This document shows, one piece after another, positions 1 through 64,000 of a stretch of DNA of 64,000 nucleotides. The position numbers were made by a program, and so were the translations under genes. Under the pieces are notes generated by a model that was not told the origin of the DNA, searched no databases, and worked only from the letters and a program-made list of their open reading frames with translations. Source of the DNA: Mycobacteriales bacterium. Lineage in GTDB: Bacteria; Actinomycetota; Actinomycetes; Mycobacteriales; CADCTP01. How positions within the stretch are numbered: the stretch's first letter is position 1; every line of letters begins with the position of its first letter. Location of the stretch: positions 801-64,800 of the forward strand of contig JBBWZH010000059.1 of assembly GCA_039648995.1 (NCBI GenBank), written 5' to 3'.

Positions 1-39
1 GTTGCCGGTCGCGCCTCTTGTGCAGGAGGGCGACTGGCC

Positions 40-3000
40 GTGTACTTCTTTCTTAGCTACGCGCGCAGCGGCGACGACCTGCTGGTCAAGCAATTCTTTC
101 AGGGCCTCAGTGCCGAACTCCGCCGGCGTACGGGTGTGGCGGCAGACGAGGCGGTGGGTTTTCTCGACACGGGAATCGGTATCGGCATCCGTTGGTCGAG
201 CGCGCTGCAGCAGGCCCTGTCATCCTGTCAGGTGTTCTTGCCACTCTACTCGGCGCGCTATTTCAAGCGGGTCTACTGCCGGCGGGAGTGGGCATTCTTC
301 GCCGAGCGGTTGCGGCTGGAGGCGGAGCGCACAGGTGTGCAGCCGGGGTCGATTATTCCGGTCACCTGGGTGCCGATGTCGGACAGACCGCCGGACGCGG
401 CCGCGGCGATCAACCACCACGACGAGACGTTCGGCACCGAGTACGCCAATCGCGGGCTGTACAGCATGCTCCGGGTCCAGCGGCTCCAGGACGACTATCA
501 CGAGTTCCTCGTGGCGCTGGCAACGAAGATTATCAACGTGGCGCGACTGCACCCGCTGCCCGCCCTCGACCCGGCGACCGCCCGCGCCGTCGAGGCGTTC
601 TCGGAGCACGCCGAGCCCTGGCCGCTGCCGGCCGACGCGCCGGACCCGGCGGCCGATGTGGCAGGCGTGGAACCGACCGGGCGGCCGCCGGCCGTCAACG
701 CGGACGGCAGCCCACGGGCGGTCCCGGCCGCGCCGTCGGTGTGGCGGGTGCCGACCAGGACAGCCGCGTTCACCGGGCGGGATGGAACCCTCGAACGGCT
801 GCACGCGGGCCTCGCCGCCGGCACGACGGTCGTGCTGCAGCGGGCCTTGTTCGGCCTCGGCGGGGTGGGCAAGACCCAGCTCGCGATCGAGTACGCCCAC
901 CGATACGCCGCTGACTACGACCTGGTGTGGTGGGTGCCGGCGGAGCAGCCGGCGTTGATCCGGTCCACGCTGGCCGAACTCGCGCCGCAGTTGGCGGTCG
1001 CATCCGGCGCGACGGTGGCCGGGACAGCGGAGGCGGTGCTCGACGTGCTGCGCCGTGGCCGGCCGTTCGGCCGCTGGCTGCTGATCTTCGACAACGCGGA
1101 TGAGCCGCGCGACCTCGCCCCCTACCTCCCGCACGGCGCCGGCCACGTGCTGGTGACCTCGCGCAACCAGCAGTGGGCGGCGCAGTTCGAGCATATCGAG
1201 GTCGACGTGTTCAGTCGCGCGGAGAGCGTCGCGCTGCTGACCCGGCAGTGCCGCGGCCTCGACCCGGCCGACGCGGACCGGATCGCCGCCGCGCTGGGCG
1301 ACCTGCCGCTCGCGGTCAGCCAGGCCGGCGCCTGGCTGGACGCCTCCGGGATGTCGGTGGAGGTCTACCTCAAGCTGTTGCGGACAGAGGTCACACAGCT
1401 GCTGAACGAGGGCAGCCCGCCGGACTATCCGATGTCGGCCGCGGCGACGTGGCTGCTGTCGGTCGGGCGACTGCGGCAGCAGGCCGCCTCGGCCGTGCGG
1501 TTGCTGGAGCTGTGCGCGTTCTTCGCGCCGGAGCCGATCACGTTGTCGTTGCTGTACAGCGACGAGGTCGCGCGCCGGCTCGACCCGGCGGCCGCGCCGG
1601 CGCAGAGCTCGCTGCTGATCGGCCGGCTGGTCCGCGACATCGGCCGGTACGCGCTCGCCCGGGTCGACTACCGGCAGGCCACGTTCCAGGTGCACCGGCT
1701 GGTCCAAGCGGTGCTGCGGGACCAGCTGACCCCGCAACAGCAGGCTGATCGGCGGCACGACGTGCACGAGGTGTTGGCCCGGGCGAATCCCGGCAATCCG
1801 GACGCACCGCAGAACTGGGACCGGTACGCCGAACTCTTCGCGCACATCGCCGCCTCCGGGGCCGTCGACTGCGGCGCCGAGGAGGTGCGCGGGTTGATCG
1901 TGGACGAGGTGCGGTATCTGCGGCGGCGCGGGGATTTCCGCAGCAGCCAGCAGATGGCCGAGCAGGCGCTGCCGCGCTGGCGCGAGCGGTTCGGCGAGGA
2001 CGACTCGTGGACGCTTCGACTCGGCTTCGACCTGGCCAACTCGATGCGCGCGCTGGGCTCCTACCAGGCCGCCCGGACGCTGGATGCCGAGATCCTGGCA
2101 CGGATGCGGCGCACGCTCGGCGACAGCCACATCTACACGCTGATGACGTCCAGCAGCCTGGCCGCCGATCTGCGGTCGCTCGGCTACTACAGGCAGGCGC
2201 AGGAGATGGACGAGGACACGCTGGCCCGGCTCCGCACGGAACTCGGCCCCGACCACACGCGGACGCTGATGGTCGCCAACAACGTCGCCGAGTCGTTGCT
2301 GCTTGCCGGCCAGCCGAGCGCGGCCCGCGCGTTGCACCGGGAGACGCTGACGCGGAGCCAGCGGGTCCGCGGCGCCGACCACCCGTCCACTCTGTTCGTG
2401 GCCAACAACCTGGCCCGCGACCTCCGCGGGGAGGGCCGCGTGCCGGAGTCGGTCGCCGTCCAGCGGGACACCCTCGCCAGGTACCAGCGGGTGCTCGGGG
2501 AGGGGCACGCGTCGACGCTGTTGGCCGCCACGAACCTGGCTGTCTCGCTGCGGCGGCTGGGCGAGCTCGCCGAGGCCCGCGAGCTGAACGAGGAGGCGGC
2601 CCGCCGCTACCGGACGCTGCTCGGCGAGGACCACCCAGACGTGCTGAGCTGCCGGATCAACCTCGCCTGCGATCTGTTCGCGGGTGGTGACCTGGAGGCC
2701 GCGCTGGGCCTCGTTGAGGAACTGTTCGGCCGGTACCGGCGGGTGCTCGGCGAGGGGCATCCGTCCAGCCTCGCCTGCGCCAACAACCTGGCCGTACTGC
2801 TGCGGGCGAACGGTGACCGGGACGCCCGGAGGGTCGCGGAGCGGGCGCTGGCCGGCCTGGCGCAGGCGCTCGGCGAGGAGCACCCGTACACGCTCGGTTG
2901 CGCGCTGAACCTGGCGAACACCTTGTCCGACGACGGGCAGCACCCGCTCGCCCGGGAGATCGACGAGCAGACCTACCGGCGCTACCTGCGTACGCTCGGC

Positions 3001-3201
3001 CCGGCCCACCCGGAGACGCTCGTCGGCGGCAGCAACCTGTCGAGGGACCTTCGGGCGACCGGCGACACCGACGGCGCAGGCGTGCTGCGCGAAGAGATCC
3101 TCCGCCGCTGCCGGGAATCGCTCGGCCCGGGCAATCCGATCACGCTGCGCGTTATCGGCGGGCAGCGGCTCGACTGGGATATCGAGGTTCCGCCGGTCTG
3201 A
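40..3201 (+). CDS. TIR-like / NB-ARC / TPR STAND NTPase (FxsC-like architecture)
   Basis: GTG start 9 nt after GGAGGG. The N-terminus YFFLSYAR...FLPLYSARYFKRVYCRREWAFF resembles TIR-like modules. P-loop GLGGVGKTQLA and Walker B LLIFDNAD are present. The C-terminal half has about ten tandem 42-aa TPR units (GxDHPxTLxxxxNLAxxL). Confidence 0.85.
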   Translation: MYFFLSYARSGDDLLVKQFFQGLSAELRRRTGVAADEAVGFLDTGIGIGIRWSSALQQALSSCQVFLPLYSARYFKRVYCRREWAFFAERLRLEAERTGVQPGSIIPVTWVPMSDRPPDAAAAINHHDETFGTEYANRGLYSMLRVQRLQDDYHEFLVALATKIINVARLHPLPALDPATARAVEAFSEHAEPWPLPADAPDPAADVAGVEPTGRPPAVNADGSPRAVPAAPSVWRVPTRTAAFTGRDGTLERLHAGLAAGTTVVLQRALFGLGGVGKTQLAIEYAHRYAADYDLVWWVPAEQPALIRSTLAELAPQLAVASGATVAGTAEAVLDVLRRGRPFGRWLLIFDNADEPRDLAPYLPHGAGHVLVTSRNQQWAAQFEHIEVDVFSRAESVALLTRQCRGLDPADADRIAAALGDLPLAVSQAGAWLDASGMSVEVYLKLLRTEVTQLLNEGSPPDYPMSAAATWLLSVGRLRQQAASAVRLLELCAFFAPEPITLSLLYSDEVARRLDPAAAPAQSSLLIGRLVRDIGRYALARVDYRQATFQVHRLVQAVLRDQLTPQQQADRRHDVHEVLARANPGNPDAPQNWDRYAELFAHIAASGAVDCGAEEVRGLIVDEVRYLRRRGDFRSSQQMAEQALPRWRERFGEDDSWTLRLGFDLANSMRALGSYQAARTLDAEILARMRRTLGDSHIYTLMTSSSLAADLRSLGYYRQAQEMDEDTLARLRTELGPDHTRTLMVANNVAESLLLAGQPSAARALHRETLTRSQRVRGADHPSTLFVANNLARDLRGEGRVPESVAVQRDTLARYQRVLGEGHASTLLAATNLAVSLRRLGELAEARELNEEAARRYRTLLGEDHPDVLSCRINLACDLFAGGDLEAALGLVEELFGRYRRVLGEGHPSSLACANNLAVLLRANGDRDARRVAERALAGLAQALGEEHPYTLGCALNLANTLSDDGQHPLAREIDEQTYRRYLRTLGPAHPETLVGGSNLSRDLRATGDTDGAGVLREEILRRCRESLGPGNPITLRVIGGQRLDWDIEVPPV

Positions 3202-4033
3202 TCTCCGTTTCCGGCGGGCCGAGGCTGGGTAACGTCCGGTTCATCCGGAACCACTTCTCGGCGTACTCGACTGCGTCCGGCAGCGATACCAGGTGGCAGC
3301 ACGCATCGCCAACCTTCTGCGTCGCGACGAGCCCGGTTTCCGCGACCAGGCTGTTGCCGAGGCGGTCAAAGTCCTCCTGGTTCAGAACGCGGCCGATATA
3401 GGTTTGCCATTCGCGTCCGGCCGGCGTCCGCACCGCGCAATAGTTAAGTCGGAACTCAGGGTCGGGTAACCGGTACTCGGCCAAATGGAAGGCGGTACAT
3501 CGGGCGAACCCGACGCCCAGCAACAGGATTCTGGCGCCTACTTCCTCAAGCCGGCCGAGCGGCGACCGGTCGTCCAATTGATGCGGCAACTCATGCGGGT
3601 CAAGAATGTATTCGGCAAGTGGGCCGACGGCCGCGAACGATGTCTGCGGGTGGGTGCTGCGGCGCGCGTCCGGCCAGGTGCGGACACACTCCGCTATCCG
3701 ACCCATCCGCCGACTCGGGGTGGCACCCGGGTCGAACGCCGGCATCCCGCGACGCCAGATCCAGGGGATCACGTCCGGCGGCGGCGGCGGTTTAAGCCGG
3801 CTCGGGTCCCGGTTGTACGCGGTCTGGGTCGGCACGACGACCGTGCCGCGCGGTCCGAGGACGGTTAGCAGGGCCTGGACCACCGCCTCGGCGCCGCCAG
3901 CGACTTGACCGAACGCGCGCAGTGAGGAGTGGACGAGCACGGTCTGTCGCTGCTTGATGCCCAGGCGGCGAAAACCGTCCGTGAGTGAATCCAGACCTAA
4001 CTCAGCGTATTCGCTCAGCAGTCGTCTAGTCAC
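3152..4033 (-). CDS. aminoglycoside N(3)-acetyltransferase family protein (AAC(3)-like)
   Basis: GTG start. The blocks VLVHSSLRAFGQVAGGAEAVVQALLTVLGPRGTVVVPT and LLLGVGFARCTAFHLAEYR are typical of the AAC(3) family. The 3' end overlaps the convergent gene 40..3201 by 50 nt. Confidence 0.8.
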   Translation of the reverse strand: MTRRLLSEYAELGLDSLTDGFRRLGIKQRQTVLVHSSLRAFGQVAGGAEAVVQALLTVLGPRGTVVVPTQTAYNRDPSRLKPPPPPDVIPWIWRRGMPAFDPGATPSRRMGRIAECVRTWPDARRSTHPQTSFAAVGPLAEYILDPHELPHQLDDRSPLGRLEEVGARILLLGVGFARCTAFHLAEYRLPDPEFRLNYCAVRTPAGREWQTYIGRVLNQEDFDRLGNSLVAETGLVATQKVGDACCHLVSLPDAVEYAEKWFRMNRTLPSLGPPETEIRPAEPRYPSRAAARR

Positions 4034-4101
4034 AACAAGTAGTAGACATCAAACTTGCTACAGAGGGAAGCCGGTTGACCGCACAAATACCAAGGCTGCC
4101 G

Positions 4102-5028
4102 TCACGAAATTAGGGATTCCAGGTCGGTTGTGGCGGCGCGGATGTGGTCGGCGGCGAGAGTCAGGCGCTTGCGCTGGTCGTCGGTGAGGGCCCAGTCGTG
4201 GACGTCGCGGGCGCCGCCGGCGGCGAGCGTCACCGGGACGCTGAGGCTCACGCCGGTGATGCCGTATTCGCCGGTGAGCAGGACGGAGGCGGGCCAGAGT
4301 TCGCCGCTGGCGGTGCCGAGGGCGGCGACCATGCGGGCGGCGCCGAGGCCGGTGGCCCAGGTCGAGGTGCGGCCGGAGTCGAGGGCGACGTGCCGGACGT
4401 ACCAGGTGCGCCAGTAGTTCTCGGCGGCGGCCGCCTGCTCGCCGGTGATCGCCACCGGGGCGCCGTCGAGGCGGACCCGGTCGAACAGCGGCACCGCGTG
4501 TTCGCCGTGCTCGCCGAGCACCCACGCGTCCACCCGGCTGGCGGCGACGCCGAGCGCCTGGCCGAGGCCGGTGCGGAGCCGCAGGCTGTCGTTGACGGTG
4601 TAGCCGAGCAGCCGGCCGCGGTCCGGGCCGAGGCGGTGCCGCAGCCAGGTGCAGAGCGGGTCGACCGGGTTGGTGATCACCAGCAGGGTGCCGGTCCAGG
4701 CCGCGCCCGCGGCGGCGAGCCGGTCGGCGACGCCGGCCACGATGCGCGCGTTCTCGGCCAGGTACGTCATCCGGCTGGTGTTCAGCCGCAGCGGCACCGC
4801 GGCCGACAGCACCACCACGTCCGCGTCGGCCAGGTCGTCGTCGGTGCCGCCGCGGACGGTGCCGGCGGTGCCGAGGCCGCAGAGGTCGAGCAGGTCCAGT
4901 ACGTGCGAGGTGACCATGTTCGGCCGGCGGTCCAGCAGCACCACCTCGACCGCGCCCGGTGCGAGCAGCAGGTTGTACGCCACCGATGAGCCGATGCCGC
5001 CGCCCCCGCCGACGATCGTGACCTTCAT
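4102..5028 (-). CDS. L-lactate/malate dehydrogenase family oxidoreductase
   Basis: Internal ATG at 5028 of track ORF 4102..5781. MKVTIVGGGGGIGSSVAY Rossmann motif, plus ITNPVD and LGEHGEH motifs. ATGA overlap with the stop of the upstream SDR gene. Confidence 0.85.
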   Translation of the reverse strand: MKVTIVGGGGGIGSSVAYNLLLAPGAVEVVLLDRRPNMVTSHVLDLLDLCGLGTAGTVRGGTDDDLADADVVVLSAAVPLRLNTSRMTYLAENARIVAGVADRLAAAGAAWTGTLLVITNPVDPLCTWLRHRLGPDRGRLLGYTVNDSLRLRTGLGQALGVAASRVDAWVLGEHGEHAVPLFDRVRLDGAPVAITGEQAAAAENYWRTWYVRHVALDSGRTSTWATGLGAARMVAALGTASGELWPASVLLTGEYGITGVSLSVPVTLAAGGARDVHDWALTDDQRKRLTLAADHIRAATTDLESLIS

Positions 5029-5783
5029 ACGCTCATCCCGCCGTCGACCGCGATCGTGGCGCCGGTGATGAACGCGGCGTCGTCGGAGGCGAGGAACAGC
5101 ACGGTGCGGGCGATCTCGGCCGGCTCCGCGTGCCGGCCCAGCGGGATCATGCCGTCGAAGACGCGGGCCGCCTCGGCCGGCCCGGCGCCGGTGGCCTCGG
5201 TCTCGATGGCCTGCTGGAACGCGGTGCCGGTCGGGCCGGGGTGGATCGTGTTGACGCGGATGCGGCGGGCCGCGCACTCCTTGGCCGCCACCCGCATCAG
5301 GCCGACCTGCGCGTGCTTGGCGGTGGCGTACGCGGCGATGCCCGGGTCGGCGGTGAGCCCGACCACGCTGGAGTTGATGATCACGCTGCCGCCGTCGCGC
5401 AGCACCGGCAGCGTGTGCTTGAGCGTGTGGAACGCGCCGAGCACGTGCACCGCGAGCACGTCGGCGAATGTGTCGTCGGGGTAGTCCGCGATGCCGGCGA
5501 CCACGCCGAAGATGCCGGCGTTGGAGAAGACCACGTCCAGGCCGGCCGCGGCGACCGCGCCGACAGCCGCCCGCACCGCGGCCGGGTCGCGCACATCCGC
5601 CACGGTGCCGGTCGCGCCCCGGCCCAGTTCGGCGGCCGCGGCGGCGAGCGCCGCCCGATCCATGCCGAGCAGGTGGACGGTGGCGCCCTCGGCGGCGAAC
5701 AGCCGCGCGGTGGCCAGCCCGATCCCGCTCTCGCCGCCGGTGATCAGCGCGACCTTCCCCGCCAGCCGTCCCACGCCGCACAT
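5025..5783 (-). CDS. SDR family oxidoreductase
   Basis: ATG at 5783 inside track ORF 5025..6062. TGGESGIG cofactor motif, NSS...YATAKHA (YxxxK) catalytic motif. The upstream part of the track ORF is Arg/Pro-rich junk. Confidence 0.88.
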   Translation of the reverse strand: MCGVGRLAGKVALITGGESGIGLATARLFAAEGATVHLLGMDRAALAAAAAELGRGATGTVADVRDPAAVRAAVGAVAAAGLDVVFSNAGIFGVVAGIADYPDDTFADVLAVHVLGAFHTLKHTLPVLRDGGSVIINSSVVGLTADPGIAAYATAKHAQVGLMRVAAKECAARRIRVNTIHPGPTGTAFQQAIETEATGAGPAEAARVFDGMIPLGRHAEPAEIARTVLFLASDDAAFITGATIAVDGGMSV

Positions 5784-5929
5784 GGTCGCACCACCCGCCC
5801 CGGGTCGCGCCCGCGCCGGTGTCATCCAGTGGATCAGTGGGCGCGTCCGCGGTGATTCGGCGTTACGCTGCCGACACTCCGGCGGAACGTCCCGCGGCCG
5901 AAGCGGCCGGCACTGAGGAGGATCGACCA

Positions 5930-7393
5930 GTGGCCCTACTCGAACGCGGTGTCTGGGAAGGCAAGCTCTACTCGGGCGGTTGGGTCGCCGGGTCGGCCGG
6001 GGAGTACCCGGCGGTGGAGCCGGCCACCGGCGCCGAGCTCGGCCGGGTCGGTGCCGCGTCACCGGCGGACGTGCACAAGGCGGCCGAATCGGCCGCGCAG
6101 GCGCAGCCGGAGTGGGCCGCGCTGACCTACGACCAGCGGGCCGCGGTGCTGCGCAGGGCCGGCCAGCTGTTCATCGACCACGAGGACGAGATCCACGACT
6201 GGTTGATCCGGGAGTCCGGCGCGATCCGCCCGTTCGCCCAGTTCCAGACCCGGGTGGTCGGCGCCGAGGAGTGCTGGGAGGCGGCCGGGCTCGCCAGCCA
6301 GCCGTACGGGGAGCTGCTGCGGTCCAACCAGCAGCGGCTGTCGTTCGCGCGGCGGCTGCCGGTCGGCGTGGTCGGCGTGATCTCGCCGTTCAACGCGCCG
6401 ATCATCCTGGCGATCCGGGCGGTCGCGCCGGCACTGGCGCTGGGCAACGCCGTCGTGCTCAAGCCGGACCCGCGCACCGCGGTCAGTGGTGGCGTGGTGT
6501 TCGCCCGCATCTTCGAAGAGGCCGGCCTGCCCGAGGGCCTGCTGCACGTGCTGCCCGGCGGGGTCGACGTCGGCGCCGCGATCGTGGACGACCCGCTGAT
6601 CAAGGTGATCGCGTTCACCGGCTCGACCAGGGCCGGCCGCGCCGTGGCCGCCGCCGCGGCGCAGCGGCTCAAGCGGGTGCACCTGGAACTCGGCGGCAAC
6701 TCGGCGCTGATCGTGCTGGACGACGTGGACGTGGAGAAGGCCGTCTCGGTCGGCGCGTTCGGGTCGTTCAACCACGCCGGGCAGATCTGCATGGCCGCGA
6801 GCCGGCACATCGTCGCCGCCGGCATCGCCGCCGACTACGCGGCCGCGATGGCCGAGCACGCGGGGCACCTGCCGGTGGGCGACCCGGCCGGCGACAACGT
6901 GGCGATCGGCCCGGTGATCGACGCCAAGCAGCGCGACAACATCCACCGCATCGTCACCGGCAGCGTCGACGCGGGCGCCCGGCTCACCGCCGGCGGCACG
7001 TACGAGGGGCTGTTCTACCGGCCGACGGTGCTGGCCGACGTGCCGGTGACCGCGCCCGCCTATGCCGAGGAGATCTTCGGCCCGGTCGCCCCGATCGTCG
7101 CGTTCCGCGACCTGGACGAGGCGGTGCGGCTGGCCGCCGGCACCGAGTACGGCCTGTCGCTGGGCATCCTGACCCGGGACGTGATGAAGGGCCTCGCGCT
7201 GGCCGAGCGCATCCCGAGCGGGCTGGTGCACATCAACGACCAGACCGTGAACGACGAGGCGGTGATCCCGTTCGGCGGGGTGGGCGATTCCGGCACCGGC
7301 GCCCGGCACGGCGGCGCGGCCGCCAACCTGGACGCGTTCACCGACACCCAGTGGGTCACCGTCCGCGGCGAGCTGCCCCCGTACCCGTTCTGA
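5930..7393 (+). CDS. NAD(P)-dependent aldehyde dehydrogenase
   Basis: GTG at 5930, 9 nt after GAGGAG. FTGSTRAG, ELGGNSA and catalytic-Cys block GQICMAASR are present. Divergent from the SDR/LDH pair. Confidence 0.9.
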   Translation: MALLERGVWEGKLYSGGWVAGSAGEYPAVEPATGAELGRVGAASPADVHKAAESAAQAQPEWAALTYDQRAAVLRRAGQLFIDHEDEIHDWLIRESGAIRPFAQFQTRVVGAEECWEAAGLASQPYGELLRSNQQRLSFARRLPVGVVGVISPFNAPIILAIRAVAPALALGNAVVLKPDPRTAVSGGVVFARIFEEAGLPEGLLHVLPGGVDVGAAIVDDPLIKVIAFTGSTRAGRAVAAAAAQRLKRVHLELGGNSALIVLDDVDVEKAVSVGAFGSFNHAGQICMAASRHIVAAGIAADYAAAMAEHAGHLPVGDPAGDNVAIGPVIDAKQRDNIHRIVTGSVDAGARLTAGGTYEGLFYRPTVLADVPVTAPAYAEEIFGPVAPIVAFRDLDEAVRLAAGTEYGLSLGILTRDVMKGLALAERIPSGLVHINDQTVNDEAVIPFGGVGDSGTGARHGGAAANLDAFTDTQWVTVRGELPPYPF

Positions 7394-7432
7394 CCTGGCC
7401 GGACTGTCGTAGGTGCCGATAGCCTCCGGGCC

Positions 7433-7939
7433 GTGGTGGACGGACGCTTCGAGCTTCCCGCCGATATCGACGAGCGGACGCTGCTGATCCGCTTCCTGGA
7501 ATTCCAGCGGGACGCGCTGGTGCGCAAATGCGCCGGCCTCACCGACGAGCAGCTGCGCCGGCATGCGGTGCCGTCGTCCAACCTGACCCTGCTCGGCCTG
7601 GTCCGGCACCTGGCCGGGGTCGAACGCTGGTACTTCCAGGGCGTGGTCGCCGGCGACTTCCCGGGCAGCCTCTACACCGCGACCGACGACCCGGACGAGG
7701 ACTTCAACGACCTCGGCTCCGCCACCGGCGACGCCACCTTCACGACCTGGCAGGCGGAGGTCGAACGGTCCCGCCGCGTCACCGCCGAACGCGCCCTGGC
7801 GGCTGTCGGCACGATCCCGGGCACCGGCCACCGGCTCCCGCTGCGCTGGGTGCTCACCCACATGATCGACGAGTACGCCCGCCACCTCGGCCAGGCCGAC
7901 CTGATCCGCGAGGCCCTCGATGGCGCCGTGGGGGAGTAG
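7433..7939 (+). CDS. DinB-family / DUF664-like protein
   Basis: 168 aa. The pattern LLGLVRHLAGVERWYF ... HMIDEYARHLGQADLIRE is typical of DinB/DUF664 four-helix proteins. It is a paralog of 47962..48486. Confidence 0.75.
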   Translation: MVDGRFELPADIDERTLLIRFLEFQRDALVRKCAGLTDEQLRRHAVPSSNLTLLGLVRHLAGVERWYFQGVVAGDFPGSLYTATDDPDEDFNDLGSATGDATFTTWQAEVERSRRVTAERALAAVGTIPGTGHRLPLRWVLTHMIDEYARHLGQADLIREALDGAVGE

Positions 7940-7943
7940 CGGC

Positions 7944-8339
7944 CTACTCCACCAGCCGAGCCGCGCACCAGGCCGCCGCGGCCCGAGCCAGCCGGCCGTC
8001 CGACGTGACGAGGGTGAGGTCACGCGCCTCGGCCAGGGCGACGTACGCCGCGTCGTAGCCGCTGACCGCTGACCGCAGCTGCCACATCCGGGGGAGCAGC
8101 GGGTCGATCGGGACGTGATCCACCCCCAGCTGCGGTAGCAGGTCGATGGCGCCGCGGGCGCGTTCCTCGCTGATCTTCTTCCCGAGGGCGAGCCCGCGCA
8201 TGACCGAGAACACCTCCACCTTCCAGTGCTCGGGTGCCGCCCACTCGGTGTCGAGCCCCAGCACCGCGCGGGCTCGGTTGCCGCGGTCATCGGCATAGAC
8301 CAGGGCGTTGGCCAACACGGACGCGTCGACAACGATCAC
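7944..8339 (-). CDS. vapC: PIN-domain ribonuclease toxin VapC
   Basis: MIVVDASVL N-terminus with an acidic PIN residue, and LVTSDGRLA near the C-terminus. 131 aa. 4-nt overlap with the upstream antitoxin gene. Confidence 0.85.
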   Translation of the reverse strand: MIVVDASVLANALVYADDRGNRARAVLGLDTEWAAPEHWKVEVFSVMRGLALGKKISEERARGAIDLLPQLGVDHVPIDPLLPRMWQLRSAVSGYDAAYVALAEARDLTLVTSDGRLARAAAAWCAARLVE

Positions 8340-8614
8340 GCGCCGCCGCTCCCCGGTCGCGGGTCGGTGGCCCGCCGGGCGCGGGCCGCGGCGAGGATCT
8401 CGGCCGCGTCCGGTGCGTCCGGGCCGGCCCCGCCGCCGGCCGCGAGCTCCTCCTGAACCGCGGCGAGCAACCGACGGTTGCGGGCGAACCGTGCCTGCCG
8501 GGTGAGCACAGCGAGCAGGAATGCTTGCAGCGACTGGCCCTGCTGGCGGGCGTACTGGCCGAGGATGTCCCGCACGTCTTCCGGGACGTCGCGGATCGTG
8601 ATGGCTACCGTCAT
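8336..8614 (-). CDS. vapB: type II antitoxin (VapB/FitA-like, ribbon-helix-helix)
   Basis: ATG at 8614. MTVAITIRDVPEDVRDILGQYARQQGQSLQAFL is a typical Arc/RHH antitoxin N-terminus. The stop overlaps the vapC start. Confidence 0.8.
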   Translation of the reverse strand: MTVAITIRDVPEDVRDILGQYARQQGQSLQAFLLAVLTRQARFARNRRLLAAVQEELAAGGGAGPDAPDAAEILAAARARRATDPRPGSGGA

Positions 8615-8616
8615 GC

Positions 8617-8640
8617 CTGCATTATGCCTGCATATTGCAG
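8617..8640 (-). promoter_or_regulatory. candidate vapBC operator / leaderless promoter
   Basis: AT-rich imperfect palindrome CTGCATTATGCCTGCATATTGCAG (10 of 12 half-site matches). On the minus strand it reads ...CATAAT-6 nt-ATG, so a -10-like hexamer sits 6 nt before the vapB start codon. Confidence 0.45.
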
Positions 8641-8756
8641 ACACGTGTCGGGGTCGGTGGTGTGTCGCTGGATTTGACCAAGTTGGCCACGCCGGCCGAC
8701 GAGCAGGGCCACGATGTCACCGTTGCGACTGTCCATCGACGCCACGGGGGAGTGAC

Positions 8757-11700
8757 ATGCGCCCTGTCTTCGCGCGCTTCAAGGCCGGCTTGCTGGCCCT
8801 GGTACTGGCCGGACCGATTGCGGCGGTCCCACCGGCTACGGCGGCGGGCGCCGCGGCGCCGACCGTCGCGCCGAGCGTGGCACCGGCGGCGGGCAGTGTG
8901 GGCGGCGGTGCCGTCGTGACGCTGCTGACCGGTGACCGGGTGCGCCGGCTCGCCGGCGCCGACGGCGAGCCGGCTGTCGCTGTCGAGCCGGCCGCCGGCC
9001 GGGAACACGTCGGCTTCGTCCGCGAGTCGCGGCCGGCGGCCGGCGGTGACCATCTCAGCGTGGTGCCGGCCGACGCGCTGCCGCTGCTCGCCGCGGGCCG
9101 GCTGGACCCGCGCCTGTTCGATGTGACCGAGTTGACCCGGGAGGGCTTCACCGCCGGCCGCCCGCTGCCGCTGATCGTGACCTACGGCCGGTCCCGCGGG
9201 CCCGGCCGGCCGCTGCCGGCCGGCGCCCGCGCGGTGCGTGCGCTGCCCAGCATCGACGGCACGGCGGTACTGGCGGAGCCCGGCCGGGGCCCGGCGATGT
9301 GGGCCTGGCTGACCGGCACCGCCCGCCAGGGCGGCACAGCCGGCACCGTCGGCCCGGCCGGCACCGGGGGCGGCACGCCACGGGCGCTGGCCGACGGGAT
9401 CCGGACGGTCTGGCTGGACGCGTTGGCGCACCCGGCGCTGGATGTGAGCGTGCCGCAGATCGGCGCGCCGGTCGCCTGGCGGTCCGGCTTCACCGGGCGC
9501 GGCGTGACGATCGGCGTGCTGGACACCGGCATCGCGGCCGACCATCCGGACCTGGCGGGCAGGGTCGCCGAGTCGCGCGACTTCACCGGCACCCGCCCGG
9601 ACGCCGGTGACGACGTCGGTCACGGGACGCACGTGGCCGGTGTCCTCGCCGGCAGCGGCGCCGCCTCGGGCGGCCGCTACCGCGGGGTGGCGCCGGACGC
9701 GACGCTGCTCAACGGGAAGGTCTGCGTCTCGTCCGGCTGCCCGACCTCGGCGGTGATCGCCGGGATGGAGTGGGCGGCGCCGCAGGCCCGGGTGGTCAAC
9801 CTGAGCGTCGTCGCCGCCGCCACCGACGGCACCGACCCGCTGTCGCAGGCGGTCGACCAGCTCACCGCCCGCTACGGCACCCTGTTCGTGGCCGCGGCCG
9901 GGAACGGCGACCCGAGCGGGGCGGTCGCCGCGCCGGCCGCCGCCGACGCCGCGCTCGCCGTCGGCAGCGTGGACGCGGCGGACCGGACCAGCCCGTTCTC
10001 CAGCCGGGGCCCGCGCCGCGGCGACTACGCCGTCAAGCCCGACATCGCCGCGCCGGGGGACGGCATCGTGTCGGCCCGGGCCAGCGGCACACCGGGCGGC
10101 GACGCCGATCCGGTGGACGCGTACTACGCCCGGATGTCCGGGACCTCCATCGCGGCGCCGCACGTGGCCGGCGCGGCGGCGCTGCTGGCCCAGCAACATC
10201 CGGACTGGACCGCCGCGCTGCTGAAGTCCACGCTGATGAGCACGGCGCTGCCGACAGCGGCCGTGTTCGAGCAGGGCGCCGGCCGGGTCGACCTGGCCCG
10301 TGCGGTGAGCCAACCGGTGACCGCGACCAGCGGCAGCCTGAGCTACGGCTTCTTCGCCTGGCCCCGCGGCCGGCCGGTCAGCCGGTCCGTGCGCTACCGC
10401 AACGACGGCGATGCCGCGGTGACGCTACGGCTGGACCTGGCCGCCACCGGGCCGGATGGGCGGCCCGCGCCGGGCGGCCTGTTCGCCGCCGCGGTGCCGG
10501 CGGTCACCGTGCCCGCGCACGGTACGGCCGACGTGCCGGTCACCGCAGACCCGGCCGCCGCCGGCGCCGGCCGGTACGGCGGCCGGCTGACCGCCACCGC
10601 GCCGGGCGTCGCGGTGAGCACGGCGGTCGCCGCGGTGCTCGAACCGGAGAGCTACGACCTGACGCTGACGCTGGTCAGCCGGACGGGGCACTTCGAGGCC
10701 GGCGTGGCGCAGGCGGTCGACACCACCACCGGAGCGGTGTTCGGCATCCGGCCGTTCAGCCCGGACGGCACCGCCGTGGTCCGGCTGCCGCGGGGTCGCT
10801 ACGACATCAACGCGTTCGACTTCTCCGCTGACCCCGGCAACACGGCGCAGCCGCTGGCCGTGACGCTGCTGTCGGAACCCGACATGAACCTGGTCGCCGG
10901 CGCGGCGGTCCGGCTGGACGCCACCGCCGGGCAGCCGGTCCGCGCCGTGGCGGACCGACCCTCGGCCGTCCTCCAGGTCGGCGAGCTGGGCCTGGTCTCC
11001 GGCCGCCCGGCGGCCGCGACGGCGGCCTCGCTGAGCTGGCTGGCCAGCTCCCAGTACCAGCTGTTCGCTGTGCCCAGCCGGCGCCCGGTGACCGCCCACA
11101 CCTACGCGTTCTTCTTCCGCGCCACGCTCGCCGCCGCCGCGCCGGACACTGACCCGGCGACCCCGGTCTACCAGTTGGCGTTCCTGCACCGCGGCGGCAT
11201 CCCGGCCCGGACGGCGTTCCGGGTGCACGACCGGGAACTGGCGCGGGTCGCCGCCACCGACCACACCCAGGGCGCGCCGGCGGTCGCGCTGCGCGCCGAC
11301 TTCGCCCGGCTGCCGCTGCCGTTCACCGGGCTGGGCGTGTTCCAGGTCTACCGGTACCCGTTGCCGGTCCGGCGCACGGAGTTCTACACCGCGGACCCGC
11401 AGGTCACCTGGCAGCACCTGCTCGCCGTGCTCGGCGGCGACAACGAGTCGGACGGCGAGGTCCACACGTCGATCCGCTCCTACCGGCCCGGCCGGTCGGT
11501 CGCCGACTGGAACGCGGCCCCGCTCGGGCCGGCGTTCGGCGACCCCGGCGACGGCTGGGGCGTCACCCGCGTCGGCGACCAGTTGCAGGTCGCGGTGACC
11601 CTGCTGTCCGGCGCCGATCCGCACCAGTACACGAGCCCGCCGGGCGCCATGACCGGCACCACCACGCTGTCCCGCGACGGGGTGGAGCTGGGCACCAGCC

Positions 11701-12179
11701 CGGCCGCCGGGTCCGGTTCGTTCCCGCTCGCGAGCGGGCCGGGCCGGTACACGCTGCGCAGCACCGCCAGCCGCGTCGTCCCCTGGTCGGTGATCGGCAC
11801 CCAGGCGGACGTGACGTGGACGTTCCGGGAGGCCGGCGCCGCCGCGGCGGCTGTCCCGCCGCTGTTCGTGATCCGCGCGGTCGGGCCCGTCGACCTGGCC
11901 GACCGGGCACGGGCCGGTGCCGGCTACCGGCTGTCGTTGCTGGCCCAGCAGCAGCCGGGTGCGCCGCCGGTGCGGCTCGCCGGGCTGCGCGTCGAGGCGT
12001 CGGTGGACGACGGGGCCAGTTGGCGCCCGGTGCCGACGGTGCACGGCCGCGGCGGCGGTCTGGCGTTGCTGCGCAACCCGGCTGGTGGCTTCGTGTCGCT
12101 GCGCATCTCCGCCCGGGACCTGGCCGGCGACACGGTGACGCAGACCGTGCTGCGGGCGTACCAGGTCGCACCCGGGTAG
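8757..12179 (+). CDS. secreted subtilisin-like serine protease (peptidase S8) with long C-terminal extension
   Basis: ATG at 8757 after GGGGGAG. Signal peptide MRPVFARFKAGLLALVLAGPIAAVPPATAA. Catalytic triad blocks VLDTGIAADHPDL, GHGTHVAGV and SGTSIAAPHVAGAAALL. Confidence 0.9.
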   Translation: MRPVFARFKAGLLALVLAGPIAAVPPATAAGAAAPTVAPSVAPAAGSVGGGAVVTLLTGDRVRRLAGADGEPAVAVEPAAGREHVGFVRESRPAAGGDHLSVVPADALPLLAAGRLDPRLFDVTELTREGFTAGRPLPLIVTYGRSRGPGRPLPAGARAVRALPSIDGTAVLAEPGRGPAMWAWLTGTARQGGTAGTVGPAGTGGGTPRALADGIRTVWLDALAHPALDVSVPQIGAPVAWRSGFTGRGVTIGVLDTGIAADHPDLAGRVAESRDFTGTRPDAGDDVGHGTHVAGVLAGSGAASGGRYRGVAPDATLLNGKVCVSSGCPTSAVIAGMEWAAPQARVVNLSVVAAATDGTDPLSQAVDQLTARYGTLFVAAAGNGDPSGAVAAPAAADAALAVGSVDAADRTSPFSSRGPRRGDYAVKPDIAAPGDGIVSARASGTPGGDADPVDAYYARMSGTSIAAPHVAGAAALLAQQHPDWTAALLKSTLMSTALPTAAVFEQGAGRVDLARAVSQPVTATSGSLSYGFFAWPRGRPVSRSVRYRNDGDAAVTLRLDLAATGPDGRPAPGGLFAAAVPAVTVPAHGTADVPVTADPAAAGAGRYGGRLTATAPGVAVSTAVAAVLEPESYDLTLTLVSRTGHFEAGVAQAVDTTTGAVFGIRPFSPDGTAVVRLPRGRYDINAFDFSADPGNTAQPLAVTLLSEPDMNLVAGAAVRLDATAGQPVRAVADRPSAVLQVGELGLVSGRPAAATAASLSWLASSQYQLFAVPSRRPVTAHTYAFFFRATLAAAAPDTDPATPVYQLAFLHRGGIPARTAFRVHDRELARVAATDHTQGAPAVALRADFARLPLPFTGLGVFQVYRYPLPVRRTEFYTADPQVTWQHLLAVLGGDNESDGEVHTSIRSYRPGRSVADWNAAPLGPAFGDPGDGWGVTRVGDQLQVAVTLLSGADPHQYTSPPGAMTGTTTLSRDGVELGTSPAAGSGSFPLASGPGRYTLRSTASRVVPWSVIGTQADVTWTFREAGAAAAAVPPLFVIRAVGPVDLADRARAGAGYRLSLLAQQQPGAPPVRLAGLRVEASVDDGASWRPVPTVHGRGGGLALLRNPAGGFVSLRISARDLAGDTVTQTVLRAYQVAPG

Positions 12180-12196
12180 CGAGCGGACCGCCGCCG

Positions 12197-12763
12197 TCAA
12201 CCGGCGACGGCGACGGCGGCCAGCGCGGCGATGACCGCAGCGCTGGTCAGTACGGCGAGGCGGCCGGCGTGCCGCGACCATTCGTCGCTCCACGCCTGGC
12301 CGTGCTCGTCGCCGTCCGGCCCCGGGTAGCGGACCGCGCTCGCGGTCATCAGCGCCCGGCCGAGCCCGAAGCCGGCGCCCGCGCACAGCGCGGCGACCGG
12401 CGACGCCAGCAGCGCGATCGCGATCGCGGCGGCGTACGGCAGCGCGCTGGGCAGGTAGGTGCGGGCGCCGGTGCCCATCTCCAGCCCGAACTGCAGCGGG
12501 CCGAGGTGCCGGCCGAACCGGAACACACTCTCCGGCACCAGCCGCCGGTTCTGCGGCACCCGCACCGCCCAGCCGCCCCACTCGACCAGTAGCAGCGCGC
12601 CGAGGGCGGCGGCGACCGCCGCCCACCGCGCCGGCTGCGGCACCGGCGCCCGGACCAGCGACCCCACGACCAGCAGCGCGGTCGCGGTCAGGCAGCCGCC
12701 GGCGACCAGGCCGGCACCGAAGGCCGCGGTGGGGGTGCCTCGCCGGACCGGCGAGCTCAGCAC
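12197..12763 (-). CDS. polytopic membrane protein, MauE-like (tentative)
   Basis: 188 aa with about 4-5 hydrophobic segments. It is the last gene of a co-directional operon with a MauD-like thioredoxin-fold protein. The family call is inferred from size, topology and context. Confidence 0.55.
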   Translation of the reverse strand: MLSSPVRRGTPTAAFGAGLVAGGCLTATALLVVGSLVRAPVPQPARWAAVAAALGALLLVEWGGWAVRVPQNRRLVPESVFRFGRHLGPLQFGLEMGTGARTYLPSALPYAAAIAIALLASPVAALCAGAGFGLGRALMTASAVRYPGPDGDEHGQAWSDEWSRHAGRLAVLTSAAVIAALAAVAVAG

Positions 12764-12781
12764 GAAGGCGGAGTTGCGGCT

Positions 12782-12934
12782 TCAGGTGGAGCCGCTGGTG
12801 GCGAACCCGGCCGCGGCGCCCAGCAGCGGCCAGCCGACCAGCGCCAGGCCGGGCCGGGTGGCGGCGGGGACCGCCGCCACCGCCCCCAGCAGCAGCCCGG
12901 CGGCCACCGGCACCGGGTGCCAGCGCCAGGTCAC
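12782..12934 (-). CDS. small two-TM membrane protein (hypothetical)
   Basis: GTG at 12934 forms a GTGA overlap with the stop of 12931..13500. The product is VTWRWHPVPVAAGLLLGAVAAVPAATRPGLALVGWPLLGAAAGFATSGST. It is the tail of track ORF 12782..13189. Confidence 0.4.
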   Translation of the reverse strand: MTWRWHPVPVAAGLLLGAVAAVPAATRPGLALVGWPLLGAAAGFATSGST

Positions 12935-13500
12935 GGCAGCGCCGACCGGCAGATCGTGCCGTAGGTCTGGCCCACGTCCGGGCTGCTCCAGAACGTCGTG
13001 TAGCCGTCCGAGCAGCGGTACGTGACGCCGTCCGGCGTGGTCCAGCGCCACGCGTTCTTGGTGGCGGTGGCGCCGCAGGAGCTGGAGATCGGCACGTGGT
13101 CGGCCCGGACGTCGCCGTACATCCAGGTGCCGAACTTGTGCCAGCCGGCCTCGCAGAAGTCGCTGCCGCGCCAGGTGCCGCCGAAGCACGCGGCGTACGT
13201 GTTGACGTAGTCGCCGCTGGTGTCGCTGAGCTGGTCGTACCCGGCGGGGTAGGCGTCGTGGCAGTCGGTCCGGTCCCAGCCCTGCAGCCCGTAGCGGCCG
13301 ACCTCGGCCCGCGCCGGCCGGCCCGCGATGGCGCCGGACCAGTTCAGCGCCGACGCGCCGACCGTCAGCGCGCCCAGCACGAGCCCGCGCAGCACCGCCC
13401 GGCGGCGGGCCGGCACGGTGAGCCCGGTCAGCGCGGTCGACCCGGCCGCCCCCGGCCGGGGCCGTCCGTGGTCGGGGATCTGGTCAACGGTCAACGGCAT
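12931..13500 (-). CDS. Tat-exported Cys/Trp-rich secreted protein (unknown family)
   Basis: Twin-arginine signal ARRRAVLRGLVLGALTVGASAL...ARA. The mature part is about 130 aa with 6 Cys and many Trp/Tyr. The start could instead be the GTG near 13413. Confidence 0.7.
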   Translation of the reverse strand: MPLTVDQIPDHGRPRPGAAGSTALTGLTVPARRRAVLRGLVLGALTVGASALNWSGAIAGRPARAEVGRYGLQGWDRTDCHDAYPAGYDQLSDTSGDYVNTYAACFGGTWRGSDFCEAGWHKFGTWMYGDVRADHVPISSSCGATATKNAWRWTTPDGVTYRCSDGYTTFWSSPDVGQTYGTICRSALP

Positions 13501-14029
13501 CGGGCGTCCTCTCCGGCTCGTCCGCGGCGGCGGCGCCCCAGTCGACGGCCGCTCTGTCGGCCTGCTCCGCCCGTACCGGCAGGAGCAGCTTGTGCACCGC
13601 GCCGGCCGGGTCGACCAGCATCAGCACCGGCGGCGACAGGTGCGAGATCGCCCGCCAGGCGTCCCGGTCGGTCACCACGGGTAGCTGGCCGGCGAGCCCG
13701 GCCCAGGCGGCGGCCGGCTCATGGGTGAGCACGGTCGCGGTGGCACCGCGGTCGGCCAGCCGCCGCACGACCGTCACGCACAACCCGCAGCCGGTGTCGG
13801 CCGCCACCACCATCCGCGGGCCGGCGGCACCGGGCCCGGCCGGGTCGGCCGGCGGCCCGGCGAACGAGCCGCCGAGGGTGAGCTCGGGCTGCGCGGCGGT
13901 GAACCCGTCCGGATCCCGGCTCACCAGCGCCCGCAGCAGCCGGACCTCGCGCAGCACCGCGCCCAGGCCGAGGAAGAGGAGCACGATCGCGACCCAGGTC
14001 AGCACCGCGAACGCGGCGGTCGGCGACAT
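13484..14029 (-). CDS. membrane-anchored thioredoxin-fold protein with CxxC (MauD-like)
   Basis: N-terminal TM AAFAVLTWVAIVLLFLGLGAVL followed by REVRLLRALV. The CGLC motif lies in a roughly 100-aa C-terminal domain. The layout resembles MauD accessory proteins. Confidence 0.65.
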   Translation of the reverse strand: MSPTAAFAVLTWVAIVLLFLGLGAVLREVRLLRALVSRDPDGFTAAQPELTLGGSFAGPPADPAGPGAAGPRMVVAADTGCGLCVTVVRRLADRGATATVLTHEPAAAWAGLAGQLPVVTDRDAWRAISHLSPPVLMLVDPAGAVHKLLLPVRAEQADRAAVDWGAAAADEPERTPDAVDR

Positions 14030-14035
14030 CGGCCC

Positions 14036-14746
14036 TCAGCCCTGCCGCCAGCTGACGTCGATGCCGTCCAGCCACGCGAGCTGATCACTCTCGGTGGCCA
14101 CCGCCGACGGCGTCAGGTGCACCTCGGCGGCGCCGCCGGCGCAGCCGAGGATGAACACGTGCTCGCTGGCCCGGCCCGACCCCGCGGCCCCGGGATACGG
14201 CGCCTTCCATACCTCGCCGTGCCGCGTCGGCGCGCCGGCGTGCCGGGGGATCAGCGCCCGCGCCTGCCGCGGCCCGGGCACGCACAGCGAGCCGCGGTCC
14301 TTCACCACGATCATCACCTGCTCGGTCATGGTGTCCAGCAGCGTCGCCGACGCCGGCCGGACCACCATGCCCGCGACGTGGTCGGTGATCCGCAGCGAGC
14401 TGAACAGGGCCAGCACCCTGTCCCGGCGGGGCGCCGGCCCGGCGTACACGGTCATCAGCTCGTGGTAGGTGCCCAGCAGGGTCGCCCACGACGACTGGCC
14501 GTCGTCGGCCTCGGCGACGACGACCTCGCGCCCGTGCACGACCAGCCGGTCGCGCTCGGTCGCCGGGGCCACCACGGTCGCCGCGAACCGGTGGTAGCCG
14601 CGCGGGCCGATCTGGAAGCCGGTGCCGAACGACCCGCCGACGAACCGGACGCCGGCCGCGACGCTGGACACCGCAGCGTCGTCGGGCAGGTCGACCTCGA
14701 CGGTCGCCCCGCTGGGCGCGATCAGGTTCAGCCTCGATGTACTCAT
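14036..14746 (-). CDS. hypothetical cytoplasmic protein (first gene of operon)
   Basis: ATG at 14746 (MSTSRLNLIAPSG...). High G/C at third positions, no signal peptide. Only 6 nt separate it from the next gene. Confidence 0.6.
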   Translation of the reverse strand: MSTSRLNLIAPSGATVEVDLPDDAAVSSVAAGVRFVGGSFGTGFQIGPRGYHRFAATVVAPATERDRLVVHGREVVVAEADDGQSSWATLLGTYHELMTVYAGPAPRRDRVLALFSSLRITDHVAGMVVRPASATLLDTMTEQVMIVVKDRGSLCVPGPRQARALIPRHAGAPTRHGEVWKAPYPGAAGSGRASEHVFILGCAGGAAEVHLTPSAVATESDQLAWLDGIDVSWRQG

Positions 14747-14845
14747 ACACGACCCCCGCGTGCCGCAACGTGCGCGAAGAGTAGCCAATGTACGAGGTTT
14801 GTCGCAACGACTACCGGGATCGCGGTGTTTCCTGTCGCGTGGCCC

Positions 14846-14877
14846 GGCGGTGCCGACCTCGGGGGTTCGGCACCGCC
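14846..14877 (-). terminator. GC-rich hairpin after the methyltransferase gene
   Basis: Perfect 11-bp stem GGCGGTGCCGA / TCGGCACCGCC with a 10-nt loop, about 25 nt downstream of the stop at 14900. There is no U-tract (I-shaped type). Confidence 0.5.
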
Positions 14878-14899
14878 CGGACCATCGTCCGGTGGCCGG

Positions 14900-15955
14900 C
14901 TACTTGCGCGCTTCGTAGACCAGGTTGAACGGGGTCTCGCCGACCTGCTCGAAGCGGGTGAACCCGGCGTCGGTGGCGACCTGGCGGATCGCGGACGGCC
15001 CGGCCTGCGCGCCGAGCGCGTACCCGCCGGCCTGCGACAGGGCGCTCGGGACGCACAGCAGCGTGGAGAACGAGTAGTACACGCGGCCGACCGGGTTCAT
15101 GTTGCCGGCGACCGTGTCACCGGCCCAGGGCTCCACGATCAGCCAGCTGCCGTCCGCGGCCAGTGCCTGCCGGATGTGCCGGGCGGCGCCCACCGGGTCG
15201 CCCATGTCGTGCAGGCAGTCGAAGGTGGCGACCAGGTCGTAGCCGGTGCCGGTGAAGGTCTGCGCGCCGGCGACCTGGAAGCTGACCCGGTCGGCGACGC
15301 CGGCATCCGCGGCCCGCTTGCGCGCGGCCTCGATCGACCCGTCGTGGTAGTCGGAGCCGACCAGGCTGGCGGCCGGGTACTCCCTGGCCAGCAGCACGGT
15401 CGACGCGCCGTGCCCGCAGCCGACGTCGGCGACCTTCCCGCCGGCCCGCAGCTTCGCGTCCACGCCGGTCAGCGCCGGGATCCAGGACGGCGTCAGGTTC
15501 GCCGCGTAGCCGGGCCGGAAGAACCGTTCGCAGCCGGCGAACACGTCCTGGTCGTGCTCGTGCCAGCCCATCCCGGCACCGGTCCGGAAGGCCTCGGTGA
15601 TCTGCGGCACCGCCTGCAGCGCGCCGAGCGCGAGCTGGAACGCGCCGGGCAGGAAGACCGCGCCGTCCGGGTCGGTCAGCGCGAACGCCTGCTCCTCGGT
15701 GAGCGAGTAGGTGTCGGCCTCCGGCTGGTAGTTGATGTAGCCGGACGCGGCCTGCCCCCGCGCCCACTCGGTGACGTACCGCGGGCTGGTGTCGGTGCGC
15801 TCGGCCAGCTCCGACGCGGTCGCCGGGCCGGCCGCGAGCGCCCGGTAGAGGCCGAGCCGGTCGCCGATCACCACCGAGCCGGCGGCGACGGTCGCCCCCA
15901 GGTCGCCGGCGAACCGGCCGATGAATTCCATCAGGGTGTCCTGGTCCACGGTCAT
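14900..15955 (-). CDS. class I SAM-dependent methyltransferase
   Basis: ATG at 15955 after GGGAGA. SAM motif I VADVGCGHGAS, then DLVATFDCLHDMGDP. An N-terminal winged-helix-like dimerisation region is present. Confidence 0.85.
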   Translation of the reverse strand: MTVDQDTLMEFIGRFAGDLGATVAAGSVVIGDRLGLYRALAAGPATASELAERTDTSPRYVTEWARGQAASGYINYQPEADTYSLTEEQAFALTDPDGAVFLPGAFQLALGALQAVPQITEAFRTGAGMGWHEHDQDVFAGCERFFRPGYAANLTPSWIPALTGVDAKLRAGGKVADVGCGHGASTVLLAREYPAASLVGSDYHDGSIEAARKRAADAGVADRVSFQVAGAQTFTGTGYDLVATFDCLHDMGDPVGAARHIRQALAADGSWLIVEPWAGDTVAGNMNPVGRVYYSFSTLLCVPSALSQAGGYALGAQAGPSAIRQVATDAGFTRFEQVGETPFNLVYEARK

Positions 15956-16079
15956 CGCGCTCTCCCTCTGCTGGCCGGCCATACGTGACCGGGTCACGGT
16001 GCCGGCCGTCCTTGCAGGACCGTTGCAACGCGACTGCAATCCGGGCCGGCGGTCGGGGCGTGCGGCCGCCGGATGGGGA

Positions 16080-19000
16080 TCAGCGGGCGGCGGCCGCCGC
16101 GATCAGCGGCATGCCGTGCGCGGCGGCGATCCCGCCGGCCCGGGCCAGCAGCGCGGCGGCGTCGGCCGGCTCGCCGCGGGCAGCCGCGCACCGGCCGGCG
16201 ACCAGCAGGCCCTCGGCGAGCGGGCCGACCCAGCCGGCCCGCTCAGCGGCGGCCAGCAGCGGGGCCAGCGCGGCCAGCGCGCGGTCCGGTTCGGACAGTG
16301 CCAGCCAGGCGCGGGCCACCGCGAGGTAGGCGTCCGAGCCCATCAGCCAGGCCGCGCCGTCCGGCGCGACGATCCGGTCCAGCATCGCGCCGGCACGGTC
16401 CACATCGGACCGCAGCCCGGTCGCCTCGGCCAGCGGGCCGAGGCAGCGCAGCCGGTACGCCTCCGCGCCGTTGCGCTCGGCCACGGCCAGCCCGGCGGCC
16501 AGCACCCGGCCGGCCTCGTGCGGCTCGCCCGCGGCCAGCAGCGTGGCGCCGAGGAAGCCGGCCGCGGTGGCCGTCCACCACGGGTGGCCGCCGGTCGCCG
16601 CGGCCGCCAGCGCCCGCTCGCCACGCGCGAGCGCCGCGTCCAGCCGGCCCCGCAGCCGCTCGATCCAGCCGAGGTGGGCGAGGTACCACGGCTCGTACGC
16701 CAGGTACCCGCTGCGCCGGTTCACCGCCGCCGCACCGTCCACGCCGGACAGCGCGGTCTCCCAGTCACCGGCCGCCAGCGCCGGCAGCGCCGCCTCGAAC
16801 ACCGTCCACTGCAGCCGCCGGAGGTCGCCGCCCCGGCGCAGCAGCGGTTCCAGCTCGGCCAGCACCGGGGCCAGCCCAGCCAGGTCGCCGGTGTACGCGT
16901 GCGCGGTCTTCAGCCCGTCCAGCGCGTATGCCAGCGCCATGTCGTCCCGGCTGGCCCGGGCCGCGACCAGCGCCCGGCCGGCCCGCTGGTGCGCCCAGTC
17001 GAAGCGCAGCCGGCCGGTCGACAGCACCGCGAGCCGGGACTGCAGGTCGGCCTCCATCGTCCGGTCACCGAGCGCCCGGGCCAGCCGGATGCCGGACTCC
17101 AGGTACGGCCAGCAGTCCTGAATGGACCGGCCGCGGGCGATCAGCACGTCGCCGCCGAGTTCCCGCAGGGCCAGCATCTCGTGCCGCTGGTCGCCGGTCT
17201 CCCGGGCCAGTTCGGCCGACCGGGAGTAGTCGTCCCAGGCGCCGGCGTAGTCGGCCAGCGCCTCCCGGGCCCGGCCGCGGACCAGGTACGCCCGCACCAG
17301 CGTCTCCCCGCCGTCGGCCCGGGTCGCGGCGTCCATCGCCTGGCCGAGCAGCCGTTCGGCGTCCGAGAACGCGCAGTGCGCCAGCGCGTTCTCGGCGGCC
17401 AGCAGCCAACCGCGGCCGGCCCGCAGCCACTCGTCGACCGCGGCCGCGTGCGCCGCCATCGCCTCCGGCCGGTCGCCGAGCAGGTCGGCCGCGTGCCGGT
17501 GGTAGGCCACCCGGGTCGGCTCCGGCGTGGTCGCGTACAGCACCTCCTGCACGAGGTCGTTCGCGAACTCGTACGAGCCGCCGGCGACCACCACCAGCGC
17601 CGCCCGTAGCGCCTGCTCGCACCGGCGGGCCGCCTCGACCGGGCGGATGTCGAGCACCCGGGCCAGCAGCGCCGGGTCGAACGGCGGCCCGAGCACCGCG
17701 GCCGCGCGCAGCGCCTCCTCGGCCTCCGGCCCGGCCCGGCGCACCCGGGCGCCGACGGCCGCCTGCAGTGACCCCGGCACGCCGGTCTCGCCGGCGACCA
17801 GCCCGCGCAGCGTCTCGACGACGAACAGCGTGTGGCCGCGGGTCAGCTGGTGCAGCCGCTCGGCCAGCTCGGCCCGGCCGGCCGCGCCGGCCAGCTCCGC
17901 GACCGCGTCCGGCTGCAGCGGGCCGACCTCGACCCGGTCGGCCACGCCGGCCAGCAGCCCTTCGGCGTCCGCGCCCTCCTCGGTACGCAGCGTGGCCAGC
18001 ACCAGCAGCCGGCAGCCGGCCAGGTGCCGGGCCAGGTAGTGCAGGAACTCGACGGTGGCCAGGCCGGCGTTCTGCAGGTCGTCGAGCAGCAGCAGCACCG
18101 GCGCGCGGTCGGTCAGCCGGCGCAGGTACCCGGTCAGCGCCTCGAACGACCGCCGGCGCTGGATCTCCGGCGCGCTCGACTCGGCCGGCGGGTCGCCCAG
18201 CACGGCCGTCAGCTCCGGCACCAGGCCGGCCAGCGCCGGCGCCCACTCGCCGGCCAGCTCCCGCAGCACGGCCGGCGCCAACCGGCCGGCCGGCCCGCGC
18301 ACCGCCTCCACCAGCGGCTGCAGGAACAGCGACCGCTCGGTGTCGTAGCAGCGCGCCTGCAGCACCTGACCGCCGGTGCCGCCGGCCAGCCCGACCGCCT
18401 CGGCCGCCAGCCGGGTCTTCCCGATCCCGGCCACCCCGGTGACCAGCAGCACTCCGGGCCGGCCGGACGCCGCCGCCGACCACGCCCGCACCAGCCGCTC
18501 CCACTGCGCCGCCCGCCCCACCAGCGGCCCACCACCGCCGCCGAACGCGCCAGCCGTCCCGCCGGCCCACCCGCCCGGCCCGGCCAGGCCGGTGCCGTCG
18601 GCCACTCCGGCCCCGGCCCAGTCGGCCAGTCCGGCCACTCCGGCCCCGGCCCAGTCGGCCAACCCGCCCGACCCGGAGCCGGCCGGTCCGGAGCCGGCCG
18701 GTCCGGAGCCGGCAGGCCCGGCGCCGAAGGCGTCGGGAGGGACGCCATTGGACTGACCGCCGGGAACGCCGGGCCCGCCGGTGCCGCCCGGCTTGGTGGC
18801 GCCGCCGGGTGCGGCCTGGTCCTGGTGGCTTCCCCGGATCGGGTGCTCGCGCAGGATCGACAGGTGTAGGGCGCGGAGGTCCGGCGCGGGGTCGACGCCG
18901 AGATCGTCGGCCAGCCGATCACGTAACCGGGCGTACGCGGTGAGCGCCCGGGCCGGCTCGCCGCCGCGCTGGTGGGCGAGCATCAGCAGCCGGTGCGCGG

Positions 19001-19607
19001 GCTCGTCCAGCGGGTCGGTGTCGACCAGCAGTTCGGCGAGCCGGGCCGCGGCGGCCGGTTCGCCCACCGCGAGCGCGGCCGCGGCCGCGCTGTGGCGGGC
19101 CCGGCGCAGCAGGTCGGCCGCCTCCGCCCGGGCCGGGCCGGCCCACTCGGCCGGCTCGTCGGTCAACGCCACGCCGTCGGCGAGCAGCGCGAGCGCCCGC
19201 TGCGCCGCGGCCAGCGCCAGCCCCGGCTGACCGCCGCTGAGCCGGGCCCCGGCCGCGGCCACCGCCCGGGCCGCCTCGTCCAGGTCGATCGCGGCCGCGT
19301 CCCCCAGCCGGTAGCCGGACCCGATGCCCTCCACGACCGGCCCGCCCAGGGTCGCGCGCAGCCGGCTGACCAGGGTCGCGACGTTCTGCGCCGGGTGCCG
19401 CGGCGGCAGGCCGGCCCAGATCTGGTCGACGATCCGGTCGGTCGGCACGACCCGGCCGCGCTGCACCACCAGCAGCGCCAGCAGCTGCCGGGCCTTGCGG
19501 CTGCCGACCTCGGTGCCGGCCAGCAGCCGGCCGTCCCGGAGCACGCCGAACGGGCCGAGCAGGCGGAACGACAGCCCCTGGGCGCCGGCCGCCCCGTCCA
19601 TCGTCAC
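16080..19607 (-). CDS. SARP (OmpR-type wHTH + BTAD) / AAA ATPase / TPR large regulator
   Basis: FRLLGPFGVLRDGR...SRKARQLLALL wHTH, then a BTAD region, a Gly/Pro/Ala linker with tandem repeats, the P-loop LLVTGVAGIGKTRLA, and a long helical-repeat C-terminus. The start is GTG 19607 or ATG 19601. Confidence 0.85.
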   Translation of the reverse strand: MTMDGAAGAQGLSFRLLGPFGVLRDGRLLAGTEVGSRKARQLLALLVVQRGRVVPTDRIVDQIWAGLPPRHPAQNVATLVSRLRATLGGPVVEGIGSGYRLGDAAAIDLDEAARAVAAAGARLSGGQPGLALAAAQRALALLADGVALTDEPAEWAGPARAEAADLLRRARHSAAAAALAVGEPAAAARLAELLVDTDPLDEPAHRLLMLAHQRGGEPARALTAYARLRDRLADDLGVDPAPDLRALHLSILREHPIRGSHQDQAAPGGATKPGGTGGPGVPGGQSNGVPPDAFGAGPAGSGPAGSGPAGSGSGGLADWAGAGVAGLADWAGAGVADGTGLAGPGGWAGGTAGAFGGGGGPLVGRAAQWERLVRAWSAAASGRPGVLLVTGVAGIGKTRLAAEAVGLAGGTGGQVLQARCYDTERSLFLQPLVEAVRGPAGRLAPAVLRELAGEWAPALAGLVPELTAVLGDPPAESSAPEIQRRRSFEALTGYLRRLTDRAPVLLLLDDLQNAGLATVEFLHYLARHLAGCRLLVLATLRTEEGADAEGLLAGVADRVEVGPLQPDAVAELAGAAGRAELAERLHQLTRGHTLFVVETLRGLVAGETGVPGSLQAAVGARVRRAGPEAEEALRAAAVLGPPFDPALLARVLDIRPVEAARRCEQALRAALVVVAGGSYEFANDLVQEVLYATTPEPTRVAYHRHAADLLGDRPEAMAAHAAAVDEWLRAGRGWLLAAENALAHCAFSDAERLLGQAMDAATRADGGETLVRAYLVRGRAREALADYAGAWDDYSRSAELARETGDQRHEMLALRELGGDVLIARGRSIQDCWPYLESGIRLARALGDRTMEADLQSRLAVLSTGRLRFDWAHQRAGRALVAARASRDDMALAYALDGLKTAHAYTGDLAGLAPVLAELEPLLRRGGDLRRLQWTVFEAALPALAAGDWETALSGVDGAAAVNRRSGYLAYEPWYLAHLGWIERLRGRLDAALARGERALAAAATGGHPWWTATAAGFLGATLLAAGEPHEAGRVLAAGLAVAERNGAEAYRLRCLGPLAEATGLRSDVDRAGAMLDRIVAPDGAAWLMGSDAYLAVARAWLALSEPDRALAALAPLLAAAERAGWVGPLAEGLLVAGRCAAARGEPADAAALLARAGGIAAAHGMPLIAAAAAR
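18600..18719 (-). repeat. in-frame tandem repeats in the regulator linker
   Basis: A 33-bp unit occurs twice (18600-18665, encoding LADWAGAGVAG). A 15-bp unit GGAGCCGGCCGGTCC occurs three times (18675-18719, encoding GPAGS). Confidence 0.8.
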
Positions 19608-19797
19608 CGCGTCACCCCCGCTCGCGCCGATTCTGCCGGTCCGGGCGGTGCGCGGCCGGTGCCTGCCGGGAAAACCGGCGCAGCGTCCGGATCGACCGGA
19701 CCACCGTCACCTGACGTTACGGCGACCCGAAGGCGGCCTTAGACCGCGTGCGGATCGTTGCCGCCGAACCGCTATCAACCGAAGGTGAGGGGACGGG

Positions 19798-20403
19798 ATG
19801 AGCGTACGTCAGGCGTCACGATGGCGCCGGCTGTGGTGGGGGCGCCGGGTCGGCACCGCGCTGGTACTGGCCGCGGGCGTGGCCGGCGGGGTGGCGTTGG
19901 CCGCCGTGCCAGCGCAGGCAGCGTCCGGGGTGTTCATCCACCCGGAGTGGGTCGACGGGTGCCCGGGCTGCCCGGGGCCGATCTTCCTGGTGCAGCGTGA
20001 GCTGGACCAGCGCGCGGTCGTCGCGGTAACCGGCAAGGTGCAGGCCGGCCTGTCCGGGCTGGTCACGGCCCTCCATCAGCGAGACCCGGCCGCCGCCAAG
20101 AAACTGCACGAGGGCGCGATCGTCAACCTGACCGGGGCGGCGAAGCTGACCGGCTACGCGGGGTTCAGCGCGGTGGCCGACGGCGACGACGTGGAGCTGT
20201 GCCCGCGCTGGTGGCCGTGGCCGATCCCGGGTCCGCCGCCGTGGCGGGACGTGGAGGGCGACCTGGCCGATGGCATCACGCTGATCGGGCAGGCGGCGAT
20301 CACCAAGGACGTCGACGTGGCCGCCCAACTGCGGGCCAAGGGGATCGAGGAACTGGACGCCGGAGCGGCGGGCCTGGACGCCTACCAGGGCTGCACCGGC
20401 TGA
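19798..20403 (+). CDS. small secreted protein with N-terminal CPGCPG motif (unknown family)
   Basis: ATG after GAGGGGA. Signal peptide ...VALAAVPAQA/AS. The mature N-terminus is GVFIHPEWVDGCPGCPGPIF. The 3' end overlaps the convergent regulator gene by 22 nt. Confidence 0.65.
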   Translation: MSVRQASRWRRLWWGRRVGTALVLAAGVAGGVALAAVPAQAASGVFIHPEWVDGCPGCPGPIFLVQRELDQRAVVAVTGKVQAGLSGLVTALHQRDPAAAKKLHEGAIVNLTGAAKLTGYAGFSAVADGDDVELCPRWWPWPIPGPPPWRDVEGDLADGITLIGQAAITKDVDVAAQLRAKGIEELDAGAAGLDAYQGCTG

Positions 20404-23087
20404 CCGGTGGTAGAGCCGGCCGGTGCCGGGCCGGTGGGGGGCGGCGACTCTGGCGGGTCGCCGCCCCCGGCATCCCGGTCGGCGTTCCAGCGGCCGTCGG
20501 CAGCGCCACGGCGGGCGGCGGCACCACGGCGGGGAGCCGGAGCCGGCATGGCGGCCGGCTCCACACCGATCTCGGCCATCCGGGCGGTGTAGCCGCAGTG
20601 CGCGCGGCGGGCGTCGCCATACCGGCCGGCCGCGGCCAGCACCGACACCATGGCCAGGTGCGCCGGCTCGTCGTACGGGTCGTGGTCGAGCAGCCGGATC
20701 AGCACGAGCACGGCCTGGTCGGTGTCACCGGCCGCGCCGGCGTCCTCGGCCTGCGCGCGCAGCACGGCCAGGTGCGCGGCGCGGGCCTCCTCGCGCAGCG
20801 CGTGCGCCCAGTCCGCGTACACGTCTTCCTCCAGCACGTCGCCGCGGTAGGTCGCGGCGGCCCGACGCAGCAGCGCGCCGGCCACTGAGGTGCCGGCCGA
20901 CCGGGCCCGCAGTCCATTGATCGCATCACGCAGAAAGGTCTCAACATCAACGTCAAGCCGATTCAGGGCGAGCGTCACGCTGCCGTCCTCGGTGACGACG
21001 TAGTGGCCGGCCGGGTGGGTGCGGTCCGGGTCGAGCACCCGCCGGACCGTCGCCAGCGCCACCGAGAGCCGGTTGGCCAGCACGTCCGGCTCGTGCTCGT
21101 CCGGCCAGAGCAGCTCGACCAGCCGGCCGCGCGGGATGGCCCGCCCGCGCCGGGCCAGCAGGATCTTCAGCAGCTCCCGGGCCTTGCGCGACTGCCACTC
21201 GGTGTCGGCCACCGGCTCCCCGCCGCGGTTGATCTCGAACCGGCCGAGCACCCGGACGGCCACCCGCGGCGGCGCGCACCGGTACACGGCGGCGAGCAAC
21301 CCGGCGCCATGCGGCCCGGGCACCCGGACGCCGAGCCCGGCCAGCTCGGCCGCCGCCGCATCGGCCTCGCCGGCTGCCTCCCCGGACGAGTCGGCGGGGG
21401 CGGCCGAGCCGAACAGCCGGCCCAGCGCGTACCGGACCCGGAACGCGCCGACCGGATGGCCGATCTCCCGCCAGACCGAGCGCGCCTCCGTCAGCAGCCA
21501 GCGGGCCCGGTCGTCGGGCTGCCCCGGCTCGGGCCGGGCCGACCACTGGCAGAGCGCCTCCAGCTCCAGCGCCTCAGCCAGCGTCGCCCGGTCCCGGCGC
21601 GGGCCCGCGGCCGCGGCGACCCGGCGGGCCAGCGCCTGCGCCTCGGTCGCGGACCCGTCCTGCAGGTGCAGCCAGCCCACGGTCAGCTCGACGGCCGGCT
21701 GCCGGTCGCCGGCGTCGCGGAGCGCCTGCCGGGCCAGCGTCCAGGCGGCCGGCAGGTCGTGCGCGGCCAGCACCCGGGCCAGGCCGGTGACCGCGGGCAC
21801 CCAGGCCTGCGAGTCGGTCGCCTCGCCGGTGGCGATCGCCTCCTCATAGGCCGCCCGGGCCAGCGCCAGGTCACCCCGTTCCCGGTACGCGTCGCCCAGC
21901 CCGACCAGCGCGTACGCGATCATGCGGCTGCCGATCGACTGGAACGCCGCCTTGCTCCGCTCGAACGCGGCCACCGCGTCGCCGAACTGCCCGAGCTGCA
22001 GCAGGCACAGGCCGAGGTTGCTGCAGCACAGGCCGACCGCGACGACGAACCCGATCCGCTCGGCCAGCCGGGCGGCGTGGTCCAGCTCGATCACGGCCTC
22101 GGCCGGACAGCCCTCCTCCAGGAAATGCGAGCCGCGGTTGGCCCTGATCCGGACCACCTGCAGCAGGTCGCCGGCCCGCTCGGCGGCGTCGAGGGCGAGC
22201 GCCCAGTGCCGGCCGTTGCCGCTGCGGTCGCCGGCCAGCTTCGCGGCCATCGCGAGCGCGGAGTGCGCGGCGGCGAGCGCGGCGCCGTCACCGCAGCGGG
22301 CCGCGGCCGCCCGGGCCCGGCCGGCGAACCGGTCGCAGCCGGCCCGGTCGCCGAGCATCCAGCAGGCGGTGGCCGACCACGCCAGCAGCAGCGCCTCGTC
22401 CAGCGTGTCCTCCCGGTCCAGCCGGCCCCGGGCGTACGCGGCCAGCGCAGCGCCGGGTTCGCCGGCCTGGTAGCTGACCAGCCCCATCCGCCAGGCGACC
22501 GCCGCCGGCATCGGCCGCCCACCGTCCACCGGCGCCACCGGCCCCCGCCCGGGCCCGCTGCCCACCGGCGCCGCCGGCGCTGCCGGCTCCTGGCTGGGCC
22601 CGCTGCCCACCGGGGCCACTGGGCCCCGACCGGGCCCACCGTCCACCGGCGCCTCCGGCCCCCGACCGGGCCCGCCGTCCGCCGGGCGCTGGTCAGGCAC
22701 GGCGTCGGTGGACGGGGTGGGCCCGGCGGCACCGCGGGGCGTCGCGGTGCCGCCGGACGTCTCGGCGGCCTGCCGGCAGATCGCCAGCGCACCCTCAGCG
22801 TCGCCGCGGACCTGGCGGGCGTTGGCGAGCAGGGTCAGCCGGGCCGGGGTGAGGGCGGCCGGCGGTAGCGCGCCCACCGCCTCCTCGACCGCGAGCAGGT
22901 GGCCGGCGGCGAGGATGCGGCTGCCGGAGCCGTCCAGGATGCGCCCGACCTCGGCCGGGTCACCGCCGGCGACGGCCGACCGCAGCGCGGCCGCGAGGTC
23001 TTCGTACGGCAGGTCGGGGTAGTGCGCGGCGGGCAGCGCAGTGGGGTCGGGGCCGAGGGTTGCCCACTCGGCGAGCGGCGTCACCAT
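20382..23087 (-). CDS. TPR-containing regulator with C-terminal SARP module (wHTH + BTAD)
   Basis: ATG at 23087. The N-terminal region is followed by a Pro/Gly repeat linker, TPR-like repeats, then VRVLGRFEINRGGEPV...WQSRKARELLKILL (wHTH) and a BTAD-like end (RLLDHDPYDEPAHLAMVSVLAAAGRYGDARR). Confidence 0.75.
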   Translation of the reverse strand: MVTPLAEWATLGPDPTALPAAHYPDLPYEDLAAALRSAVAGGDPAEVGRILDGSGSRILAAGHLLAVEEAVGALPPAALTPARLTLLANARQVRGDAEGALAICRQAAETSGGTATPRGAAGPTPSTDAVPDQRPADGGPGRGPEAPVDGGPGRGPVAPVGSGPSQEPAAPAAPVGSGPGRGPVAPVDGGRPMPAAVAWRMGLVSYQAGEPGAALAAYARGRLDREDTLDEALLLAWSATACWMLGDRAGCDRFAGRARAAAARCGDGAALAAAHSALAMAAKLAGDRSGNGRHWALALDAAERAGDLLQVVRIRANRGSHFLEEGCPAEAVIELDHAARLAERIGFVVAVGLCCSNLGLCLLQLGQFGDAVAAFERSKAAFQSIGSRMIAYALVGLGDAYRERGDLALARAAYEEAIATGEATDSQAWVPAVTGLARVLAAHDLPAAWTLARQALRDAGDRQPAVELTVGWLHLQDGSATEAQALARRVAAAAGPRRDRATLAEALELEALCQWSARPEPGQPDDRARWLLTEARSVWREIGHPVGAFRVRYALGRLFGSAAPADSSGEAAGEADAAAAELAGLGVRVPGPHGAGLLAAVYRCAPPRVAVRVLGRFEINRGGEPVADTEWQSRKARELLKILLARRGRAIPRGRLVELLWPDEHEPDVLANRLSVALATVRRVLDPDRTHPAGHYVVTEDGSVTLALNRLDVDVETFLRDAINGLRARSAGTSVAGALLRRAAATYRGDVLEEDVYADWAHALREEARAAHLAVLRAQAEDAGAAGDTDQAVLVLIRLLDHDPYDEPAHLAMVSVLAAAGRYGDARRAHCGYTARMAEIGVEPAAMPAPAPRRGAAARRGAADGRWNADRDAGGGDPPESPPPTGPAPAGSTTGQPVQPW
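22518..22680 (-). repeat. nested in-frame direct repeats (Pro/Gly linker)
   Basis: The roughly 42-nt block CCCACCGTCCACCGGCGCC(A/T)CCGGCCCCCG(C/A)CCGGGCCCGC occurs at 22518 and 22635 (period 117 nt). It encodes PVDGGPGRGP(V/E)AP-type units. Confidence 0.75.
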
Positions 23088-23137
23088 GCCCGGTGCCCGG
23101 CACGCGCCGGGCTGCGGTTGAGCAGAGCCATGGCAAT

Positions 23138-23212
23138 GTTGTACGAAGCCCCGGCTGCAGGGCAGTTGTGCCCGTTGTCCCCGGCAGGCGGTCGCCACAA
23201 CGTTTTCACAAC
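23138..23212. promoter_or_regulatory. mirrored CACAAC/GTTGTN hexamer repeats in divergent promoter region
   Basis: GTTGTA 23138, GTTGTG 23165, GTTGTC 23174, CACAAC 23196, CACAAC 23207. The last two are spaced exactly 11 bp. The region is an AT-rich island between genes starting at 23087(-) and 23296(+). Confidence 0.45.
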
Positions 23213-23295
23213 ATGCCCGGTCCACGATCTCTTCGGACCGGGGGGACGGTCTGTCGCTGCCGAAAGACGGTGGCGGCCGGGAACAGGGGGGTTAG

Positions 23296-23805
23296 GTGCG
23301 AACGGTTCTTCGGCGGCTCGGTGCGGTGTTCGCCGTGACGAGCGGAATAGCAGCGAGTGTGGTCGGTGTGGGGGCCGGCCAAGCTCAGGCGGCGTGCGAC
23401 GACGCGCGGCTGGTGAGCATCGAGGGGTACCGGGCCGCCGAAGGCACCGCGGTCCAGAAGGGCCAGCTCACCCCGTTCATCTTCACCGTGACGAGCTCGG
23501 CCTGCCCGCAGGAGGGGTCGGTGCAGTTCGAGACCGTCGCGTACACGGCCGACCGGACCGACTTCGTCAGTCAAGCCGGAGCGGTCTCGTTCAAGCCTGG
23601 CGATCCCAGCAAGCAGGTGATTGTCGTTCAGGTCGTGCCGGACTCGAAACCGGAGCGGAACGAGTGCTTCTCGGTGCGGCTGTCGAAGCCGGCCGGCCGG
23701 ATCGTGATACCCGAGGGCCGTGGTGAGGCGGCCGGGATCATCGTCGACGACGACACCCCGGCCAACAAGACGCCGATCGGCGGCGGCTTCATATGCTCGG
23801 AGTAA
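23296..23805 (+). CDS. secreted single Calx-beta-like domain protein
   Basis: GTG start after GGGGGG. Signal peptide ...GAGQAQA/A. The blocks EGTAVQKGQLTPFIFTVT...VSFKPGDPSKQVIVVQVVPDSKPERNECFSVRLS resemble a Calx-beta repeat. Confidence 0.65.
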   Translation: MRTVLRRLGAVFAVTSGIAASVVGVGAGQAQAACDDARLVSIEGYRAAEGTAVQKGQLTPFIFTVTSSACPQEGSVQFETVAYTADRTDFVSQAGAVSFKPGDPSKQVIVVQVVPDSKPERNECFSVRLSKPAGRIVIPEGRGEAAGIIVDDDTPANKTPIGGGFICSE

Positions 23806-26800
23806 CCAGCGCGGCCCGCACGCCCCGGGCCGCCGCCCGGGCGGCTCCGCTATCCGGCCGGGTCTCCGGCCCGCGCAGCGTCGCGGCCGAGTTCCGGTGC
23901 CGGGCGGCGAGCGAGGCGTTGCCGGCCAGCTCCTCCAGGTCGCCCATGCTCGCGTAGATGGCCGCCTCCTCGTGCCGGTCCGGGATGCGCACGCGCAGCA
24001 CGAGCGCGGCGCGCAGCCAGTCCCGGGCGGCGGCGAGGTCGCCGGCGGCGACGTAGGCCCGGCCGAGGCGGGCCCCGGCCACCGCCTCCAGGTGCTGGTC
24101 GCCCACCTCCCGGCTGAGCTGGTGCGCCTGCCAGGCGCTGTCCCGGGCGGCGGCTGGGTCGGCGGCGTCCAGGTGGGTCAGCCCGATCTCGGTCAGCGTC
24201 TCCGCCTCGTACCGGCGCTCGCCCATGCCCCGGCGCAGCGCCAGCGCCTGGGCGAAGCAGTCCAGGGCCTGCCGGTGGTCGCCGCGGCGGCGGTACGCCT
24301 CGCCCAGGTTGTGCAGGATGCCTGCCTCCACCCGGGTGTCGCGGTCGTCCCGGGCCAGCGCCAGGCCCTGGTCCAGGTAGGCGATGCCGCGGTCGACCTC
24401 GTCGATGCGGGTGTGCGCGCAGCCGAGGTTGTTCAGGGCCAGCCGCATGCCCAGCCGGTGCCCGTTCTGGGTATGCACCTCCAGCGCCCGCTCGCAGGCC
24501 ACGATCGCCTCGTGGTAGCGCCGCAGCTCGCCGAGCGCGGCGGCGATGTTGTTGTAGGCGTGGCCCTCGCCGCGCCGGTCGCCGCTGGCCCGCATGAGCT
24601 CCAGCGCGGGCCGCAGGTGCTCCAGCGCCTCGGCGTGCCGGCGGGCGGCGATGCAGGCGACGCCGAGCCCGCTGAGCATCAACCCTTCGACGGCGGGGTC
24701 GGCCAGCTGCCGCGCGGCGGCCAGCCCGGACCGGTACATCGCGACCCGGTCACCCCAGTGCCCGCGCGACTCGAAGTACCCGGCCAGCAGGTAGCACAGC
24801 TGCCAGGCCACCGTCTGGTACCCCTCGGCCGCGGCATAGTCCACAGTGGACAGCAGGTTGGCGTGCTCGCCGTCGAGGAAGGCGAGCGCGGCGGCCGGTG
24901 CCGGGTCGAACGGCTCGTTGCCGGGCGCGAACCGGGACGGCGGGACGACCCGGTCCCGGCCCGGGTCCAGCGTGCGGTTCACCGCGTCGGCCACGGCGAG
25001 ATACCAGTCCAGGATGCGGGTCACCGCGGCGGCCCGGGCCGGGTCCGGCTCCTGCGCGCGGGCCCGGTCGGCCGCGTACAGCCGGATCAGGTCGTGGAAC
25101 CGGTACCGGTCGCCGCCGAGGTCCTCGATCAGGTGCGCCGCGGCCAGCTCGCGGACGCCGGCCTGCCCCACCGCGGCCGGCACGCCCGCCGCCGCCGCGG
25201 CCAGCGGGACGGTGAAGCTGGTGCCCGGCTGCAGGCCGAGCACCCGGAACAGCCGGGCGGCGGGCTGGCTGAGCGCGCCGTACGCGGTGGCGAACACCGC
25301 GCGCAGGCCACGCGAGTCACCCTCCACCGAGAGCGCGTCCAGCCGATCCTGCCCGACGAGCTCGGCGACCAGGTCGTCGATCTGTCGGCGCGGCCGGGCG
25401 GCCAGCTTCGCCGCGGCCACCCGCAGCGCCAGCGGCAGCCGTCCGCACAGGTCGACCAGCTTGGCGGCGGCGCCCGCCTCGGCCCGCACCCGGTCGGCAC
25501 CGACCACCTGGTCGAGCAGCGTGGTCGCCTCGCTGGCGGACAGCACGCCCAGGTCGACCGGGCGGACCGCGTGGTAGATGGGCAGCGCGGCCAGGTCGTG
25601 CCGGCTGGTCACCACCAGCAGGCTGGCCTCACCGGTCGGCACCAGCGGCAGCACCTGGTCGGCGCTGCCGGCGTTGTCGGCGACGAGCAGGATGCGCTTG
25701 TCGTGCACCAGCGACCGGTAGCCGCCGATCTGGTCGGCCAGCTCGGCCGGGATGCGGTCGGCCGGCACGCCGAGCGCGCGCAACGCCTGCGCCAGCGCGT
25801 CGGCCGGCGCCAGCGCGGAAGCCGTGTCGTGCCCGCGCAGGTCGAGGTACAGCTGTCCGTCCGGGAAGTCGGCACGGATGCTGCGGCTCCACTGCACGGC
25901 GAACGCGGTCTTGCCGACGCCGGCCGGGCCCCGGATCACCGCGATCCGCGGGCCGGGGTGCGGCTCGGCCAGCCAGCCGTCCAACCCGGCCAGCTCGGCG
26001 GTGCGGCCGGCGAAGTGACCCACCGGCGGCGGCAGCTGGGCCGGCGCGGGCAGTGCGGCGGCCGGTGGCGCGGCGGCCGGTGGCACGGCGGCGGGCGGGC
26101 GGCGGCTCGGCGTGGCCGGACCGCCGTAGCCCAGTTCCAGCGCCGGCTCGCCGCGCAGGATCGCGGTGTGCAGCCGCCGCAGAGCCGGACCCGGGTCGGC
26201 GCCGAGCTCGTCGGCCAGCCGGGCCCGCAGCCGCTCGTAGCGGTCCAGCGCGTCCGCCGGGCAGCCGCTCCGGTAGAGCGCCAGCATCAGCAGCCCGACG
26301 AGCCGTTCCCGGGTGGGGTAGCGGACCAGCAGCCGGTCCAGCTCGGCGACCGCCGCCGCATGCTGGCCGAGGCGCAGCCGGACCTCCCAGAGCTCCTCGG
26401 CCGCCGCCAGCCGCAGCCCGTGCAACCGCTCCACCTCCGTCCGCACCCAGCCGCCGGCCGGCCCGTCGGCCAGCGCGTCGCCGCGCCAGAGGCCGAGTGC
26501 CGCGGCCAGCCGGGTGGTGGCGCGGTCCAGCCGGCCGGCGGCGACGTCGTCCCGGGCGGCCCGCACCTCGTCCTCGAACCGGAGCGCGTCGACCGCGTCG
26601 CGGGGGAGCGCGAGCAGGTAGCCGGGCTCCCTGGTGCGCAGCGTCTCGGGCAGGCCACAGTCGGCCAGCGCCTTGCGGACCCGGGCCGCGTGGCTGTGCA
26701 GGGTGCGGACCGCGGTGCGCGGCGGGTCGTCGGGCCAGAGCGCGTCGACCAGCCGCGGGGTGGCGACGATCGTGCCGGCGTGCAGCGCGAGCATGCCGAC

Positions 26801-26905
26801 CAGCGCCCGCTGCCGGCCACCGATCAGCCCGGCCGGCCCACCCGGCCCGGTGACGGCGATGGAACCGAGCAGCCGGACGTCTGCCTCACGCGCCGGCGAA
26901 ACCAT
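23789..26905 (-). CDS. AfsR/SARP-family regulator: wHTH + BTAD + NB-ARC + TPR
   Basis: ATG at 26905. VRLLGSIAV...RQRALVGMLAL wHTH, then BTAD (LLVRYPTRERLVGLLMLALYRSG), P-loop GPAGVGKTAFA, LLVADNA, LPLALRVAA, and C-terminal TPR units. It overlaps 23296..23805 by 17 nt (convergent). Confidence 0.88.
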   Translation of the reverse strand: MVSPAREADVRLLGSIAVTGPGGPAGLIGGRQRALVGMLALHAGTIVATPRLVDALWPDDPPRTAVRTLHSHAARVRKALADCGLPETLRTREPGYLLALPRDAVDALRFEDEVRAARDDVAAGRLDRATTRLAAALGLWRGDALADGPAGGWVRTEVERLHGLRLAAAEELWEVRLRLGQHAAAVAELDRLLVRYPTRERLVGLLMLALYRSGCPADALDRYERLRARLADELGADPGPALRRLHTAILRGEPALELGYGGPATPSRRPPAAVPPAAAPPAAALPAPAQLPPPVGHFAGRTAELAGLDGWLAEPHPGPRIAVIRGPAGVGKTAFAVQWSRSIRADFPDGQLYLDLRGHDTASALAPADALAQALRALGVPADRIPAELADQIGGYRSLVHDKRILLVADNAGSADQVLPLVPTGEASLLVVTSRHDLAALPIYHAVRPVDLGVLSASEATTLLDQVVGADRVRAEAGAAAKLVDLCGRLPLALRVAAAKLAARPRRQIDDLVAELVGQDRLDALSVEGDSRGLRAVFATAYGALSQPAARLFRVLGLQPGTSFTVPLAAAAAGVPAAVGQAGVRELAAAHLIEDLGGDRYRFHDLIRLYAADRARAQEPDPARAAAVTRILDWYLAVADAVNRTLDPGRDRVVPPSRFAPGNEPFDPAPAAALAFLDGEHANLLSTVDYAAAEGYQTVAWQLCYLLAGYFESRGHWGDRVAMYRSGLAAARQLADPAVEGLMLSGLGVACIAARRHAEALEHLRPALELMRASGDRRGEGHAYNNIAAALGELRRYHEAIVACERALEVHTQNGHRLGMRLALNNLGCAHTRIDEVDRGIAYLDQGLALARDDRDTRVEAGILHNLGEAYRRRGDHRQALDCFAQALALRRGMGERRYEAETLTEIGLTHLDAADPAAARDSAWQAHQLSREVGDQHLEAVAGARLGRAYVAAGDLAAARDWLRAALVLRVRIPDRHEEAAIYASMGDLEELAGNASLAARHRNSAATLRGPETRPDSGAARAAARGVRAALVTPSI

Positions 26906-27046
26906 CGAAGCCCCCCATTCTCGTCAACTATGGTGCACCCGGCGGGCCGGCGCGAGATCGTGACATGCTGCCCGATCGAGCACGCTGCGCTGATGACGCC
27001 GGTCGACGATGCCATGGGGGTGGCGCCGGGCGGCACGGCCGCCGCG

Positions 27047-27886
27047 TCAGCGCGCCGGCCGGCCGGCGGTGGCCGGCGCCGGGTGGCGACCGACCGCCGG
27101 CACCTCGGCCAGCTCGATGCCGAACCGGTCCCGGTAGGCGGCCAGCACCTCGGCGTCCGTGCCGAGGTCCCGCTCGGTCCGCGCCTCGCCGGCGGTCTCG
27201 ATCAGCCGCCGGCCGGCGAGCGTGAGCTGCCCCTCCGCCGTCGGCAGCGAGCAGGTCAGCGACGTGGTGAAGTGCGACGTCGGCGAGGTCTGGTGCCACC
27301 AGCAGCCGGCCTCGAAGTCGCCCAGCCGGCGCGGTCGCAGCTCCAGCCGGTACTGCGTCACGCCGTCCTGGCAGACCTCCAGGTCACCCCAGTCGCCGAG
27401 GTCGGCGTCGGCCGCCGCGGGGCGGACCTCGAACCGGCCGACCGGGTCAGCCTGCCCGCCGCGCGCGTCCAGCCGCAGCGGGTGCCGGCTGAACCGGCCG
27501 AAGCCGACGTCCACCAGCCAGGGCCCGGCGTCCGGCCCGGGCTCCGGCGTCCGCACCAGCAGGGCCAGATGGTCGTACGGGATGCCCAGCCGGTCCGCGC
27601 CGACGCGGGCGGCGAGCAGCGTGACGTGGTACCCGAGGGCGGCCAGCAGGGCGCCGAACACGCCGTTCAGCTCATAGCAGAACCCGCCGCGGCGGCGTTC
27701 GACGACCTTGGACAGCAGTTCCGGCTCGGCCAGCACGATCGGGTTGCCGAGGTGGATGTCCAGGTTCTCGAACGGCACGGTCAGCACGTGCCGCCGCTGC
27801 AGTTCCCGCAGCGCCGCCGCGGTCGGCGCCACCGGCCCGGCGATCCCGATCCGGGCCAGGTATGCCCGCACGCCCGCGCTGTCCAC
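27047..27886 (-). CDS. arylamine N-acetyltransferase (NAT family)
   Basis: YLARIG...LRELQRRHVLTVPFENLDIHLG and the catalytic Cys block RRRGGFCYELNG. I chose the GTG start at 27886 because GGAGG lies 5 nt upstream. The longer track ORF start is unlikely. Confidence 0.85.
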   Translation of the reverse strand: MDSAGVRAYLARIGIAGPVAPTAAALRELQRRHVLTVPFENLDIHLGNPIVLAEPELLSKVVERRRGGFCYELNGVFGALLAALGYHVTLLAARVGADRLGIPYDHLALLVRTPEPGPDAGPWLVDVGFGRFSRHPLRLDARGGQADPVGRFEVRPAAADADLGDWGDLEVCQDGVTQYRLELRPRRLGDFEAGCWWHQTSPTSHFTTSLTCSLPTAEGQLTLAGRRLIETAGEARTERDLGTDAEVLAAYRDRFGIELAEVPAVGRHPAPATAGRPAR

Positions 27887-28039
27887 CCGCACCTCCACCG
27901 CCGGCCGTCGACATTGGACTCTAGTCAGGCAGGGCCGCCTGCCGCCCACCATCGGACGCTGGTCGTACGCCCCTGGCCGGGCTACCAACCGACGGGCTGC
28001 CGGGCCCGCACCCGGCGGCCCGCCGCCGCGGGCCGCCGG

Positions 28040-28693
28040 TCAGGTGATCATCGTGACGGTGAAGTCCCAGTCGTCCAGGGTGAGCGTGCCGGTGCCGATG
28101 ACGGCGACCTGCGCCTTGATCGTGTAGCCGACGCCGCCGGGGAAGCCGTCGGCGGTCCGCTGCACCGACTGGTTGCCGGCCGGCGCACCGGCCGTGGCGA
28201 GTACGAAGTCGGCGCCGGCCGCTGGCTTGAGCTCCGACACACCGGTGGGCGCGACCACGACCGCCCGGAACGAGCACCAGGTCGTGGCGTCGCCGGCGCA
28301 CAACGTCTCGCCGGAGAACACCGCGTTGAACGTGGCGCTGCTGCCGGCGACCGGGCTGAACGCGGTGGTGCCACCGGGGACGTCGACCCAGGTGCGGCTG
28401 CCCGTGGCCCAGGCGGTGGCCAGCTGCACGCCCTTGAACTCCCAGATGGTCCGGGCCGGCGCCACCCCGGGGTGGGTCGGCGGCGCCGTGGTCGGCGGCA
28501 CGGTCGTCGGCGCCGCCCCCGCCAACTGGCGGACCGCACCCGCGCCGGCCGCCGGTCCGCCGGCCGCCGCACCCGCGCCGGCTGGCGCACCGGCGGCCAG
28601 CGAGCTGCCGGCCACCGAGCCGGCGGCGATGACGAGCACCGCCAGCGCCGCCGCCAGCGGCGTGCCGGCGGTTCTGTTCACGTTCCTGAGCAT
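28040..28693 (-). CDS. secreted beta-rich protein (unknown family)
   Basis: ATG at 28693 after GAGGGGGA. Signal peptide MLRNVNRTAGTPLAAALAVLVIAAGSVAGSSLAA, then an Ala/Gly/Pro linker and a roughly 140-aa domain. Confidence 0.65.
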   Translation of the reverse strand: MLRNVNRTAGTPLAAALAVLVIAAGSVAGSSLAAGAPAGAGAAAGGPAAGAGAVRQLAGAAPTTVPPTTAPPTHPGVAPARTIWEFKGVQLATAWATGSRTWVDVPGGTTAFSPVAGSSATFNAVFSGETLCAGDATTWCSFRAVVVAPTGVSELKPAAGADFVLATAGAPAGNQSVQRTADGFPGGVGYTIKAQVAVIGTGTLTLDDWDFTVTMIT

Positions 28694-28924
28694 CGCGTCC
28701 CCCTCATGGATGTTGCCGGCCCGGGCGGGCCGCAGCGAAATCCTGCGAACCGCGGCACCCCGGCGGGCCGGATGTTGCACAGGGCTGGACGGCAGTGCAC
28801 ACCGTGCGGCCGGGCCGGGTCGTGCCCTTTCGGCTGTCCTGTCGGATCAACGGCGGTCTGCCCCGGCCGGCTACGGTAGGTAGGTATTGGTGCCACCGGC
28901 CGGTGCCGGCACCCCGGGGGAGCT

Positions 28925-31696
28925 GTGATCGCAGGCACAAGCGGGGAACCCGCCGGGCTGACCCGGGAGCGGCTGGCCACGGTGGCCGGCGTCACGGAGC
29001 TGGCCGAGGTGCTGCGCGTGCTGCGGCGGCGGGAAGCGCGCCGCCGCGCGGGCTCCGAGCTGACCTACCGCGAGCTCGCCGGCAGCACCGGCTGGTCGCA
29101 TGCGATCGTCGGGCAGTACCTCACCGGCAAGGTGCTGCCGCCGACCGACCGGTTCGACGTGCTGGTGCGGCTGCTCGGCGCCAGCCCGGTCGAGCAGGGC
29201 GCTCTGGCCACCGCTCGGGACCGGGTCGCGGAGGGGCGCCGTGCCCAGCCCACCGGGCACCAACCCGGCACCCGACCCGTCGGCCGGGCCGGCGGCGGGC
29301 GGCCGGTGCCGGCGCAGCTGCCGGCCGACCCGCCCGGCTTCACCGGCCGGGCCGCCGAACTGTCCGAACTGGACGGTCTGCTGGCGGCCGCGGACAGCCC
29401 GTCCGCACTGGTGATCTCGGCGGTGTCCGGCATGGCCGGGGTGGGCAAGACGGCGCTCGCCGTGCGCTGGGCGCACCGGGTCACGGGGCAGTTCCCGGAC
29501 GGCCAGCTGTACGTGAACCTGCGCGGCTACGACCCGGAACAGCCGGTGCCGCCGGGCGACGCGCTGGCCGGTTTCCTGCGCGCGCTCGGCGTGCCGTGCG
29601 CGGAGATCCCGGCCGAGCTGGCCGAGCGCGGGGCCCGGTTCCGCACCGAGCTCAGCGGCCGGCGGGTGCTGGTCGTGCTGGACAACGCGGCCGGGGTCGA
29701 GCAGGTGCGGCCGCTGCTGCCGGGCAGCCCGTCCTGCGCCGTGCTGGTCACCAGCCGCGACTCCCTGGCCGGCCTGGTCGCCGCGCACGGCGCGCACCGC
29801 CTCCGGCTGGACCGGCTGCCCGAACCGGACGCGATCGCCCTGCTGCGTCGGCTGATCGGTGCCCCGGTCGGCGCGCAGCCGGCCGCCGCCGCCCGGCTCG
29901 CCGCCCAGTGCGAGCGGCTGCCGCTGGCGCTGAGGGTGGCCGCCGAGCTGGCCGCCGCCCGCGCGCCGACGCCGCTGGCCGAGCTCGTGTCCGAACTGGA
30001 CGATCTGCGCCGGCGGCTGGACCTGCTCGACGCCGGAGGTGACCCGCGGGCGGCCGTCCGGGCGGTGCTCTCCTGGTCGTACCGGCACCTGCCGGCCGAC
30101 ACCGCGCGGACGTTCCGGCTGCTCGGCCTGCACCCCGGCGCCGACTGGGACCCGGCCGCGGTGGCCGCGCTCACCGGCCACGAGCCCTGGCACAGCCGGG
30201 CTCTGCTCGACGCGCTGGCCAGGGCGCACCTGATCGAGCCGGCCGCGCCCGGCCGGCACGGCATGCACGACCTGCTGCGCGGGTACGCCGCGGAGCTCGC
30301 CGCCGGCACCGACCCGCCAGCCAGCCGGCAGGCGGCGCTCACCGGCCTGCTCGACCACTACCTGGCCGGTGCCGCCGCCGCGATGGATACCCGCTACCCC
30401 GCCGAGGCGCACCGCCGCCCCCGCCCCACACCGTCCACTCCGGACGGCACACCGTCCACTGCGTACGGCGGACTGTCCACTCCGGACGCGGCACAGGAGT
30501 GGCTGGACGCGGAGCGGGCGAACCTGATCGCGGTGGCCGCGCACGCCGCCGAGCACGGCTGGCCGGCCCACGCGATCGGCCTGGCCGGCACGCTGTTCCG
30601 CTACCTGGATGCCGGTGGACGCACCAGCGACGCGCTGGCCCTGCACACGCACGCGCTGTTCGCGGCCGAGCTGACCGGCGACGCGGCAGCGCAGGCGAAC
30701 GCGCTGACCAGCCTCGGCGGCGTCCACTGGCGGCAGGGCCGGTACGGGCCGGCGGCCGCGCACGTCGAGCGGGCGCTGGCCCTGCACCGGCGGCTGGGTG
30801 ACCGGGCCGGCGAGGCGCGGGCGCTGGCCAACCTCGGCCGCGTCCTGCAGCGGCGGGGCGAGCTGGAACCCGCGGCCGCCCGGCTGCGGCAGGCGCTGGC
30901 GCTGTTCACCGCGCTCGGCGACCGGCTGGGTGAGGCACGCACGCTCGACCACCTCGGGTTCGTCGCGGCCCGGCAGGGCCTGCTGCGGCAGGCGGAAGCC
31001 CAGTTGCGGCAGGCGCTGGCGCTGTTCGGCGCGCTCGGCGACCGGCTGGGTGAGGCCGAGTCGCTCGGCCACCTCGGCGCGGTACGGGCCAGGCAGGGCC
31101 GGTACCCGGCCGCGGCCGAGGATCTGCGGCAGGCGCTGACCCGCTACCGCGACTGCGGGCACCCCGACGGCGAGGCGTACGCGCTGGCCAACCTCGGCGC
31201 GGTCACCGGCCGGCTGGGCGACCCGGACGCGGCCCACCAGTTGGACCAGGCCCGCTGCCTCTACCAGCGCGCCGGTGACCGGCTCGGCGAGGCGCAGGTG
31301 CTGGTCCACCTGAGCGAGCTGGCCGCCGGGTCGGGCGACTGCGGGCCGGCCCGGGGCCAGGCGGTCCGGGCGCTGGAGCTGTTCCGGGCGGCCGGCGACC
31401 GGGCCGGCGAGGCCGAGGCACTGACCGCGCTCGGCGAGGCGCTGCACGAGTCCGGCGACCATGCGGCGGCGGCCGATCGGCATGCCGAGGCCGCCGAGCT
31501 GGCCGGGCGGACCGGCGACCGGTACCAGCGGTCCCGCGCGCTGGACGGGCTGGCGCGGGCCGGGCACGCCACCGCCGGCCGGTCCGGCGGGCATCCACCG
31601 GCCGGTTACCGGGAGTCGACCGGCCCGCCGGACGCGCCGGACACCTTCGCGTTGCTCGGCGCGCCCGGCGCCGGCGGCCCGTCCACCGCTGTCTGA
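28925..31696 (+). CDS. HTH (XRE-like) + NB-ARC + TPR STAND regulator
   Basis: GTG start after GGGGGAG. HTH LTYRELAGSTGWSHAIVGQYLTGK, P-loop GMAGVGKTALA, VLVVLDNA, LPLALRVAA, and C-terminal TPR units (GDRxGEAxxLxxLG repeated). The NB-ARC is clearly paralogous to 23789..26905. Confidence 0.88.
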   Translation: MIAGTSGEPAGLTRERLATVAGVTELAEVLRVLRRREARRRAGSELTYRELAGSTGWSHAIVGQYLTGKVLPPTDRFDVLVRLLGASPVEQGALATARDRVAEGRRAQPTGHQPGTRPVGRAGGGRPVPAQLPADPPGFTGRAAELSELDGLLAAADSPSALVISAVSGMAGVGKTALAVRWAHRVTGQFPDGQLYVNLRGYDPEQPVPPGDALAGFLRALGVPCAEIPAELAERGARFRTELSGRRVLVVLDNAAGVEQVRPLLPGSPSCAVLVTSRDSLAGLVAAHGAHRLRLDRLPEPDAIALLRRLIGAPVGAQPAAAARLAAQCERLPLALRVAAELAAARAPTPLAELVSELDDLRRRLDLLDAGGDPRAAVRAVLSWSYRHLPADTARTFRLLGLHPGADWDPAAVAALTGHEPWHSRALLDALARAHLIEPAAPGRHGMHDLLRGYAAELAAGTDPPASRQAALTGLLDHYLAGAAAAMDTRYPAEAHRRPRPTPSTPDGTPSTAYGGLSTPDAAQEWLDAERANLIAVAAHAAEHGWPAHAIGLAGTLFRYLDAGGRTSDALALHTHALFAAELTGDAAAQANALTSLGGVHWRQGRYGPAAAHVERALALHRRLGDRAGEARALANLGRVLQRRGELEPAAARLRQALALFTALGDRLGEARTLDHLGFVAARQGLLRQAEAQLRQALALFGALGDRLGEAESLGHLGAVRARQGRYPAAAEDLRQALTRYRDCGHPDGEAYALANLGAVTGRLGDPDAAHQLDQARCLYQRAGDRLGEAQVLVHLSELAAGSGDCGPARGQAVRALELFRAAGDRAGEAEALTALGEALHESGDHAAAADRHAEAAELAGRTGDRYQRSRALDGLARAGHATAGRSGGHPPAGYRESTGPPDAPDTFALLGAPGAGGPSTAV

Positions 31697-31814
31697 CCGC
31701 GTCCGGCCGCGGCTGACATCCGGGGCGTGCCGGCCCGGCGCGGGCCACGATCTCGTCCGTCCAGCGGCCCCGCGCCGCCCCGGCCTCGCGGCCGGTCAGC
31801 AGATGGAGGAGACC

Positions 31815-32663
31815 ATGAGACACCGCACAACCCTCGGACGGGTGCTGCTCGGAGCGGTCGCCGCGACCGCCGTGCTCGGCCTCCCGGCCGGCCCCGCGAC
31901 GGCCGCGCCGGCGGCCGCGCCGGCCGCCGGCCCGGTCGGCGTCGCCGGCGCGGCCCCGGCGGCGGGCCAGGAGATCGCCCGGGTCACCGGCAACGGCGTC
32001 ACGGTCGTGTTCGTCAGCACCGCCGGCCCCGCCGGCCGGCCGGAGATCGCGCTGTTCGCGCGGGGCTCGCTGCGCGGCCCGGTGTCGCCGGTGCCGGCGC
32101 TGCTCGCCCAGCGGCTCACCTCGCAGGAGATGTACCTGACGCTCGCGGGCCGTGGCGCGGTGGCGCCGGCCGCGCTGGCCGGGCTGCAGGCGGCCGAGGC
32201 CACCGAGCTGGGCCGGGACGCGACCGTCCGGGCCGGCGTCCTGCCGCCGGCCGCCGCGACGAACAGCGTCACGTCCTGCCAGAGCCGCCTGTTCGGGGAC
32301 ATCTCCGACTGGGCCGGGGTCGGGCTGTGGTCGAACAAGGGCGGGGTGGCGTACCCGTCCGGCTCGCAGGTCCAGTACGTCGGCGGCATCTCCACCTACG
32401 AGACCCGCAACGCCGTCGGGTTCGCCGGCTGCAACGCCAGCGCCAACCAGAACCTGACCCTGGACTACGCGTACAACCAGCGGTTCAACAGCCTCGGCTG
32501 GCAGCAGAGCGGGACGTTCCCGGTCGGCCCGGGCGGCTGGGGCGGCTGGTACTACAAGTGGCTCAAGACGGTGAACGGCGTCCCGCACGGCGCCTCGTAC
32601 AAGATCCACGGGTCCAGCGCCGGAGCGTTCGAGCTGGTCACCGGCGAGTGGTTCACGATCTGA
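31815..32663 (+). CDS. secreted protein (unknown family)
   Basis: ATG at 31815 after GGAGGA (alternative ATG at 31803). Signal peptide MRHRTTLGRVLLGAVAATAVLGLPAGPATA. The C-terminal domain is rich in Trp/Tyr/Gly. Confidence 0.65.
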   Translation: MRHRTTLGRVLLGAVAATAVLGLPAGPATAAPAAAPAAGPVGVAGAAPAAGQEIARVTGNGVTVVFVSTAGPAGRPEIALFARGSLRGPVSPVPALLAQRLTSQEMYLTLAGRGAVAPAALAGLQAAEATELGRDATVRAGVLPPAAATNSVTSCQSRLFGDISDWAGVGLWSNKGGVAYPSGSQVQYVGGISTYETRNAVGFAGCNASANQNLTLDYAYNQRFNSLGWQQSGTFPVGPGGWGGWYYKWLKTVNGVPHGASYKIHGSSAGAFELVTGEWFTI

Positions 32664-32667
32664 CCGA

Positions 32668-34098
32668 TCACCCGGCGGAACCCGGGCCGGACGCCGCTCC
32701 GCCGGCGCCCGGCCCGGGCTGCGCCGCCGGCCACGCGTCCGCGGGCCACGCGTCCGCCGGCCAGGTGTCGGCCGGCCCGACGCCGTCCGGGTCGCCGTCC
32801 GGATCGTCGTCCGGGTCGGTCTCGCCGTCGGTGTCGAGCAGCTCGTCGGCGGCCAGCGCGTCCTGCGGGCCGGTGCCGGCCTGGCTGGCGCTGATCAGCA
32901 GGGTGTCCGGGACGCGCGGCAGGATGCTGGCGATGTAGTCCTTGGTGGCGGCGGTGGTGCCGATGTCCCGGCCGGCCGCTTCGGACAGGAACCAGCGGTG
33001 CTCCAGGATCTCGTGGAACACCTCGGCCGGGTCCAGCCGGTCGGCGAGCTCGGCCGGGATGGCCGCGATCACCGGGTCGTAGATGTCGACCAGCCAGCGG
33101 CTGGCGGCCACCGCGTCGGGCACCGGCCGGCGGGCCACCTGCTCCAGGTAGCCGCGGTAGCTGGCGATGTCGTTCAGCAGCCGCCGGGCCTGGTTCTCCT
33201 CGGCGTCCAGGCCGGTGCGGGCGAACAGCAGCCGGCGGTGGTGACCGGGCTCGGCGACCCGGGTGTGCAGCCGCAGCCGGCTGGTGCCCTCGCCGGCGTC
33301 CACCAGCTCCACCTCGTCCACGTCGAAGCCGAGGTCGTTGAGCCGCTGCACCCGGGCCGCGATCCGGTACCGCTGCTCGGACGGCAGCAGGGTCTCCTCC
33401 GCGGTCAGCTCCCGCCACAGCGCGTCGTACCGGCGGACCAGCTCGTCCGCGGTCTCGATCGGGTCGACCTCGGGCGGCAGCAGCCCGCCGGCCCGCAGGT
33501 CGAACAGCTCGCCGCCGACCCGCTCCCGGGCCAGGCCGATGTCGTACTCGCGCTGGCCGTCGGACAGGCTCGGGTGCGTTTCCGCCGTCTCGGCGTCCAC
33601 CAGGTACGCGGCGAGCGCGCCGGCGTCCAGCCGGAACAGCGTGTTGGACAGCGAGCAGTCGCCCCACATGAACCCGGCCAGGTGCAGCCGGACCAGCAGC
33701 TCGACCTGCGCGTCGAGGAGCCGGTCGGCCGGCTGCCGGCCGCGCGGGTTGGCGAACAGCGCCCGGTACGAGCTGGAGCGGTCCAGGAACCGGGTGACGA
33801 GCACCGCGTCCAGGTCGTCGGGGCGGTCGACGACGATGCCGAGCACCTCGACCGCCGGGATGCCGAGCTGCTCCAGGTGCCGCAGCAGCTGGTACTCCCG
33901 GCGGGCCAGCCGGGTGTCGAGCTCCTTGACCGCGAACACCTCACCGGCCTCGGCCACGAACCGGACCACGTGCCGGGAAAGCCCGCGTTGCCGGATCTGC
34001 ACCAGCCGGTCGTCCTGCCACTCCGCCAGCGGCTCCCGCCACGGCAGGGTGAGCAGCGCGGCGGCGGCGTCGGCCGGGGGACTGAACACGAAGCGCAC
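32668..34098 (-). CDS. DUF4032-like (kinase-fold) protein with acidic repeat tail
   Basis: Only the 3' 1431 nt of track ORF 32668..35562 are used. GTG at 34098 gives VRFVFSPP...LTLPWREPLAEWQDDRLVQIRQRGLSRHVVRFV, which I recognise as the DUF4032 N-terminus. The C-terminal tail has ADAWP x3 from a 15-bp repeat at 32729-32773. Confidence 0.75.
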   Translation of the reverse strand: MRFVFSPPADAAAALLTLPWREPLAEWQDDRLVQIRQRGLSRHVVRFVAEAGEVFAVKELDTRLARREYQLLRHLEQLGIPAVEVLGIVVDRPDDLDAVLVTRFLDRSSSYRALFANPRGRQPADRLLDAQVELLVRLHLAGFMWGDCSLSNTLFRLDAGALAAYLVDAETAETHPSLSDGQREYDIGLARERVGGELFDLRAGGLLPPEVDPIETADELVRRYDALWRELTAEETLLPSEQRYRIAARVQRLNDLGFDVDEVELVDAGEGTSRLRLHTRVAEPGHHRRLLFARTGLDAEENQARRLLNDIASYRGYLEQVARRPVPDAVAASRWLVDIYDPVIAAIPAELADRLDPAEVFHEILEHRWFLSEAAGRDIGTTAATKDYIASILPRVPDTLLISASQAGTGPQDALAADELLDTDGETDPDDDPDGDPDGVGPADTWPADAWPADAWPAAQPGPGAGGAASGPGSAG

Positions 34099-34108
34099 GT
34101 CACGGCAG

Positions 34109-34275
34109 CCTAGGGCGTGTCTCTCAATCCTTGGTGGATGCCCGCGGCGATCCAGGAGTCGTCTGGCAAGGCGGAGGAGGAGCCGATACCGGGTTGTATC
34201 GGCGACGACGACAACGCAGCCAGGCGGCTTCTGGGCGTCGCGGGCGCCGCCGAAGGTTGGGAGACACGCCCTAGG
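34109..34275. other. 167-nt element closed by a perfect 15-bp inverted repeat (candidate structured RNA or MITE-like element)
   Basis: CCTAGGGCGTGTCTC (34109-34123) and GAGACACGCCCTAGG (34261-34275). Internal hairpins are TGGAT..ATCCA, CCGATAC..GTATCGG and GCGACG..CGTCGC. It lies in the divergent intergenic region. Confidence 0.5.
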
Positions 34276-34329
34276 CGCCTCACCCGGGAGCGAGGTGGGC
34301 ACGGCCCGCTGAGCGGGTAAGACCGGGCC

Positions 34330-34896
34330 GTGGATGTCATCGGGTCGCCGCCGCGCCCGCCCGGGCGCTGGGTCCGGCGGACGCGGTCGGGCTGGCGCCG
34401 GCTGGCCCGAGCCGGCGAGGCGAGCCGGCGGGTGGCGGTGGCGGCGGCCGTGGCGCTGGCGGTAGCCGGGGTGGTGACGGTGCGCGCGGGCGGCGGGCTG
34501 GACCAGGAGCCGTCCGTGTTCTGGGCGGGGGACGTGGCCGCGCCGCCCGACCTGCCGGACCTGATCGCGCCGGACCGGCTCCCCGGCCGCACGCCGATCC
34601 CGGCGCCGCTCGTGGTGGGCTACGACAAGCAGACCGTGCTGGGCCGGCTGCCGGTCGACGGCGGCCCGAGCCAGTTCGCCGCGAAGGTCGCCACCAGGCT
34701 GGTGCTGGGCCGCTACTGCCAGGTGCCGGCGACGTACGACGTCCGGGTCAGCCCGGAGGCCGGCTGGAACCAGGTGTCCGCGCGCGCGTTCCGGATCGAC
34801 CGCGGCGGGTACGCGCTGTCGGTCGCGCTCCGGCTGGTCTGGATCAGGTCCGCCTACGCCTGGACCGGCCGGCTCACCGAGCTCGGCTCCTGCTGA
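34330..34896 (+). CDS. membrane-anchored hypothetical protein
   Basis: GTG start. Arg-rich N-terminus followed by the TM segment VAVAAAVALAVAGVVTV. It lies upstream of the two-component system. Confidence 0.55.
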   Translation: MDVIGSPPRPPGRWVRRTRSGWRRLARAGEASRRVAVAAAVALAVAGVVTVRAGGGLDQEPSVFWAGDVAAPPDLPDLIAPDRLPGRTPIPAPLVVGYDKQTVLGRLPVDGGPSQFAAKVATRLVLGRYCQVPATYDVRVSPEAGWNQVSARAFRIDRGGYALSVALRLVWIRSAYAWTGRLTELGSC

Positions 34897-34956
34897 CTTC
34901 CTTACCGTTCGGGAACGCCCGCCCGGCCTGGGCCGCCAGCCACCTACGCTCGGTGT

Positions 34957-35670
34957 GTGCAGAGGCCGGCGCGGGTGTTGGTGGTCGAGGACGACCCGAC
35001 CGTCAGCGACGTCGTGCGCCGCTACCTGGAGCGCGCCGGGCTGGCCGTCGAGGTGATCGCGGACGGCGCGGCGGCGCTGGCCCGCGGCGTGGCCGACCCG
35101 CCCGACCTGGTGGTGCTGGACCTCATGCTGCCCGGGATGTCCGGGCTGGAGGTGTGCCAGCGGCTGCGCGCCGCGGCCCCAGTGCCGATCATCATGCTGA
35201 CCGCGTTGGGCGAGGAGGCCGACCGCGTGGTCGGCCTGGAGTTCGGCGCAGACGACTACGTGACCAAGCCGTTCTCGCCGCGCGAGCTCACGCTGCGGGT
35301 GCAGTCGGTGCTGCGCCGCGCCGCCGGCCGGCCCGCGCAGCCGTCCGGGCCGCCGGCCGCCCCGCTCACCGACGGCGACCTGGCCGTCGACGCCGGCGCC
35401 CGGCTGGCCCGCCTCGCCGGCCGCGACCTGGCCCTGACCGTCCGCGAGTTCGACCTGCTGGCGTTCCTGCTGGCCCACCCGCGGCAGGCGTTCAGCCGGG
35501 CCGACCTGCTGGAGCGGGTCTGGGGCTGGTCGTTCGGCGACCAGTCGACGGTCACCGTGCACGTCCGCCGGCTGCGGGAGAAGGTCGAGTCGGCGCCCGG
35601 CGCGCCGCGCCGGATCGTCACGGTCTGGGGCGTCGGCTACCGGTACGACCCGGTCGGCCAGCCGGCGTGA
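34957..35670 (+). CDS. OmpR/PhoB-family response regulator
   Basis: VLVVEDD, DLVVLDLMLPGMSG and YVTKPFSPREL receiver motifs. The C-terminal wHTH is TVHVRRLREKVE...IVTVWGVGYRY. Confidence 0.9.
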   Translation: MQRPARVLVVEDDPTVSDVVRRYLERAGLAVEVIADGAAALARGVADPPDLVVLDLMLPGMSGLEVCQRLRAAAPVPIIMLTALGEEADRVVGLEFGADDYVTKPFSPRELTLRVQSVLRRAAGRPAQPSGPPAAPLTDGDLAVDAGARLARLAGRDLALTVREFDLLAFLLAHPRQAFSRADLLERVWGWSFGDQSTVTVHVRRLREKVESAPGAPRRIVTVWGVGYRYDPVGQPA

Positions 35671-36710
35671 TCACGCCGCTGCTGCAGATGGTGGCGATCA
35701 CCGCCGGCTGCGCCACCCCGGTGGTGGCCGGCGGCGCGCTGCTGCTGCGGGTGCTGGATCGCCGCTCGATCACCGCCAGCGTCTCGGTGGTGGTGCTGGT
35801 CGGCGTGCTGGCGCTCACCGCGGGGCTGGTCGGCACCTCGTACGCGATGTTCCTGTCCGCGCACGACCTGGGCGTGGTGCTGCTGGTCGCCGGGGTGGCC
35901 GGGGTGATCGCGCTGCTGGCCGCGCTGCCGCTGGGCCGCCGGCTGGCGCGGCGCAGCGTCTGGCAGCGGGAGGCGCTGGCCAAGCAGGAGATGGTGGAGG
36001 CCAGCCGGCGGGAGCTGGTCGCCTGGGTATCGCACGACCTGCGCACGCCGCTGGCCGGGCTGCGGGCGATGGCCGAGGCGCTGGAGGACGGCGTCGTCGA
36101 CGAACCGCGCCAGGTCGCCGCGTACCACGCCAGCATCCGGCGGGAGACCGAGCGGCTGGCCGCGATGGTGGACGACCTGTTCGAGCTGTCCCGCATCCAG
36201 GCCGGGGCGCTGCGGCTGCACCTGGACGCGGTGTCGCTCGGCGACCTGGTCTCGGACGCGGTCGCCGCCACCTCGCCGGCCGCCGCGGCCAAGCGGGTGC
36301 GGATCGTCGCGGACCGGGCCGGCTCGTGGCCGACCGTCCGCGCCAGCGACGCCGAACTCAGCCGGGTGGTGCGCAACCTGCTGACCAACGCGATCCGGCA
36401 CACACCGTCGGACGCGACCGTCGTGCTGGCCGCCGGCGCGGACGGCGACGGCGCGTGGCTGGCCGTGCAGGACTCCTGCGGCGGGATACCCGAGGCGGAC
36501 CTGCCCCGGGTGTTCGAGGTGGCGTTCCGCGGCGAGGCGGCCCGGTCGCCCCGGCCCACCTCCGGCACCTCCGGCGCCGCCGGCCCGGACGGCGGCGCCG
36601 GGCTCGGCCTGGCGATCGCGCGCGGTCTGGTCGAGGCGCACGCCGGCGAGATCGCGGTGGAGAACGCCGGCCCCGGCTGCCGCTTCGTCGTCCGGCTCCG
36701 CACCGGCTGA
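35667..36710 (+). CDS. sensor histidine kinase (short, intramembrane-sensing type)
   Basis: GTGA overlap with the regulator stop. Three N-terminal TM segments with no sizeable extracytoplasmic loop. H-box WVSHDLRTPL, N-box RNLLTNAIRHTP, G-box GAGLGLAIARGLVEAH. Confidence 0.88.
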   Translation: MITPLLQMVAITAGCATPVVAGGALLLRVLDRRSITASVSVVVLVGVLALTAGLVGTSYAMFLSAHDLGVVLLVAGVAGVIALLAALPLGRRLARRSVWQREALAKQEMVEASRRELVAWVSHDLRTPLAGLRAMAEALEDGVVDEPRQVAAYHASIRRETERLAAMVDDLFELSRIQAGALRLHLDAVSLGDLVSDAVAATSPAAAAKRVRIVADRAGSWPTVRASDAELSRVVRNLLTNAIRHTPSDATVVLAAGADGDGAWLAVQDSCGGIPEADLPRVFEVAFRGEAARSPRPTSGTSGAAGPDGGAGLGLAIARGLVEAHAGEIAVENAGPGCRFVVRLRTG

Positions 36711-36737
36711 GCCTGGCGGGGTGCCTGCGGCTCAGCC
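36705..36737. terminator. hairpin between convergent genes
   Basis: GGCTGAGCC (36705-36713) pairs with GGCTCAGCC (36729-36737), leaving a 15-nt loop. It spans both stop codons. Confidence 0.35.
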
Positions 36738-37391
36738 CAGGGTGAGCCAGCGGACGCCGCGCCGGTCGATGTCGGCGCGTTCCGGGCCGGTCAGCGTGAG
36801 CCGGCCGGTGGCTTTCCGGATGAAGGTGAGCCGATCCCAGCCCAGCCCGGCCGGCACGTCCGGGCCGCCGAGCAGGGCGGCGATCGCGGCTGCGGCCGGC
36901 TCTGTCAGCCAGGGGTCGCGGCCGAGTGCGTCGGCCAGGTCCAGCCCGTGCACGCCGACCTCGACGACCCGGGTGAGCAGGAAGTGGTCCAGCCGCATCC
37001 CGTCGCCGTGCCTGGTCCGGACCAGCCGGCCCGGCGGCTCCGCAGTGACCCGGGCGGCCACCGCCCGCCAGGTGCGCTCGAAGTCCTCGGCAAGGGCTGG
37101 CCCGGTGACCGCGGCCGCGTCCTGCCGGGCCCGGTCGATCCGGGCGTCGTTGACCTCGGCTCCGAACAGGCCCGGCCGGTAGTAGCCCGCCGCGTCCACG
37201 TCCGCGGCGGCCGGCGCGGGCTCGGCCAGCATCGCGGTCAGCCGCCCGGTGGCGGTGCGGACGTGCGCCAGCAACTCGGCCACCGTCCACGGCGCACACC
37301 GGGTCGGCCGGCCGAACTCCGCCCCGCCCAGCCCACGCACTTCAGTGGCCAACCGCCCGCACTCGGCCTGGAACGCCTCATCCACACGCAC
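36732..37391 (-). CDS. mycothiol-dependent maleylpyruvate isomerase-like (DinB-fold) protein
   Basis: GTG at 37391 (or 37385). The sequence AECGRLATEVRGLGGAEFGRPTRCAPWTVAELLAHV matches the N-terminal domain pattern of this family. The upstream part of the track ORF is rejected. Confidence 0.7.
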   Translation of the reverse strand: MRVDEAFQAECGRLATEVRGLGGAEFGRPTRCAPWTVAELLAHVRTATGRLTAMLAEPAPAAADVDAAGYYRPGLFGAEVNDARIDRARQDAAAVTGPALAEDFERTWRAVAARVTAEPPGRLVRTRHGDGMRLDHFLLTRVVEVGVHGLDLADALGRDPWLTEPAAAAIAALLGGPDVPAGLGWDRLTFIRKATGRLTLTGPERADIDRRGVRWLTLG

Positions 37392-37599
37392 CCGCCGACC
37401 GTAGCCGGATCTCCGACGACCCGGCCGACGCCCGAGGTGGCCGGCGCCGCGGGAGCCCGGGGTCGCCGGAATTCGCTGGCGGCCCAGGGGTGCCCGGCCA
37501 GTAGTCTGGGCAGCCGCCCCGGCACGTCCGGGGCGCAGCCGAGCCGGGTCGGGGTCGAGCCGGGGCGCCAGGTGGAACCGGATCTCACCGGGAGGCCCC

Positions 37600-38907
37600 A
37601 TGGCCAGGCGGCTGCTGCTCGACGTCCGCCCGCTGCGCGAGTCGCCGGCGTTCCGGCGGTTGTTCCTCGGCTCGACGCTGTCGCAGGTCGGCACCGCGAT
37701 GACCACGTACGCGGTGGCGCTGCAGGTGTTCACGCTGACCGGGTCGTCCGCCGCGGTGGGCGGCGTCGGGCTGTCCGCGGCGGTGCCGTCCATCTGCATG
37801 GGCCTGTTCGGCGGCGCGATCATCGACGCGGTCGACCGGCGGAAGCTGGTGCTGCTGACCAGTTCCGGGCTGACCGCGGTCTCGATCGGCTTTACCGTCC
37901 AGGCGTTCGCCGGGCTGCGCCAGGTCTGGCTGCTGTACGCGCTGGTCGCCGGGCAGTACCTGATCGCGTCGCTGAACGGGCCGGCGCGGCGCACGTTCAC
38001 GCCGCGCCTGTTGCCGGCGCACCTGCTGCCGGCCGGCATCGCGCTGAGCATGCTCTCGATGCACGTCGGCCTGATCGCCGGGCCGCCGCTGGCCGGCCTG
38101 ATCACCGGCGCCGGCGGCCTGCGGCTGTGCTACCTGGCCGACGCGGTCACCTTCCTGGCCGCGCTGTACGGGGTGGCCCGGGCGCCGGCGATGCCGCCGG
38201 ACGGCACCCGCGCCCGGCCGGGCCTGCGCGCGGTCGGCGACGGGCTGCGGTTCATCCGCGGCAGCCGCGCCCTGCTCGGCGCGCTGCTCTCGGACCTGTC
38301 CGCGACCGCGCTGGCGATGCCGTTCGCGCTGTTCCCGGCGATCAACGCGGAGCGGTTCGGCGGCTCGCCGCGCACCCTCGGCCTGCTCACCGCGGCGGTC
38401 GCCACCGGCGGGATCATCGGCACCGCGTTCTCCGGCCCGGTCTCGCAGGTCAGCCGCCCCGGCCGGGCGATGCTCGGCTGCGTGCTCGGCTGGGGTGTCA
38501 GCCTGATCGGCTTCGGCCTGGTGCGCAGCTTCCCGCTCACGTTCGGCTGCCTGGTCGCGGCCGGCGTCGCGGACGTGCTGAGCGTGGTCTTCCGCACCAC
38601 GATCACGCAGACCGCCACCCCGGACAACTACCGCGGCCGGGTCGGCGCCGCCGAGTTCGTCGTCGGCGCGGCCGCCCCGCAGCTCGGCAACTTCCGCGCC
38701 GGCGTGCTCGGCTCGCTGACCACGCCCAGCACCAGCGCCACCATCGGCGGCCTGTCCAGCCTCGTCGGCGCGGCGGTGCTCACGGTCACCCTGCCCGCGC
38801 TGATCCGCTACCGCGCGCCGCACCTGACCACACCGCCCGCCCTGCCCACCCCGCCGCCCTCGCTCGGCACGCCGGCCGAGCCGGCCGAGCCGGCCACTCC
38901 CGGCTGA
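37600..38907 (+). CDS. MFS transporter (EntS-like exporter family)
   Basis: ATG after GGGAGG. RPLRESPAFRRLFLGSTLSQVGTAMTTYAVALQV start and about 12 TM segments. Confidence 0.85.
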   Translation: MARRLLLDVRPLRESPAFRRLFLGSTLSQVGTAMTTYAVALQVFTLTGSSAAVGGVGLSAAVPSICMGLFGGAIIDAVDRRKLVLLTSSGLTAVSIGFTVQAFAGLRQVWLLYALVAGQYLIASLNGPARRTFTPRLLPAHLLPAGIALSMLSMHVGLIAGPPLAGLITGAGGLRLCYLADAVTFLAALYGVARAPAMPPDGTRARPGLRAVGDGLRFIRGSRALLGALLSDLSATALAMPFALFPAINAERFGGSPRTLGLLTAAVATGGIIGTAFSGPVSQVSRPGRAMLGCVLGWGVSLIGFGLVRSFPLTFGCLVAAGVADVLSVVFRTTITQTATPDNYRGRVGAAEFVVGAAAPQLGNFRAGVLGSLTTPSTSATIGGLSSLVGAAVLTVTLPALIRYRAPHLTTPPALPTPPPSLGTPAEPAEPATPG

Positions 38908-38944
38908 GCCGCCCGGGTTGAGCCGGCGGCGCCGCTGTCCCGGA

Positions 38945-39301
38945 TCAGGGGCGGGCGGCGGTGGGACGGTCGCGCTTGGGCAGCTTGCTGACGATCGTGT
39001 CGTAGGAGGCGTCGATCGCCTCACGCAGCTCGTCGTCCGGGATGGCCCCGCCGACCCGCAGCGTGTTCCAGCCGGACCGGCCGATGTAGGCCATCACCGT
39101 GACGTCGTCCGGGTAGTGCCGCAGCCATTCGTCGGCGATCTCGCGGTTCGGCCCGCACTTGAGCCCGACCCCGGAGCCGGCGGAGCCGAGGAACGCGAAG
39201 ATCTTCGCCCCGACCTTGACCACGACGTCGCCCTCCCAGGGCTCGTCCTGCCAGGCGCCCGGCTTGGCCAGGCAGTACTTGAGCACGTCCGCTGGAACCA
39301 T
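38945..39301 (-). CDS. MmcQ/YjbR-family protein
   Basis: ATG at 39301. The sequence KYCLAKPGAWQDEPWEGDVVVKVGAKIFAFLG...GWNTLRV is the typical YjbR pattern. Confidence 0.75.
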   Translation of the reverse strand: MVPADVLKYCLAKPGAWQDEPWEGDVVVKVGAKIFAFLGSAGSGVGLKCGPNREIADEWLRHYPDDVTVMAYIGRSGWNTLRVGGAIPDDELREAIDASYDTIVSKLPKRDRPTAARP

Positions 39302-39485
39302 CGCCCCATCCTCCTCCGACCGGAACGGCGCGCCGGGCTGCCCGCACCGGTGCCTCATCGGGCAGGGCGCGCCCCCGGCCCGGGCCGGACACTGCCCTGG
39401 CCCGCCGCGGACCGGGCGGATGTGATGAGCACGCACGCTCGGCATCGCCGGCGGGGCCGTACCCGCCGCCGGCCGGTACCGACCG

Positions 39486-40034
39486 ATGGGGCATGGTGAC
39501 GACATGACCGAACTCGCCGCGGCGCTGGCGGACGTGCTCGCGGGCCGGCTGGCCGGCTGGGCCGGCCTGCCGTCGGGCACCCCGGTGGCTGGCCTGCTCA
39601 CCGCGCTGGCGGCGACCGAGGTGGACGCGGCCGGGCCGACCGAGCACGGCATCTCCCGGTACGACCTGTACCGGGTGCTGCGGGCCGACCCGCCCGGGCG
39701 GGTGGACGTCTGGAGTCTCGCCGGCGTCGGCGTGCTGGTCGAGTACGCCGACCCGCCCGGCGTCGACCCCGACCCGCAGGCCGCTGAGCTGGGGGCGCCG
39801 GAGCTGGCGCTGACCGGGCACCGGGTCGCGGCCGGCGGCGAGGTGCACGAGCTGGTCTACGCCGGCCGCGGGCTGACACTGTCGCTGGTGCAGGCCGACG
39901 AGAGCTGGCTGCGGGCCGTCCACGTGCAGCTGTACGTGCCGGGGCCGGTCAGCCACTGGCTGACCCGGATCAGCGCCGGCTCCCGCCCGCACGCGGCCGC
40001 TCGCCCCGCCGTGCCCCGGCTCGCGCAGGGTTAG
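39486..40034 (+). CDS. hypothetical protein
   Basis: G/C-rich third positions throughout and no recognisable motif. Alternative ATG at 39504. Confidence 0.5.
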   Translation: MGHGDDMTELAAALADVLAGRLAGWAGLPSGTPVAGLLTALAATEVDAAGPTEHGISRYDLYRVLRADPPGRVDVWSLAGVGVLVEYADPPGVDPDPQAAELGAPELALTGHRVAAGGEVHELVYAGRGLTLSLVQADESWLRAVHVQLYVPGPVSHWLTRISAGSRPHAAARPAVPRLAQG

Positions 40035-40143
40035 CGCAACCGAACATCCGGACATTCGACTACACTTTCGACAGTTCCCCTGGGGCGGCAGCGGGCGACA
40101 CCGGCGTCAAGCGGCGTGGCGCGCCAGCTCAGTGAGGAGCGCG

Positions 40144-41349
40144 ATGACACGCCCTGCCCTGCCCCGCCGGCCGCACCGGCGCTGGCTCGCCGCTCCCGTG
40201 GTGCTGCTCGCCGCCGGCGCGGCCCTCGTCCCGCAGTTGGCCGGCCCGGTCGCGAGCGCGGCGGCCGGCTGCTCGGTCGGCTACCAGCTCAACCAGTGGG
40301 ACACCGGCTTCACCGCCAACCTGACCGTGACGACCGGCACCCCACTCACCGCGTGGACGCTGACCTGGACGTTCGGCGGCAGCCAGCGGATCACCTCGGC
40401 GTGGAGCGCGACCGCGACGCAGCCGGCCGGGCAGCCGGCGGTCAGCGTCAGCAACCTGTCCTGGAACGGCGCGGTCCCGGCGGGCGGGTCGGTCCAGTTC
40501 GGCTTCCAGGCCACCTACTCCGGCAGCAACCCGGTACCGGTGGACTTCGCGCTGAACGGCACCGGTTGCACCGGCCCGGCCGGCCCACCGCCGCCGCCCA
40601 CCACCCCACCGCCCACCACCCCACCGACGACCCCGCCGTCCACGCCGCCCTCGACGCCGCCGGCCGGCTGCGCGGCGGCGCTGATCTGCGATGACGTGGA
40701 GGGGCAGACCGGCGCGGCGCCCAGCGGCGCCTGGGCGTTCAGCGCACGCGACTGCGCCGGCACCGGCGCGGTCGCGGTCGACAGCGCGGTCGCGCACAGC
40801 GGCACCCGGTCGTTCCGGGTGGACGGCAGGGCCGGCTTCTGCAACCACGCCTTCGTCGGCCGCACCGACATCGGCACGGTCGGCGGCGTCGTGTTCGGCC
40901 GGTTCTTCGTCCGGCACAGCACCCTGCTGCCGGACGGGCACGTCACGATGATGGCGATGCGGGACAGCAACGACGGCAGCAAGGACCTGCGGATGGGCGG
41001 GCAGAACCGGGCCATGCAGTGGAACCGGGAGTCCGACGACGCGACGCTGCCGGCGCAGAGCCCCGCCGGGGTGGCACAGAGCATCCCGCTGCCCACCGGC
41101 GTCTGGAGTTGCGTCGAGTTCATGGTGGACGGCCCGGCCGGCCAGACCCGCACCTGGGTCAACGGCGCCGAGGTGGCCGGGCTGCGTGACGATGGCGTGC
41201 CGACCCAGGACGTCGACGCGCAGTGGCTCGGCCGCGCCTGGCACCCCACGCTGACCGACTTCCGGCTCGGCTGGGAGAGCTACTCGACCGGCGACGACAC
41301 GCTGTGGTTCGACGACATCGCCCTCGGCCGGACCCGTATCGGCTGCTGA
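40144..41349 (+). CDS. secreted CBM2 carbohydrate-binding protein with Pro/Thr linker and unknown C-terminal domain
   Basis: ATG after GAGGAG. Tat-like signal RRPHRRWLAAPVVLLAAGAAL. CBM2 block CSVGYQLNQWDTGFTANLTV...VQFGFQATYSG...NGTGC. Linker PPPPPTTPPPTTPPTTPPSTPPSTPP, followed by a roughly 230-aa beta-rich domain. Confidence 0.85.
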   Translation: MTRPALPRRPHRRWLAAPVVLLAAGAALVPQLAGPVASAAAGCSVGYQLNQWDTGFTANLTVTTGTPLTAWTLTWTFGGSQRITSAWSATATQPAGQPAVSVSNLSWNGAVPAGGSVQFGFQATYSGSNPVPVDFALNGTGCTGPAGPPPPPTTPPPTTPPTTPPSTPPSTPPAGCAAALICDDVEGQTGAAPSGAWAFSARDCAGTGAVAVDSAVAHSGTRSFRVDGRAGFCNHAFVGRTDIGTVGGVVFGRFFVRHSTLLPDGHVTMMAMRDSNDGSKDLRMGGQNRAMQWNRESDDATLPAQSPAGVAQSIPLPTGVWSCVEFMVDGPAGQTRTWVNGAEVAGLRDDGVPTQDVDAQWLGRAWHPTLTDFRLGWESYSTGDDTLWFDDIALGRTRIGC

Positions 41350-41367
41350 CCGCTCGCCGACCTGACG

Positions 41368-41404
41368 GCTGGCGCCGGCGCGTGACACGCGCGCCGGCGC
41401 CAGC
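41368..41404 (+). terminator. rho-independent-type terminator hairpin
   Basis: Perfect 15-bp stem GCTGGCGCCGGCGCG / CGCGCCGGCGCCAGC, followed by TTCGCTTTCGG. It starts 19 nt after the CBM2 gene stop. Confidence 0.75.
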
Positions 41405-41658
41405 TTCGCTTTCGGCGAGATTCTTCCCGATCGGGTACAACCTTTCCCCAGTCCGCCGGCGTCATTAGGGGCGACTGGTTCAGCGGACGCGGACGCGCAT
41501 TTCGCTGGCGCTACGCGGTTCGGCCGGCTTTCCGGCAGTCCGGGTTTCTCCCAGTCGGTCAACTGTCAATTCTCACCAGCCGCCGCGCGCGGCGGATCCG
41601 GCCTGCCCGAATCCACGCCGCGCCGCGGTGATCCGCTAATTCCGGGGGACGACAACAT

Positions 41659-43254
41659 ATGGCTACAGCATTGTCGGTGCCGCTGGCGATCGCGGTCACC
41701 GAGCCGGTGCCGGCTGCCCCGCGGGCGGCCGGCGCGGCCCGGCCCGACCGCCCTGGCGCGCGCCGCCGGCTCGCCGGCCCGGGCGCCCGTAGCTGGCTCG
41801 GCTGGCTCGGCCGGCTGGGCCTGCTCGGGCTGGGCGGCTGGCTGTCGCTGTTCCGGCTGTCGGTGCCGTCCTGGGGGCTGGACGAGCCGACGTACACGCT
41901 GGCCGGCCGGGCCTACTGGCACGGCAACTTCACCCCCAACCCGGAGCATCCGCCGCTGGCGAAGTACCTGATCGGCGCGTCCCAGCAGCTGTTCGGCCAG
42001 ACCGTGACCGCGGCGCGGCTGCCGTCCGCGCTGATGCTGCTGGTCACCGGGCTGGTCGCGTGGGCGTGGCTGGCCCGGGTCGGCCCGCCCGCGGCCGGGC
42101 CGGTCGCGGCGCTGCTGATCTGGACGCTGCCGGTGCTGGCGACCTTCCCCGAGGCGCTCGACCGCGCTCCGGACACGCACGTCCTGACCCGGACGGCGAT
42201 GCTGGACCCGATCGCGGCCGGGCTCTCGATCGCCGCGCTGGCCGCGGGCTGGTGGTGGTTGCGGTCCGGCCGGCTGGCCGCGGCCGGCTGCTGCGGCCTG
42301 CTCTCGGCGCTCGCCTGCGCCGCCAAGTTCCCGGCCGCGCTGATCATCGTGGTGCCCGCCGTCGCGGGCTGCCTGGCGGCGGCGGCCCGGCCGGGCTCCG
42401 TGCCGGCCCGACTCGGCCGGCTGGCCGCGCACGCCGGCACCTGGACGGCGGCCGCGGCCGGCGGGGTTGTCGCCTGCTACGCGCCGATGGGCTGGCCCGG
42501 CGCGGTGGACAACGCCCGCCGTGGCGTCGCGCAGCAGCGCCGGCACGGCAGCGGCGGGCACCTGATCCTGGTCTCCGGTCGGCCACGGGTGCACGGCCCG
42601 TGGTGGATCAACCTGGCCTGGCAGCACGCGTCCTGGGGCACCGGCCTGACCGTGGCGGCCGGGGCCGCCGTGCTGCTCGGGCTGGCGGCGCGGTCCGGGC
42701 TGACGGCGTACCTGGCCGCCGCCGGCCTGCTGCCGGCCACCCTGCTGGCGCCGCTGAGCGGTCTCGCGCTGCCGCACTACCTGCTGCTCTGGCGGCCGGT
42801 GCTGATCGTCGCGGCGGTGGTCGGCGGCACCGCAGGGGTGCACCGGCTGGCCGGCGCCGCCAGGGGTCGCCGGGCGTGGCGGGTCGCCGCGGTCGCTGTC
42901 GCGGTGGCACTGGCTGTCCCGGCGGCGGTGTCGGCCGGCCGGTCGGTCGCGTCGCTGGCGACGCTCCGGCCGACCGGGTACGCGGCACTGCCGGCGCTGA
43001 TCCCGCGTGGCGGCACGATCTGGCTGGCCGCCGACGGCAACGCGGCACGGGTCCCGTTGCCGGGCCGGCGCTTCGTGAACCGACTGCCGGACCGGCCCGA
43101 CCTGACCGCCCGGCCGACCGCCATCGTGCTGGACCGCGGCACCACGCTGCGTCGCGGCGACGGCGGCCTGGCCGCGTTCGCCCGGCGGCACGGCTACCAC
43201 CTGGTGCGCTCCGGCCCACTGGATATCTGGCTGAACCCGGCACCGGCCGAATGA
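41659..43254 (+). CDS. GT-C fold glycosyltransferase (family 39 / PMT-ArnT-like)
   Basis: About 10 or more TM segments. The first loop motif WGLDEPTYTLAGRAYW...NPEHPPLAKYLIG is typical of polyprenyl-phosphate-sugar dependent transferases. Confidence 0.75.
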   Translation: MATALSVPLAIAVTEPVPAAPRAAGAARPDRPGARRRLAGPGARSWLGWLGRLGLLGLGGWLSLFRLSVPSWGLDEPTYTLAGRAYWHGNFTPNPEHPPLAKYLIGASQQLFGQTVTAARLPSALMLLVTGLVAWAWLARVGPPAAGPVAALLIWTLPVLATFPEALDRAPDTHVLTRTAMLDPIAAGLSIAALAAGWWWLRSGRLAAAGCCGLLSALACAAKFPAALIIVVPAVAGCLAAAARPGSVPARLGRLAAHAGTWTAAAAGGVVACYAPMGWPGAVDNARRGVAQQRRHGSGGHLILVSGRPRVHGPWWINLAWQHASWGTGLTVAAGAAVLLGLAARSGLTAYLAAAGLLPATLLAPLSGLALPHYLLLWRPVLIVAAVVGGTAGVHRLAGAARGRRAWRVAAVAVAVALAVPAAVSAGRSVASLATLRPTGYAALPALIPRGGTIWLAADGNAARVPLPGRRFVNRLPDRPDLTARPTAIVLDRGTTLRRGDGGLAAFARRHGYHLVRSGPLDIWLNPAPAE

Positions 43255-43358
43255 CGGCGACAGCGCCGAAAACACGGAATGCGCCGGCCAAGGACACGGT
43301 GTTTCCCGTTGGGGCCTAATTCCCGCTACCTGCCCAGACCCGGTAGTACGGTACGCGG

Positions 43359-43574
43359 ATGGCGAGTTACACGGTGGTGGACGCAAAGCCGTACGACCCT
43401 GGCGGCCACCGCCCGGGCACGGTTGGTCACGATGGCTATTGCGGGTTGCACAGTTGCGGTGAGCCGGCCGTGGCGACGATCGTTGGTGAGGACAAGAGCG
43501 GGGGGCATATCGAGATGGCAGTATGCGAGCGGGGCGTCGAGGAGTACGGCCTGCGTGAGCGGTTCGCCTGCTGA
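43359..43574 (+). CDS. small Cys/His-rich hypothetical protein (71 aa)
   Basis: ATG start and mostly G/C third positions. It contains CGLHSC, a further Cys, and a C-terminal Cys. The RBS is weak. Confidence 0.4.
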   Translation: MASYTVVDAKPYDPGGHRPGTVGHDGYCGLHSCGEPAVATIVGEDKSGGHIEMAVCERGVEEYGLRERFAC

Positions 43575-43588
43575 CCGCCGGCGCCGGC

Positions 43589-43990
43589 TCAGCCGGCGAG
43601 CGCGGCGGTCACGTCCACTTCGACGAGTTGGCCGGCGAAGCCGAGTCGCGCCACGCCCAGCAGCGTGCTGGCCGTGGTGAGCGCGGGGGCGAACGGAGAG
43701 GACCGCAGCGCGGTCCAGACCGCGGCGAGATCGGCACGCTGGTCGGAGACCACGTAGATCACCGTGCGCACCACGTCGTGCGGGGTGGCCCCGGCCGCGG
43801 CCAGCGCGCTGCCGATGTTCCGGACCACCTGCGCGACCTGGGCGGGTAGGTCGTCCTCGCCGACCAGGCTGCCGTCGCCGGCCAGCGGCACCTGGCCGGC
43901 GAGGAACACCAGCCGCCGCCGCTCGGTCGTGGTCACGTGCGCGTAGCCGGGGGTGGCGTGCATGCCGTCTGGGTTCAGCCGGTCGATCAT
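43589..43990 (-). CDS. RidA/YjgF-family protein
   Basis: ATG at 43990. Blocks VFLAGQVPL...GDDLPAQVAQVVRNIGSALAAAGATPHDVVRTVIYV and LVEVDVTA. Confidence 0.85.
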   Translation of the reverse strand: MIDRLNPDGMHATPGYAHVTTTERRRLVFLAGQVPLAGDGSLVGEDDLPAQVAQVVRNIGSALAAAGATPHDVVRTVIYVVSDQRADLAAVWTALRSSPFAPALTTASTLLGVARLGFAGQLVEVDVTAALAG

Positions 43991-44080
43991 GCCGGCAAGT
44001 ATGCCGGCGGCGCCGCGGCGCACCCTCGTATTTCAGCCGGTCCGGCGACCCGTTGACGCGCCGGCGGCGGGTATGTAGTT

Positions 44081-44704
44081 GTGGATAGAACGCGTGGAAA
44101 AGAGGCCGCCTTGTCAAGGTTGCGAATGGTGCTGGTTGTCGCCGCCGCCGCGCTTGTGCTGAGTGGCTGTGACGGCACCCTCGGCGGCCCGGGGTCAGCC
44201 ACCGCGACCGGGCCGGCCACCGTGCCGACGGTTACCGGCAAACGGCTCAACGACGCCGAACGCCTGCTGCGGGCCGCCGGCTTCGCCAAGCTGCGCCCGG
44301 TCGACGCGAGCTCGGCCGGCCGCGTTGTGCTCGACCCGAACAACTGGGTGGTGCAGTCGCAGAGCCCGACCGGCGGCGCGCACGCCGACCGGTCGGCCGC
44401 CGTCACGCTGAAGGTGGCCAAGCCGACCGACCAGGCCAGCGGCGGCCCGGTCACCAAGGGCACCGTCCCGAACGTGGTCTGCAAAGACCTGCAGAGCGCG
44501 CAGAACACCCTGCAGTCCGCCGGCTTCTTCAACCTCGGCTCGGCCGACGGCACCGGGCAGGGGCGGGTGCAGGTGATCGACCGGAACTGGGTCGTGATCA
44601 AGCAGTCGGTGCCGGCCGGGCAGCGACCGGACCGGGGCACCCGCATCGTGCTGACCGCGGTCAAGTACGGCGAGTCCACCGGCAGTTCGGGCTGCCCGAG
44701 CTAG
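44081..44704 (+). CDS. lipoprotein with two PASTA-like domains
   Basis: Lipobox LVLSGC after a positively charged n-region. There are two roughly 65-aa units, each beginning TVP(T/N)V.GK/KDL...A...L..AGF and ending in a VVxQSP/VVIKQSVP-type strand. Confidence 0.7.
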   Translation: MDRTRGKEAALSRLRMVLVVAAAALVLSGCDGTLGGPGSATATGPATVPTVTGKRLNDAERLLRAAGFAKLRPVDASSAGRVVLDPNNWVVQSQSPTGGAHADRSAAVTLKVAKPTDQASGGPVTKGTVPNVVCKDLQSAQNTLQSAGFFNLGSADGTGQGRVQVIDRNWVVIKQSVPAGQRPDRGTRIVLTAVKYGESTGSSGCPS

Positions 44705-44730
44705 CCCGTGGTCGACGGGTCGGGCCCGGC

Positions 44731-45132
44731 TCACCGTCCGTCGGCGCGGCCGTTGGGCGTCGGCGTCGATGCCGGCTCCGCGGCCGGCGTCCGGCGCGCG
44801 TCCAGGACCTCCAGCCGGAGGAGTGCGAGCTGCTCGGCCAGCGTCCGGGTCTCCTCCTCCAACCGGCCGCACTCCCGGCACAGCTGCAGGCAGATCAGCA
44901 CCAGGAACATGACCGCGCCGAACAGCAACAGGTTGACCGGGTCATACACATGCAGCACCCGGGCCGTCGCGCCCAACGCCGACGGCACCGACGCGGTCAC
45001 GACCGCGCCGAGACCGAGCAGCAGCCACAACCCCGCATACTTCGCCGGCAACTGCCGGCGGCGTACCAGTTCCAACACGACCATGAACGCGGCAACCGCC
45101 GCGAGCAGGCTGACAACCAACACCGGTCGCAT
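44731..45132 (-). CDS. DUF2304-like small membrane protein
   Basis: 133 aa with 3-4 TM segments. The sequence LELVRRRQLPAKYAGLWLLLG is typical of this family. Its start codon shares one nt with the stop of the upstream GT2 gene. Confidence 0.7.
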   Translation of the reverse strand: MRPVLVVSLLAAVAAFMVVLELVRRRQLPAKYAGLWLLLGLGAVVTASVPSALGATARVLHVYDPVNLLLFGAVMFLVLICLQLCRECGRLEEETRTLAEQLALLRLEVLDARRTPAAEPASTPTPNGRADGR

Positions 45133-45878
45133 CAGGTCCGAACCCCCGCTCCACGCGGCGCCCGGCCGATCGCCGCCAACAGCAGCACCAGCAGTGCGCG
45201 GGCCAGGTACAACATCGCGACGAGCGGCGCCTGGCTGGCCGGGCCGGCCGCCCGGGGCGACATCCGGACGGGGACCTCGACGATGCGGCAGCCGGCGCGG
45301 TGCGCGATCGGCAACGCCTCGATCGTGTCACCGAGGTACTCGGCCGGGAAGTCGGCGGCGAAGCACGCCACCGCGCGCGGCCCGAACGCCCGGAATCCGG
45401 AGGTCGCGTCGGTCAGCCGGACGCCGACCAGACGGCTGGACAGGCCCGCCACCACCCGCATCGCCCACCGTCGGACCCGGCCCACCCGGTAACCGTCGGC
45501 CCCGAAGCGGCGGGCCCCGATGACCAGGTCCGCGCCGGCCAGCCCGTCCAGCAGGCGCGGCACCTCCGCCGGTTCGTGCTGCCCGTCGGCGTCCACCTGC
45601 ACCACCGCCGAGTAGCCCTGCCGCTGGGCGTACCGGAACCCGGTCCGCAGGGCGGCGCCCACGCCCAGGTTGTACGGCAGCGTCACGACCGTCGCGCCGG
45701 CCTCGGTGGCGACCACCCCGGTCCGGTCGGCCGACCCATCGTCGACCACGAGCACGTCCGCGTCCGGCAGCACCTGGCGGAGTTGACGAACCACGCCGCC
45801 GACGGACGCTTCCTCGTTCCAGGCCGGTACGACCACCAGCACCCGCTGCTGCCCGGCCGCGCTCACCGGAAGATCCAC
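45132..45878 (-). CDS. family 2 glycosyltransferase (polyprenyl-phosphate sugar synthase-like)
   Basis: VLVVVPAWNEE, VLVVDDGSADRT and QVDADGQH (DxD) motifs. The start is GTG 45878, or GTG 45866 in a GTGA overlap with the GtrA stop. Confidence 0.88.
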   Translation of the reverse strand: MDLPVSAAGQQRVLVVVPAWNEEASVGGVVRQLRQVLPDADVLVVDDGSADRTGVVATEAGATVVTLPYNLGVGAALRTGFRYAQRQGYSAVVQVDADGQHEPAEVPRLLDGLAGADLVIGARRFGADGYRVGRVRRWAMRVVAGLSSRLVGVRLTDATSGFRAFGPRAVACFAADFPAEYLGDTIEALPIAHRAGCRIVEVPVRMSPRAAGPASQAPLVAMLYLARALLVLLLAAIGRAPRGAGVRT

Positions 45879-46243
45879 CGGCGGTAGAGCACGTAGTTCC
45901 CGACGGCCAGAACCGCGATCGCGGCCAGCTTCGCCACCAGGTACCCGACGCCCGCCGCGACCAGGCCGCCGACGATGGCCAGCGTCGCGGCGTAGTTCAG
46001 CCCGACCGCGGCGAGGTACCGCGCGGCGTGCCGGCGCACCGATCCCGCCCGGGTCTGGACGAACACCCAGTTCCGGTTGAGGCCGAAGTTCACGGCCAGG
46101 CTCGTCCAGAACGCGACCGTGGTGGCGACGACCAGCCGCAGCCCCACCACGCCGTGCAGGAGAGCGAGCAACCCGACGTCCACACCGGCGCTGACCCCGC
46201 CGACCACCAGGAACCGGAACCCGCGCAGCAGGAACGGCCGCAT
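45863..46243 (-). CDS. GtrA-family membrane protein
   Basis: ATG at 46243 (MRPFLLRGFRFLVVGGVSAGVDVGLL...), 4 TM segments. The longer track ORF adds a leader containing an 18-bp duplication (AELAGP x2). Confidence 0.8.
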   Translation of the reverse strand: MRPFLLRGFRFLVVGGVSAGVDVGLLALLHGVVGLRLVVATTVAFWTSLAVNFGLNRNWVFVQTRAGSVRRHAARYLAAVGLNYAATLAIVGGLVAAGVGYLVAKLAAIAVLAVGNYVLYRRWIFR

Positions 46244-46412
46244 CCCGGGGGCGACCTCGGCCGGCCCAGCCAGCTCCGCCGGCCCAGCCAGCTCCGCCGG
46301 CTCGGTTGCCGTGCGGGCTGCGGCGCGACCCGGCCTCACCGCGTCCACTCCGGCCGTACCTCCCGTGAACGCCTCGCCCGGTCGGAAACGGGCCGGTAAC
46401 TCAGCTGACTGT

Positions 46413-47864
46413 TCACCCTTGCGGCGGCATCCCGGCGCGCACCGCGACCACCACCAACACTCCAGTGTAGAGCGCGGCGACGGTCCGAGCGGTGCGGGGC
46501 CCGAGGTTCGCGGCGCCCAGCGCGGCCACCAGCGGGACCAGGGTCAGCCCGTACCGGCCCGGGATCCGCGTGTGCTGGTGGATCAACAGGTAGTTGCTGA
46601 ACACGTACAGCCACGCACCGAGAACCGACGTCACCAGGGCGGCCAGGGACAGCCGCTGCAGCGCGCCACCGCCCGTCGACGCCGTCAGGTAGCGGATGAC
46701 CGTGCCGTTCAGCCACAGCGTGAGCAGGATGCCGGCACCGGCCCGGTACGGCTGGGCGAACGCGCCGAGCTCGTCGCCGAGCCAGTGCCACTGGAAGCTG
46801 GTCACGTTGAACCGGGGGAACTCGTTGCTGGTCGTCAGCGCGTAGTGGCGGCGAACCACCAGCCAGAGCACCGACCCGGCCAGCAGCCCGGCGAAGACCA
46901 GCGACGCGCCCACCGCGTACCGCCGCCGATCGGGGCTTCCCCCGCCCGCCGGCTCTCCCGGGCCGGGCTGGTCCGGGTCGCCCGGCTGGTCCGGGTCGCC
47001 CGGCTGGTCCGGGTCCGGGTCGGGCGCCGCCCGTGCCACCGGTCTCCCGGCCGGCCACAGCGCGCCGGCGAGCAGGAACAGCAGCACCGCGGCCACCACG
47101 GTCGCGTTCGACGCCTTGACCAGCACCGGCAGCGCGCCGCACAGCGGTAACACCCACCCGCCGAGCCGGCGCCGGTCCCACAACAGCACGGCGGTGACGG
47201 CGAGCCCGCCTACCAGCAGGTCCGCGGCGTGCGGCGTGACATGCGTCCAGAACGTGTGCACGCCGCCGGTCGCCAGCACCGCGACGCTCACGATCCCCGC
47301 CGAGAGCCGGGACGCGCCGAGCAATCCGGCGAGCAGGTACAGCACGGTCAGCGCCGCGCCGGCCCAGGCGATACCGACCAGCCGGGCCGCTGTCGTCAGG
47401 TTGCGGGTGACCCGCAGCCCGAGCAGCACGCGGGCGCCGACGTCGGTCAGCACGTAGTACGTCGGCGGGTCGATGTCGGCGCTGTTGCGGCCGGCTGGGG
47501 TGGTGGGCGGATTCCGGCAGGCGACCGGATCAGGCGGGACGACCGGCGGTATGCCGCGGCATGCGATCTCCCGCCGGGTCGCCGCGTCGAGCGGCTCGCC
47601 ATTGCCGACGATGAAGTGGCCCCGGTGCACCTTCTGGACATAGTCCAGGTAGGAGGGTTCGTCGATCGGGCTCACGCCCGGGTTCCGGTGGATCTGGTAC
47701 GCGAGCAGCGGCGCGCTGATCGCGCACATCACGACGAACAGCCCGGCGACCCGGCCGGCCACTCCGAGCGATACCGCCCGGGCCCAGCGCGGCCACCGCG
47801 ACACCCGCCCGGCCGCTGGCTCCGGCGCCACCCCACCTTCCGTCACCCCGCCCGACCACCCCAT
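46413..47864 (-). CDS. large polytopic membrane protein (candidate GT-C-type glycosyltransferase)
   Basis: 483 aa with 10 or more TM segments, an extracytoplasmic loop after TM1, and an internal DPDQPG repeat. It is the first gene of the GtrA/GT2/DUF2304 operon. Confidence 0.65.
   Translation of the reverse strand: MGWSGGVTEGGVAPEPAAGRVSRWPRWARAVSLGVAGRVAGLFVVMCAISAPLLAYQIHRNPGVSPIDEPSYLDYVQKVHRGHFIVGNGEPLDAATRREIACRGIPPVVPPDPVACRNPPTTPAGRNSADIDPPTYYVLTDVGARVLLGLRVTRNLTTAARLVGIAWAGAALTVLYLLAGLLGASRLSAGIVSVAVLATGGVHTFWTHVTPHAADLLVGGLAVTAVLLWDRRRLGGWVLPLCGALPVLVKASNATVVAAVLLFLLAGALWPAGRPVARAAPDPDPDQPGDPDQPGDPDQPGPGEPAGGGSPDRRRYAVGASLVFAGLLAGSVLWLVVRRHYALTTSNEFPRFNVTSFQWHWLGDELGAFAQPYRAGAGILLTLWLNGTVIRYLTASTGGGALQRLSLAALVTSVLGAWLYVFSNYLLIHQHTRIPGRYGLTLVPLVAALGAANLGPRTARTVAALYTGVLVVVAVRAGMPPQG
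46966..47019 (-). repeat. 18-bp in-frame tandem repeat
   Basis: GGCTGGTCCGGGTCGCCC occurs twice perfectly plus a partial third copy. It encodes (DPDQPG)n in a cytoplasmic or loop region of the membrane protein. Confidence 0.8.
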
Positions 47865-47961
47865 GGAGCGATCAGTCTGACACGGTGGCGGCGTGACGGA
47901 CGGGCCCGGGGGCTCATCGACGGGGCGCGACCCGGCACCCCGGCGACCGGCCCACCGGCCG

Positions 47962-48486
47962 CTATGTGCCGATCACCCCGTCGATCCGCTGCCGGAGCAG
48001 GTCGGCGTGGCCGCTGTGCCGGCTGTACTCGCTGATCATGTGCGAGTACGCCCAGCGCAGCGTCATCTCGCCCCACCGGTCGCTGACGAACGTGTGATCC
48101 AGTCGCAGGCAGGCCACGGCCCGGTCGGCGGCGTGCCACTCGGCGACCAGGCAGGCGATGTCCTGCTCGGCGCGCGTCGGGTCGACGTCGTGGAATGCCG
48201 CGTCCGGCTGGTCGTCCCGGCGGTACGGGCCGGCGACGTCCTCACCGCCGAACCGGCGCCGGAACCAGGTGCGCTCGACCTCGGTCACGTGCCGGATCAG
48301 GCCGAGCAGCGAGAGCGTCGACGGCTCGATCGGGCGTCGCGCGAGCGCGTCGCCGGCCAGCCCGCAGCACTTGAGCAGCAGCGTCTTCCGGCCGAAGTCG
48401 AGGAAGCCCTGCAGCATCGCGCGTTCGTCGCCGTCGAACGGCTCGTCGACGCGATCAACATCGGGGACGGTCCAAGTCATCGGCAT
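47962..48486 (-). CDS. DinB-family / DUF664-like protein
   Basis: LSLLGLIRHVTEVERTWF ... HMISEYSRHSGHADLLRQRIDG. It shares the same blocks as 7433..7939. Confidence 0.75.
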   Translation of the reverse strand: MPMTWTVPDVDRVDEPFDGDERAMLQGFLDFGRKTLLLKCCGLAGDALARRPIEPSTLSLLGLIRHVTEVERTWFRRRFGGEDVAGPYRRDDQPDAAFHDVDPTRAEQDIACLVAEWHAADRAVACLRLDHTFVSDRWGEMTLRWAYSHMISEYSRHSGHADLLRQRIDGVIGT

Positions 48487-48694
48487 ATGGTGACCACAAT
48501 GGCCTGACTTGGCGACCCGTTTGCCCTAATAGGCACTACCTGTTTGGCGGTATGCCGTCACTGCCCGCATCCAAGCGGCGGCCGGCGGCCACGTGGCCGG
48601 GCAGCGCCACCGCTACCGCGGGCGCCAACGCTTGCCTGCGACCGTCCGGCACCCAGAGACTCTGCCGGTGACCAGCAGCGGGCGTGGTGGCCGG

Positions 48695-49336
48695 ATGGCA
48701 GCGGTGGTCGAGGAGGCGGGCGGCGAGGAGCGGCCGGCCCGGGTGGACGGCCGCTCGCTGCGGGCCGAGCGCACGCGGCGGGCCGTGGTGGACGCGCTGC
48801 ACGCGCTGCTCGCCGAGGGTCACCTGAAAGTGAGCGGCCGGCAGGTCGCCGAGCGAGCGGGCGTGTCGCTGCGCGCGCTCTGGTCGAACTTCGGCGACCT
48901 GGAGGGCCTGTACGCGGCGAGCAACGCGCGGGTGCGGGAGATGCAGTGCGCCGCGTACCGACCGGTCTCGCCGGACCTCCCGCTGCCCGAGCGGGTCGAG
49001 GCGTTCTGCCGGCAGCGCGCCCGGATGCAGGAGATGATCGCGCCGTACGCCCGCGCGGCGCACCTGGCCCAGCCGTACTCGCCGCAGCTGCAGCGCAACC
49101 GGGCTGTCCACATTGGACACATCCGGGACGAGATCTCCGAGCTGTTCGAGTCCGAATTGGACGCCGCCGGCCCGGGCCGGGAGCGGCTGCGCAACGCGGT
49201 GCTGGTGGCGACCACGTTCAACGCCTGGCAGATGGCCCGGGACGAGCTCGGCCTGGGCGTCGACGAGGCCACCGGAATGATGATCCAGACCGTCACCGCG
49301 CTGCTGGTCGCGGCGCTGGCGGCCAGCGTGAGCTAG
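48695..49336 (+). CDS. TetR-family transcriptional regulator
   Basis: ATG at 48695. HTH region RRAVVDALHALLAEGHLKVSGRQVAERAGVSLRALWSNFGDLEGL. Confidence 0.8.
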   Translation: MAAVVEEAGGEERPARVDGRSLRAERTRRAVVDALHALLAEGHLKVSGRQVAERAGVSLRALWSNFGDLEGLYAASNARVREMQCAAYRPVSPDLPLPERVEAFCRQRARMQEMIAPYARAAHLAQPYSPQLQRNRAVHIGHIRDEISELFESELDAAGPGRERLRNAVLVATTFNAWQMARDELGLGVDEATGMMIQTVTALLVAALAASVS

Positions 49337-49399
49337 CGGCGGCCGCCGAGTGTCCACTCGGGACGGTGGAGTCGAGTCGACGAAGACTGGAGTGCGGCG

Positions 49400-50371
49400 A
49401 TGACTGAGGTTGCGACAGTGCTCGGCCCGGTCGGCTCCGCCGAGCTCGGCCAGACCCTGATGCACGAACACGTGTTCGTGCTGACCCCGGACGTGCAGCA
49501 GAACTATCCGGCGGAGTGGGACGAGGAGACCAGGGTGGCCGACGCGGTGCGCCGGCTGACCGCGGTCAGGGACGCCGGCGTGCGCACGATCGTCGACCCG
49601 ACCGTGGTCGGCCTCGGCCGCTACATCCCGCGCATCCAGCGGATCAACGAGCAGGTCGACATCAACATCGTCGTCGCGACCGGCGTCTACACCTACGGCG
49701 ACGCCCCGTTCTACTTCCGGTTCCGCGGGCCGGCGGTGGCCGAGATGCTGCCGGAGCCGATGGTGGACATGTTCGTCCGCGATATCTCCGAGGGCATCGC
49801 CGGCACCGGCGTCCGCGCCGCGTTCCTCAAGTGCGCGGTGGACGCGCCCGGGCTGACCGCAGACGGCGAGCGCATCCTGCGCGCGGTCGCCGCCGCACAC
49901 CGCCGCACCGGCGTGCCGATCACCGTGCACACCCACCCCGGGACGAAACGCGGGCTCGACGTCAAGCGGGTGCTGGACGACGAGGGCGTCGACCCGCGCC
50001 GGGTGGTGCTCGGGCACAGCGGTGACACGACCGACGCCGACCACCTCAGCGAGCTGGCCGAGGCCGGCTTCTACCTCGGCATGGACCGGTTCGGCATCGA
50101 CCTGGAGCTGCCGTTCGCCGACCGGGTCGGCATCGTCGTCGAGCTGTGCCGGCGCGGCTACGCCGACCGGCTCGTGCTCTCCCAGGACGCCTCCTGCTAC
50201 ATCGACTGGATCGACCCGGCGCTGATCGCCGCCATGCCCAACTGGCACTACCTGCACGTCCACACCGACGTGCTGCCGGCGCTGCGCGGCGCCGGCGTCA
50301 CCGAGGAGCAGATCCAGCAGATGCTGGTGGACAACCCGCGCCGCTACTTCGAGACCCGGGACGCGCCGTGA
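49400..50371 (+). CDS. phosphotriesterase-family (amidohydrolase fold) protein
   Basis: GQTLMHEHVF (HxH metal site), ITVHT and VLGHSGD blocks. 323 aa. Confidence 0.85.
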   Translation: MTEVATVLGPVGSAELGQTLMHEHVFVLTPDVQQNYPAEWDEETRVADAVRRLTAVRDAGVRTIVDPTVVGLGRYIPRIQRINEQVDINIVVATGVYTYGDAPFYFRFRGPAVAEMLPEPMVDMFVRDISEGIAGTGVRAAFLKCAVDAPGLTADGERILRAVAAAHRRTGVPITVHTHPGTKRGLDVKRVLDDEGVDPRRVVLGHSGDTTDADHLSELAEAGFYLGMDRFGIDLELPFADRVGIVVELCRRGYADRLVLSQDASCYIDWIDPALIAAMPNWHYLHVHTDVLPALRGAGVTEEQIQQMLVDNPRRYFETRDAP

Positions 50372-51867
50372 CCGAGCTGCACCCGTTCGACGAGGCCGGC
50401 GTCGAGCGGGACGGCGCCGCGGTGAAGCGGTACGCCCGCCTGCCGGCGTCCGTGGTGGAGATGCTGCGGGTCAGCGTCGACCGCGACCCGGACGGCGAGG
50501 CCGTGGTCGAGCTGGACGGCCCGCGGGTCAGCTACCGGCAGCTCTGGGACGACGCGGCGCGGGTGGCCGGCGGGCTGCGGTCGGCCGGCGTGGGTCCGGG
50601 CGACCGGGTGGCGATCCGCTACGGCAACGGGCTGGCGTGGGTGCACGCGTTCCTCGGCACGCTGATGGCCGGTGCGGCGGCGGTGCCGGTGAACACGCGG
50701 CTGGCCCGGCCCGAGGTCGAGTACGTGATCAGCGACAGCGGGGCGAGGCTCACGCTGGGACCGGACGGCCCGGTCCCGGCCGGCGCGCCGTACGTGACCG
50801 AACACCTGACCCGCCACGACCCGGCCGCGATCTTCTACACCTCCGGCACCACCGGCTTCCCCAAGGGCGCGGTGACCAGCCACGAGAACTTCCTCACCAA
50901 CGCCGAGAACGCGCTGCGGGTGGCCGGGCTGCCGGCGCACGACCCGACGATCCGCAACCTGGTCTCGGTGCCGCTGTTCCACGTCACCGGCTGCAACAGC
51001 CAGCTGCTGCCCACCCTGCAGGGCGGCGGCGCGACCGTGGTGATGCCGGCGTTCGACGTCCAGCGGTTCCTGCGCGCGATCGTCGAGGAGCGGATCCGCG
51101 TGGTCACCTCGGTGCCGGCCATCTACTGGTACGCGCTGAGCCGGCCGGACCTCGCCGACCACGACCTCACCGGCGTGGGCTGGGCCAGCTACGGCGGGGC
51201 GCCGATCGCGCCGTCGCTGGTCCGCCGGATCAAGCAGGGCTTCCCGAACGCCAGGGTCGGCAACGGTTTCGGGCTGACCGAGACCTCGTCGATCTCCAGC
51301 TACCTGCCGGACGAGTGGGCCTACACGCACACCGAGTCGGTAGGTTTCGCCGCGCCCACCGTCGACCTCGCGGTGGCCGACCCGGACGCCGGCGGGGTGG
51401 GCGAGCTGCTGATCCGCGGCGGCAACGTGGTGGACGGCTACTGGGCCAAGCCGGCCGAGACCGCTGAGGCGTTCCGGGACGGCTGGCTGCACAGCGGCGA
51501 CCTGGCCCGCATCGACGCCGAGGGCCGGGTCTACGTGCTCGACCGGATCAAGGACATGATCAACCGCGGCGGCGAGAACGTGTACTCGGTGGAGGTGGAG
51601 AACGTACTGGCCGGCGCTCCCGGCGTCTTCGAGGTCGCGGTGATCGCCGTGCCGGACCCGATGATGGGGGAGAAGGTCGGCGCGGTCCTGGTGCCCACCC
51701 CCGGCCAGCCGCTGGACGTGGACGCCGTCCGCGGCTACGCCGCGGAGCGCCTGGCCGACTTCAAGGTGCCGCAGTTCGTGCACGTCCGGCAGGAGCCGCT
51801 GCCCCGCAACCCGGGCGGCAAGGTGCTCAAGTCGGCGCTGCGCAAACAGGTGAACTGGGAGAATTGA
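50368..51867 (+). CDS. AMP-binding acyl-CoA synthetase / ligase
   Basis: GTGA overlap with the upstream stop. Motifs YTSGTTGFPKGAV, GYGLTE-like NGFGLTETS, GWLHSGDLA and the C-terminal PRNPGGKVLK. Confidence 0.9.
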   Translation: MTELHPFDEAGVERDGAAVKRYARLPASVVEMLRVSVDRDPDGEAVVELDGPRVSYRQLWDDAARVAGGLRSAGVGPGDRVAIRYGNGLAWVHAFLGTLMAGAAAVPVNTRLARPEVEYVISDSGARLTLGPDGPVPAGAPYVTEHLTRHDPAAIFYTSGTTGFPKGAVTSHENFLTNAENALRVAGLPAHDPTIRNLVSVPLFHVTGCNSQLLPTLQGGGATVVMPAFDVQRFLRAIVEERIRVVTSVPAIYWYALSRPDLADHDLTGVGWASYGGAPIAPSLVRRIKQGFPNARVGNGFGLTETSSISSYLPDEWAYTHTESVGFAAPTVDLAVADPDAGGVGELLIRGGNVVDGYWAKPAETAEAFRDGWLHSGDLARIDAEGRVYVLDRIKDMINRGGENVYSVEVENVLAGAPGVFEVAVIAVPDPMMGEKVGAVLVPTPGQPLDVDAVRGYAAERLADFKVPQFVHVRQEPLPRNPGGKVLKSALRKQVNWEN

Positions 51868-51950
51868 CGCCCATCCCGGACCTACCGCGGCAGGGCCGGC
51901 CGCCGGCGGGGTCGCGGTTGGCGCCGGCGGCCGGCGGGAAAGGAGTCCGC

Positions 51951-52319
51951 ATGCTGGATGAGGCTGAGGTATTCGGCAGCTTCGCGGTGACGGACATCCG
52001 CCGGGCCAAGGAGTTCTACGGCGGGACGCTCGGGCTGCGGGTGTCGGACGCCCGGCTGGGCCAGTTACGGCTGCATGTCGGCACCGGTCGCGGCTACCTG
52101 CTCTACCCGAAGCCCGACCACACCCCGGCCACGTTCACCGTGCTCAACTTCATCGTGGACGACATCGACGAGGCGGTCGGCCGGCTGGTCGAGCGCGGCG
52201 TCCGGTTCGAGCACTACGACCACCCGAAGACCGACGCCGACGGCATCGACCGGGCCGAGCTGGTCGCCTGGTTCACCGACCCGGACGGCAACATCCTCTC
52301 GGTCGTCCAGGAGCGTTGA
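51951..52319 (+). CDS. VOC/glyoxalase-family protein
   Basis: ATG at 51951 after GGAAAGGAG. FYGGTLGLRV ... WFTDPDGNILSV. Confidence 0.8.
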   Translation: MLDEAEVFGSFAVTDIRRAKEFYGGTLGLRVSDARLGQLRLHVGTGRGYLLYPKPDHTPATFTVLNFIVDDIDEAVGRLVERGVRFEHYDHPKTDADGIDRAELVAWFTDPDGNILSVVQER

Positions 52320-52519
52320 GCCCGCCGTACCTAACCTGGCGGCGTGGCGTGGCTGCCGCGGTACCGCACAGAACCGCGAGGTTGGACGGCGTAGACAGCG
52401 CGTCCGTCCACAGCCAGGGGTGTTGCCGGTGTCGGGCCGTTGGACGGCGTTGGTCTGTCCACTGTGGATGGTCGAATTGGCGTGGTGCGGCGAGCGACAG
52501 GCTTGGTGTGATCGAACGT

Positions 52520-54046
52520 ATGTTCGATCCGGCGGGGGTGTCTGACGCTGCACTGGTCGACGCCATCGCGGCGTGGGACCGGGTGGTGTCGTGGGCGCAG
52601 GCCGCGCAGTTGGCCGCGATCGCGGAACTGGCGCGGCGGCGGCCGGCCCAGCCGGGGCAGCCCAGTGACGGGACCGGGGTGAGTGAGTTCGCCGTCGACG
52701 AGGTGGCCGCGGCGCTGCGGCTGTCGCGCCCGGCCGCCGGTGCCCGGCTCCAGGTCGCGGTCGAGGTGGCCACGCGGCTGCCGGCGACCGGTGCGGCGCT
52801 ACGCCGCGGGGAGATCGACTTCGCCAGGGCCCGAGCCGTGGTCGAGGCGGTGACGCCGCTGGCCGACCCGGCGGCGGCGGCCGTGGAGGCGCGGGTGCTA
52901 CCCCGCGCGGGCAGCCAGACGGTCGGCCAGCTCCGGGCCAGCCTCGCCCGCGCGGTACCAGCCGCCGACCCGGCCGCCGCCGAGGTCCGGCACGCCCGCG
53001 CGGTCGCCGACCGTCGGGTCGCGCTGACCCCGCTCGCCGACGGCGTGGCCGAACTCTGGGCACTGCTGCCCGCCGACGCCGCCACCGCCGTCTACACCGC
53101 AATCGACACCCACGCCCGCAGCGGTCCCGCCGACCACCGCACCATGGACGCCCGCCGCGCCGACGCCCTCACCCACCTCATCACCGCCGCCCACACCGAC
53201 ACGACGACCGCCGCCCACACCACGACCGTGGCCGGCGCGGCGACCCCGAGCCGCACCCGCACCCGCACCGCCACCGGCGGTGTGGCCAGCGCCGGGACCG
53301 TGGCCGGCGCCGGGACCGTGGCCCACAGCACGACCGTGGCCCACACCACGACCGTGGCCGGCGCCGGGACCGTGGCCGGCGCCGTAGCCAGCAGCGGCGC
53401 CCTGGCCGGCGCCGCGACCACCGGCACCGGGAAGCTGACCGGCGCCCGCACGACGACCGACACCGCGGCCAGCACCGCCGCCCCGACCGGCGCGGCGACC
53501 AGCACCCACACCGCGACCGCGACCGCACCGGGCACCGTCACTCGCGGCCGTCGGCCCGGTAGCGGTCCGCTCGTGCATGTCACCGTCGCGGCGTCGACAC
53601 TGCTCGGCCTCGACGACGAACCCGCCGACCTGACCGGCTACGGGCCCATCCCCGCCTCCATGGCACGCCGCATCGCCGCCGACCCCACCGGCACCTGGCG
53701 ACGCATCCTCACCGACCCGGCCTCAGGCACCGTCCTGGACGTCGGACGCACCACCTACCGCCCACCACCAGCCATCGCCAGACACGTCACCACCCGCGAC
53801 CAAACCTGCCGGTTTCCCACCTGCCGACAACCCGCCCACCGCTGCGACCTCGACCACATCCGCCCCTACCCCACCGGGCCTACCGCCGTGAACAACTTGA
53901 CCACGCTCTGCCGTCATCATCACCGGCTCAAACACCACGGCACCTGGAAAGTGACCCCCATCGGTAACGGCAACCTCACCTGGACCGCCCCGACCGGACA
54001 CAGGTACACCACCCAGCCGGCGGGTGGTTCGGGTCGAAGTAGCTAG
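52520..54046 (+). CDS. DUF222 + HNH endonuclease domain protein (13E12-repeat-like family)
   Basis: ATG at 52520. The N-terminal DUF222-like region has AQLAAIAELARRR...RGEIDFARARAV. A Thr/Ala/Gly repeat insert follows. The HNH block is CRFPTCRQPAHRCDLDHIRPY...NLTTLCRHHHRLKH. Confidence 0.85.
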   Translation: MFDPAGVSDAALVDAIAAWDRVVSWAQAAQLAAIAELARRRPAQPGQPSDGTGVSEFAVDEVAAALRLSRPAAGARLQVAVEVATRLPATGAALRRGEIDFARARAVVEAVTPLADPAAAAVEARVLPRAGSQTVGQLRASLARAVPAADPAAAEVRHARAVADRRVALTPLADGVAELWALLPADAATAVYTAIDTHARSGPADHRTMDARRADALTHLITAAHTDTTTAAHTTTVAGAATPSRTRTRTATGGVASAGTVAGAGTVAHSTTVAHTTTVAGAGTVAGAVASSGALAGAATTGTGKLTGARTTTDTAASTAAPTGAATSTHTATATAPGTVTRGRRPGSGPLVHVTVAASTLLGLDDEPADLTGYGPIPASMARRIAADPTGTWRRILTDPASGTVLDVGRTTYRPPPAIARHVTTRDQTCRFPTCRQPAHRCDLDHIRPYPTGPTAVNNLTTLCRHHHRLKHHGTWKVTPIGNGNLTWTAPTGHRYTTQPAGGSGRSS

Positions 54047-54426
54047 GGCGTGCCGCCCTGGCCGCCGCCGGCAGCCGCGACCAGCCGCCGGACCAGCGCC
54101 CGGACCGACGCCAGGTCGAGCTCTACCGGCTTCCCGCCGAGCTGCACGCCGTCGCCCTGGAAGCCGTCGAACTCGATCTTCGCGCCGGAGACCAGGTGCA
54201 GCGCGAAGCGGTGCCGCAGGGTGTAGCCGCTGACCTGGTCGGTCACCTTGACCACGGTGCGCCAGGGGATGATGCGTGCGGTCGCCTTGCCGAAGAAGTA
54301 CTCCCGGGCCCAGGCCAGGTACTCGGTGCCGAAGACCACGACCACGTGCCGCAGCGTGTCCTTGTGGTGGCAGCACCGGCAGGCCGCGATCAGCTGGCCG
54401 GCCCCGGTGATCTGCTCCAGCAGCAA
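54043..54426 (-). CDS. hypothetical protein (possibly PH-like domain) or 3' fragment of a disrupted gene
   Basis: The open frame has good G/C third-position bias, but only a TTG start and no RBS. It lies directly downstream of the caspase remnant in a different frame. Confidence 0.35.
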   Translation of the reverse strand: MLLEQITGAGQLIAACRCCHHKDTLRHVVVVFGTEYLAWAREYFFGKATARIIPWRTVVKVTDQVSGYTLRHRFALHLVSGAKIEFDGFQGDGVQLGGKPVELDLASVRALVRRLVAAAGGGQGGTP

Positions 54427-54669
54427 CTTCCGCTGAGGCTGTAGAGCGTGTCGGCCGCGTCGAGCCGCGCGGCCAGCAGCTCCCGCTGCGCCGGTCCATC
54501 AGGGTTTCCACGGCGAAGCCGCCGACCGCCGGGTCGCTCAGCACCTCGGCCAGCACGCGCGCGTCGTGCGCGGGCGCGCCGAGCCGGGTCAGCGCCGGGT
54601 CGGCGTACTCGCTGCTGGCGATGACCAGCCGTACCGGCCCCCGGCCGGCGTGGCCGGCGCCGTCGTCAC
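54427..54669 (-). pseudogene. caspase-like (peptidase C14) N-terminal remnant, frameshifted and truncated
   Basis: The minus strand reads VRLVIASSEYADPALTRLGAPAHDARVLAEVLSDPAVGGFAVETLMD, then (after a frame change) PAQRELLAARLDAADTLYSLSG. The candidate GTG start at 54669 is out of frame unless the C5 run at 54638-54642 is altered. No catalytic His or Cys blocks are present. Confidence 0.65.
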
Positions 54670-54681
54670 GTCGGCCGCTGG

Positions 54682-55059
54682 CTACGCGGCGTCGGGCGGG
54701 CCGCCGTGCCGGGCGATCCAGATGTCCATCAACGCGCGCTGGTCGGCGACGCTGACGCCGGTCACCTCCAGCACGTCGCCGTCGATCTCGATCTTCACAC
54801 TGCGCGCCTGCCGGAGCGCGACCCACCGGCCCACCGCCGCGACCACCGCCCGCACCCGCTGCGCCGACCGGACGAACTCGACGACCAGCCTGCCGGCCGC
54901 GATCACGTCCAGCGCCGTCGCTCCGGCCGGCGGCACCCCCGCACTGGCCAGCTCGACCCGCTCCACATCGGTCGCCAACAGCTCGTCCCGAAGAGCCGCG
55001 ACCAGCAAGATCAGCTCGGCCGCGTCGGCGTCCGGCGGCGCCTGCACCGCGACGCTCAT
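54682..55059 (-). CDS. EACC1-like small protein (effector-associated constant component; tentative)
   Basis: ATG at 55059, 125 aa. The pattern AELILLVAALRDELL...VELASAGVPPAGATALDVI...VGRWVALRQARSVKIEIDGDVLEVTGVSVADQRALMDIWI matches my recollection of the EACC1 family. It is adjacent to a caspase remnant. Confidence 0.5.
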   Translation of the reverse strand: MSVAVQAPPDADAAELILLVAALRDELLATDVERVELASAGVPPAGATALDVIAAGRLVVEFVRSAQRVRAVVAAVGRWVALRQARSVKIEIDGDVLEVTGVSVADQRALMDIWIARHGGPPDAA

Positions 55060-55151
55060 CCGCGCCACCGTTTCGCCCACCCCAACCCCCGTCCAACCCG
55101 CCACCGAGCGACAGGGTAGCGGCCAGATCGACCCGGACCGGCAGCAATACC

Positions 55152-55961
55152 TCAGGTGCCGAGCAGGTCGGCGATGTCGGTCACCGTGATGCCGTCCATC
55201 AGCCGGCGGGCGAGGTCGGCGACCGGCAGCGGCACGCCGACGTCGGCGGCCATCCGGCTGGCGTTGTCGATGTCCTTGACGTACCAGGTGAGTCGCATCT
55301 GCTCCAGTTCGCGCAGGGTGCGGCTGTCGGTGGGCCCGTGCACGAGCGCGGCGCGGGCGCGGGCGGGGGAGAGGCCGAGCTCCCGGCCGAGCCGCAGGGC
55401 CTCGACGATCGCGACGATCTGGGCCCAGTGGATCAGGTTGTTCACGGTCTTGCCGACCTGGCCCTGGCCCAGCTCGCCGAGGTGCCGCACGCCGGCGCAG
55501 AAGGCGCCGAACACCGGCCGGGCCCGATCCAGCGCCGCGGCCGACCCGCCGACCAGCAGGTTCACCGTGCCGTCGACGGCCGCACGGACACCGCCGGTGA
55601 GCGCCGCGTCCAGCACGTCCACCTGCCGCGGCGCCGCCTCGGCGGCCAGCGTCGCGCACGTCTGCGGGCGCACCGAGCTGCACACCGCCAGCACCGCCCC
55701 GGGGCGCAACCCGGCCAGCAGGCCGGCCGGGCCGGTCACGACGGCCAGCACGTCCTCGTCGGTGGGCACGGTCAGCAGCACCACGTCCGCCACCGGGGCC
55801 AGGGCCGCCGGCGACGGGCACGCGGTGGCCCCGAGCGCGGTGGCCGCGGCGACCGCGGCCGGGTCCAGGTCCACGCACCAGGTCGGGAAGCCGGCGGCGC
55901 GGACATGCCGCAGGATCGGGCCGCCCATCGCGCCGAGCCCGATCACGCCGACACCGGTCAT
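55152..55961 (-). CDS. NAD(P)-dependent oxidoreductase, 3-hydroxyisobutyrate dehydrogenase family
   Basis: VGVIGLGAMGGPI Rossmann motif and GQGQVGKTVNNL block. 269 aa. Confidence 0.85.
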   Translation of the reverse strand: MTGVGVIGLGAMGGPILRHVRAAGFPTWCVDLDPAAVAAATALGATACPSPAALAPVADVVLLTVPTDEDVLAVVTGPAGLLAGLRPGAVLAVCSSVRPQTCATLAAEAAPRQVDVLDAALTGGVRAAVDGTVNLLVGGSAAALDRARPVFGAFCAGVRHLGELGQGQVGKTVNNLIHWAQIVAIVEALRLGRELGLSPARARAALVHGPTDSRTLRELEQMRLTWYVKDIDNASRMAADVGVPLPVADLARRLMDGITVTDIADLLGT

Positions 55962-55985
55962 CGCACCCCTCCGTCTATGGTCTAT

Positions 55986-55996
55986 TGGTCATACCA
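55986..55996. promoter_or_regulatory. candidate GntR/FadR-type operator copy 1
   Basis: TGGTCATACCA, preceded by ATGGTCTAT, in an AT-rich patch 25 nt upstream of the start at 55961(-). Confidence 0.55.
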
Positions 55997-56366
55997 CAGG
56001 TAAGGAACGGACTCCAGCAAGCGGTCGCGGCCGGCGACGGAGCCGGCGGCCTGGCGGGACTCCCGTCGAGGCAGGCGGGGCAGGGACCGGGGTTCGGGGG
56101 TTGCCCGGCACAGGGTCAACGGGGCGGTAACCCGCCCGGTGATGTCCACGGCGGTGCCGGCAAGGCACTCCCGAGCAAGTGCCTGACCTGGCAGGGCGGC
56201 CTGACTCCCGCCGACCACGACAAGCTGGTGATGGTCCGATGTTCCTCCCGGCCACCGAGACCGATCCCGGCAACCGGGCCGAGCTGTGGTGGCTCGGGTG
56301 GCTCACGCGTGAACGGGCGGCCCCGGCGCCGGGGACTGCGCGGCCGGCGGGTAGCCCGGCCCGGCC

Positions 56367-57125
56367 TCAGTGCTTGGCGAGCCGGGCGGCGGTGCGGTCC
56401 AGGTGGCGGCGCATGATGTCGGTCGCCTTGGGGCAGTCGCGGGCCCGGATCGCCGCGACCAGCTCGACGTGCTCGGTGACGCCGATGCCGCCCATCTCCG
56501 GGGCGGCCTCGTGCGCGCGCTCCAGCGACATCAGCAGCGGCCGGCGGAACGTCTGCTGCAGCATCACGATCGCGCGGTTGTGCGTGCACTCGGCCAGCCG
56601 GGTGTGGAACTCGGCCGACATCTCCATCGTGTACGTGCCCGCGTCCCGGGCGGCGATCGCCTTGTCGCACAGCTCCTGCAGCGCGGCCAGGTCTTCGTCG
56701 GTGGCCCGCTCGCAGACCAGCGGGACCACGCCCAGCTCGATGATCTTCCGGGTCTCGGTGACCTCGGCCGCCGTCGTCGGCGACAGCGTCATCAGGTCGA
56801 TGATGCCCTCGCGGATGTGCGAGCCGGACGGCGCGGTGACGAACGCGCCGCCGCGGGCGCCGACCCGGATCTCGATCAGACCGTTGGCCTCCAGGATGCG
56901 CAGCGCCTCGCGCACGGTCACCCGGCTCACACCGAACCGCTCGCACAGGTCGCGCTCCGAGGGCAGCCGGTCACCGGGCGTCAGCCGGCCTTCCCGGATC
57001 AGCACCCTGATCTGGTCGACGATGTCCTCCGACATCCGGCCCATCGTGACCGGGTTGAACAGGTCGGCCGGCAAGTCGGTGCGGACCTTGGCCACGACGT
57101 CTCCCTCAGCGAACAAGCACCCCAC
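56367..57125 (-). CDS. GntR-family (FadR/FCD subfamily) transcriptional regulator
   Basis: HTH LPSERDLCERFGVSRVTVREALRILEANGLI plus an all-helical FCD-like C-terminal domain. The exact start is uncertain (57125, 57098, or the ATG for MGRMSE). Confidence 0.88.
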   Translation of the reverse strand: MGCLFAEGDVVAKVRTDLPADLFNPVTMGRMSEDIVDQIRVLIREGRLTPGDRLPSERDLCERFGVSRVTVREALRILEANGLIEIRVGARGGAFVTAPSGSHIREGIIDLMTLSPTTAAEVTETRKIIELGVVPLVCERATDEDLAALQELCDKAIAARDAGTYTMEMSAEFHTRLAECTHNRAIVMLQQTFRRPLLMSLERAHEAAPEMGGIGVTEHVELVAAIRARDCPKATDIMRRHLDRTAARLAKH

Positions 57126-57137
57126 CGTACGGCCTGC

Positions 57138-57173
57138 TTGACAATCCTAAAGCATGTTCTTATGGTCATACCA
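57138..57173 (+). promoter_or_regulatory. sigma70-like promoter with overlapping operator copy 2
   Basis: TTGACA (57138-57143), 17 nt spacer, TATGGT (57161-57166). The operator TGGTCATACCA (57163-57173) overlaps the -10. The region is divergent between the GntR and dioxygenase genes. Confidence 0.6.
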
Positions 57174-57217
57174 ATAGCCCAATAGGCCTGCGTTCAGTGA
57201 CAAAGGAGCCGCTTGGG

Positions 57218-58489
57218 ATGGTGGCGATTGAGGACTTCTCCCGCACCGCGCTGATCCTCGACCGGCCTGACACGTTCGAAGTACACACCGACGTGTACAC
57301 CGACCCCGACGTCTTCCGCGCGGAGATGAAGAACATCTTCGAGCGCACCTGGGTCTACGTCGGCCACGAGTCGCAGCTGCCCGAGATCGGCGACTACAAG
57401 ACCTCCGCGGTCGGCACCCAGCCGGTGATCGTCAGCCGGCACGAGGATGGGCAGGTGTACGTGCTGCTCAACCGGTGCCGGCACCGCGCCTCGGTGGTCT
57501 GCCGGGACGACGTCGGCCACTCCAACTACTTCCGCTGCCCGTACCACAACTGGAGCTACGCCAACGACGGCGCGCTGGTCGGGATGGCGCAGTCGTCCGG
57601 CTACCCGGCCGACTTCGACAAGAGCAGGTGGGGCCTGCACCGGGCGCCGCGGGTGGGCAGCTACCGCGGGTTGATCTTCGCGAGCCTGGCCGCCGACGGG
57701 CCGTCGCTGGATGAGCACCTGGCGCCGATCCGCAAGTACATCGACTGGTGGTTCGACCGCTCGCCCACCGGCACGATCAGCGTGCTGCCCAAGCCGCACA
57801 AGTACCCGTACCCCGGCAACTGGAAGTGGCAGGCCGAGAACGGGCACGACGGCTACCACGGCAACTACGTGCATGAGTCCTGGCAGCGGCTGCTGGAGCG
57901 GGCGGGCGAGGCGCCGGTGCGGGAGGTGCGCAAGTTCCGCGCCGCCGGCTGCACCCGCGGCTTCGCCTACGGGCACGGGCTGCTGGAGCGGCCCGGCGGC
58001 CTGTCCCCGGCGTCCAGCTGGACCGGCCGGATGATGCAGCGCTTCCCCGACTACGCGACCGCGCTGCGCGGGCGGTTCACCGACGACGTGATCGACGAGA
58101 TCTCCGCCCGCCGCAACATCTTCGTCTTCCCGAACCTCTACCTGTTCGACACACAGCTGCGGGTGATCAACCCGATCGTGGTCGACCGGACCGAGGTGCA
58201 CCTCTACGTCTACGCGCTGGACGGGGCGCCGACCGAGCTGAACGAGGGCCGGTACCGGGCGCACGAGCGGTTCTACGGCCCGTCCGGGTTCGGCTCGCCG
58301 GACGACGTGGAGATCTTCGTCTGCAACCAGACCGGGGTGCAGGCCGGCGGCGTCGACTACCTGCGGCTGGCCCGCGGGCTGCACCGGGAGAAGCGGGTGG
58401 ACGGCGAGTGGGTCGGGCACAGCACCGACGAGGTACCGGTCCGCGCGCTGTACCGGGAGTGGAAGAGGTTGATGGGGGTCGCCTCGTGA
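57218..58489 (+). CDS. Rieske-type aromatic ring-hydroxylating oxygenase, alpha subunit
   Basis: ATG at 57218, 9 nt after AAGGAG. Rieske motif CRHR...CPYHNW and mononuclear iron block NGHDGYHGNYVHES. Confidence 0.9.
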   Translation: MVAIEDFSRTALILDRPDTFEVHTDVYTDPDVFRAEMKNIFERTWVYVGHESQLPEIGDYKTSAVGTQPVIVSRHEDGQVYVLLNRCRHRASVVCRDDVGHSNYFRCPYHNWSYANDGALVGMAQSSGYPADFDKSRWGLHRAPRVGSYRGLIFASLAADGPSLDEHLAPIRKYIDWWFDRSPTGTISVLPKPHKYPYPGNWKWQAENGHDGYHGNYVHESWQRLLERAGEAPVREVRKFRAAGCTRGFAYGHGLLERPGGLSPASSWTGRMMQRFPDYATALRGRFTDDVIDEISARRNIFVFPNLYLFDTQLRVINPIVVDRTEVHLYVYALDGAPTELNEGRYRAHERFYGPSGFGSPDDVEIFVCNQTGVQAGGVDYLRLARGLHREKRVDGEWVGHSTDEVPVRALYREWKRLMGVAS

Positions 58490-58572
58490 CCATGCCGCCC
58501 GGCGGACTCCGCCGCTCCGCTCCTCGCGCGCTGGCGCCCGCTGCGATGCTCACGACGGAGGCCGCCTCGTGA
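58486..58572 (+). repeat. MIRU-like intercistronic repeat, copy A, with bridging mini-ORF
   Basis: It shares CGCTCCGCTCC, CTGCGATGCTCAC and GCCTCGTGAC with copy B. The open frame VTMPPGGLRRSAPRALAPAAMLTTEAAS starts in a GTGA overlap with the alpha-subunit stop and ends in a GTGA overlap with the beta-subunit start. Confidence 0.65.
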
Positions 58573-59132
58573 CCACGACCCAACCGGCGCCCGCCGCGAC
58601 CCCCGGGCCGGCACAGCCGGCGGCGGCGCGGCTGAGCCGGGCCGAGGCGGAGGAACTGCTGTACCGCGAGGCGCGGCTGCTGGACACGGTCGCGCTGGAG
58701 GAGTGGCTGGAGCTGTTCACCGAGGACGGCCTGTACTGGCTGCCGATCGAGGACGCCGACGACCCGGCCGACGCGGCCGGCGTGGTCTCGATCGTGTACG
58801 ACGACCGGGCCCGGCGGGAGGAGCGCGTCTACCGCACGCTGCACACGCCCGTGCTGGACCAGAACCCGCGCTCGCGCACCATGCACATGGTCGGCAATGT
58901 CGAGGTGCTCGGCCCCGACGACCGTGGTGACGTGCGGGTACTGTGCAACCAGGTGATCGGCGAGATCCGCTCGGGCGGGCACCGTCAGGTCGGGCTCAAC
59001 GTGACCCGGTGGTTCGGGGCACGCTGCGAGTTCCGGTTGCGGCCCGGCCGGGACGGCTGGCGGATCAGCCTGAAGAAGACCGTGCTGATCGACTCCGACC
59101 AGCCGCTCTACAACCTGACGTTCCTGATCTAG
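58569..59132 (+). CDS. ring-hydroxylating oxygenase beta subunit (SnoaL-like fold)
   Basis: GTG start. EELLYREARLLDTVALEEWLELFTEDGLYWLP ... ISLKKTVLIDSD is typical of the small subunit. Confidence 0.88.
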   Translation: MTTTQPAPAATPGPAQPAAARLSRAEAEELLYREARLLDTVALEEWLELFTEDGLYWLPIEDADDPADAAGVVSIVYDDRARREERVYRTLHTPVLDQNPRSRTMHMVGNVEVLGPDDRGDVRVLCNQVIGEIRSGGHRQVGLNVTRWFGARCEFRLRPGRDGWRISLKKTVLIDSDQPLYNLTFLI

Positions 59133-59145
59133 GGGTGCGGCGGAC

Positions 59146-59370
59146 GTGGCTGAGATCTACCAGAACGAGTTCGCGATGGTGGAGGTCTCCCGGTACGAGA
59201 CCGGGAGCGGTGCCCGGCTGCACATCCGCGACCTGGGCAGCGGCGCCGAGGTGTTCCTCGACCCGCTGGAGCTCGAGTCGCTCTGCCGCTGGAAGCACCG
59301 CGACTTCGGCCCGCTGGTCGACCCGAGCGGGGCGGTCAGCCAGCCGGAGCCGGACCCGGACCAGGTGTGA
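59146..59370 (+). CDS. small hypothetical protein (74 aa) within the oxygenase operon
   Basis: GTG start 10 nt after AGGGG. G/C-rich third positions and acidic composition, with no motif recognised. Confidence 0.5.
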   Translation: MAEIYQNEFAMVEVSRYETGSGARLHIRDLGSGAEVFLDPLELESLCRWKHRDFGPLVDPSGAVSQPEPDPDQV

Positions 59371-59456
59371 CGGCGCCGGCCCGGCGCCCCCCTTCGCTCC
59401 GCTCCGCGGCGCCCCAGCCGGCACCTGCGATGCTCACTCCGGGGGGCGCCTCGTGA
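59367..59456 (+). repeat. MIRU-like intercistronic repeat, copy B, with bridging mini-ORF
   Basis: The open frame VTAPARRPPSLRSAAPQPAPAMLTPGGAS starts in a GTGA overlap with the 59146..59370 stop and ends in a GTGA overlap with the dehydrogenase start. It also contains the hairpin GGCGCCCC...GGGGCGCC. Confidence 0.65.
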
Positions 59457-60592
59457 CTGCGCTGCCGGCGGCGGTGCCGCGGGTGGCGCGGGTGGCGGTG
59501 GCGACCGGGGCGTACACGACCGAGCTGCGCGAGTTGCCGGTGCCGGCGGTCGGCCCCGACGACGGGCTGCTGCGGGTGGAGGCGGCCGCGGTCTGCGGCA
59601 CCGACTGGGAGATCTACGGCCGGCGCAGCCGCGGCGCGGGGCTCGGGCCGCTGGTGCTCGGGCACGAGAACGTCGGCCGGATCGTCGCGCTGGGGGAGCG
59701 GGCCGCCGCGCGCTGGGGCGTCGCGGTCGGTGACCGGGTCGCGGTCGAGGAGTTCCTGCCGTGCGGCGCCTGCCCGATGTGTCGGCGCGGGCTCTACCGG
59801 CTCTGCCCGGCCACCGACTCCCGCGGCGGCGGGCCGTTCCTGCGCTACGGCAGCACCCCGATCACCGTCGAACCCGGCCTGTACGGCGGCTTCGCCGAGC
59901 TGATGTACCTGCACCCGCGGGCGATCGTCTACCCGGTCGGCGACGCGGTCGCGCCCGAGATCGCCGCCCTCTACGTGCCGATCGCGAACGGCGTCAACTG
60001 GGTGACGCAGGAGGGCGGCCTGCGCCTCGGCGGCACGCTCGCGGTGATCGGCCCGGGGCAGCACGGGCTCGGCTGCGTGGTGGCCGCACGGGAGGCCGGC
60101 GCCGCCGCGATCGCCGTGATCGGCACCGCCGCGGACCGGCACCGCCTGGACGTGGCCACGGCGCTCGGCGCGGACGCGACGTTCGTCGCCGGCGACGACG
60201 CCGCGGCGGACGACGTGGTCGCCGGCGTGCGGGAGCTGACCGGCGGCGGCGCGGACCTGGTGATCGACCTGGCCCCGGGCGCGGTCGGCACCGTCGCCGA
60301 CGCGGTCGCGATGGCCGGCGTGCGCGGCGCGGTCGGGCTCGCCTCGTCCAAGCACGGGCAGCCCGTACCGGTCCCGCACGACCTGGTGGTACGCCGCGAG
60401 CTGCGGATACTCGGGCTGCGCGGGCACGACGTCCGGTCGGTCGGGCCGGCGCTGGAGCTGATCAGGTCCGGCCGGCACCGGCTCGACCTGCTCGCCACCC
60501 ACCGCTTCCCGCTCGCCGCCACGGCCGACGCGCTCACCCTGGCCGGCGAACGCGCCGACCCCGCCGCGATCCACGTGAGCGTGCTGCCGTGA
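59453..60592 (+). CDS. zinc-binding medium-chain alcohol dehydrogenase family protein
   Basis: CGTDWE and GHENVGRIV catalytic-zinc blocks, CGACPMCRRGLYRLC structural-zinc block, and GPGQHGLG Rossmann motif. Confidence 0.88.
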   Translation: MTALPAAVPRVARVAVATGAYTTELRELPVPAVGPDDGLLRVEAAAVCGTDWEIYGRRSRGAGLGPLVLGHENVGRIVALGERAAARWGVAVGDRVAVEEFLPCGACPMCRRGLYRLCPATDSRGGGPFLRYGSTPITVEPGLYGGFAELMYLHPRAIVYPVGDAVAPEIAALYVPIANGVNWVTQEGGLRLGGTLAVIGPGQHGLGCVVAAREAGAAAIAVIGTAADRHRLDVATALGADATFVAGDDAAADDVVAGVRELTGGGADLVIDLAPGAVGTVADAVAMAGVRGAVGLASSKHGQPVPVPHDLVVRRELRILGLRGHDVRSVGPALELIRSGRHRLDLLATHRFPLAATADALTLAGERADPAAIHVSVLP

Positions 60593-61347
60593 CCGGCCGG
60601 CCGCGGGCGCTACCCGCGCTGCGGGAGACGATTGCGGCCGGGTGCCGGGTGCTGGCGGCCGAGGGCGTGGTGACCGGGACGCTCGGCCACATCAGCGCCC
60701 GGGTCGGCGACCGGATGCTGATCCGCTGCCGCGGCGGGGACGACCGCGGGCTGCTGTTCGCCGCCGACGACGACGTCCGGCTGGTCGATTTCGACGGCCA
60801 CGGCGACGATCCCGGATCCGGCTACCGGGTGCCGAACGAGCTGCCCATCCACGGGGAGCTGTACCGGGCCCGGCCGGGCGTGGCCGCGGTCGTGCACGCG
60901 CATCCCCCGGCGCTGCTGCTGGCCGGGTTGGCCGGGTTGCCGCTGCGGCCGCTGTTCGGCGCCTACAACATCCCGGCGGCCCGGCTCGCGCTGGGCGGTA
61001 TCCCGGTGTGGCCGCGCTCGGCCCTGGTCCGCCGGCCCGAGCTGGCCCACCAGATGATCGCGGCGATGGGCGACCGGCCGGTCTGCGTGCTGCGCGGGCA
61101 CGGCGTGACGGTCACCGGCGACTCCGTCGAGCAGGCCGTGGTCCGCACGCTCGACCTGGACGCGCTGGCCCGGGTCACGCTCGAGCTGGCCCGCCTCGGC
61201 ACGCTGGGCGACGTCCCGGACATCTCCGCCGAGGACCTCGCCGAGCTACCGGATCTCGGCGCCGGCTTCAACGACGCCACCGCGTGGCGGCACTACGTCA
61301 CCAAGACAGATGGGCGTCATGCGGAAGCAACGGACCCGACATCTTGA
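60589..61347 (+). CDS. class II aldolase/adducin-family protein
   Basis: GTGA overlap with the upstream stop. TGTLGHISARV, IHGELY and AVVHAHPP metal-binding His blocks. Confidence 0.85.
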   Translation: MTGRPRALPALRETIAAGCRVLAAEGVVTGTLGHISARVGDRMLIRCRGGDDRGLLFAADDDVRLVDFDGHGDDPGSGYRVPNELPIHGELYRARPGVAAVVHAHPPALLLAGLAGLPLRPLFGAYNIPAARLALGGIPVWPRSALVRRPELAHQMIAAMGDRPVCVLRGHGVTVTGDSVEQAVVRTLDLDALARVTLELARLGTLGDVPDISAEDLAELPDLGAGFNDATAWRHYVTKTDGRHAEATDPTS

Positions 61348-61372
61348 AATGGTCATACCTTTGGACCATAAT
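61344..61372 (+). promoter_or_regulatory. sigma70-like promoter with operator copy 3
   Basis: TTGAAA (61344-61349), 17 nt spacer, CATAAT (61367-61372). The spacer holds ATGGTCATACCT plus the dyad ATGGTC/GACCAT. Confidence 0.55.
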
Positions 61373-61425
61373 CTTGTTCACTCCACCGCCTGATCCCTCC
61401 CGACAACCCGCGAAGAGGAGTGGCT

Positions 61426-61986
61426 GTGCGCAAGGACTACCTGCCCGGCGTTCTGGCTCCGAGCACGAAGAGCGAGTCCGAACTGGCCGCCCGCGACGAG
61501 TTCAACCGGCAGCACCCGCCGATCACCGGCCTGAGCGTGCCGCACGACCTGCGCAAGATGGAACTGCCGGAGCGGCCGTGGCGGAACAACCGGGGCCACT
61601 GGTTCGATCTGGCCGACTACGAGGTGCTCTCCGCGCACCTGGCCGAGCTGAAGCCGGGCAACGCGTCGGTGCGGCACCGGCACACCACCGAGGCCTACCT
61701 CTACGTGGTGAAGGGCTACGGCTACTCGATCGTGAACTACGAGGGCGAGCCCGAGCAGGTCGTGGAGTGGTCGGAGGGCACGCTGTTCGCGCCGCCGCGG
61801 TGGGCCTGGCACCAGCATTTCAACCTCGATGGCGACGACACCGCCCGCTACCTGGCGGTCCAGGACACCGGGCTGCTGCGCACGATGCGGCTACACCAGA
61901 TCGAGCGGCACCCGGTGCAGCTGACGCTGGAGCAGGGCCGGCAGTTGCTCGACGCGGCGCTCGGCGCCAAGGCTGACCAGGGCTGA
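61426..61986 (+). CDS. cupin-domain protein
   Basis: GTG at 61426, 5 nt after GAGGAG (the track start at 61420 is also possible). Cupin motifs VRHRHTTEAYLYVVKGYG and PPRWAWHQHFN. Confidence 0.8.
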   Translation: MRKDYLPGVLAPSTKSESELAARDEFNRQHPPITGLSVPHDLRKMELPERPWRNNRGHWFDLADYEVLSAHLAELKPGNASVRHRHTTEAYLYVVKGYGYSIVNYEGEPEQVVEWSEGTLFAPPRWAWHQHFNLDGDDTARYLAVQDTGLLRTMRLHQIERHPVQLTLEQGRQLLDAALGAKADQG

Positions 61987-62010
61987 GTAGCGGGCGAGAG
62001 GAGCGAGGCG

Positions 62011-63135
62011 ATGAGGCGGACCCGTCCTGTCCTGGCCGGCATGGTGCTGGCGATGGCGATGGCCGGTTGCGGTAGTTCGGTCACCGCGTCCGGGCCGGGT
62101 GGCGGCGGGCCGGCCGCCGACAGTTCGGCCACCGGCGCGTACGCCGTGCTGAACGGTCTGCCGGCCGGCCAGCAGCGGGCCGAGGCGGTCAAGCGGGCCA
62201 AGGCCGAGGGTGGCGCGGTCAGCCTCTACACCTCGATGACCGCCGACGTCGCCGACGCGGTGACCAAGGCGTTCACGGCGCAGACCGGAGTCAAGGTCAC
62301 GGTCTTCCGGGGCAACTCGGAGACCGTGCTGCAGCGGGTGCTGCAGGAGTCCAGCGCGCGCCGGCCCGGTGCCGATGTGGTCGAGACGAATTTCCTGGAG
62401 ATGCAGACGCTGGCGAACCAGAAGGCGTTCACCGCGTACACCGGCGGCGGGCTCGCCGGGGTGCAGCAGGCCGCGAAGTTCGACCTGTGGACCGCGAGCC
62501 GGTTCAACGTGATGCTGCCGGCCTGGAACACCAACCTGATCCCGGCCGGGCAGGAGCCGAAGACCTGGGAGGACCTGGCCGACCCGCGGTTCAAGGGCAA
62601 GATCACCCTCGAGGTGTCGGACAGCGACTGGTACGAGAACCTCAGCAAGTACTGGCTGGACCACGGCAAGACGCAGGCCCAGGTGGACGCGCTCTGGCAG
62701 GGCATCATCGGCAACGCGAAGGTCACCAAGGGCCACACCGTGATGATCGGGCTGCTCGGCGCCGGCCAGACCCCGATGGACGCGATGAACTACAGCTACA
62801 TCACCGAGCGGGCCAAGGAGCAGGGTGCGCCCGTCGCGTACCGCAGCGCGGACGGTGTCGCGCACGTGCCGGCGTTCCCGCGGCCCAACGGGGTCGGCAT
62901 GCTGTCCGGGGCGAAGCACCCGGCCGGCGCCTGGCTGTTCTACGACTGGCTGCTCACCGACGGGCAGAAAGTGCTCGTCCAGCAGCACCTCACGCCGGCG
63001 TCCAAAGTGGAGGGTGACGCCTCGTTGGACGGCATCACGCTGGTCGGCTACGACGTCGACGGGCTGACCAAGGACAGCGAGACCTGGGACAAGCGCTACG
63101 ACGCGCTGCTGCGCGGGGTGCCGGAACAGAAGTAG
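62011..63135 (+). CDS. ABC transporter substrate-binding lipoprotein (family 1, iron/polyamine-type)
   Basis: Lipobox LAMAMAGCGS. The length and blocks (VSLYTSM...VTVFRG, WNTN...) resemble AfuA/PotD-like binding proteins. Confidence 0.8.
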   Translation: MRRTRPVLAGMVLAMAMAGCGSSVTASGPGGGGPAADSSATGAYAVLNGLPAGQQRAEAVKRAKAEGGAVSLYTSMTADVADAVTKAFTAQTGVKVTVFRGNSETVLQRVLQESSARRPGADVVETNFLEMQTLANQKAFTAYTGGGLAGVQQAAKFDLWTASRFNVMLPAWNTNLIPAGQEPKTWEDLADPRFKGKITLEVSDSDWYENLSKYWLDHGKTQAQVDALWQGIIGNAKVTKGHTVMIGLLGAGQTPMDAMNYSYITERAKEQGAPVAYRSADGVAHVPAFPRPNGVGMLSGAKHPAGAWLFYDWLLTDGQKVLVQQHLTPASKVEGDASLDGITLVGYDVDGLTKDSETWDKRYDALLRGVPEQK

Positions 63136-63176
63136 CCCGACCGCTTCCCGTACGCGAGGCGAGAAGGAGGACGCGT

Positions 63177-64000
63177 GTGACCGTCGCCCCGGCCCGCCGC
63201 CGCCCGCTGCTCACCGCCCGGCCGGGCTCCGGCCGGCTGCGGGCCTGGGCCACGCCCCGCACGCTCGTGGTCGGCGCCGCGGTGGTGATCATCGGCTACC
63301 TGGCCGTGGTGCCGCTGTTCTACCTGCTGCACGACACGTTCACCGGGCCGAACGGTTTCACCACGGGCGCGTTCGCCCGCGCCTACGGCGGCAACACGCA
63401 GGCCGGCGAGATGATGCGCAACTCGCTGGTGTTCGCGGTCGGCTCGGCGGTGCTGGCGCTGGTGATCGGCACCGGGCTGGCCTACCTGCAGGTGCGCACC
63501 GACGCGCCGTTCAAGGGCCTGTTCTTCGCCGCCTCGCTGGTGCCGCTGATCATCCCGGCCATCCTCTACGCGGCGGCCTGGATCTTCCTCGCCGACCCGG
63601 ACATCGGGCTGATCAACAACGCCCTGTTCAAGCCGATCCTCGGGCACGGGCTGATCGACGTGTTCAGCGTCCCCGGGATGATCTGGGTGCAGGGCCTGCA
63701 CCTCGCGCCGATCGCCTTCCTGCTGATGGTGGCGGCGTTCCGGGCGATGGACCCGTCGCTGGAGGAGTCCGGGCTGATGTCCGGCGCGTCGCGGCCGCAG
63801 GTGCTGCGCCGGATCACCGCGCCGCTGCTGCGGCCGGCGCTGATCTCGGCGGCGCTGCTGATGTTCGTGCAGTCGCTGGAGAGCTTCGAGGTGCCGGGCC
63901 TGCTCGGCCTGCAGAACGGCACGTACGTGTTCACCAGCCGGATCTACTACGTGCTGCGGACCTACCCGATCGACTTCGGCGCGGCCGGTGCCTATGCGCT
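63177..64000 (+). CDS. ABC transporter permease (partial, runs off the window end)
   Basis: It is not in the ORF track because there is no stop in the window. I read it directly: GTG 6 nt after GAAGGAGG, then VTVAPARRRPLL..., TM segments, and the EAA-like block MDPSLEESGLMSGASRPQVLRRITAPLLRPAL. Confidence 0.8.
   Translation, partial: MTVAPARRRPLLTARPGSGRLRAWATPRTLVVGAAVVIIGYLAVVPLFYLLHDTFTGPNGFTTGAFARAYGGNTQAGEMMRNSLVFAVGSAVLALVIGTGLAYLQVRTDAPFKGLFFAASLVPLIIPAILYAAAWIFLADPDIGLINNALFKPILGHGLIDVFSVPGMIWVQGLHLAPIAFLLMVAAFRAMDPSLEESGLMSGASRPQVLRRITAPLLRPALISAALLMFVQSLESFEVPGLLGLQNGTYVFTSRIYYVLRTYPIDFGAAGAYA

Follow-up and report, generated by a model that had tools for sequence, protein, structure and literature searches.

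Two conserved cassettes pairing SARP and STAND regulators with secreted-protein genes in an uncultured Mycobacteriales lineage

An island of large regulatory genes and small secreted-protein genes in an uncultured soil actinobacterium of a Mycobacteriales lineage consists of two independent conserved cassettes lying side by side. To our knowledge, SARPs have been described almost wholly as activators of antibiotic clusters in streptomycetes. We consider it probable that the cassettes, called here modules A and B, are dedicated activator and target units of the AfsR-afsS kind that control secreted proteins, and that R1 and an arylamine N-acetyltransferase gene (NAT) were added within the genus. 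The first-pass annotation had read the region as one iterated system; instead, module A (order S1> <R2 S2> <R3) and module B (<S3 R4> S4>) are separable, and R1 and NAT are specific to the genus. The features, numbered within the window (the whole stretch of 64,000 nucleotides that was analysed), are:

16080 to 19607, minus strand: R1, SARP-LAL-type regulator of 1175 aa with wHTH, BTAD, AAA_16 and TPR_MalT (Pfam, NCBIfam)
19717 to 19758, plus strand: candidate S1 promoter element (conservation across loci)
19798 to 20403, plus strand: S1, secreted protein of 201 aa (translation)
20382 to 23087, minus strand: R2, 901 aa, TPR followed by C-terminal wHTH and BTAD (Pfam)
23138 to 23179, minus strand: (C/T/G)ACAAC hexamers on R2's strand (GTTGTA at 23138, GTTGTG at 23165, GTTGTC at 23174)
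23196 to 23228, plus strand: putative SARP box of the S2 promoter (direct repeats and a -10-like hexamer)
23296 to 23805, plus strand: S2, secreted Calx-beta domain protein of 169 aa with 4 Cys (Pfam PF03160)
23789 to 26905, minus strand: R3, AfsR-like large SARP of 1038 aa with wHTH, BTAD, NB-ARC and TPR (Pfam)
27047 to 27988, minus strand: NAT (Pfam Acetyltransf_2, 205.8 bits)
28040 to 28693, minus strand: S3, secreted protein of 217 aa (translation)
28925 to 31696, plus strand: R4, STAND regulator of 923 aa with XRE-type HTH_31, NB-ARC and TPR (Pfam)
31815 to 32663, plus strand: S4, secreted protein of 282 aa (translation)

All eight genes R1 to R4 and S1 to S4 are backed by GC3 frame analysis and domain searches, and the four large regulators and four small signal-peptide proteins called in the first-pass annotation stand at these coordinates, as does the N-acetyltransferase. 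The geometry described for them also holds: the 3' ends of S1 and R2 overlap by 22 nt and those of S2 and R3 by 17 nt, and the divergent spacers, given as roughly 190-210 bp, measure 190 bp between R1 and S1 and 208 bp between R2 and S2. A spacer of 231 bp separates the divergent S3 and R4, and S4 follows R4 after 118 bp. Signal peptides of the n-h-AxA type were read from the translations of all four S proteins, whose sequences are, as claimed, unrelated to one another and have no paralogues in the 7.26-Mb assembly. Biosynthetic core genes are indeed absent within about 15 kb, and no sigma-70 consensus promoter was found in the region. Secreted-like genes make up four of the five non-regulator genes of the island, compared with a regional background of ~11%, a proportion whose chance probability we estimate at about 6e-4.

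Regulators and secreted proteins do not assort independently in relatives. Outside the genus, an R2 orthologue converges on S1 in 8 of 10 contexts, and the gene upstream of S1 varies (Aldedh, CSD, HTH_31, DUF1330, PemK); S2 is flanked by an R2-like and an R3-like gene in 6/6 such contexts, with variable genes beyond R3 (LLM-like, NAT, NUDIX/RR, RR/HK, RNHCP/P450); and S3-R4-S4 is found on unrelated flanks. Module A is seen again in a second genus and on several metagenome contigs, flanked by different genes each time. In the family's 15 other genomes, orthologues of S2 and of R3 are found together in exactly three (G001, G009 and G013), the only ones of the family to hold R3 orthologues at 70% identity or more, and S1 and R2-family proteins co-occur in exactly five (G001, G002, G005, G009 and G013). 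These phyletic patterns suggest S2 as the partner of R3 and S1 as that of the R2 family, each secreted gene going with the regulator that faces its 3' end. The partner conserved in module A is thus the convergent regulator and not the divergent one, and R1, which diverges from S1, is absent outside the genus. An R1 orthologue is present only in the congener G001, and its place directly upstream of S1 is taken by an aldehyde dehydrogenase gene in one metagenome genome (M1, L030). R1 is genus-specific and lies outside the conserved cassette. NAT, situated between modules A and B, is present in G001 and L044 and absent beside R3 in G013, L045, L046 and L048; its linkage is confined to within or near the genus.

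Such conservation has to be weighed against a coincidental neighbourhood, in which the regulators would act on distant targets such as biosynthetic clusters, the secreted genes would be accessory-region filler and the shared order would be synteny inherited among close relatives. In genome G000, small secreted-like neighbours occupy 11.3% of the slots beside 55 non-focal large regulators, compared with 5.3% genome-wide (p = 0.015). The congener G001 served as a control: around its 45 large regulators, such genes account for ~11% of adjacent positions and ~8-11% of positions at distances of 2, 3, 4 or more. An enrichment specific to adjacency was therefore rejected, the two-fold excess in G000 is regional, and adjacency alone is weak evidence. 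The layout therefore does not hold generally across the genus, whose 50-60 large regulators are paralogues numerous enough for clusters of them to be expected. No convincing SARP-like repeats were found at other regulator and secreted-gene pairs of G000, where one pair (C708) carries TACCGG at 11-nt spacing. In G005 and G002, S1 stands with no regulator beside it, so adjacency is not obligatory, and since many of the contexts belong to related uncultured genomes, inherited synteny could explain part of the conservation. Against coincidence, the internal order of the cassettes is kept whereas the flanks differ in every lineage, the presence of S2 matches that of R3, and the presence of S1 that of the R2 family, without exception across the 15 genomes, biosynthetic genes are near in none of the contexts, and a genome-unique SARP-type box lies at the S2 promoter beside two SARP genes. 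We regard coincidence as unlikely, though it deserves to be taken seriously.

The S2 box also argues for dedicated control. In it, two direct repeats, CACAACGTTTT / CACAACATGCC (11 + 11 bp), are followed by CGGTC and the -10-like hexamer CACGAT. The pattern CACAACGTTTYC[A/T]CAAC, then 10 nt and an xAxxxT hexamer, was found at 8 distinct loci, always upstream of S2, with the consensus CACAACGTTTY-C[A/T]CAAC invariant in all of them. It occurs once in the 7.26-Mb assembly, where 0.13 would be expected by our own estimate from the hexamer count; the number expected in the window is 0.11. SARP target promoters carry direct repeats phased by 11 or 22 bp, with the 3' repeat about 8 bp from the -10 (PMC10936776). 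The geometry of the S2 promoter agrees with this SARP/AfsR rule, which makes the box a putative SARP site. The box fits the idea that the secreted proteins, read in the first-pass annotation as possibly inducible, are induced by local regulators, and the CACAAC repeats together with R2 or R3 offer a clean, testable pairing of promoter box and regulator. The Calx-beta likeness noted for S2 is borne out (PF03160, 34.7 bits for a cut-off of 27, E 2e-8, residues 70-153), and PF03160 is found in all 15 clusters of the S2 family.

R3, which is convergent with S2, matches the NCBIfam AfsR model NF053617 end to end (positions 51-967 of 986) with 470.9 bits, below the AfsR equivalog cut-off of 1430 bits; the architecture is common to both without orthology. 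In the model that we favour, module A would rely on cytoplasmic SARP-type activators bound to 11-bp-phased direct repeats that replace the -35 of a weak promoter, each recruiting RNA polymerase to one dedicated neighbouring gene and, by analogy with AfsR, activating rather than repressing it in response to an inducing signal. Of the two activators, R3 would combine an NB-ARC ATPase switch with a TPR sensor, and R2 would have a TPR sensor alone or lack one altogether; their targets would be the Sec-exported S2 (Calx-beta) and S1 (predicted disulfide-bonded four-helix bundle). R3 may also act on the R2 promoter, giving a short cascade.

S1 belongs to a family of only 17 clusters among 5.8 billion proteins. 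The CPGCPG motif reported for it is present and invariant in the family, as part of an invariant HPEWxDGCPGCPGP at the mature N-terminus, and the family alignment shows 4 invariant Cys. Its fold is predicted to be a four-helix bundle (AF2 model, pLDDT 75); compared with the PDB the model gave nothing at E<0.1 (best E 0.26), and the fold suggests no function. The promoter element of S1 comprises three 11-nt-phased units, TTACGGCgacc / CGAAGGCggcc / TTAGACCgcgt, followed by GCG and the -10-like hexamer GATCGT, whose A2 and T6 are invariant. It is conserved in an alignment of 9 loci with differing upstream genes, and in 11 loci in all, and is unique in the 7.26-Mb assembly. The TTAnG units are usually 22 nt apart and 11 nt apart in L045 and L046. 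An RNA leader 5' of S1 was considered and rejected: since the conserved block has no consensus structure (-1.6 kcal/mol) and an Rfam search over 15-36 kb gave nothing relevant to such a leader, the block is read as a DNA element. As the repeats end 3-4 nt before the -10-like hexamer, counted past the 11-mer, compared with about 6 in afsS, the S1 promoter is compatible with the SARP layout, although less exact than that of S2. It should be noted that in G005 and G002, where S1 has no adjacent regulator, the upstream element is retained; the S1 box could bind something other than the neighbouring regulators.

R2 departs from the usual order of SARP domains. Trans_reg_C and BTAD score above the Pfam cut-offs in R1, R2 and R3, and the SARP domain is N-terminal in R1 and R3 but not in R2, which consists of an N-terminal helical domain, a Pro/Gly repeat linker, a MalT-like TPR region and a C-terminal SARP domain (wHTH at residues 633-701 and BTAD at 713-846, of 901). 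It has a TPR_MalT match and no NTPase. A longer reading frame from 23225 was discarded in favour of the 23087 start after alignment of orthologues. Published SARP classes are small, medium, large and SARP-LAL, and an order with the sensor N-terminal and the SARP domain C-terminal is not among them (PMC10972967). Only 3 loci with R2 relatives were found in species-representative genomes, and the wider survey was therefore made on metagenome contigs. R2 orthologues convergent with S1 share 60-80% identity. Longer paralogues (1088-1177 aa) are extended at the N-terminus by about 400 residues, and the one in L036 gives a weak AAA_22 match, whereas short forms of 279-283 aa in L045 and L046 hold the SARP domain alone and G009 has a comparably short open frame of 394 aa. 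The reversed order is thus seen in three stages, ATPase-bearing in the paralogues and then TPR-SARP and SARP-only among R2 orthologues. Upstream of R2, GTTGTA-N21-GTTG(T/C)G is conserved in the window, G013, G009, L045, L046 and L048, and in genus g2 a TACAAC lies 6 nt from the R2 ATG; the (C/T/G)ACAAC hexamers may be R2's own promoter or operator.

The short R2 forms also bear on a secrete-and-sense arrangement (RRNPP/arbitrium-like), in which the exported proteins, or peptides cleaved from them, would be re-imported and sensed by the neighbouring TPRs, giving each pair a private autoinduction circuit. TPR-containing regulators do adjoin genes with export signals, in pairs that are each dedicated and lineage-restricted. 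Yet S1 still adjoins R2 where the TPR sensor is entirely lost (G009, L045 and L046), the cassettes lack a peptide transporter or processing protease, and the mature S proteins, of 140-250 aa, are conserved from end to end, have invariant Cys pairs and are predicted to form folded domains, unlike short propeptides. This arrangement is accordingly improbable.

Module B would be an analogous unit, in which R4, an XRE-type HTH-NB-ARC-TPR regulator, has two secreted-protein targets, S3 and S4. R4 lacks Trans_reg_C and BTAD and has HTH_31 instead, and it matches the AfsR model NF053617 (404.5 bits) over the NOD-TPR part only. Support for the module comes from no more than 3 contexts besides this genome and the congener G001: R4 orthologues (54-69% identity) are linked to S4-like genes in L044, L049 and L050 and to S3-like genes in L044 and L049, the latter divergent from the R4-like genes. 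S3, R4 and S4 stand together in L049 between RibD_C/permease and DNA ligase genes, and L050 has R4-S4. Alignments of 4-5 loci show conserved blocks with no clear repeat or palindrome as operator. S3 combines a low-complexity Ala/Pro/Thr linker with a C-terminal domain of about 125 aa; no Pfam family matches this domain, which is one member of a larger unnamed family with 177 representative relatives (about 170-185 aa). S4, from a family of 7 clusters, is predicted to combine an alpha/beta N-domain with a C-terminal, jelly-roll-like beta-sandwich (AF2 model, pLDDT 64); its fold matches, to jelly-roll binding modules, are weak and generic (best E 7e-4, TM 0.45) and do not give a function.

Defence NLRs also have an NB-ARC and TPR chassis, a TIR-NB-ARC-TPR protein is encoded at 40-3201 of the same window, and the S4 model weakly resembles jelly-roll binding domains of binary toxins, all of which would suit an anti-phage or conflict system (Avs or bacterial NLR-like) that senses invaders and uses the secreted proteins as effectors or toxins. 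All four regulators, however, carry DNA-binding outputs (wHTH and BTAD, or HTH_31) rather than enzymatic effectors, PADLOC returns a generic TPR model only, and the S4 matches that would point to toxins are the weak, generic ones (E about 1e-3, TM 0.2-0.45, pLDDT 64). A defence role is very improbable.

Taken together, these results lead us to retain dedicated activator and target units as the probable explanation. A fuller, self-contained circuit of a new kind, leading from signal to secretion, can be drawn for module A, in which R3 switches on S2 and the sensor-reduced R2, and R2 then S1; S1 and S2 would cooperate extracellularly, perhaps in a two-part factor for metal or calcium binding, adhesion or antagonism; antisense feedback on the regulators would come from the overlapping 3' ends; and the 50-60 AfsR-like paralogues would form a sensor array for extracellular functions rather than antibiotic clusters. 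This extension is speculative, and we give it little credence. More generally, for the AfsR-like/STAND regulators of these conserved cassettes, secreted proteins of unnamed families are the only plausible targets nearby. Three such families (S1, S3 and S4) and a lineage-restricted Calx-beta clade (S2) are tied to regulators, which gives a handle on their function, and caution is called for where an orphan large SARP is taken to mark a hidden biosynthetic cluster.

The first-pass annotation had called the layout "not a described system", which overstates its novelty, as the mechanism is best read as the known SARP/AfsR one. In AfsR-afsS of Streptomyces coelicolor, a large SARP-NOD-TPR activator acts through an afs box on an adjacent small target gene. 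R3 has the same SARP, NB-ARC and TPR architecture, the S2 promoter carries, as does afsS, two 11-bp repeats that overlap the -35 position and precede a poor -10 by about 5-6 nt, and each regulator would have one neighbouring target. By contrast, AfsS is a 63-aa cytoplasmic sigma-like protein whereas S2 is a 169-aa Sec-exported Calx-beta protein, and S1 to S4 as a group have 169-282 aa and signal peptides, Calx-beta being their only similarity to a known family. Moreover, afsS is co-directional with and downstream of its regulator, while S2 is convergent with R3 with overlapping 3' ends; the S2 repeat sequence is unlike the afs box; and module A has R2 as an additional SARP and S1 as an additional secreted target. 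Cluster-situated SARPs, whether small (ActII-ORF4, RedD), large (PolY, RslR3) or SARP-LAL (PimR, SanG), share the wHTH and BTAD module for DNA binding and activation. R1 has the SARP-LAL layout, the short R2 forms resemble small SARPs, and SARP cascades inside one locus are a further likeness, but the modules are without biosynthetic genes in the contexts examined and their putative targets are secreted proteins. MalT/LAL STAND regulators combine an N-terminal NTPase, a TPR-like sensor and a C-terminal DNA-binding domain; R2 and its paralogues of 1088-1177 aa resemble them in the MalT-like TPR region and the C-terminal position of the DNA-binding domain, and R2 differs in having a SARP wHTH and BTAD output instead of a LuxR HTH, and no NTPase. 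In the RRNPP(A) receptor-propeptide pairs of Firmicutes, a TPR transcription factor likewise lies beside a gene for an exported product, but those propeptides are typically under 100 aa with the C-terminal peptide as signal, whereas the S proteins here have 169-282 aa and are predicted to be folded and disulfide-bonded, the regulators are STAND/SARP proteins, and import and processing genes are absent. Lastly, Avs/NLR-like defence couples a STAND NTPase to an enzymatic or death effector, in place of which the regulators described here carry DNA-binding outputs.

The window, with a G+C content of about 75%, is contig C86 of a 7.26-Mb metagenome-assembled genome (G000) that is 78% complete. All the genes named in it by the first-pass annotation are supported by GC3 frame analysis. 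The four large regulators (R1 to R4), with the architectures revealed by domain searches, and the four small proteins (S1 to S4) are as follows:

16080-19607, minus strand: R1, wHTH, BTAD, AAA_16 and TPR_MalT, the SARP-LAL layout
19798-20403, plus strand: S1, n-h-AxA signal peptide
20382-23087, minus strand: R2, helical N-domain, Pro/Gly repeat linker, MalT-like TPRs and, last, wHTH and BTAD
23296-23805, plus strand: S2, n-h-AxA signal peptide; Calx-beta above threshold
23789-26905, minus strand: R3, wHTH, BTAD, NB-ARC and TPR
28040-28693, minus strand: S3, n-h-AxA signal peptide
28925-31696, plus strand: R4, HTH_31, NB-ARC and TPR
31815-32663, plus strand: S4, n-h-AxA signal peptide

R3 matches the AfsR model from end to end, but its score is far under the equivalog cut-off. 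As the first-pass annotation had proposed, all four small proteins start with a signal peptide and are mutually unrelated; no paralogue of any of them was found in the assembly. The proposed geometry was likewise recovered, with intergenic distances of 190, 208 and 231 bp and 3' overlaps of 22 and 17 nt, and the suggested lack of biosynthetic genes held, with no biosynthetic core gene within about 15 kb of the island formed by S1-R2-S2-R3 (module A), S3-R4-S4 (module B), R1 and an arylamine N-acetyltransferase (NAT) gene. The island neighbours encode an aldehyde dehydrogenase, a mycothiol S-transferase, a subtilase, a methyltransferase, a DUF4032 kinase-like protein and a response regulator. 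At 40-3201 (plus strand), the window also encodes a 1053-aa TIR, NB-ARC, DUF7779 and TPR protein of NLR-like architecture, for which PADLOC gave no match.

Large BTAD regulators are greatly expanded in this genus. The 7.26-Mb genome contains 64 BTAD matches and in the complete 10.1-Mb genome of congener G001 there are 52 R3 paralogues of full length (E<=1e-100), with 0 to 3 per genome in the sister genus (4-6-Mb genomes); the published maximum for Streptomyces SARPs is about 27 (PMC10972967). Because of this genus-wide expansion, the clustering of regulators is by itself unremarkable. Using genome-wide gene calls and a crude signal-peptide rule, which flags 11% of genes, S1 to S4 included, small secreted-like genes were found to occupy 11.3% of the slots beside 55 non-focal large regulators of G000 versus 5.3% of all genes (p = 0.015). 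In an internal control with 45 regulators of G001, the fraction was flat (11%, 11%, 8% and 11% at gene distances of 1, 2, 3 and at least 4), so the adjacency effect vanishes. The excess of small secreted-like genes is a feature of the genomic compartment and not of adjacency, and the regulator-beside-secreted-protein layout is no general rule for the large regulators of this genus.

The entire island is syntenic in G001, which carries little information; the contexts outside the genus are the informative ones. The S1 family is very small: a search of 5.8 billion proteins yields 17 clusters. S1 is convergent with an R2 orthologue (60-80% identity) in G013, in G009 and on the metagenome contigs L030, L031, L032, L033, L045 and L046, and its upstream gene varies with context, encoding an aldehyde dehydrogenase, a cold-shock protein, an HTH_31 protein, a DUF1330 protein or a PemK-type toxin. 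The only exceptions are G005 and G002, where S1 is on its own behind an acyl-CoA carboxylase gene. The S2 family comprises 15 clusters, and in six of six informative contexts (G013, G009, L044, L045, L046 and L048) S2 is flanked by a divergent R2-like gene and by a convergent R3 orthologue with overlapping 3' ends, the genes past R3 differing in each. Across the family's 15 other genomes, the three that have S2 are also the three that have R3 orthologues (at least 70% identity), and the five that have S1 are the five that have R2-family proteins. These phyletic patterns make a pairing of R3 with S2, and of the R2 family with S1, likely.

Module B is conserved independently of module A. Locus L044 carries NAT-S3-R4-S4-DUF4032 in the same order as the window; L049 carries S3-like, R4-like and S4-like genes (47%, 62% and 63% identity) flanked by RibD_C/permease genes and a DNA ligase gene; and in L050 R4-like and S4-like genes are followed by a glyoxalase gene. 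L032, L048 and L049 come from the same single sample, and modules A and B are unlinked in their source if these three represent one genome. R1 was not found outside the genus. The separate conservation of the modules and the absence of R1 beyond the genus indicate that the island consists of two cassettes and lineage-specific additions. In L030, the aldehyde dehydrogenase gene, 12 kb off in the window, directly adjoins S1. Relative to this metagenome contig, about 12 kb (7433-19607) is apparently inserted in the window, containing the mycothiol S-transferase, the 1233-aa subtilase, a small membrane/redox gene cluster, the Rv2258c-like methyltransferase and R1.

The main rival explanation, a coincidental neighbourhood within an accessory region, seems rather improbable to us: the cassette flanks vary, co-occurrence is perfect and the SARP box is unique. 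The best-supported reading, which we favour with some reserve, is that of two dedicated AfsR-afsS-like regulator/target cassettes whose targets would be exported proteins.

Among the four small proteins, S1 is marked by the motif HPEWxDGCPGCPGP and by four Cys, all of them invariant; it is modelled as a four-helix bundle (pLDDT 75), for which the PDB gave no match. S2 consists of one Calx-beta domain and contains four Cys. For the C-terminal domain of S3 (about 125 aa), clustering at 50% gives 177 representative relatives, mostly of 170-185 aa, for which no Pfam model was found; the domain defines a broad unnamed family. The S4 model (pLDDT 64) combines an alpha/beta N-domain with a beta-sandwich and gave only weak, generic jelly-roll matches. 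Peptide signalling is an unlikely function for such a locus, as is a defence system, PADLOC having returned no defence assignment.

Published SARPs are classed as small, medium, large or SARP-LAL (PMC10972967), and the reversed domain order of R2 is not among these classes. R2-family paralogues of 1088-1177 aa, present in genomes of this family as well as in one Pseudonocardiales MAG, share its TPR and C-terminal SARP body and have about 400 extra N-terminal residues, with a weak P-loop match in one of them; R2 is without this part. It is shrunk to a small SARP in L045 (279 aa), L046 (283 aa) and G009 (394-aa open frame), where it still neighbours S1 and S2. In the G001 orthologue (L034 9983-12890), a ~150-aa N-terminal domain and the TPR-SARP body lie in different frames across a Pro/Gly-rich repeat linker, reflecting either a true frameshift, with loss of the N-domain, or an indel of the long-read assembly. 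Of seven R2-family paralogues, two likewise have small secreted-like genes directly at their 3' side (L041 9328-9774 and 10197-10742; L043 9850-10326); that of L043 is convergent with the paralogue, like S1 with R2, and the L041 protein is also present on G000 contig C43.

Between the island genes, neither a sigma-70 consensus promoter nor an intrinsic terminator was predicted, which fits activator-dependent promoters and convergent transcripts terminating within each other's genes. In the S3/R4 intergenic region (28700-28920), conservation between G000 and G001 about equals that of coding DNA; it contains the blocks GGATGTTGCACA...ACGGCAGTGCACA and CCTGTCGGATCAAC and a TACGGT -10-like hexamer, and no clear operator could be defined there. 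The two elements of module A are:

19717-19758, S1 upstream block: TTACGGCgacc CGAAGGCggcc TTAGACCgcgt GCG GATCGT
23196-23217, S2 box in the R2/S2 intergenic region: CACAACGTTTT CACAACATGCC, then CGGTC, then CACGAT at 23223-23228

The S1 block is kept in all aligned loci, including those with differing upstream genes and both lone-S1 genomes, is unique within the assembly and shows no conserved RNA fold. Its TTAnG units are spaced by 22 bp, or by 11 bp in L045 and L046 where the middle unit is missing, a kind of variation typical of SARP boxes. Since the distance from the repeats to the -10-like hexamer is below the canonical one, we grade this element as compatible with a SARP box, not as a proven one.

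On the strand of R2, (C/T)ACAAC hexamers recur at 23138-23179 and are kept across lineages, which hints that a CACAAC-binding protein may also act on R2. Within 23085-23143 (minus strand), a 17-codon ORF starts 6 nt past TACAAC, and its TGA overlaps the R2 ATG (ATGGTGA); in the sister genus, the ATG of R2 itself lies 6 nt past TACAAC. This spacing suggests a leaderless start of shifted position.

The 17-nt core CACAACGTTTYC[A/T]CAAC, with an xAxxxT hexamer after a gap of 10 nt, occurs in 8 distinct loci from at least 2 genera, in each case upstream of S2 and amid variable neighbouring sequence; L045 and L046 have CTCAAC in place of CACAAC. CACAAC-N5-CACAAC occurs once in the whole 7.26-Mb assembly, at the S2 promoter (about 0.13 expected, as estimated from hexamer frequency; 0.11 expected within the window). 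In published SARP promoters, direct repeats are 11 or 22 bp apart and the 3' repeat, whose distance to a poor -10 element is about 8 bp, overlaps the -35 element, the 22-bp box of afsS covering -40 to -19 (PMC10936776); the S2 promoter agrees with this rule to within one base.

Follow-up and report, generated by a model that had tools for sequence, protein, structure and literature searches.

The locus analysed here is very probably a degraded copy of the two-gene EACC1-caspase conflict or defence system, in which activation by the cognate partner has been lost and the module is disarmed. Within the 64-kb stretch of DNA that was analysed (the window), an intact small gene of EACC1 type is followed directly downstream by the remnant of a caspase gene. 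Comparison of DNA and protein with an intact ortholog reveals four lesions in this remnant: a 1-nt deletion, an internal deletion of about 1.07 kb, a second 1-nt deletion and a replaced stop (Table 1). We describe the anatomy, the orthology and the lesions of the locus, and the same lesions are found again in a second assembly. What remains is a pseudogene of the ordinary sort, from an actinobacterial system that had been described before, and by itself it opens no new question. An earlier note on this DNA had proposed an EACC1 gene beside a decayed caspase, and the homologs, the ortholog and the lesion mapping all bear this out; the neighbourhood is otherwise intact.

Table 1 Features of the degraded EACC1-caspase locus and the adjoining insertion, in window coordinates.
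Feature	Position	Strand	Basis or detail
EACC1 gene, intact	54682..55080	-	ORF, motifs, homologs, ortholog match
Caspase pseudogene, 5′ end	54628..54669	-	Conserved GTG start at 54669 plus 14 codons, VTTAPATPAGGRYG
Lesion 1, one C missing	54628..54629	-	Orthologs TACGGCCTGGTC, window TACGGCTGGTC; same in L020
Caspase N-terminal stub, 46 codons (LVIASSEY...ETLMDR)	54491..54628	-	Equals residues 9-54 of the 552-aa ortholog
Lesion 2, internal deletion junction	54472..54490	-	About 1,066-1,071 nt lost; two-piece dynamic-programming alignment with L004
Segment AQRELLAARLDAADTLY, third frame	54441..54491	-	Best match L004 EHRAVLSAGIERFAKLDGTLY, the 'FE.GLY' helix ahead of the bPH-like domain
Lesion 3, one base missing between TLY and LLLE	54427..54440	-	47 nt in the window, 48 nt in L004
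Caspase C-terminal bacterial-PH-like domain	54062..54426	-	Open frame; all 7 family-invariant residues kept
Lesion 4, replaced 3′ end	54043..54061	-	Native last codons and stop lost; boundary comparison with L004
DUF222/HNH endonuclease gene, inserted	52325..54061	+	ORF 52316..54046, start likely ATG 52520

The arrangement is that of 'System 4', the two-gene EACC1-caspase conflict system described by Kaur, Burroughs, Iyer & Aravind (2020, eLife, PMC7159879). Common to both are an actinobacterial host, gene order, strand, a spacing of roughly 12 nt, and a small stand-alone EACC1 gene 5′ of a caspase-domain gene whose C-terminal region varies. Unlike System 4, the caspase gene of the window is a pseudogene without the catalytic dyad, and the small protein is too divergent for a direct match to the EACC1 profile PF19953. 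Aligning orthologous loci, as the earlier note had suggested, did yield an intact EACC1-caspase pair and defined the deletion at about 1.07 kb. The intact syntenic pair lies in MAG OY970235.1 and includes a 552-aa caspase with the catalytic motifs SGHG and DCCYSG. The 132-aa EACC1 gene of this ortholog lies 13 nt ahead of the gene for the 552-aa protein, in which an N-terminal caspase domain precedes a HEAT-like segment, a repeat linker and, at the C-terminus, a bacterial-PH-like (bPH-like) domain, presumed to be the sensor. The variable region of System 4 is thus represented in the lineage of the window by the HEAT-like segment, the repeat linker and the bPH_3-like domain, and the intact ortholog (L004) agrees exactly with the published description. 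Both catalytic motifs are present in L004, L017 and L018, the 5′ end of the caspase gene is intact in L019, and the ortholog P0038 matches the NCBIfam model NF047832 over positions 4-208 with 176 bits against a cut-off of 140 bits. A full caspase domain stands directly downstream of every EACC1 copy (20/20) in 18 other loci. A metagenome scan returned two contigs only, of the same species as L004; on a second related contig, of 6,110 nt, from JGI 3300041966 and with P0004 and P0040 on it, an intact EACC1 gene seems to lie beside a fragmented caspase gene.

Six-frame translation places all five motifs quoted by the earlier note in the 125-aa ORF 54682..55059(-). That ORF exists, but its proposed start at ATG 55059 is probably not the one in use: GTG 55080 would give 132 aa, as in orthologs, and the tblastn match of the L004 EACC1 ortholog (86% identity) begins at window 55080. 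A protein homology search recovered 35 homologs besides the query itself, with E-values between 1e-8 and 1e-51. The earlier note had named the absence of an EACC1 HMM hit as the result that would speak against its identification, and the PF19953 profile (gathering score 23.6 bits) indeed matched neither the 125-aa nor the 132-aa version at E<=10. Likewise, no direct NCBIfam EACC1 match was obtained for the window protein or its three closest relatives, and these relatives (P0002-P0004) are also without a PF19953 match; the 535-aa downstream neighbour of P0002 resembles the caspase orthologs in length only. The identification stands on transitive homology and gene context. P0005, which NCBI names EACC1, matches the window protein with 53% identity across 94% of that query (E 2.7e-26). 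It clears the PF19953 cut-off of 23.6 bits with 25.5 bits, the match covering profile positions 4-101 of 107, and 18 of the 36 aligned family members match this profile. The gene stands alone, 5′ of and co-directional with the caspase remnant, with 12 nt between its stop at 54682 and the conserved GTG. Membership of the window protein in the EACC1 family is therefore supported, as judged from homology via P0005 together with the gene context.

The predicted structure may also fit this assignment. Kaur et al. (PMC7159879) described for EACC1 a conserved central hydrophobic helix with small residues, flanked by alpha+beta elements. Our AF2 model (pLDDT 74.5) is an alpha+beta fold that runs strand-helix-strand, loop, helix 66-82, two strands and helix, with a low-confidence central loop, and the segment ALDVIAAGRLVV holds a patch of small residues.

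The caspase gene begins with the conserved GTG, and its 5′ end carries an in-frame 18-nt insertion relative to L004 in the DNA alignment; the corresponding reading in L004 and L019 is V(PP/ST)GGRYGLVIASSEY. Lesion 1 changes GGCCTG to GGCTG, a -1 frameshift 14 codons past the start, after which the start frame runs into a stop after 26 codons. Six-frame translation confirmed that the caspase-like stretch is not read in the frame of GTG 54669 and found VRLVIASSEYADPALTRLGAPAHDARVLAEVLSDPAVGGFAVETLMD in the second frame, at 54634..54494. The frameshift had previously been placed in a C5 run at 54638-54642. This run does exist on the plus strand, but it is equally long in the intact ortholog and is not the frameshift site; comparison with the orthologs puts the lost C at 54628/29. 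The caspase-like N-terminus recognised in the earlier note is real: the stub matches NF047832 ("caspase, EACC1-associated type") at E 1.1e-7 with 31.6 bits, over profile positions 4-63 of 211 only and below the 140-bit cut-off that applies to the 211-position domain, and it matches the orthologous caspase at E 4e-18 (tblastn) with 87% identity to L004 residues 9-54. The leading 'VR' of the quoted VRLVIA, however, is out-of-frame read-through, the orthologs reading GGRYG-LVIASSEY. The matches of the stub, like those of the small EACC1 protein, exceed what chance would give. At the DNA level, window 55164-54490 is 83% identical to L004 (blastn).

The stub ends ahead of the catalytic His. Judged by sequence, what follows is an internal deletion of about 1.07 kb rather than a truncation succeeded by foreign sequence. 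This deletion, which is out of frame, takes out ortholog residues ~55-410, that is SGHG, DCCYSG, the rest of the caspase fold, the HEAT-like segment and the tandem-repeat linker, and both catalytic residues are gone with it. By tblastn, ortholog residues 55-432 have no counterpart in the window, and the right breakpoint adjoins the tandem repeats of L004. SGHG and DCCYSG occur in no frame of 54043..54669, and the whole sequence downstream is without a His or Cys catalytic block, in agreement with the earlier statement that none follows. A functional caspase obtained by homopolymer correction was considered and rejected, since the 1.07-kb deletion takes out the active site regardless.

The position of the junction was weighed against the anatomy first proposed, in which a small indel at ~54490 lets the caspase continue into PAQRELLAARLDAADTLYSLSG, the counterpart of ...DDLLLLYFSG, before a large deletion that starts exactly from the SG|HG histidine, at ~54427-54436. 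The second frame change had been set near 54488-54495, and similarity was said to end exactly at the SxHG histidine. PAQRELLAARLDAADTLYSLSG is indeed found in the third frame by six-frame translation, the N-side of L004, reading EVQRAVARFFKDRRRDDLLLLYFSGHG, is similar to the window segment, and at the DNA level L004 and the window have GCAGCGGG and CTCTAC in common. Yet in the two-piece alignment, junctions at 54427-54436 score 821-837 against 872-874 for 54472-54490, and the segment aligns with the 'FE.GLY' helix ahead of the bPH-like domain in eight relatives. We thus regard the first anatomy as unlikely and place the end of similarity at the better-scoring junction. AQRELLAARLDAADTLY cannot be assigned with certainty to the helix preceding the bPH-like domain, given the coincidental similarity of the L004 N-side (VQRAVARFFKD..LLLLY); "DTLYSLSG" fits the pre-domain helix better than the strand before the histidine. 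Under either reading of the junction, the catalytic His and Cys are missing.

DNA alignment combined with three-frame translation identifies lesion 3 as a second -1 frameshift. Beyond it lies the ORF 54043..54426, which the earlier note had called unrelated and which turns out to encode the bPH-like domain at the C-terminus of this very caspase. With the concatenated conceptual translation as query, a word-indexed homology search matched only the window's own ORF, and an exhaustive HMMER search was required to connect this ORF with caspases, giving a match to P0038 residues 428-544 at E 3e-28. The DNA is 68% identical to L004 7698-8046 (blastn). The domain gave no direct match to PF14470 (bPH_3; cut-off 23 bits), a profile that scores above the cut-off in the relatives P0039 (30.9 bits) and P0041 (25.6 bits) and below it in P0040 and P0044; bPH_3-like is the best name for the domain. 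At lesion 4, the frame runs GQGGTP* into the inserted element. The same DNA is also covered by a 474-aa out-of-frame ORF. The dN/dS of the stub is about 0.3-0.4, a purifying-type divergence, and that of the C-terminal domain against L004 is 0.98. The purifying-type value of the stub, taken with the invariant residues kept in the C-terminal domain, means that inactivation is recent or that parts of the caspase remnant are still constrained.

One might read the 127-aa ORF from TTG 54426 as a new small gene for a stand-alone bPH-like protein, possibly acting with EACC1. Its frame is open with all 7 family-invariant residues kept, its GC3 is 0.97, and P0040, a 119-aa ORF with the same start position, has been called on another contig beside an EACC1 gene. 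We find this reading very improbable: the dN/dS against the ortholog is close to one, at 75% G+C chance alone is expected to leave frames open (the overlapping 474-aa ORF among them), the common start is merely the first TTG after a stop, the ORF is without the first helix of the domain and has lost the native stop, and the promoter/RBS scan gave no evidence for it. A sigma-70 promoter scan of the locus found nothing, and the sole terminator-like site of the scan falls inside the C-terminal ORF.

The DUF222/HNH insertion sits between the glyoxalase-like gene and the caspase gene, where L004 has 8 nt; its limits were taken from the synteny breakpoints against L004, and neither a target-site duplication nor an inverted repeat was found at its ends. 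DUF222 (PF02720) matches with 87.7 bits against a 24.4-bit cut-off; HNH (PF01844) reaches 16.6 bits, below its 21.4-bit cut-off, with the CxxC...HH..H motif visible. Since single-base deletions, a frequent type of error in long-read assemblies, account for two of the lesions, and the deleted region adjoins tandem repeats in the ortholog, the indels or the deletion could have been made in assembly, the true genome having an intact pair. The independent Logan assembly L020 (SRR27584663) speaks strongly against this. Its contig corresponds to window 55307..53828, a span of 1,480 nt that takes in all lesions plus the HNH junction, with 4 mismatches, all substitutions, and 0 gaps; the broken caspase is therefore not an assembly artefact. 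Moreover, the 1.07-kb deletion by itself takes out the active site, and the neighbouring genes are all in frame: the homologs of EACC1, glyoxalase, phosphotriesterase, TetR and DinB each give a single in-frame tblastn match, the caspase gene alone being broken. We consider an artefact exceedingly unlikely. Searches of the three pieces of the locus with the PADLOC models and of 51500-56500 with Rfam gave no match.

A homologous intact pair, EACC1-KrAvs12 of Ktedonobacter racemifer, has been studied experimentally (Evans et al. 2025, bioRxiv 10.1101/2025.11.14.688446). There, the activated caspase cleaves EACC1 between its N-terminal autoinhibitory and C-terminal parts, and the C-terminal part, once cleaved, oligomerises into membrane pores and kills the cell; uncleaved EACC1 is harmless. 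EACC1 is thus the latent pore-forming effector and the caspase the sensor and activator, which reverses the roles given in the earlier note, where the caspase was the effector. The predicted fold of the window protein resembles that system in having its N-terminal part packed on two C-terminal strands and a flexible central loop. The sensor there is an Avs-type STAND NTPase, here a bPH-like domain, and here the protease is destroyed, so cognate activation is impossible. Evans et al. drew the analogy to bacterial gasdermin-protease operons, which follow the same logic of a latent pore-former licensed by a neighbouring caspase-like protease, but these have no sequence or fold relationship to the locus; when the EACC1 model was searched against PDB folds, even the best match, to generic ferredoxin-like folds, was not significant (E 0.03). 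By homology to the published pair, the activated caspase of the intact ancestor would have cleaved EACC1, and the C-terminal fragment would have made pores, with death of the cell. In the lineage of the window, the caspase gene has acquired the 1-nt deletion, the ~1.07-kb deletion, the second 1-nt deletion and the DUF222/HNH insertion at the stop. These lesions leave no way to make the protease. EACC1 is thus without a cognate partner to activate it and the module is disarmed, while the EACC1 gene stays intact.

The EACC1 gene itself appears free of decay: all family-invariant residues are present in the family alignment, its GC3 is 0.94, and a relative-rate test gave no sign of faster change (unique changes 9 vs 6 and 8 vs 5; p about 0.6). 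At the level of sequence, an inert leftover and a gene still used would look alike and cannot be told apart. We infer that EACC1 is now inert and has simply not decayed yet. Alternatively, selection could keep EACC1 in service in a re-wired module, with a paralogous EACC1-type caspase elsewhere in the genome cleaving it in trans. The conserved residues and the unaccelerated rate would suit this, several EACC1-caspase pairs do occur in related genomes (in L008 and L009, two of them lie within 4 kb), and conservation in the family lies in the caspase domain, the C-termini being variable (also PMC7159879). We nevertheless hold it to be very unlikely, as no second caspase or second EACC1 was found within the 64-kb window, the constraint tests are of little power, adjacent cognate pairing is the universal pattern, and a 399-nt gene is a small mutational target.

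The practical value of the disarmed module lies mainly in annotation. A small EACC1 clade escapes the current Pfam and NCBIfam models, and the bPH_3-like 'FENGLY...CRC' domain, which is found repeatedly at the C-terminal ends of caspase and CHAT proteases, is essentially unmodelled; neither the ORF 54043..54426 nor the 474-aa out-of-frame ORF should be entered as a gene of its own. Loss of the protease with an undamaged EACC1 kept could conceivably be a recurrent evolutionary route and not mere decay, through trans-cleavage by a paralog or a protease-independent role; the surviving bPH-like ORF might take part. We judge this distinctly improbable; if true, JGI 3300041966, with its seemingly fragmented caspase, would be a second case. 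As a degraded module, the locus illustrates cleanly, in nature, how a suicide module licensed by a protease goes out of use: destruction strikes the activator first and the pro-toxin is left behind uncleaved, which agrees with the published harmlessness of uncleaved EACC1.

A six-frame translation of 53900-55200 located all strings quoted in the earlier note on the minus strand: the 125-aa ORF with every cited motif, the caspase-like string ...LVIASSEYADPALTRLGAPAHDARVLAEVLSDPAVGGFAVETLMD in a second frame, the segment PAQRELLAARLDAADTLYSLSG in a third, and an open frame of 127 codons. GC3 is 0.94-0.97 in every one of these frames (G+C of the actinobacterial window DNA, 75%), indicating that the minus strand is, or until recently was, coding throughout. 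The plus-strand ORFs at the locus are out of frame and open in the way usual for GC-rich DNA. A 474-aa stop-free minus-strand frame, which runs out of frame through the EACC1 gene, then through the caspase stub and the junction and antisense into the HNH gene, is an artefact of the high G+C and could be miscalled by automatic annotation.

The small protein, whether taken at 125 or at 132 aa, matched no profile of Pfam, NCBIfam or PADLOC with an E-value up to 10. A homology search returned 35 relatives besides itself, with the invariant block RSVK.EIDGDVLEVTG in common. P0005, named EACC1 by NCBI, is 53% identical to the window protein (E 2.7e-26) and passes the Pfam EACC1 model PF19953 (25.5 bits vs a 23.6-bit cut-off), which is matched by 18 of the 36 aligned family members; all invariant and nearly invariant alignment residues are kept in the window. 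The EACC1 identity proposed earlier thus holds through P0005 and gene context, though not through a direct HMM match, and on this transitive basis we regard the protein as a true, though divergent, EACC1. In orthologs and in the family consensus the start lies seven codons upstream of the 125-aa ORF, and the protein of the ortholog L004 aligns from 55080 in tblastn, which makes GTG 55080 the likely start. An AlphaFold2 model from the 36-sequence alignment (mean pLDDT 74.5) predicts a strand-helix-strand, a poorly defined loop at ~residues 38-58, a helix, two strands and a helix, and had no significant neighbour in the PDB.

Scanning genomes with the EACC1 alignment returned 13 loci. The closest, L004, lies on a 10-Mb MAG chromosome of an uncultured actinomycete (OY970235.1), with an EACC1 82% identical to that of the window and a caspase that begins MPPGGRYGLVIASSEYADPALARLGAP... 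and includes ...LLLLYFSGHG... and ...LDCCYSGAF.... P0038, an almost identical copy of this caspase in the database, scores 176 bits with NF047832 ('caspase, EACC1-associated type'; cut-off 140) and matches Peptidase_C14 (E 1.5e-14). The two loci are syntenic by blastn. Within 5 kb there is a second presence/absence difference, an acyl-CoA synthetase-like gene flanked by those for phosphotriesterase and the glyoxalase-like protein.

Features of the window locus and of the syntenic intact locus L004, with blastn identity and Nei-Gojobori dN/dS between the two
Feature	Window	L004	Identity	dN/dS	Remark
125-aa ORF	54682..55059 (-)				
EACC1		5980..6378		0.40	intact in L004
Caspase, 552-aa ORF		6392..8050			intact; starts 13 nt after EACC1
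EACC1 + caspase 5' end	55164-54490	5880-6554	83%		
Caspase stub				0.35	
127-codon frame	54043..54426 (-)				
Caspase C-terminal domain	54425-54062	7698-8046	68%	0.98	
474-aa stop-free frame	53723..55147 (-)				
DUF222/HNH gene	52325..54061 (+)				ORF 52316..54046
Glyoxalase-like gene	52324-51907	8055-8472	90%		
Acyl-CoA synthetase-like gene	50365..51906				ORF 50146..51867 (+); absent from L004 (86 nt)
Phosphotriesterase, TetR, DinB	50364-48002	8559-10991	85%	0.29	dN/dS of phosphotriesterase

EACC1, the glyoxalase-like gene, phosphotriesterase, TetR and DinB each give one in-frame match to the L004 ortholog; the caspase alone matches in two pieces, residues 9-54 and 433-546, which lie in different frames. 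Its GTG start (54669) and CGACGTG context are conserved, with an in-frame 18-nt insertion after the start, and the conceptual translation of the stub matches NF047832 (E 1.1e-7) at profile positions 4-63 of 211 only. The first lesion is a C missing at 54628/29, where L004 and L019 read TACGGCCTGGTC and the window TACGGCTGGTC, shifting the frame after VTTAPATPAGGRYG; it does not lie in the C5/G5 run to which the earlier note assigned it, whose length is identical in the intact ortholog. The second was mapped by two-piece dynamic-programming alignment to L004 with one long gap allowed, which placed the junction at 54487-54490 (L004 6554|7621; 1,066 nt lost) or, with nearly equal score (874 vs 872), at 54472 (1,071 nt lost). 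The junction at 54427-54436 required by the previous model scores 821-837, vs 872-874 at 54472-54490. Whichever placement is taken, ortholog residues ~55-410 are gone, SGHG and DCCYSG included. The segment AQRELLAARLDAADTLY aligns to the 'FE.GLY' helix found ahead of the bPH-like domain in all relatives; it probably, but not certainly, represents this helix, since the N-side of L004 (VQRAVARFFKD...LLLLY) happens to resemble the segment too. In L004 the caspase linker (7355-7631) consists of AEPV-rich 24/72-nt tandem repeats and a 21-nt repeat directly beside the right-hand breakpoint, which suggests that the deletion was repeat-promoted. The third lesion is another missing base between TLY and LLLE (54427-54440). 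In the fourth, the last codons have been replaced together with the stop: similarity to L004 extends as far as 54062, and the reading frame continues as GQGGTP* into an inserted segment.

This 1.7-kb segment (~52325-54061), absent from L004, encodes a DUF222/HNH protein, and its arrival replaced the caspase stop codon. We found no target-site duplication or terminal inverted repeat at its ends. The glyoxalase-like and caspase genes are convergent, and the endonuclease gene lies precisely between them, where L004, L017 and L018 have no more than 8 nt; it contains Thr/Ala-rich tandem repeats at 53160-53526.

The 127-aa ORF, previously considered unrelated sequence, matches P0038 residues 428-544 (E 3e-28) in an exhaustive HMMER search. 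The same domain is C-terminal in 21 other proteins, often in tandem, caspase, CHAT and zinc-ribbon proteins among them, and several relatives match Pfam bPH_3 (P0039, 30.9 bits; P0041, 25.6 bits; cut-off 23 bits). This identifies the ORF as the bacterial-PH-like domain from the C-terminal end of that same caspase gene, and it retains all seven invariant residues of a nine-sequence domain alignment. The 'FE.GLY...(M)CRC...PW...G.G' domain (window 54062..54491, minus strand; P0038-P0059) often occurs in two or three copies and recurs after CHAT and caspase proteases as well as with zinc-ribbon proteins; since its bPH_3 matches are borderline only, it seems to be a PH-like sensor subfamily that belongs to protease-based conflict systems and has no model yet.

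An independently assembled contig (L020; 1,480 nt, run SRR27584663) corresponds to window 55307..53828 with four substitutions and no gaps, and covers every lesion and the HNH junction. The broken structure thus belongs to the organism or population, not to one assembly. Among 18 loci (L001-L018, ~13 of them distinct), a full caspase domain directly follows EACC1 in 20 of 20 copies, and at L019 (EACC1 75% identical) the caspase 5' end is intact. Two Pseudonocardiaceae MAG contigs, L008 (402-1433, 4643-5707) and L009 (6001-7008, 10121-11115), carry two pairs each within ~4 kb. At L016 (6001-6129), where the neighbouring caspase domain is full, the EACC1 match spans residues 73-115 only; either the N-terminus may be divergent or EACC1 itself may be truncated, the converse of the window locus. 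On a 6,110-nt contig of JGI sample 3300041966, the EACC1 relative P0004 (730..1131; 65% identity to the window protein) precedes a 177-aa ORF (1132..1665), a 620-nt gap and the 119-aa bPH-like ORF P0040 (2289..2648), where an uninterrupted gene of ~505 codons is expected. Judged from this layout, the contig may hold another caspase gene that was broken independently.

The sensor end of these proteins is usually variable (PMC7159879), which probably accounts for the high C-terminal-domain rate (see table). Inactivation appears recent relative to the split from L004, given a stub that still seems to be under constraint and a C-terminal domain with its invariant residues in place. With L019 as third taxon, the EACC1 branch dN/dS is ~0.47 for the window and 0.26 for L004, and amino-acid relative-rate tests were not significant (unique changes 9 vs 6 and 8 vs 5); these data are equally compatible with EACC1 still being under selection and with its no longer being so.

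Kaur et al. 2020 (PMC7159879) described EACC1-caspase as a conflict system that consists of two genes, occurs in multicellular actinobacteria and varies in its C-terminal region. In Ktedonobacter racemifer the caspase cleaves EACC1 (predicted site, Asp49), toxicity resides in the C-terminal EACC1 fragment only, and EACC1, once cleaved, makes liposomes permeable (Evans et al. 2025, bioRxiv 10.1101/2025.11.14.688446). EACC1 is thus the pore-former, latent until triggered by the caspase and its sensor. The earlier note had these roles of effector and constant component reversed; its core idea of an EACC1 beside a decayed caspase stands, but the frameshift and the junction are placed elsewhere and the ORF it called 'unrelated' is reassigned. 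By homology, the intact ancestor of the locus would have worked like the K. racemifer pair, its signal presumably sensed by the bPH-like domain. With the trigger gone, the module is disarmed. Uncleaved pro-toxin would be expected to be harmless and the 399-nt gene is a small mutational target, so that the persistence of EACC1 needs no special explanation. The locus represents a known defence system, characterised recently, in pseudogenised form, and is of low interest; the sole mildly interesting possibility remaining is that the orphan EACC1 may still be used in trans, or that protease loss may be recurrent in the clade.

Follow-up and report, generated by a model that had tools for sequence, protein, structure and literature searches.

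A MIRU-like family of small repeats on stop/start overlaps in operons of uncultured soil Actinomycetota

Two short segments between the genes of an oxygenase operon, here called copy A and copy B, belong to a repeat family that is dispersed in the genomes of uncultured soil actinobacteria. The family is real, new and MIRU-like. We consider it likely that the element is a small, non-coding, dispersed and tandemly amplifiable unit, about 87 nt long with variants of 48 to 123 nt, which in uncultured soil Actinomycetota of high GC sits on RTGA overlaps between co-transcribed genes and travels there as a passenger relaying translation. The source contig was sampled as a stretch of 64,000 nt (the window, which in what follows means this whole stretch; GC 74.9%), and other copies were studied in the 8-kb pieces surrounding them.

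Copies A and B in the oxygenase operon

All features of the operon are on the + strand. Copy A (58486..58572) separates the gene for the alpha subunit of a Rieske-type ring-hydroxylating dioxygenase (57218..58489; Pfam Rieske and Ring_hydroxyl_A) from that for the beta subunit (58569..59132; Pfam Ring_hydroxyl_B and homologues). Copy B (59367..59456) separates a conserved 74-aa ORF (59146..59370) from the gene for a zinc-type alcohol dehydrogenase (59453..60592; Pfam ADH_N and ADH_zinc_N). The likely start of the alpha gene is the ATG at 57218, found after AAGGAG, the mechanical ORF beginning at a GTG at 57197. The 74-aa ORF belongs to no Pfam family and is kept at 74 aa in all orthologous operons. 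The stop codon of the dehydrogenase overlaps the GTG of the next gene at 60589, forming a plain GTGA junction without an element.

Copy A is an element and mini-ORF of 87 nt (28 codons plus stop) and copy B one of 90 nt (29 codons plus stop), each with a GTGA overlap at either end. The GTG of copy A at 58486 overlaps the TGA of the alpha gene (58487-58489) and its TGA (58570-58572) overlaps the GTG of the beta gene (58569); likewise, the GTG of copy B at 59367 overlaps the TGA of the 74-aa ORF (59368-59370) and its TGA (59454-59456) the GTG of the dehydrogenase (59453). The mini-ORF peptides are VTMPPGGLRRSAPRALAPAAMLTTEAAS for copy A and VTAPARRPPSLRSAAPQPAPAMLTPGGAS for copy B. The first-pass annotation had described these open frames, overlaps and peptides, as well as sequence blocks shared by both copies, and all of them were reproduced. 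The aligned copies show 80% column identity. Within the window, CGCTCCGCTCC and CTGCGATGCTCAC match exactly at copies A and B alone, and CGCCTCGTGAC occurs a third time at 58480, at the end of the alpha gene. The first block was also said to be read in different frames in the two copies, which holds when the identical 11-mers are aligned: the 5' part of copy B is shifted by +1, and the shift is made good farther downstream within the copy.

The third occurrence is part of a 13-nt direct repeat, CGCCTCGTGACCA (58480..58492), which equals the 3' end of copy A (58563-58575). Orthologues of the alpha subunit stop 2 residues past EWKRLM/EWKRLI and the window protein stops 4 past, its C-terminal codons GVAS* lying two codons beyond the orthologue ends. 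We read this 13-nt repeat as what is probably left of the end of a previous element, joined in frame to the alpha gene. In-frame fusion is occasional, being seen in three copies besides this tail.

Because of the 75% GC content, an open frame is uninformative by itself. The likeness between A and B might reflect a local event only, i.e. duplication of a spacer or gene conversion in the operon, or simply chance. In keeping with this, the 64-kb window holds just two copies, open frames are common at this GC, and the copies do not fold more stably than shuffled sequence of the same GC (z-scores not significant). However, a profile built without the window copies, from 32 copies of other genomes, matched copy A with an E-value of 1.3e-16 and copy B with 2.4e-9 and detected no third site in the window, the next best having an E-value of 2. 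In a separate model search, copy A scored 87.7 bits and copy B 64.1 bits. Since this independent profile picks exactly A and B, chance resemblance is excluded. Dozens of copies are also present in unrelated operons of other genomes and of metagenomes, and in orthologous operons the genes meet at these junctions without a spacer. The many external loci and the profile refute a local event, to which we attach practically no credence.

The dispersed family and its filled and empty sites

Species-representative genomes were scanned with the 3' module of the element as the pattern, which yielded 33 loci; no cultured Mycobacterium genome matched this pattern in the scan. As for the further copies that the first-pass annotation had proposed to look for, the complete 10.08-Mb chromosome of an uncultured actinobacterium (OY970235.1, labelled Actinomycetota) contains at least 17 loci by the strict 3' pattern alone, and the others are mainly in MAGs labelled Mycobacteriales, Streptosporangiales or Actinomycetota. 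These same three labels are those of the carriers of the type-1 element, all of which are uncultured MAGs. We collected 34 distinct full-length copies of 72-123 nt, plus deletion forms of 48 and 57 nt; near-identical copies are kept at many loci. Tandem arrays of two to three units were present at 6 of 27 loci, and such arrays could act as strain markers in soil metagenomes.

The expectation that copies would be intercistronic, co-oriented and frame-preserving was borne out. The element and the downstream ORF were co-oriented in all 27 loci or arrays, and in all 27 the 3' RTG opened a long ORF (at least 145 aa unless cut by the contig end; GC3 0.86-1.00). The 5' TGA closed a long, high-GC3 upstream ORF in at least 18 of about 23 loci, copies that do not overlap an upstream stop being found at L013 and L016. 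At L011, L022 and L031, the 3' module precedes a gene by itself. The functions of the carrier operons are unrelated to one another.

It had also been considered that the spacers of orthologous operons might be merely divergent versions of those in the window. Empty junctions or a deletion form were observed instead. In four orthologous operons (L004, L159, L160 and L161), both sites are empty and the genes meet directly in an ATGA, GTGA or TGATG overlap. In two others (L001 and L030), the alpha/beta site holds a deletion form of 57 nt, where the window has the long form; some close orthologues have an unrelated spacer. Thus, related operons may have no unit, a short one or a long one at the same site. 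In 24 of 27 loci, the RTGA at the two ends began with the same letter, A or G, compared with 58% in cross-pairings (p = 5e-4), although RTGA on both ends could also stem from selection alone. Direct repeats longer than RTGA (7-13 nt) were found in some copies only.

Gene callers will misplace starts at such junctions or merge mini-ORFs into neighbouring genes. We noted that the beta subunit is called as 234 aa in L001, and that RegX3 entries have 245-347 aa, compared with a query of 227 aa.

Reading frame, stem and core

The length of the element is a multiple of three in 31 of the 34 distinct full-length copies; three copies are 1 mod 3 and none is 2 mod 3. The three exceptions are read in frame into the following start. 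When length classes rather than copies were counted, 13 of 15 were 0 mod 3 (binomial p = 3e-5, a value that overstates independence because the copies are related by descent). No internal stop was found among the 0-mod-3 copies checked, and in several copies, B among them, a +1 shift is compensated within the element.

The peptides of many copies are alike and their frame stays open, as would be expected if the mini-ORFs were functional micropeptides (consensus MTxYPGGLLRSAPRSLGLAAMLTPEAAS) and the DNA were conserved through selection on them. Against this, variable sites are distributed 9/12/12 over codon positions 1, 2 and 3, i.e. without an excess at the third position, and nonsynonymous codon differences (347) outnumber synonymous ones (125). 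Furthermore, part of the element is read in another frame in copy B and several others (ARRP instead of PGG), the length ranges from 48 to 123 nt, and the core of the element is read on the other strand in related families. We therefore find selection on the peptide very improbable. Because the substitutions show no third-position excess, it is the frame that is conserved and not the peptide, in agreement with the earlier view that conservation acts on the DNA or RNA with the open frame retained.

A conserved 10-bp stem, in which the element's own Shine-Dalgarno (SD) sequence pairs with an upstream arm, covaries among the copies. In copy A, its arms are GGCGGACTCC (58501..58510) and GGAGGCCGCC (58557..58566); the GGAGG in the latter is the SD, with a spacing of 7 nt to the GTG that starts the beta gene. 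In copy B, they are GGCGCCCCCC (59383..59392) and GGGGGGCGCC (59441..59450), the latter a purine-rich, SD-like run with a spacing of 6 nt to the dehydrogenase GTG. Two pair differences between the stems of A and B are compensatory. The inverted repeat is subterminal, with about 15 nt of the element before it and 6 nt after it. In an alignment that was fitted to the model, 83% of the cells were paired, compared with 39-64% with slid partners, both-sided changes were seen in 7 of the 10 stem pairs, and none of 500 shuffles was as good. Folding energies did not set the copies apart from shuffled sequence at this GC. The hairpin that the first-pass annotation had pointed out in copy B is real, but it is not peculiar to this copy: it has a counterpart in A and is found family-wide.

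The element also contains a core of 40 nt, made of two boxes round a variable hairpin. In copy A (58513..58553), box 1 is CGCTCCGCTCCTCG and box 2 is CTGCGATGCTCAC, with a variable segment between them. The core of copy B (59395..59437) is identical over 43 nt to that of a metagenomic locus (L107) with different flanks, where it lies in the orientation opposite to its genes. Other metagenomic repeat families also contain the core, most of them the other way round, so that it occurs in both orientations relative to transcription, and at least 17 different perfect stems were found between its boxes. It is conceivable, though we hold it to be unlikely, that this core, with its freely varying but always paired stem, is the recognition module of a mobilisation system such as a single-strand DNA transposase that reads hairpins. 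Such a system would deliver it to operon stop/start overlaps or gene starts in either orientation, and families of flanking 'adaptors' would each have evolved chains of relay ORFs linked by RTGA. If so, MIRUs and the present elements would belong to a broader class of mobile DNA at operon junctions of Actinomycetota that has gone unrecognised.

The elements could alternatively be regulatory RNA structures selected by the host and kept for its benefit, either as SD-sequestering hairpins that set the ratios between operon genes, or as mRNA stabilisers or processing sites, as for REP sequences. The conservation of the stem, which includes the SD, with compensatory changes favours such a role, as do the lone 3' module before some genes and the persistence of near-identical copies at many loci. 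Yet close orthologous operons lack the element, or have its deletion form or a spacer that is not related to it, the operons that carry it differ in function, and the sharing of the core in both orientations argues against a common, sequence-specific RNA role. The stem is not an intrinsic terminator, because no U-tract follows it. Rfam 15 gave no match in the window at gathering thresholds, and with E-values up to 10 only two matches between 58400 and 59520, both outside A and B and far below gathering scores. On the whole, a regulatory role seems to us unlikely, though it deserves some weight.

Our preferred interpretation is that of a relay passenger, probably selfish or nearly neutral, with a peptide that would be without function. 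From the sequences we infer that a ribosome ending the upstream gene would restart at the overlapping RTG, cross the stop-free mini-ORF, thereby melting the 10-bp stem that otherwise pairs the element's SD, and terminate at the TGA that overlaps the downstream start codon, to which translation would be handed on. We propose that the element persists because this relay leaves operon expression largely intact. It may have spread through some mobilisation or duplication process that leaves RTGA, at times with more bases, as a direct repeat. Taken together, the many length variants that keep to multiples of three, the compensated frameshifts, the covarying SD-sequestering stem and the empty and filled sites offer comparative evidence of unusual clarity that selection in nature does act to maintain translational coupling across 4-nt overlaps.

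Comparison with known repeats

Small repeats of other bacteria include Correia/NEMIS in Neisseria, ERIC/IRU in enterobacteria and BOX/RUP in the pneumococcus (PMC3184786). Like these MITEs and other co-transcribed small repeats, the present elements are short, non-autonomous and dispersed, contain inverted repeats, are often co-transcribed and show presence/absence polymorphism. Those repeats, however, have true terminal inverted repeats, whereas the inverted repeat is subterminal here, and fixed target duplications (TA for Correia), and they are not bound to stop/start overlaps or to a reading frame. REP/BIME sequences, with their RAYT transposases, share with our elements a conserved box beside a hairpin, a stem that varies in sequence with its pairing kept, and a position between operon genes in either orientation; they differ in that REPs are about 35 nt long, follow stop codons, have no coupling ORFs and are known mainly from Proteobacteria. 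Rickettsia palindromic elements are selfish palindromic repeats that survive as their insertion keeps the frame open. They lie within protein-coding genes, whose products they lengthen by some residues, unlike the present elements, which are separate relay ORFs between genes.

The closest comparison is with MIRUs (Supply et al. 1997, as summarised in PMC3184786 and PMC12548453), which are intercistronic and co-oriented and carry a small ORF overlapping the flanking stop and start (PMC3184786, PMC12548453). The actual senX3-regX3 MIRU array of M. tuberculosis (L158) has the same layout as the elements of the window. Both are repeats of 40-100 nt between co-transcribed genes, oriented as these are, with a small ORF that starts on the upstream stop and ends on the downstream start. 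Both form tandem arrays, have size classes resulting from internal deletions, contain a GC-rich inverted repeat, and occupy sites that are filled in some relatives and empty in others, with a direct repeat of four nucleotides. The MIRU-type organisation claimed in the first-pass annotation was thus found in every feature, but without sequence similarity: no resemblance to the 77-bp senX3-regX3 MIRU was detectable, either by local alignment of A, B and the type-1 consensus on both strands, where scores were at shuffle level, or with the type-1 profile, which had no match in the array. For this reason, we call the element MIRU-like and not a MIRU.

The similar architecture and the Mycobacteriales label of some hosts could also suggest a true but diverged homologue of MIRUs, with a common ancestor and the same mobilisation machinery. 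In addition, one metagenomic family with a reversed core shares a weak local similarity with the MIRU (CGAGGAGCGGAGCG..GCGATGAG against CGACGATGCAGAGCGTAGCGATGAG), a score that 2% of shuffles reached, uncorrected for 14 tests. Besides the results of the alignments and the profile, the geometry of the junctions speaks against homology: both are 4-nt RTGA overlaps here, whereas the MIRU array opens with ATGA at its 5' end, its units being joined to each other and to the downstream gene by TGATG, with an overlap of 1 nt. Common descent appears improbable to us. The present elements differ further in their hosts, which are uncultured Actinomycetota of about 75% GC and not Mycobacterium, in holding a canonical SD within a covarying stem, and in a core common to other families that lie in the opposite orientation.

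The literature that we searched, with incomplete coverage, contained no report of MIRU-like elements outside mycobacteria, and in it MIRUs are the only described repeats that sit on stop/start overlaps and relay translation through a mini-ORF of their own. The occurrence of the same design in an unrelated family, in a different and uncultured lineage, shows that this design is not a mycobacterial curiosity.

Two related spacers in a dioxygenase operon

The window has a GC content of 74.9% and carries, at 57.2–61.3 kb, a plus-strand operon that encodes the alpha subunit of a Rieske dioxygenase (ending at 58489), the beta subunit (58569–59132), a conserved 74-aa ORF (59146–59370), a zinc alcohol dehydrogenase (59453–60592) and a class II aldolase, which starts with GTG at 60589, in direct overlap with the stop of the dehydrogenase gene. 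Two segments of this operon, copy A between the alpha and beta genes (58486–58572, 87 nt) and copy B between the 74-aa ORF and the dehydrogenase gene (59367–59456, 90 nt), had been described as related in the first-pass annotation, and they indeed aligned with 80% identity. As described there, in both copies a GTG overlaps the upstream TGA and a TGA overlaps the downstream GTG, forming a GTGA at each end; the frame between these overlaps (the mini-ORF) is stop-free and its translation gave the peptides that had been quoted. An open frame of 29 codons is expected by chance in about 2 of 3 cases at the GC content of the window, and is therefore no proof by itself. The sequence blocks said to be shared were confined to the two sites, except for CGCCTCGTGAC, which is also found at 58480, at the end of the alpha gene. 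This gene ends with GVAS*, 2 codons beyond all its orthologues, and its tail consists of 13 bases (CGCCTCGTGACCA) identical to the end of copy A; in our reading, the tail is what is left of a second unit that became joined in frame to the gene. Neither window-wide repeat finding nor a two-copy profile revealed a third copy within the 64 kb.

The window also contains other repeats. A DUF222-domain ORF (52316–54046) has 18-nt-periodic repeats (ACCGTGGCCGGCGCCGGG-like) inside it at 53171–53524; DUF222 is known from the mycobacterial REP13E12 family. Two sets of periodic direct repeats of 126 nt and 120 nt (2096–3041 and 30681–31464; 60–80% identity) resemble tandem protein repeats (TPR-like) in large regulatory genes, and a proline-rich 36/45-nt repeat is present at 22517–22695. 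The AT-rich motif ATGGTCATACC occurs at 57162–57172 and again at 61349–61359, in two low-GC gaps ahead of the alpha gene and of a cupin-like ORF at 61420. It resembles operators of the GntR family (TGGT..ACCA type), and a GntR regulator is encoded divergently at the orthologous loci; if the motif is such an operator, there would be two regulated promoters.

A dispersed family placed on stop/start overlaps

The decisive evidence for the two segments being more than a chance resemblance came from beyond the window. A pattern scan for the 3' module TGCTCACNNCGGNGGNCGCCNNRTGA, with one genome per species, yielded 33 loci, at least 17 of them in the complete 10.08-Mb chromosome OY970235.1 of an uncultured Actinomycetota bacterium and the remaining ones mostly in MAGs from soil that bear the labels Mycobacteriales, Streptosporangiales or Actinomycetota. 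For a few matches (Bradyrhizobium, Dehalococcoidia, Microthrix), no other part of the element was present, and these seem to be either fortuitous or limited to the 3' module. The consensus of this family, called type-1, was RTGACCgtgtaCCCCGGCGGCCTCCTCCGCTCCGCTCCTCGCTCGCTGGsGCTCGCTGCGATGCTCACTCCGGAGGCCGCCTCRTGA, where RTGA is the 4-nt stop/start overlap (ATGA or GTGA). An independent profile, built from 32 copies with the window copies left out, recovered copy A (E = 1.3e-16) and copy B (E = 2.4e-9) and had no other match in the 64 kb. The further copies for which the first-pass annotation had proposed to search related genomes therefore exist, and a purely local or chance origin of the window pair, to which the open frames would have been no obstacle, is effectively excluded. 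At three sites (loci L011, 5627–5652; L022, 4987–5012; L031, 3994–4019), the 3' module alone (TGCTCAC..CGGAGG.CGCC..ATGA, i.e. Shine-Dalgarno arm and start) precedes a gene, with neither the 5' arm nor box 1; such sites represent copies that have decayed or, alternatively, a ribosome-binding cassette that can be reused.

The copies lie between genes, exactly on the stop/start overlaps and in the orientation of the flanking genes, as anticipated from the window. The 3' RTG opened a long ORF in 27/27 loci or arrays, with a GC3 of 0.86–1.00 in exactly that frame, and the 5' TGA closed a long ORF with the same high-GC3 signature in at least 18 loci. Tandem arrays of 2 or 3 units, successive units being joined by RTGA, were present at 6 of the 27 loci. 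The A or G of RTGA was the same on both sides of the element in 24 of 27 loci, vs 58% on cross-pairing (p = 5e-4), and spread of the element may involve duplication of an RTGA target. Direct repeats of greater length occurred in some copies, namely L012 (10 nt), L007 (11 nt) and copy A (7 nt, or 13 nt if bases upstream are included). The signal past the RTGA was weak and copy-specific, and we make no claim that the target duplication has a fixed length.

Orthologous operons, reached via beta-subunit homologues, provided empty as well as filled sites. The alpha/beta junction was a plain ATGA or GTGA overlap in L004 (95% beta identity), L159, L160 and L161, while L001 and L030 (92% identity; the latter in OY970235.1) contained the element in a 57-nt form, which lacks 30 internal bases and has ATGA and GTGA at its ends, and the window the 87-nt form. 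Comparison of the orthologues, which had been suggested earlier, thus disclosed empty, short and long states rather than a merely divergent spacer. The 74-aa/dehydrogenase junction was ATGA in L160, TGATG in L161 and, judging from gene coordinates, a 4-nt overlap in a further contig; the window has the 90-nt copy B there. In L001 (10939–11015), it is occupied by an unrelated 76–81-nt spacer with two successive mini-ORFs of 14 and 11 codons (VSAVRSAGADREAP and VSAARREPGAG), which three GTGA overlaps join into a chain that leads to the dehydrogenase gene; both units begin with GTGAGCG. The idea that this spacer is an inverted copy of the element was dropped, since alignment scores were at chance level. 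The plain overlaps in orthologues indicate that direct overlap is the ancestral state, and the same junction would then have been taken independently by different relay spacers.

Two other peculiarities of these operons concern the beta subunit and its surroundings. L161 (3576–3675; also L162) has a 98-nt insertion at the beta/74-aa junction, which measures 11–13 nt in other orthologues; this insertion, which includes CTCGCTCCGCCCC, begins at a TGATG and stays in frame with the 74-aa gene that follows. It may represent a further junction element that has become an N-terminal extension by fusion. In L001 (10001–10705), the gene call gives the beta subunit 234 aa, not ~187 aa, with a low-complexity expansion in the N-terminus (repeated PASPD/PAPAS), and its N-terminal 30 residues are hypervariable between close relatives.

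A frame-keeping mini-ORF and a stem holding the Shine-Dalgarno sequence

Counted with the first RTGA and the last TGA included, 31 of the 34 distinct full-length copies were 72, 78, 81, 84, 87, 90, 96, 114, 117 or 123 nt long. The other three (76 or 79 nt) were all 1 mod 3, so that the mini-ORF continues in frame into the next start codon, and none of the 34 was 2 mod 3. When the 48-, 57- and 111-nt forms were added, 13 of 15 length classes were multiples of three (p = 3e-5). Several copies, including copy B, have a one-base insertion near the 5' arm, which puts ARRP in place of PGG and is compensated further downstream. Lengths and compensated shifts together indicate that indels have been filtered for keeping the relay frame.

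The product of this frame is not what is conserved. A codon-position test on ten 87-nt copies showed 9, 12 and 12 variable sites at codon positions 1, 2 and 3, and 347 nonsynonymous vs 125 synonymous codon differences, with no sign of selection at the amino-acid level. This agrees with the earlier proposal that conservation concerns the nucleic acid and the open, overlap-terminated frame. A functional peptide, with which the constraint on frame would be compatible, is extremely improbable and in effect excluded.

Both window copies can form a long-range stem, in which GGCGGACTCC pairs with GGAGGCCGCC (copy A) or GGCGCCCCCC with GGGGGGCGCC (copy B), with two compensatory pair differences between them. 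The hairpin previously noted in copy B is therefore there, and copy A folds likewise. When 38 copies were aligned to a covariance model, the 10-bp stem was paired in 83% of cells of this model-fitted alignment, vs 39–64% with partners slid by 1–3 columns. Changes on both sides were seen in 7/10 stem pairs, and 0/500 shuffles reached the observed values, again with the model-fitted alignment. At this GC content, folding energies of single sequences did not surpass those obtained with shuffles, so that the case for the stem rests on covariation. Rfam gave no family match at gathering thresholds, and nothing for the copies at E up to 10. GGAGG lies within the 3' arm, 7 nt ahead of the downstream start codon, and the element therefore supplies its own ribosome-binding site and start codon. 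This site would be hidden in a stem lying inside the mini-ORF. As there is no U-tract behind the stem, it is not an intrinsic terminator.

We propose that a ribosome finishing the upstream gene reinitiates on the overlapping RTG, translates through the element, thereby opening the stem, and hands over at the second RTGA; such a relay would be the reason why insertions are tolerated. A regulatory role of the stem that benefits the host, for which its covarying pairs and enclosed GGAGG might speak, would be compatible with the relay and seems to us unlikely. As a whole, the account of a dispersed, MIRU-like element that sits on stop/start overlaps and relays translation by a mini-ORF is in our view quite probable.

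A shared core, and comparison with MIRUs

A metagenome scan with an end-independent pattern (CGCTCCGC, a gap of 10–35 bases, GCGATGCTCAC) matched at least 120 stretches of DNA. About half of the listed matches were due to chance, inside genes; the others had a common core, made of box 1 (CGCTCCGCTCCTCG), a variable middle and box 2 (CTGCGATGCTCAC), with several sets of flanks. The middle was a perfect 5–7 bp hairpin in at least 17 sequence versions and elsewhere one of two non-hairpin fillers. In most other core families among the listed matches, the flanking genes were on the strand opposite to the core. RTGA-linked mini-ORF chains bridged both genes in 17/30 reverse-orientation cases tested automatically, many of the failures being short contigs, arrays or wrong frame calls. 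The 43-nt core of one locus (L107, 1377–1420) was identical to that of copy B (window 59395–59437), with different flanks and the opposite orientation to the genes, which suggests that the core is exchanged between families or mobile independently. That the core occurs in both orientations points to a DNA-level role, for instance in being recognised by a mobilising function or in inter-element recombination, and speaks against a function shared as RNA or as peptide. We regard this DNA-level role as a lead, not a result; if the shared core marks a mobilisation system aimed at operon junctions, the element would be of higher interest.

Mycobacterial interspersed repetitive units (MIRUs) are 40–100 bp repeats found in operons of mycobacteria; their ORFs overlap adjacent genes, they contain internal GC-rich inverted repeats, their filled sites show tetranucleotide direct repeats, and insertion apparently took place at start codons, leaving the MIRU ORF coupled at −4 nt (PMC3184786, PMC12548453). 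In the M. tuberculosis senX3-regX3 region, we found three 77-bp units, the first ATG lying over the senX3 stop (ATGA) and TGATG standing between units and before regX3. Protein entries 98–100% identical to a 227-aa RegX3 query were 245, 248, 256, 262, 277, 318, 344 and 347 aa long (P0121–P0130, P0167), and the called start of P0123 (256 aa) is inside the MIRU array. This suggests that gene callers extend starts into upstream MIRU ORFs, an annotation artefact to be expected from the new family as well.

The first-pass annotation had likened the window segments to MIRUs. The layout was borne out. The type-1 profile did not match the senX3-regX3 array, and copies A and B and the type-1 consensus aligned with the MIRU no better than with shuffled MIRUs, on either strand. 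One reverse-core metagenomic family had a weak similarity to the MIRU, as high in 2% of shuffles, uncorrected for 14 comparisons. The literature searched, with partial journal coverage, held no prior description of the element sequence or, as the annotation had supposed, of such elements outside mycobacteria. Thus, the element is organised and probably works like a MIRU, but differs in that it shows no sequence relatedness to MIRUs and its host is not Mycobacterium, and it therefore represents a separate, MIRU-like family. A family with this sequence appears to be new; its design is one already known from MIRUs.
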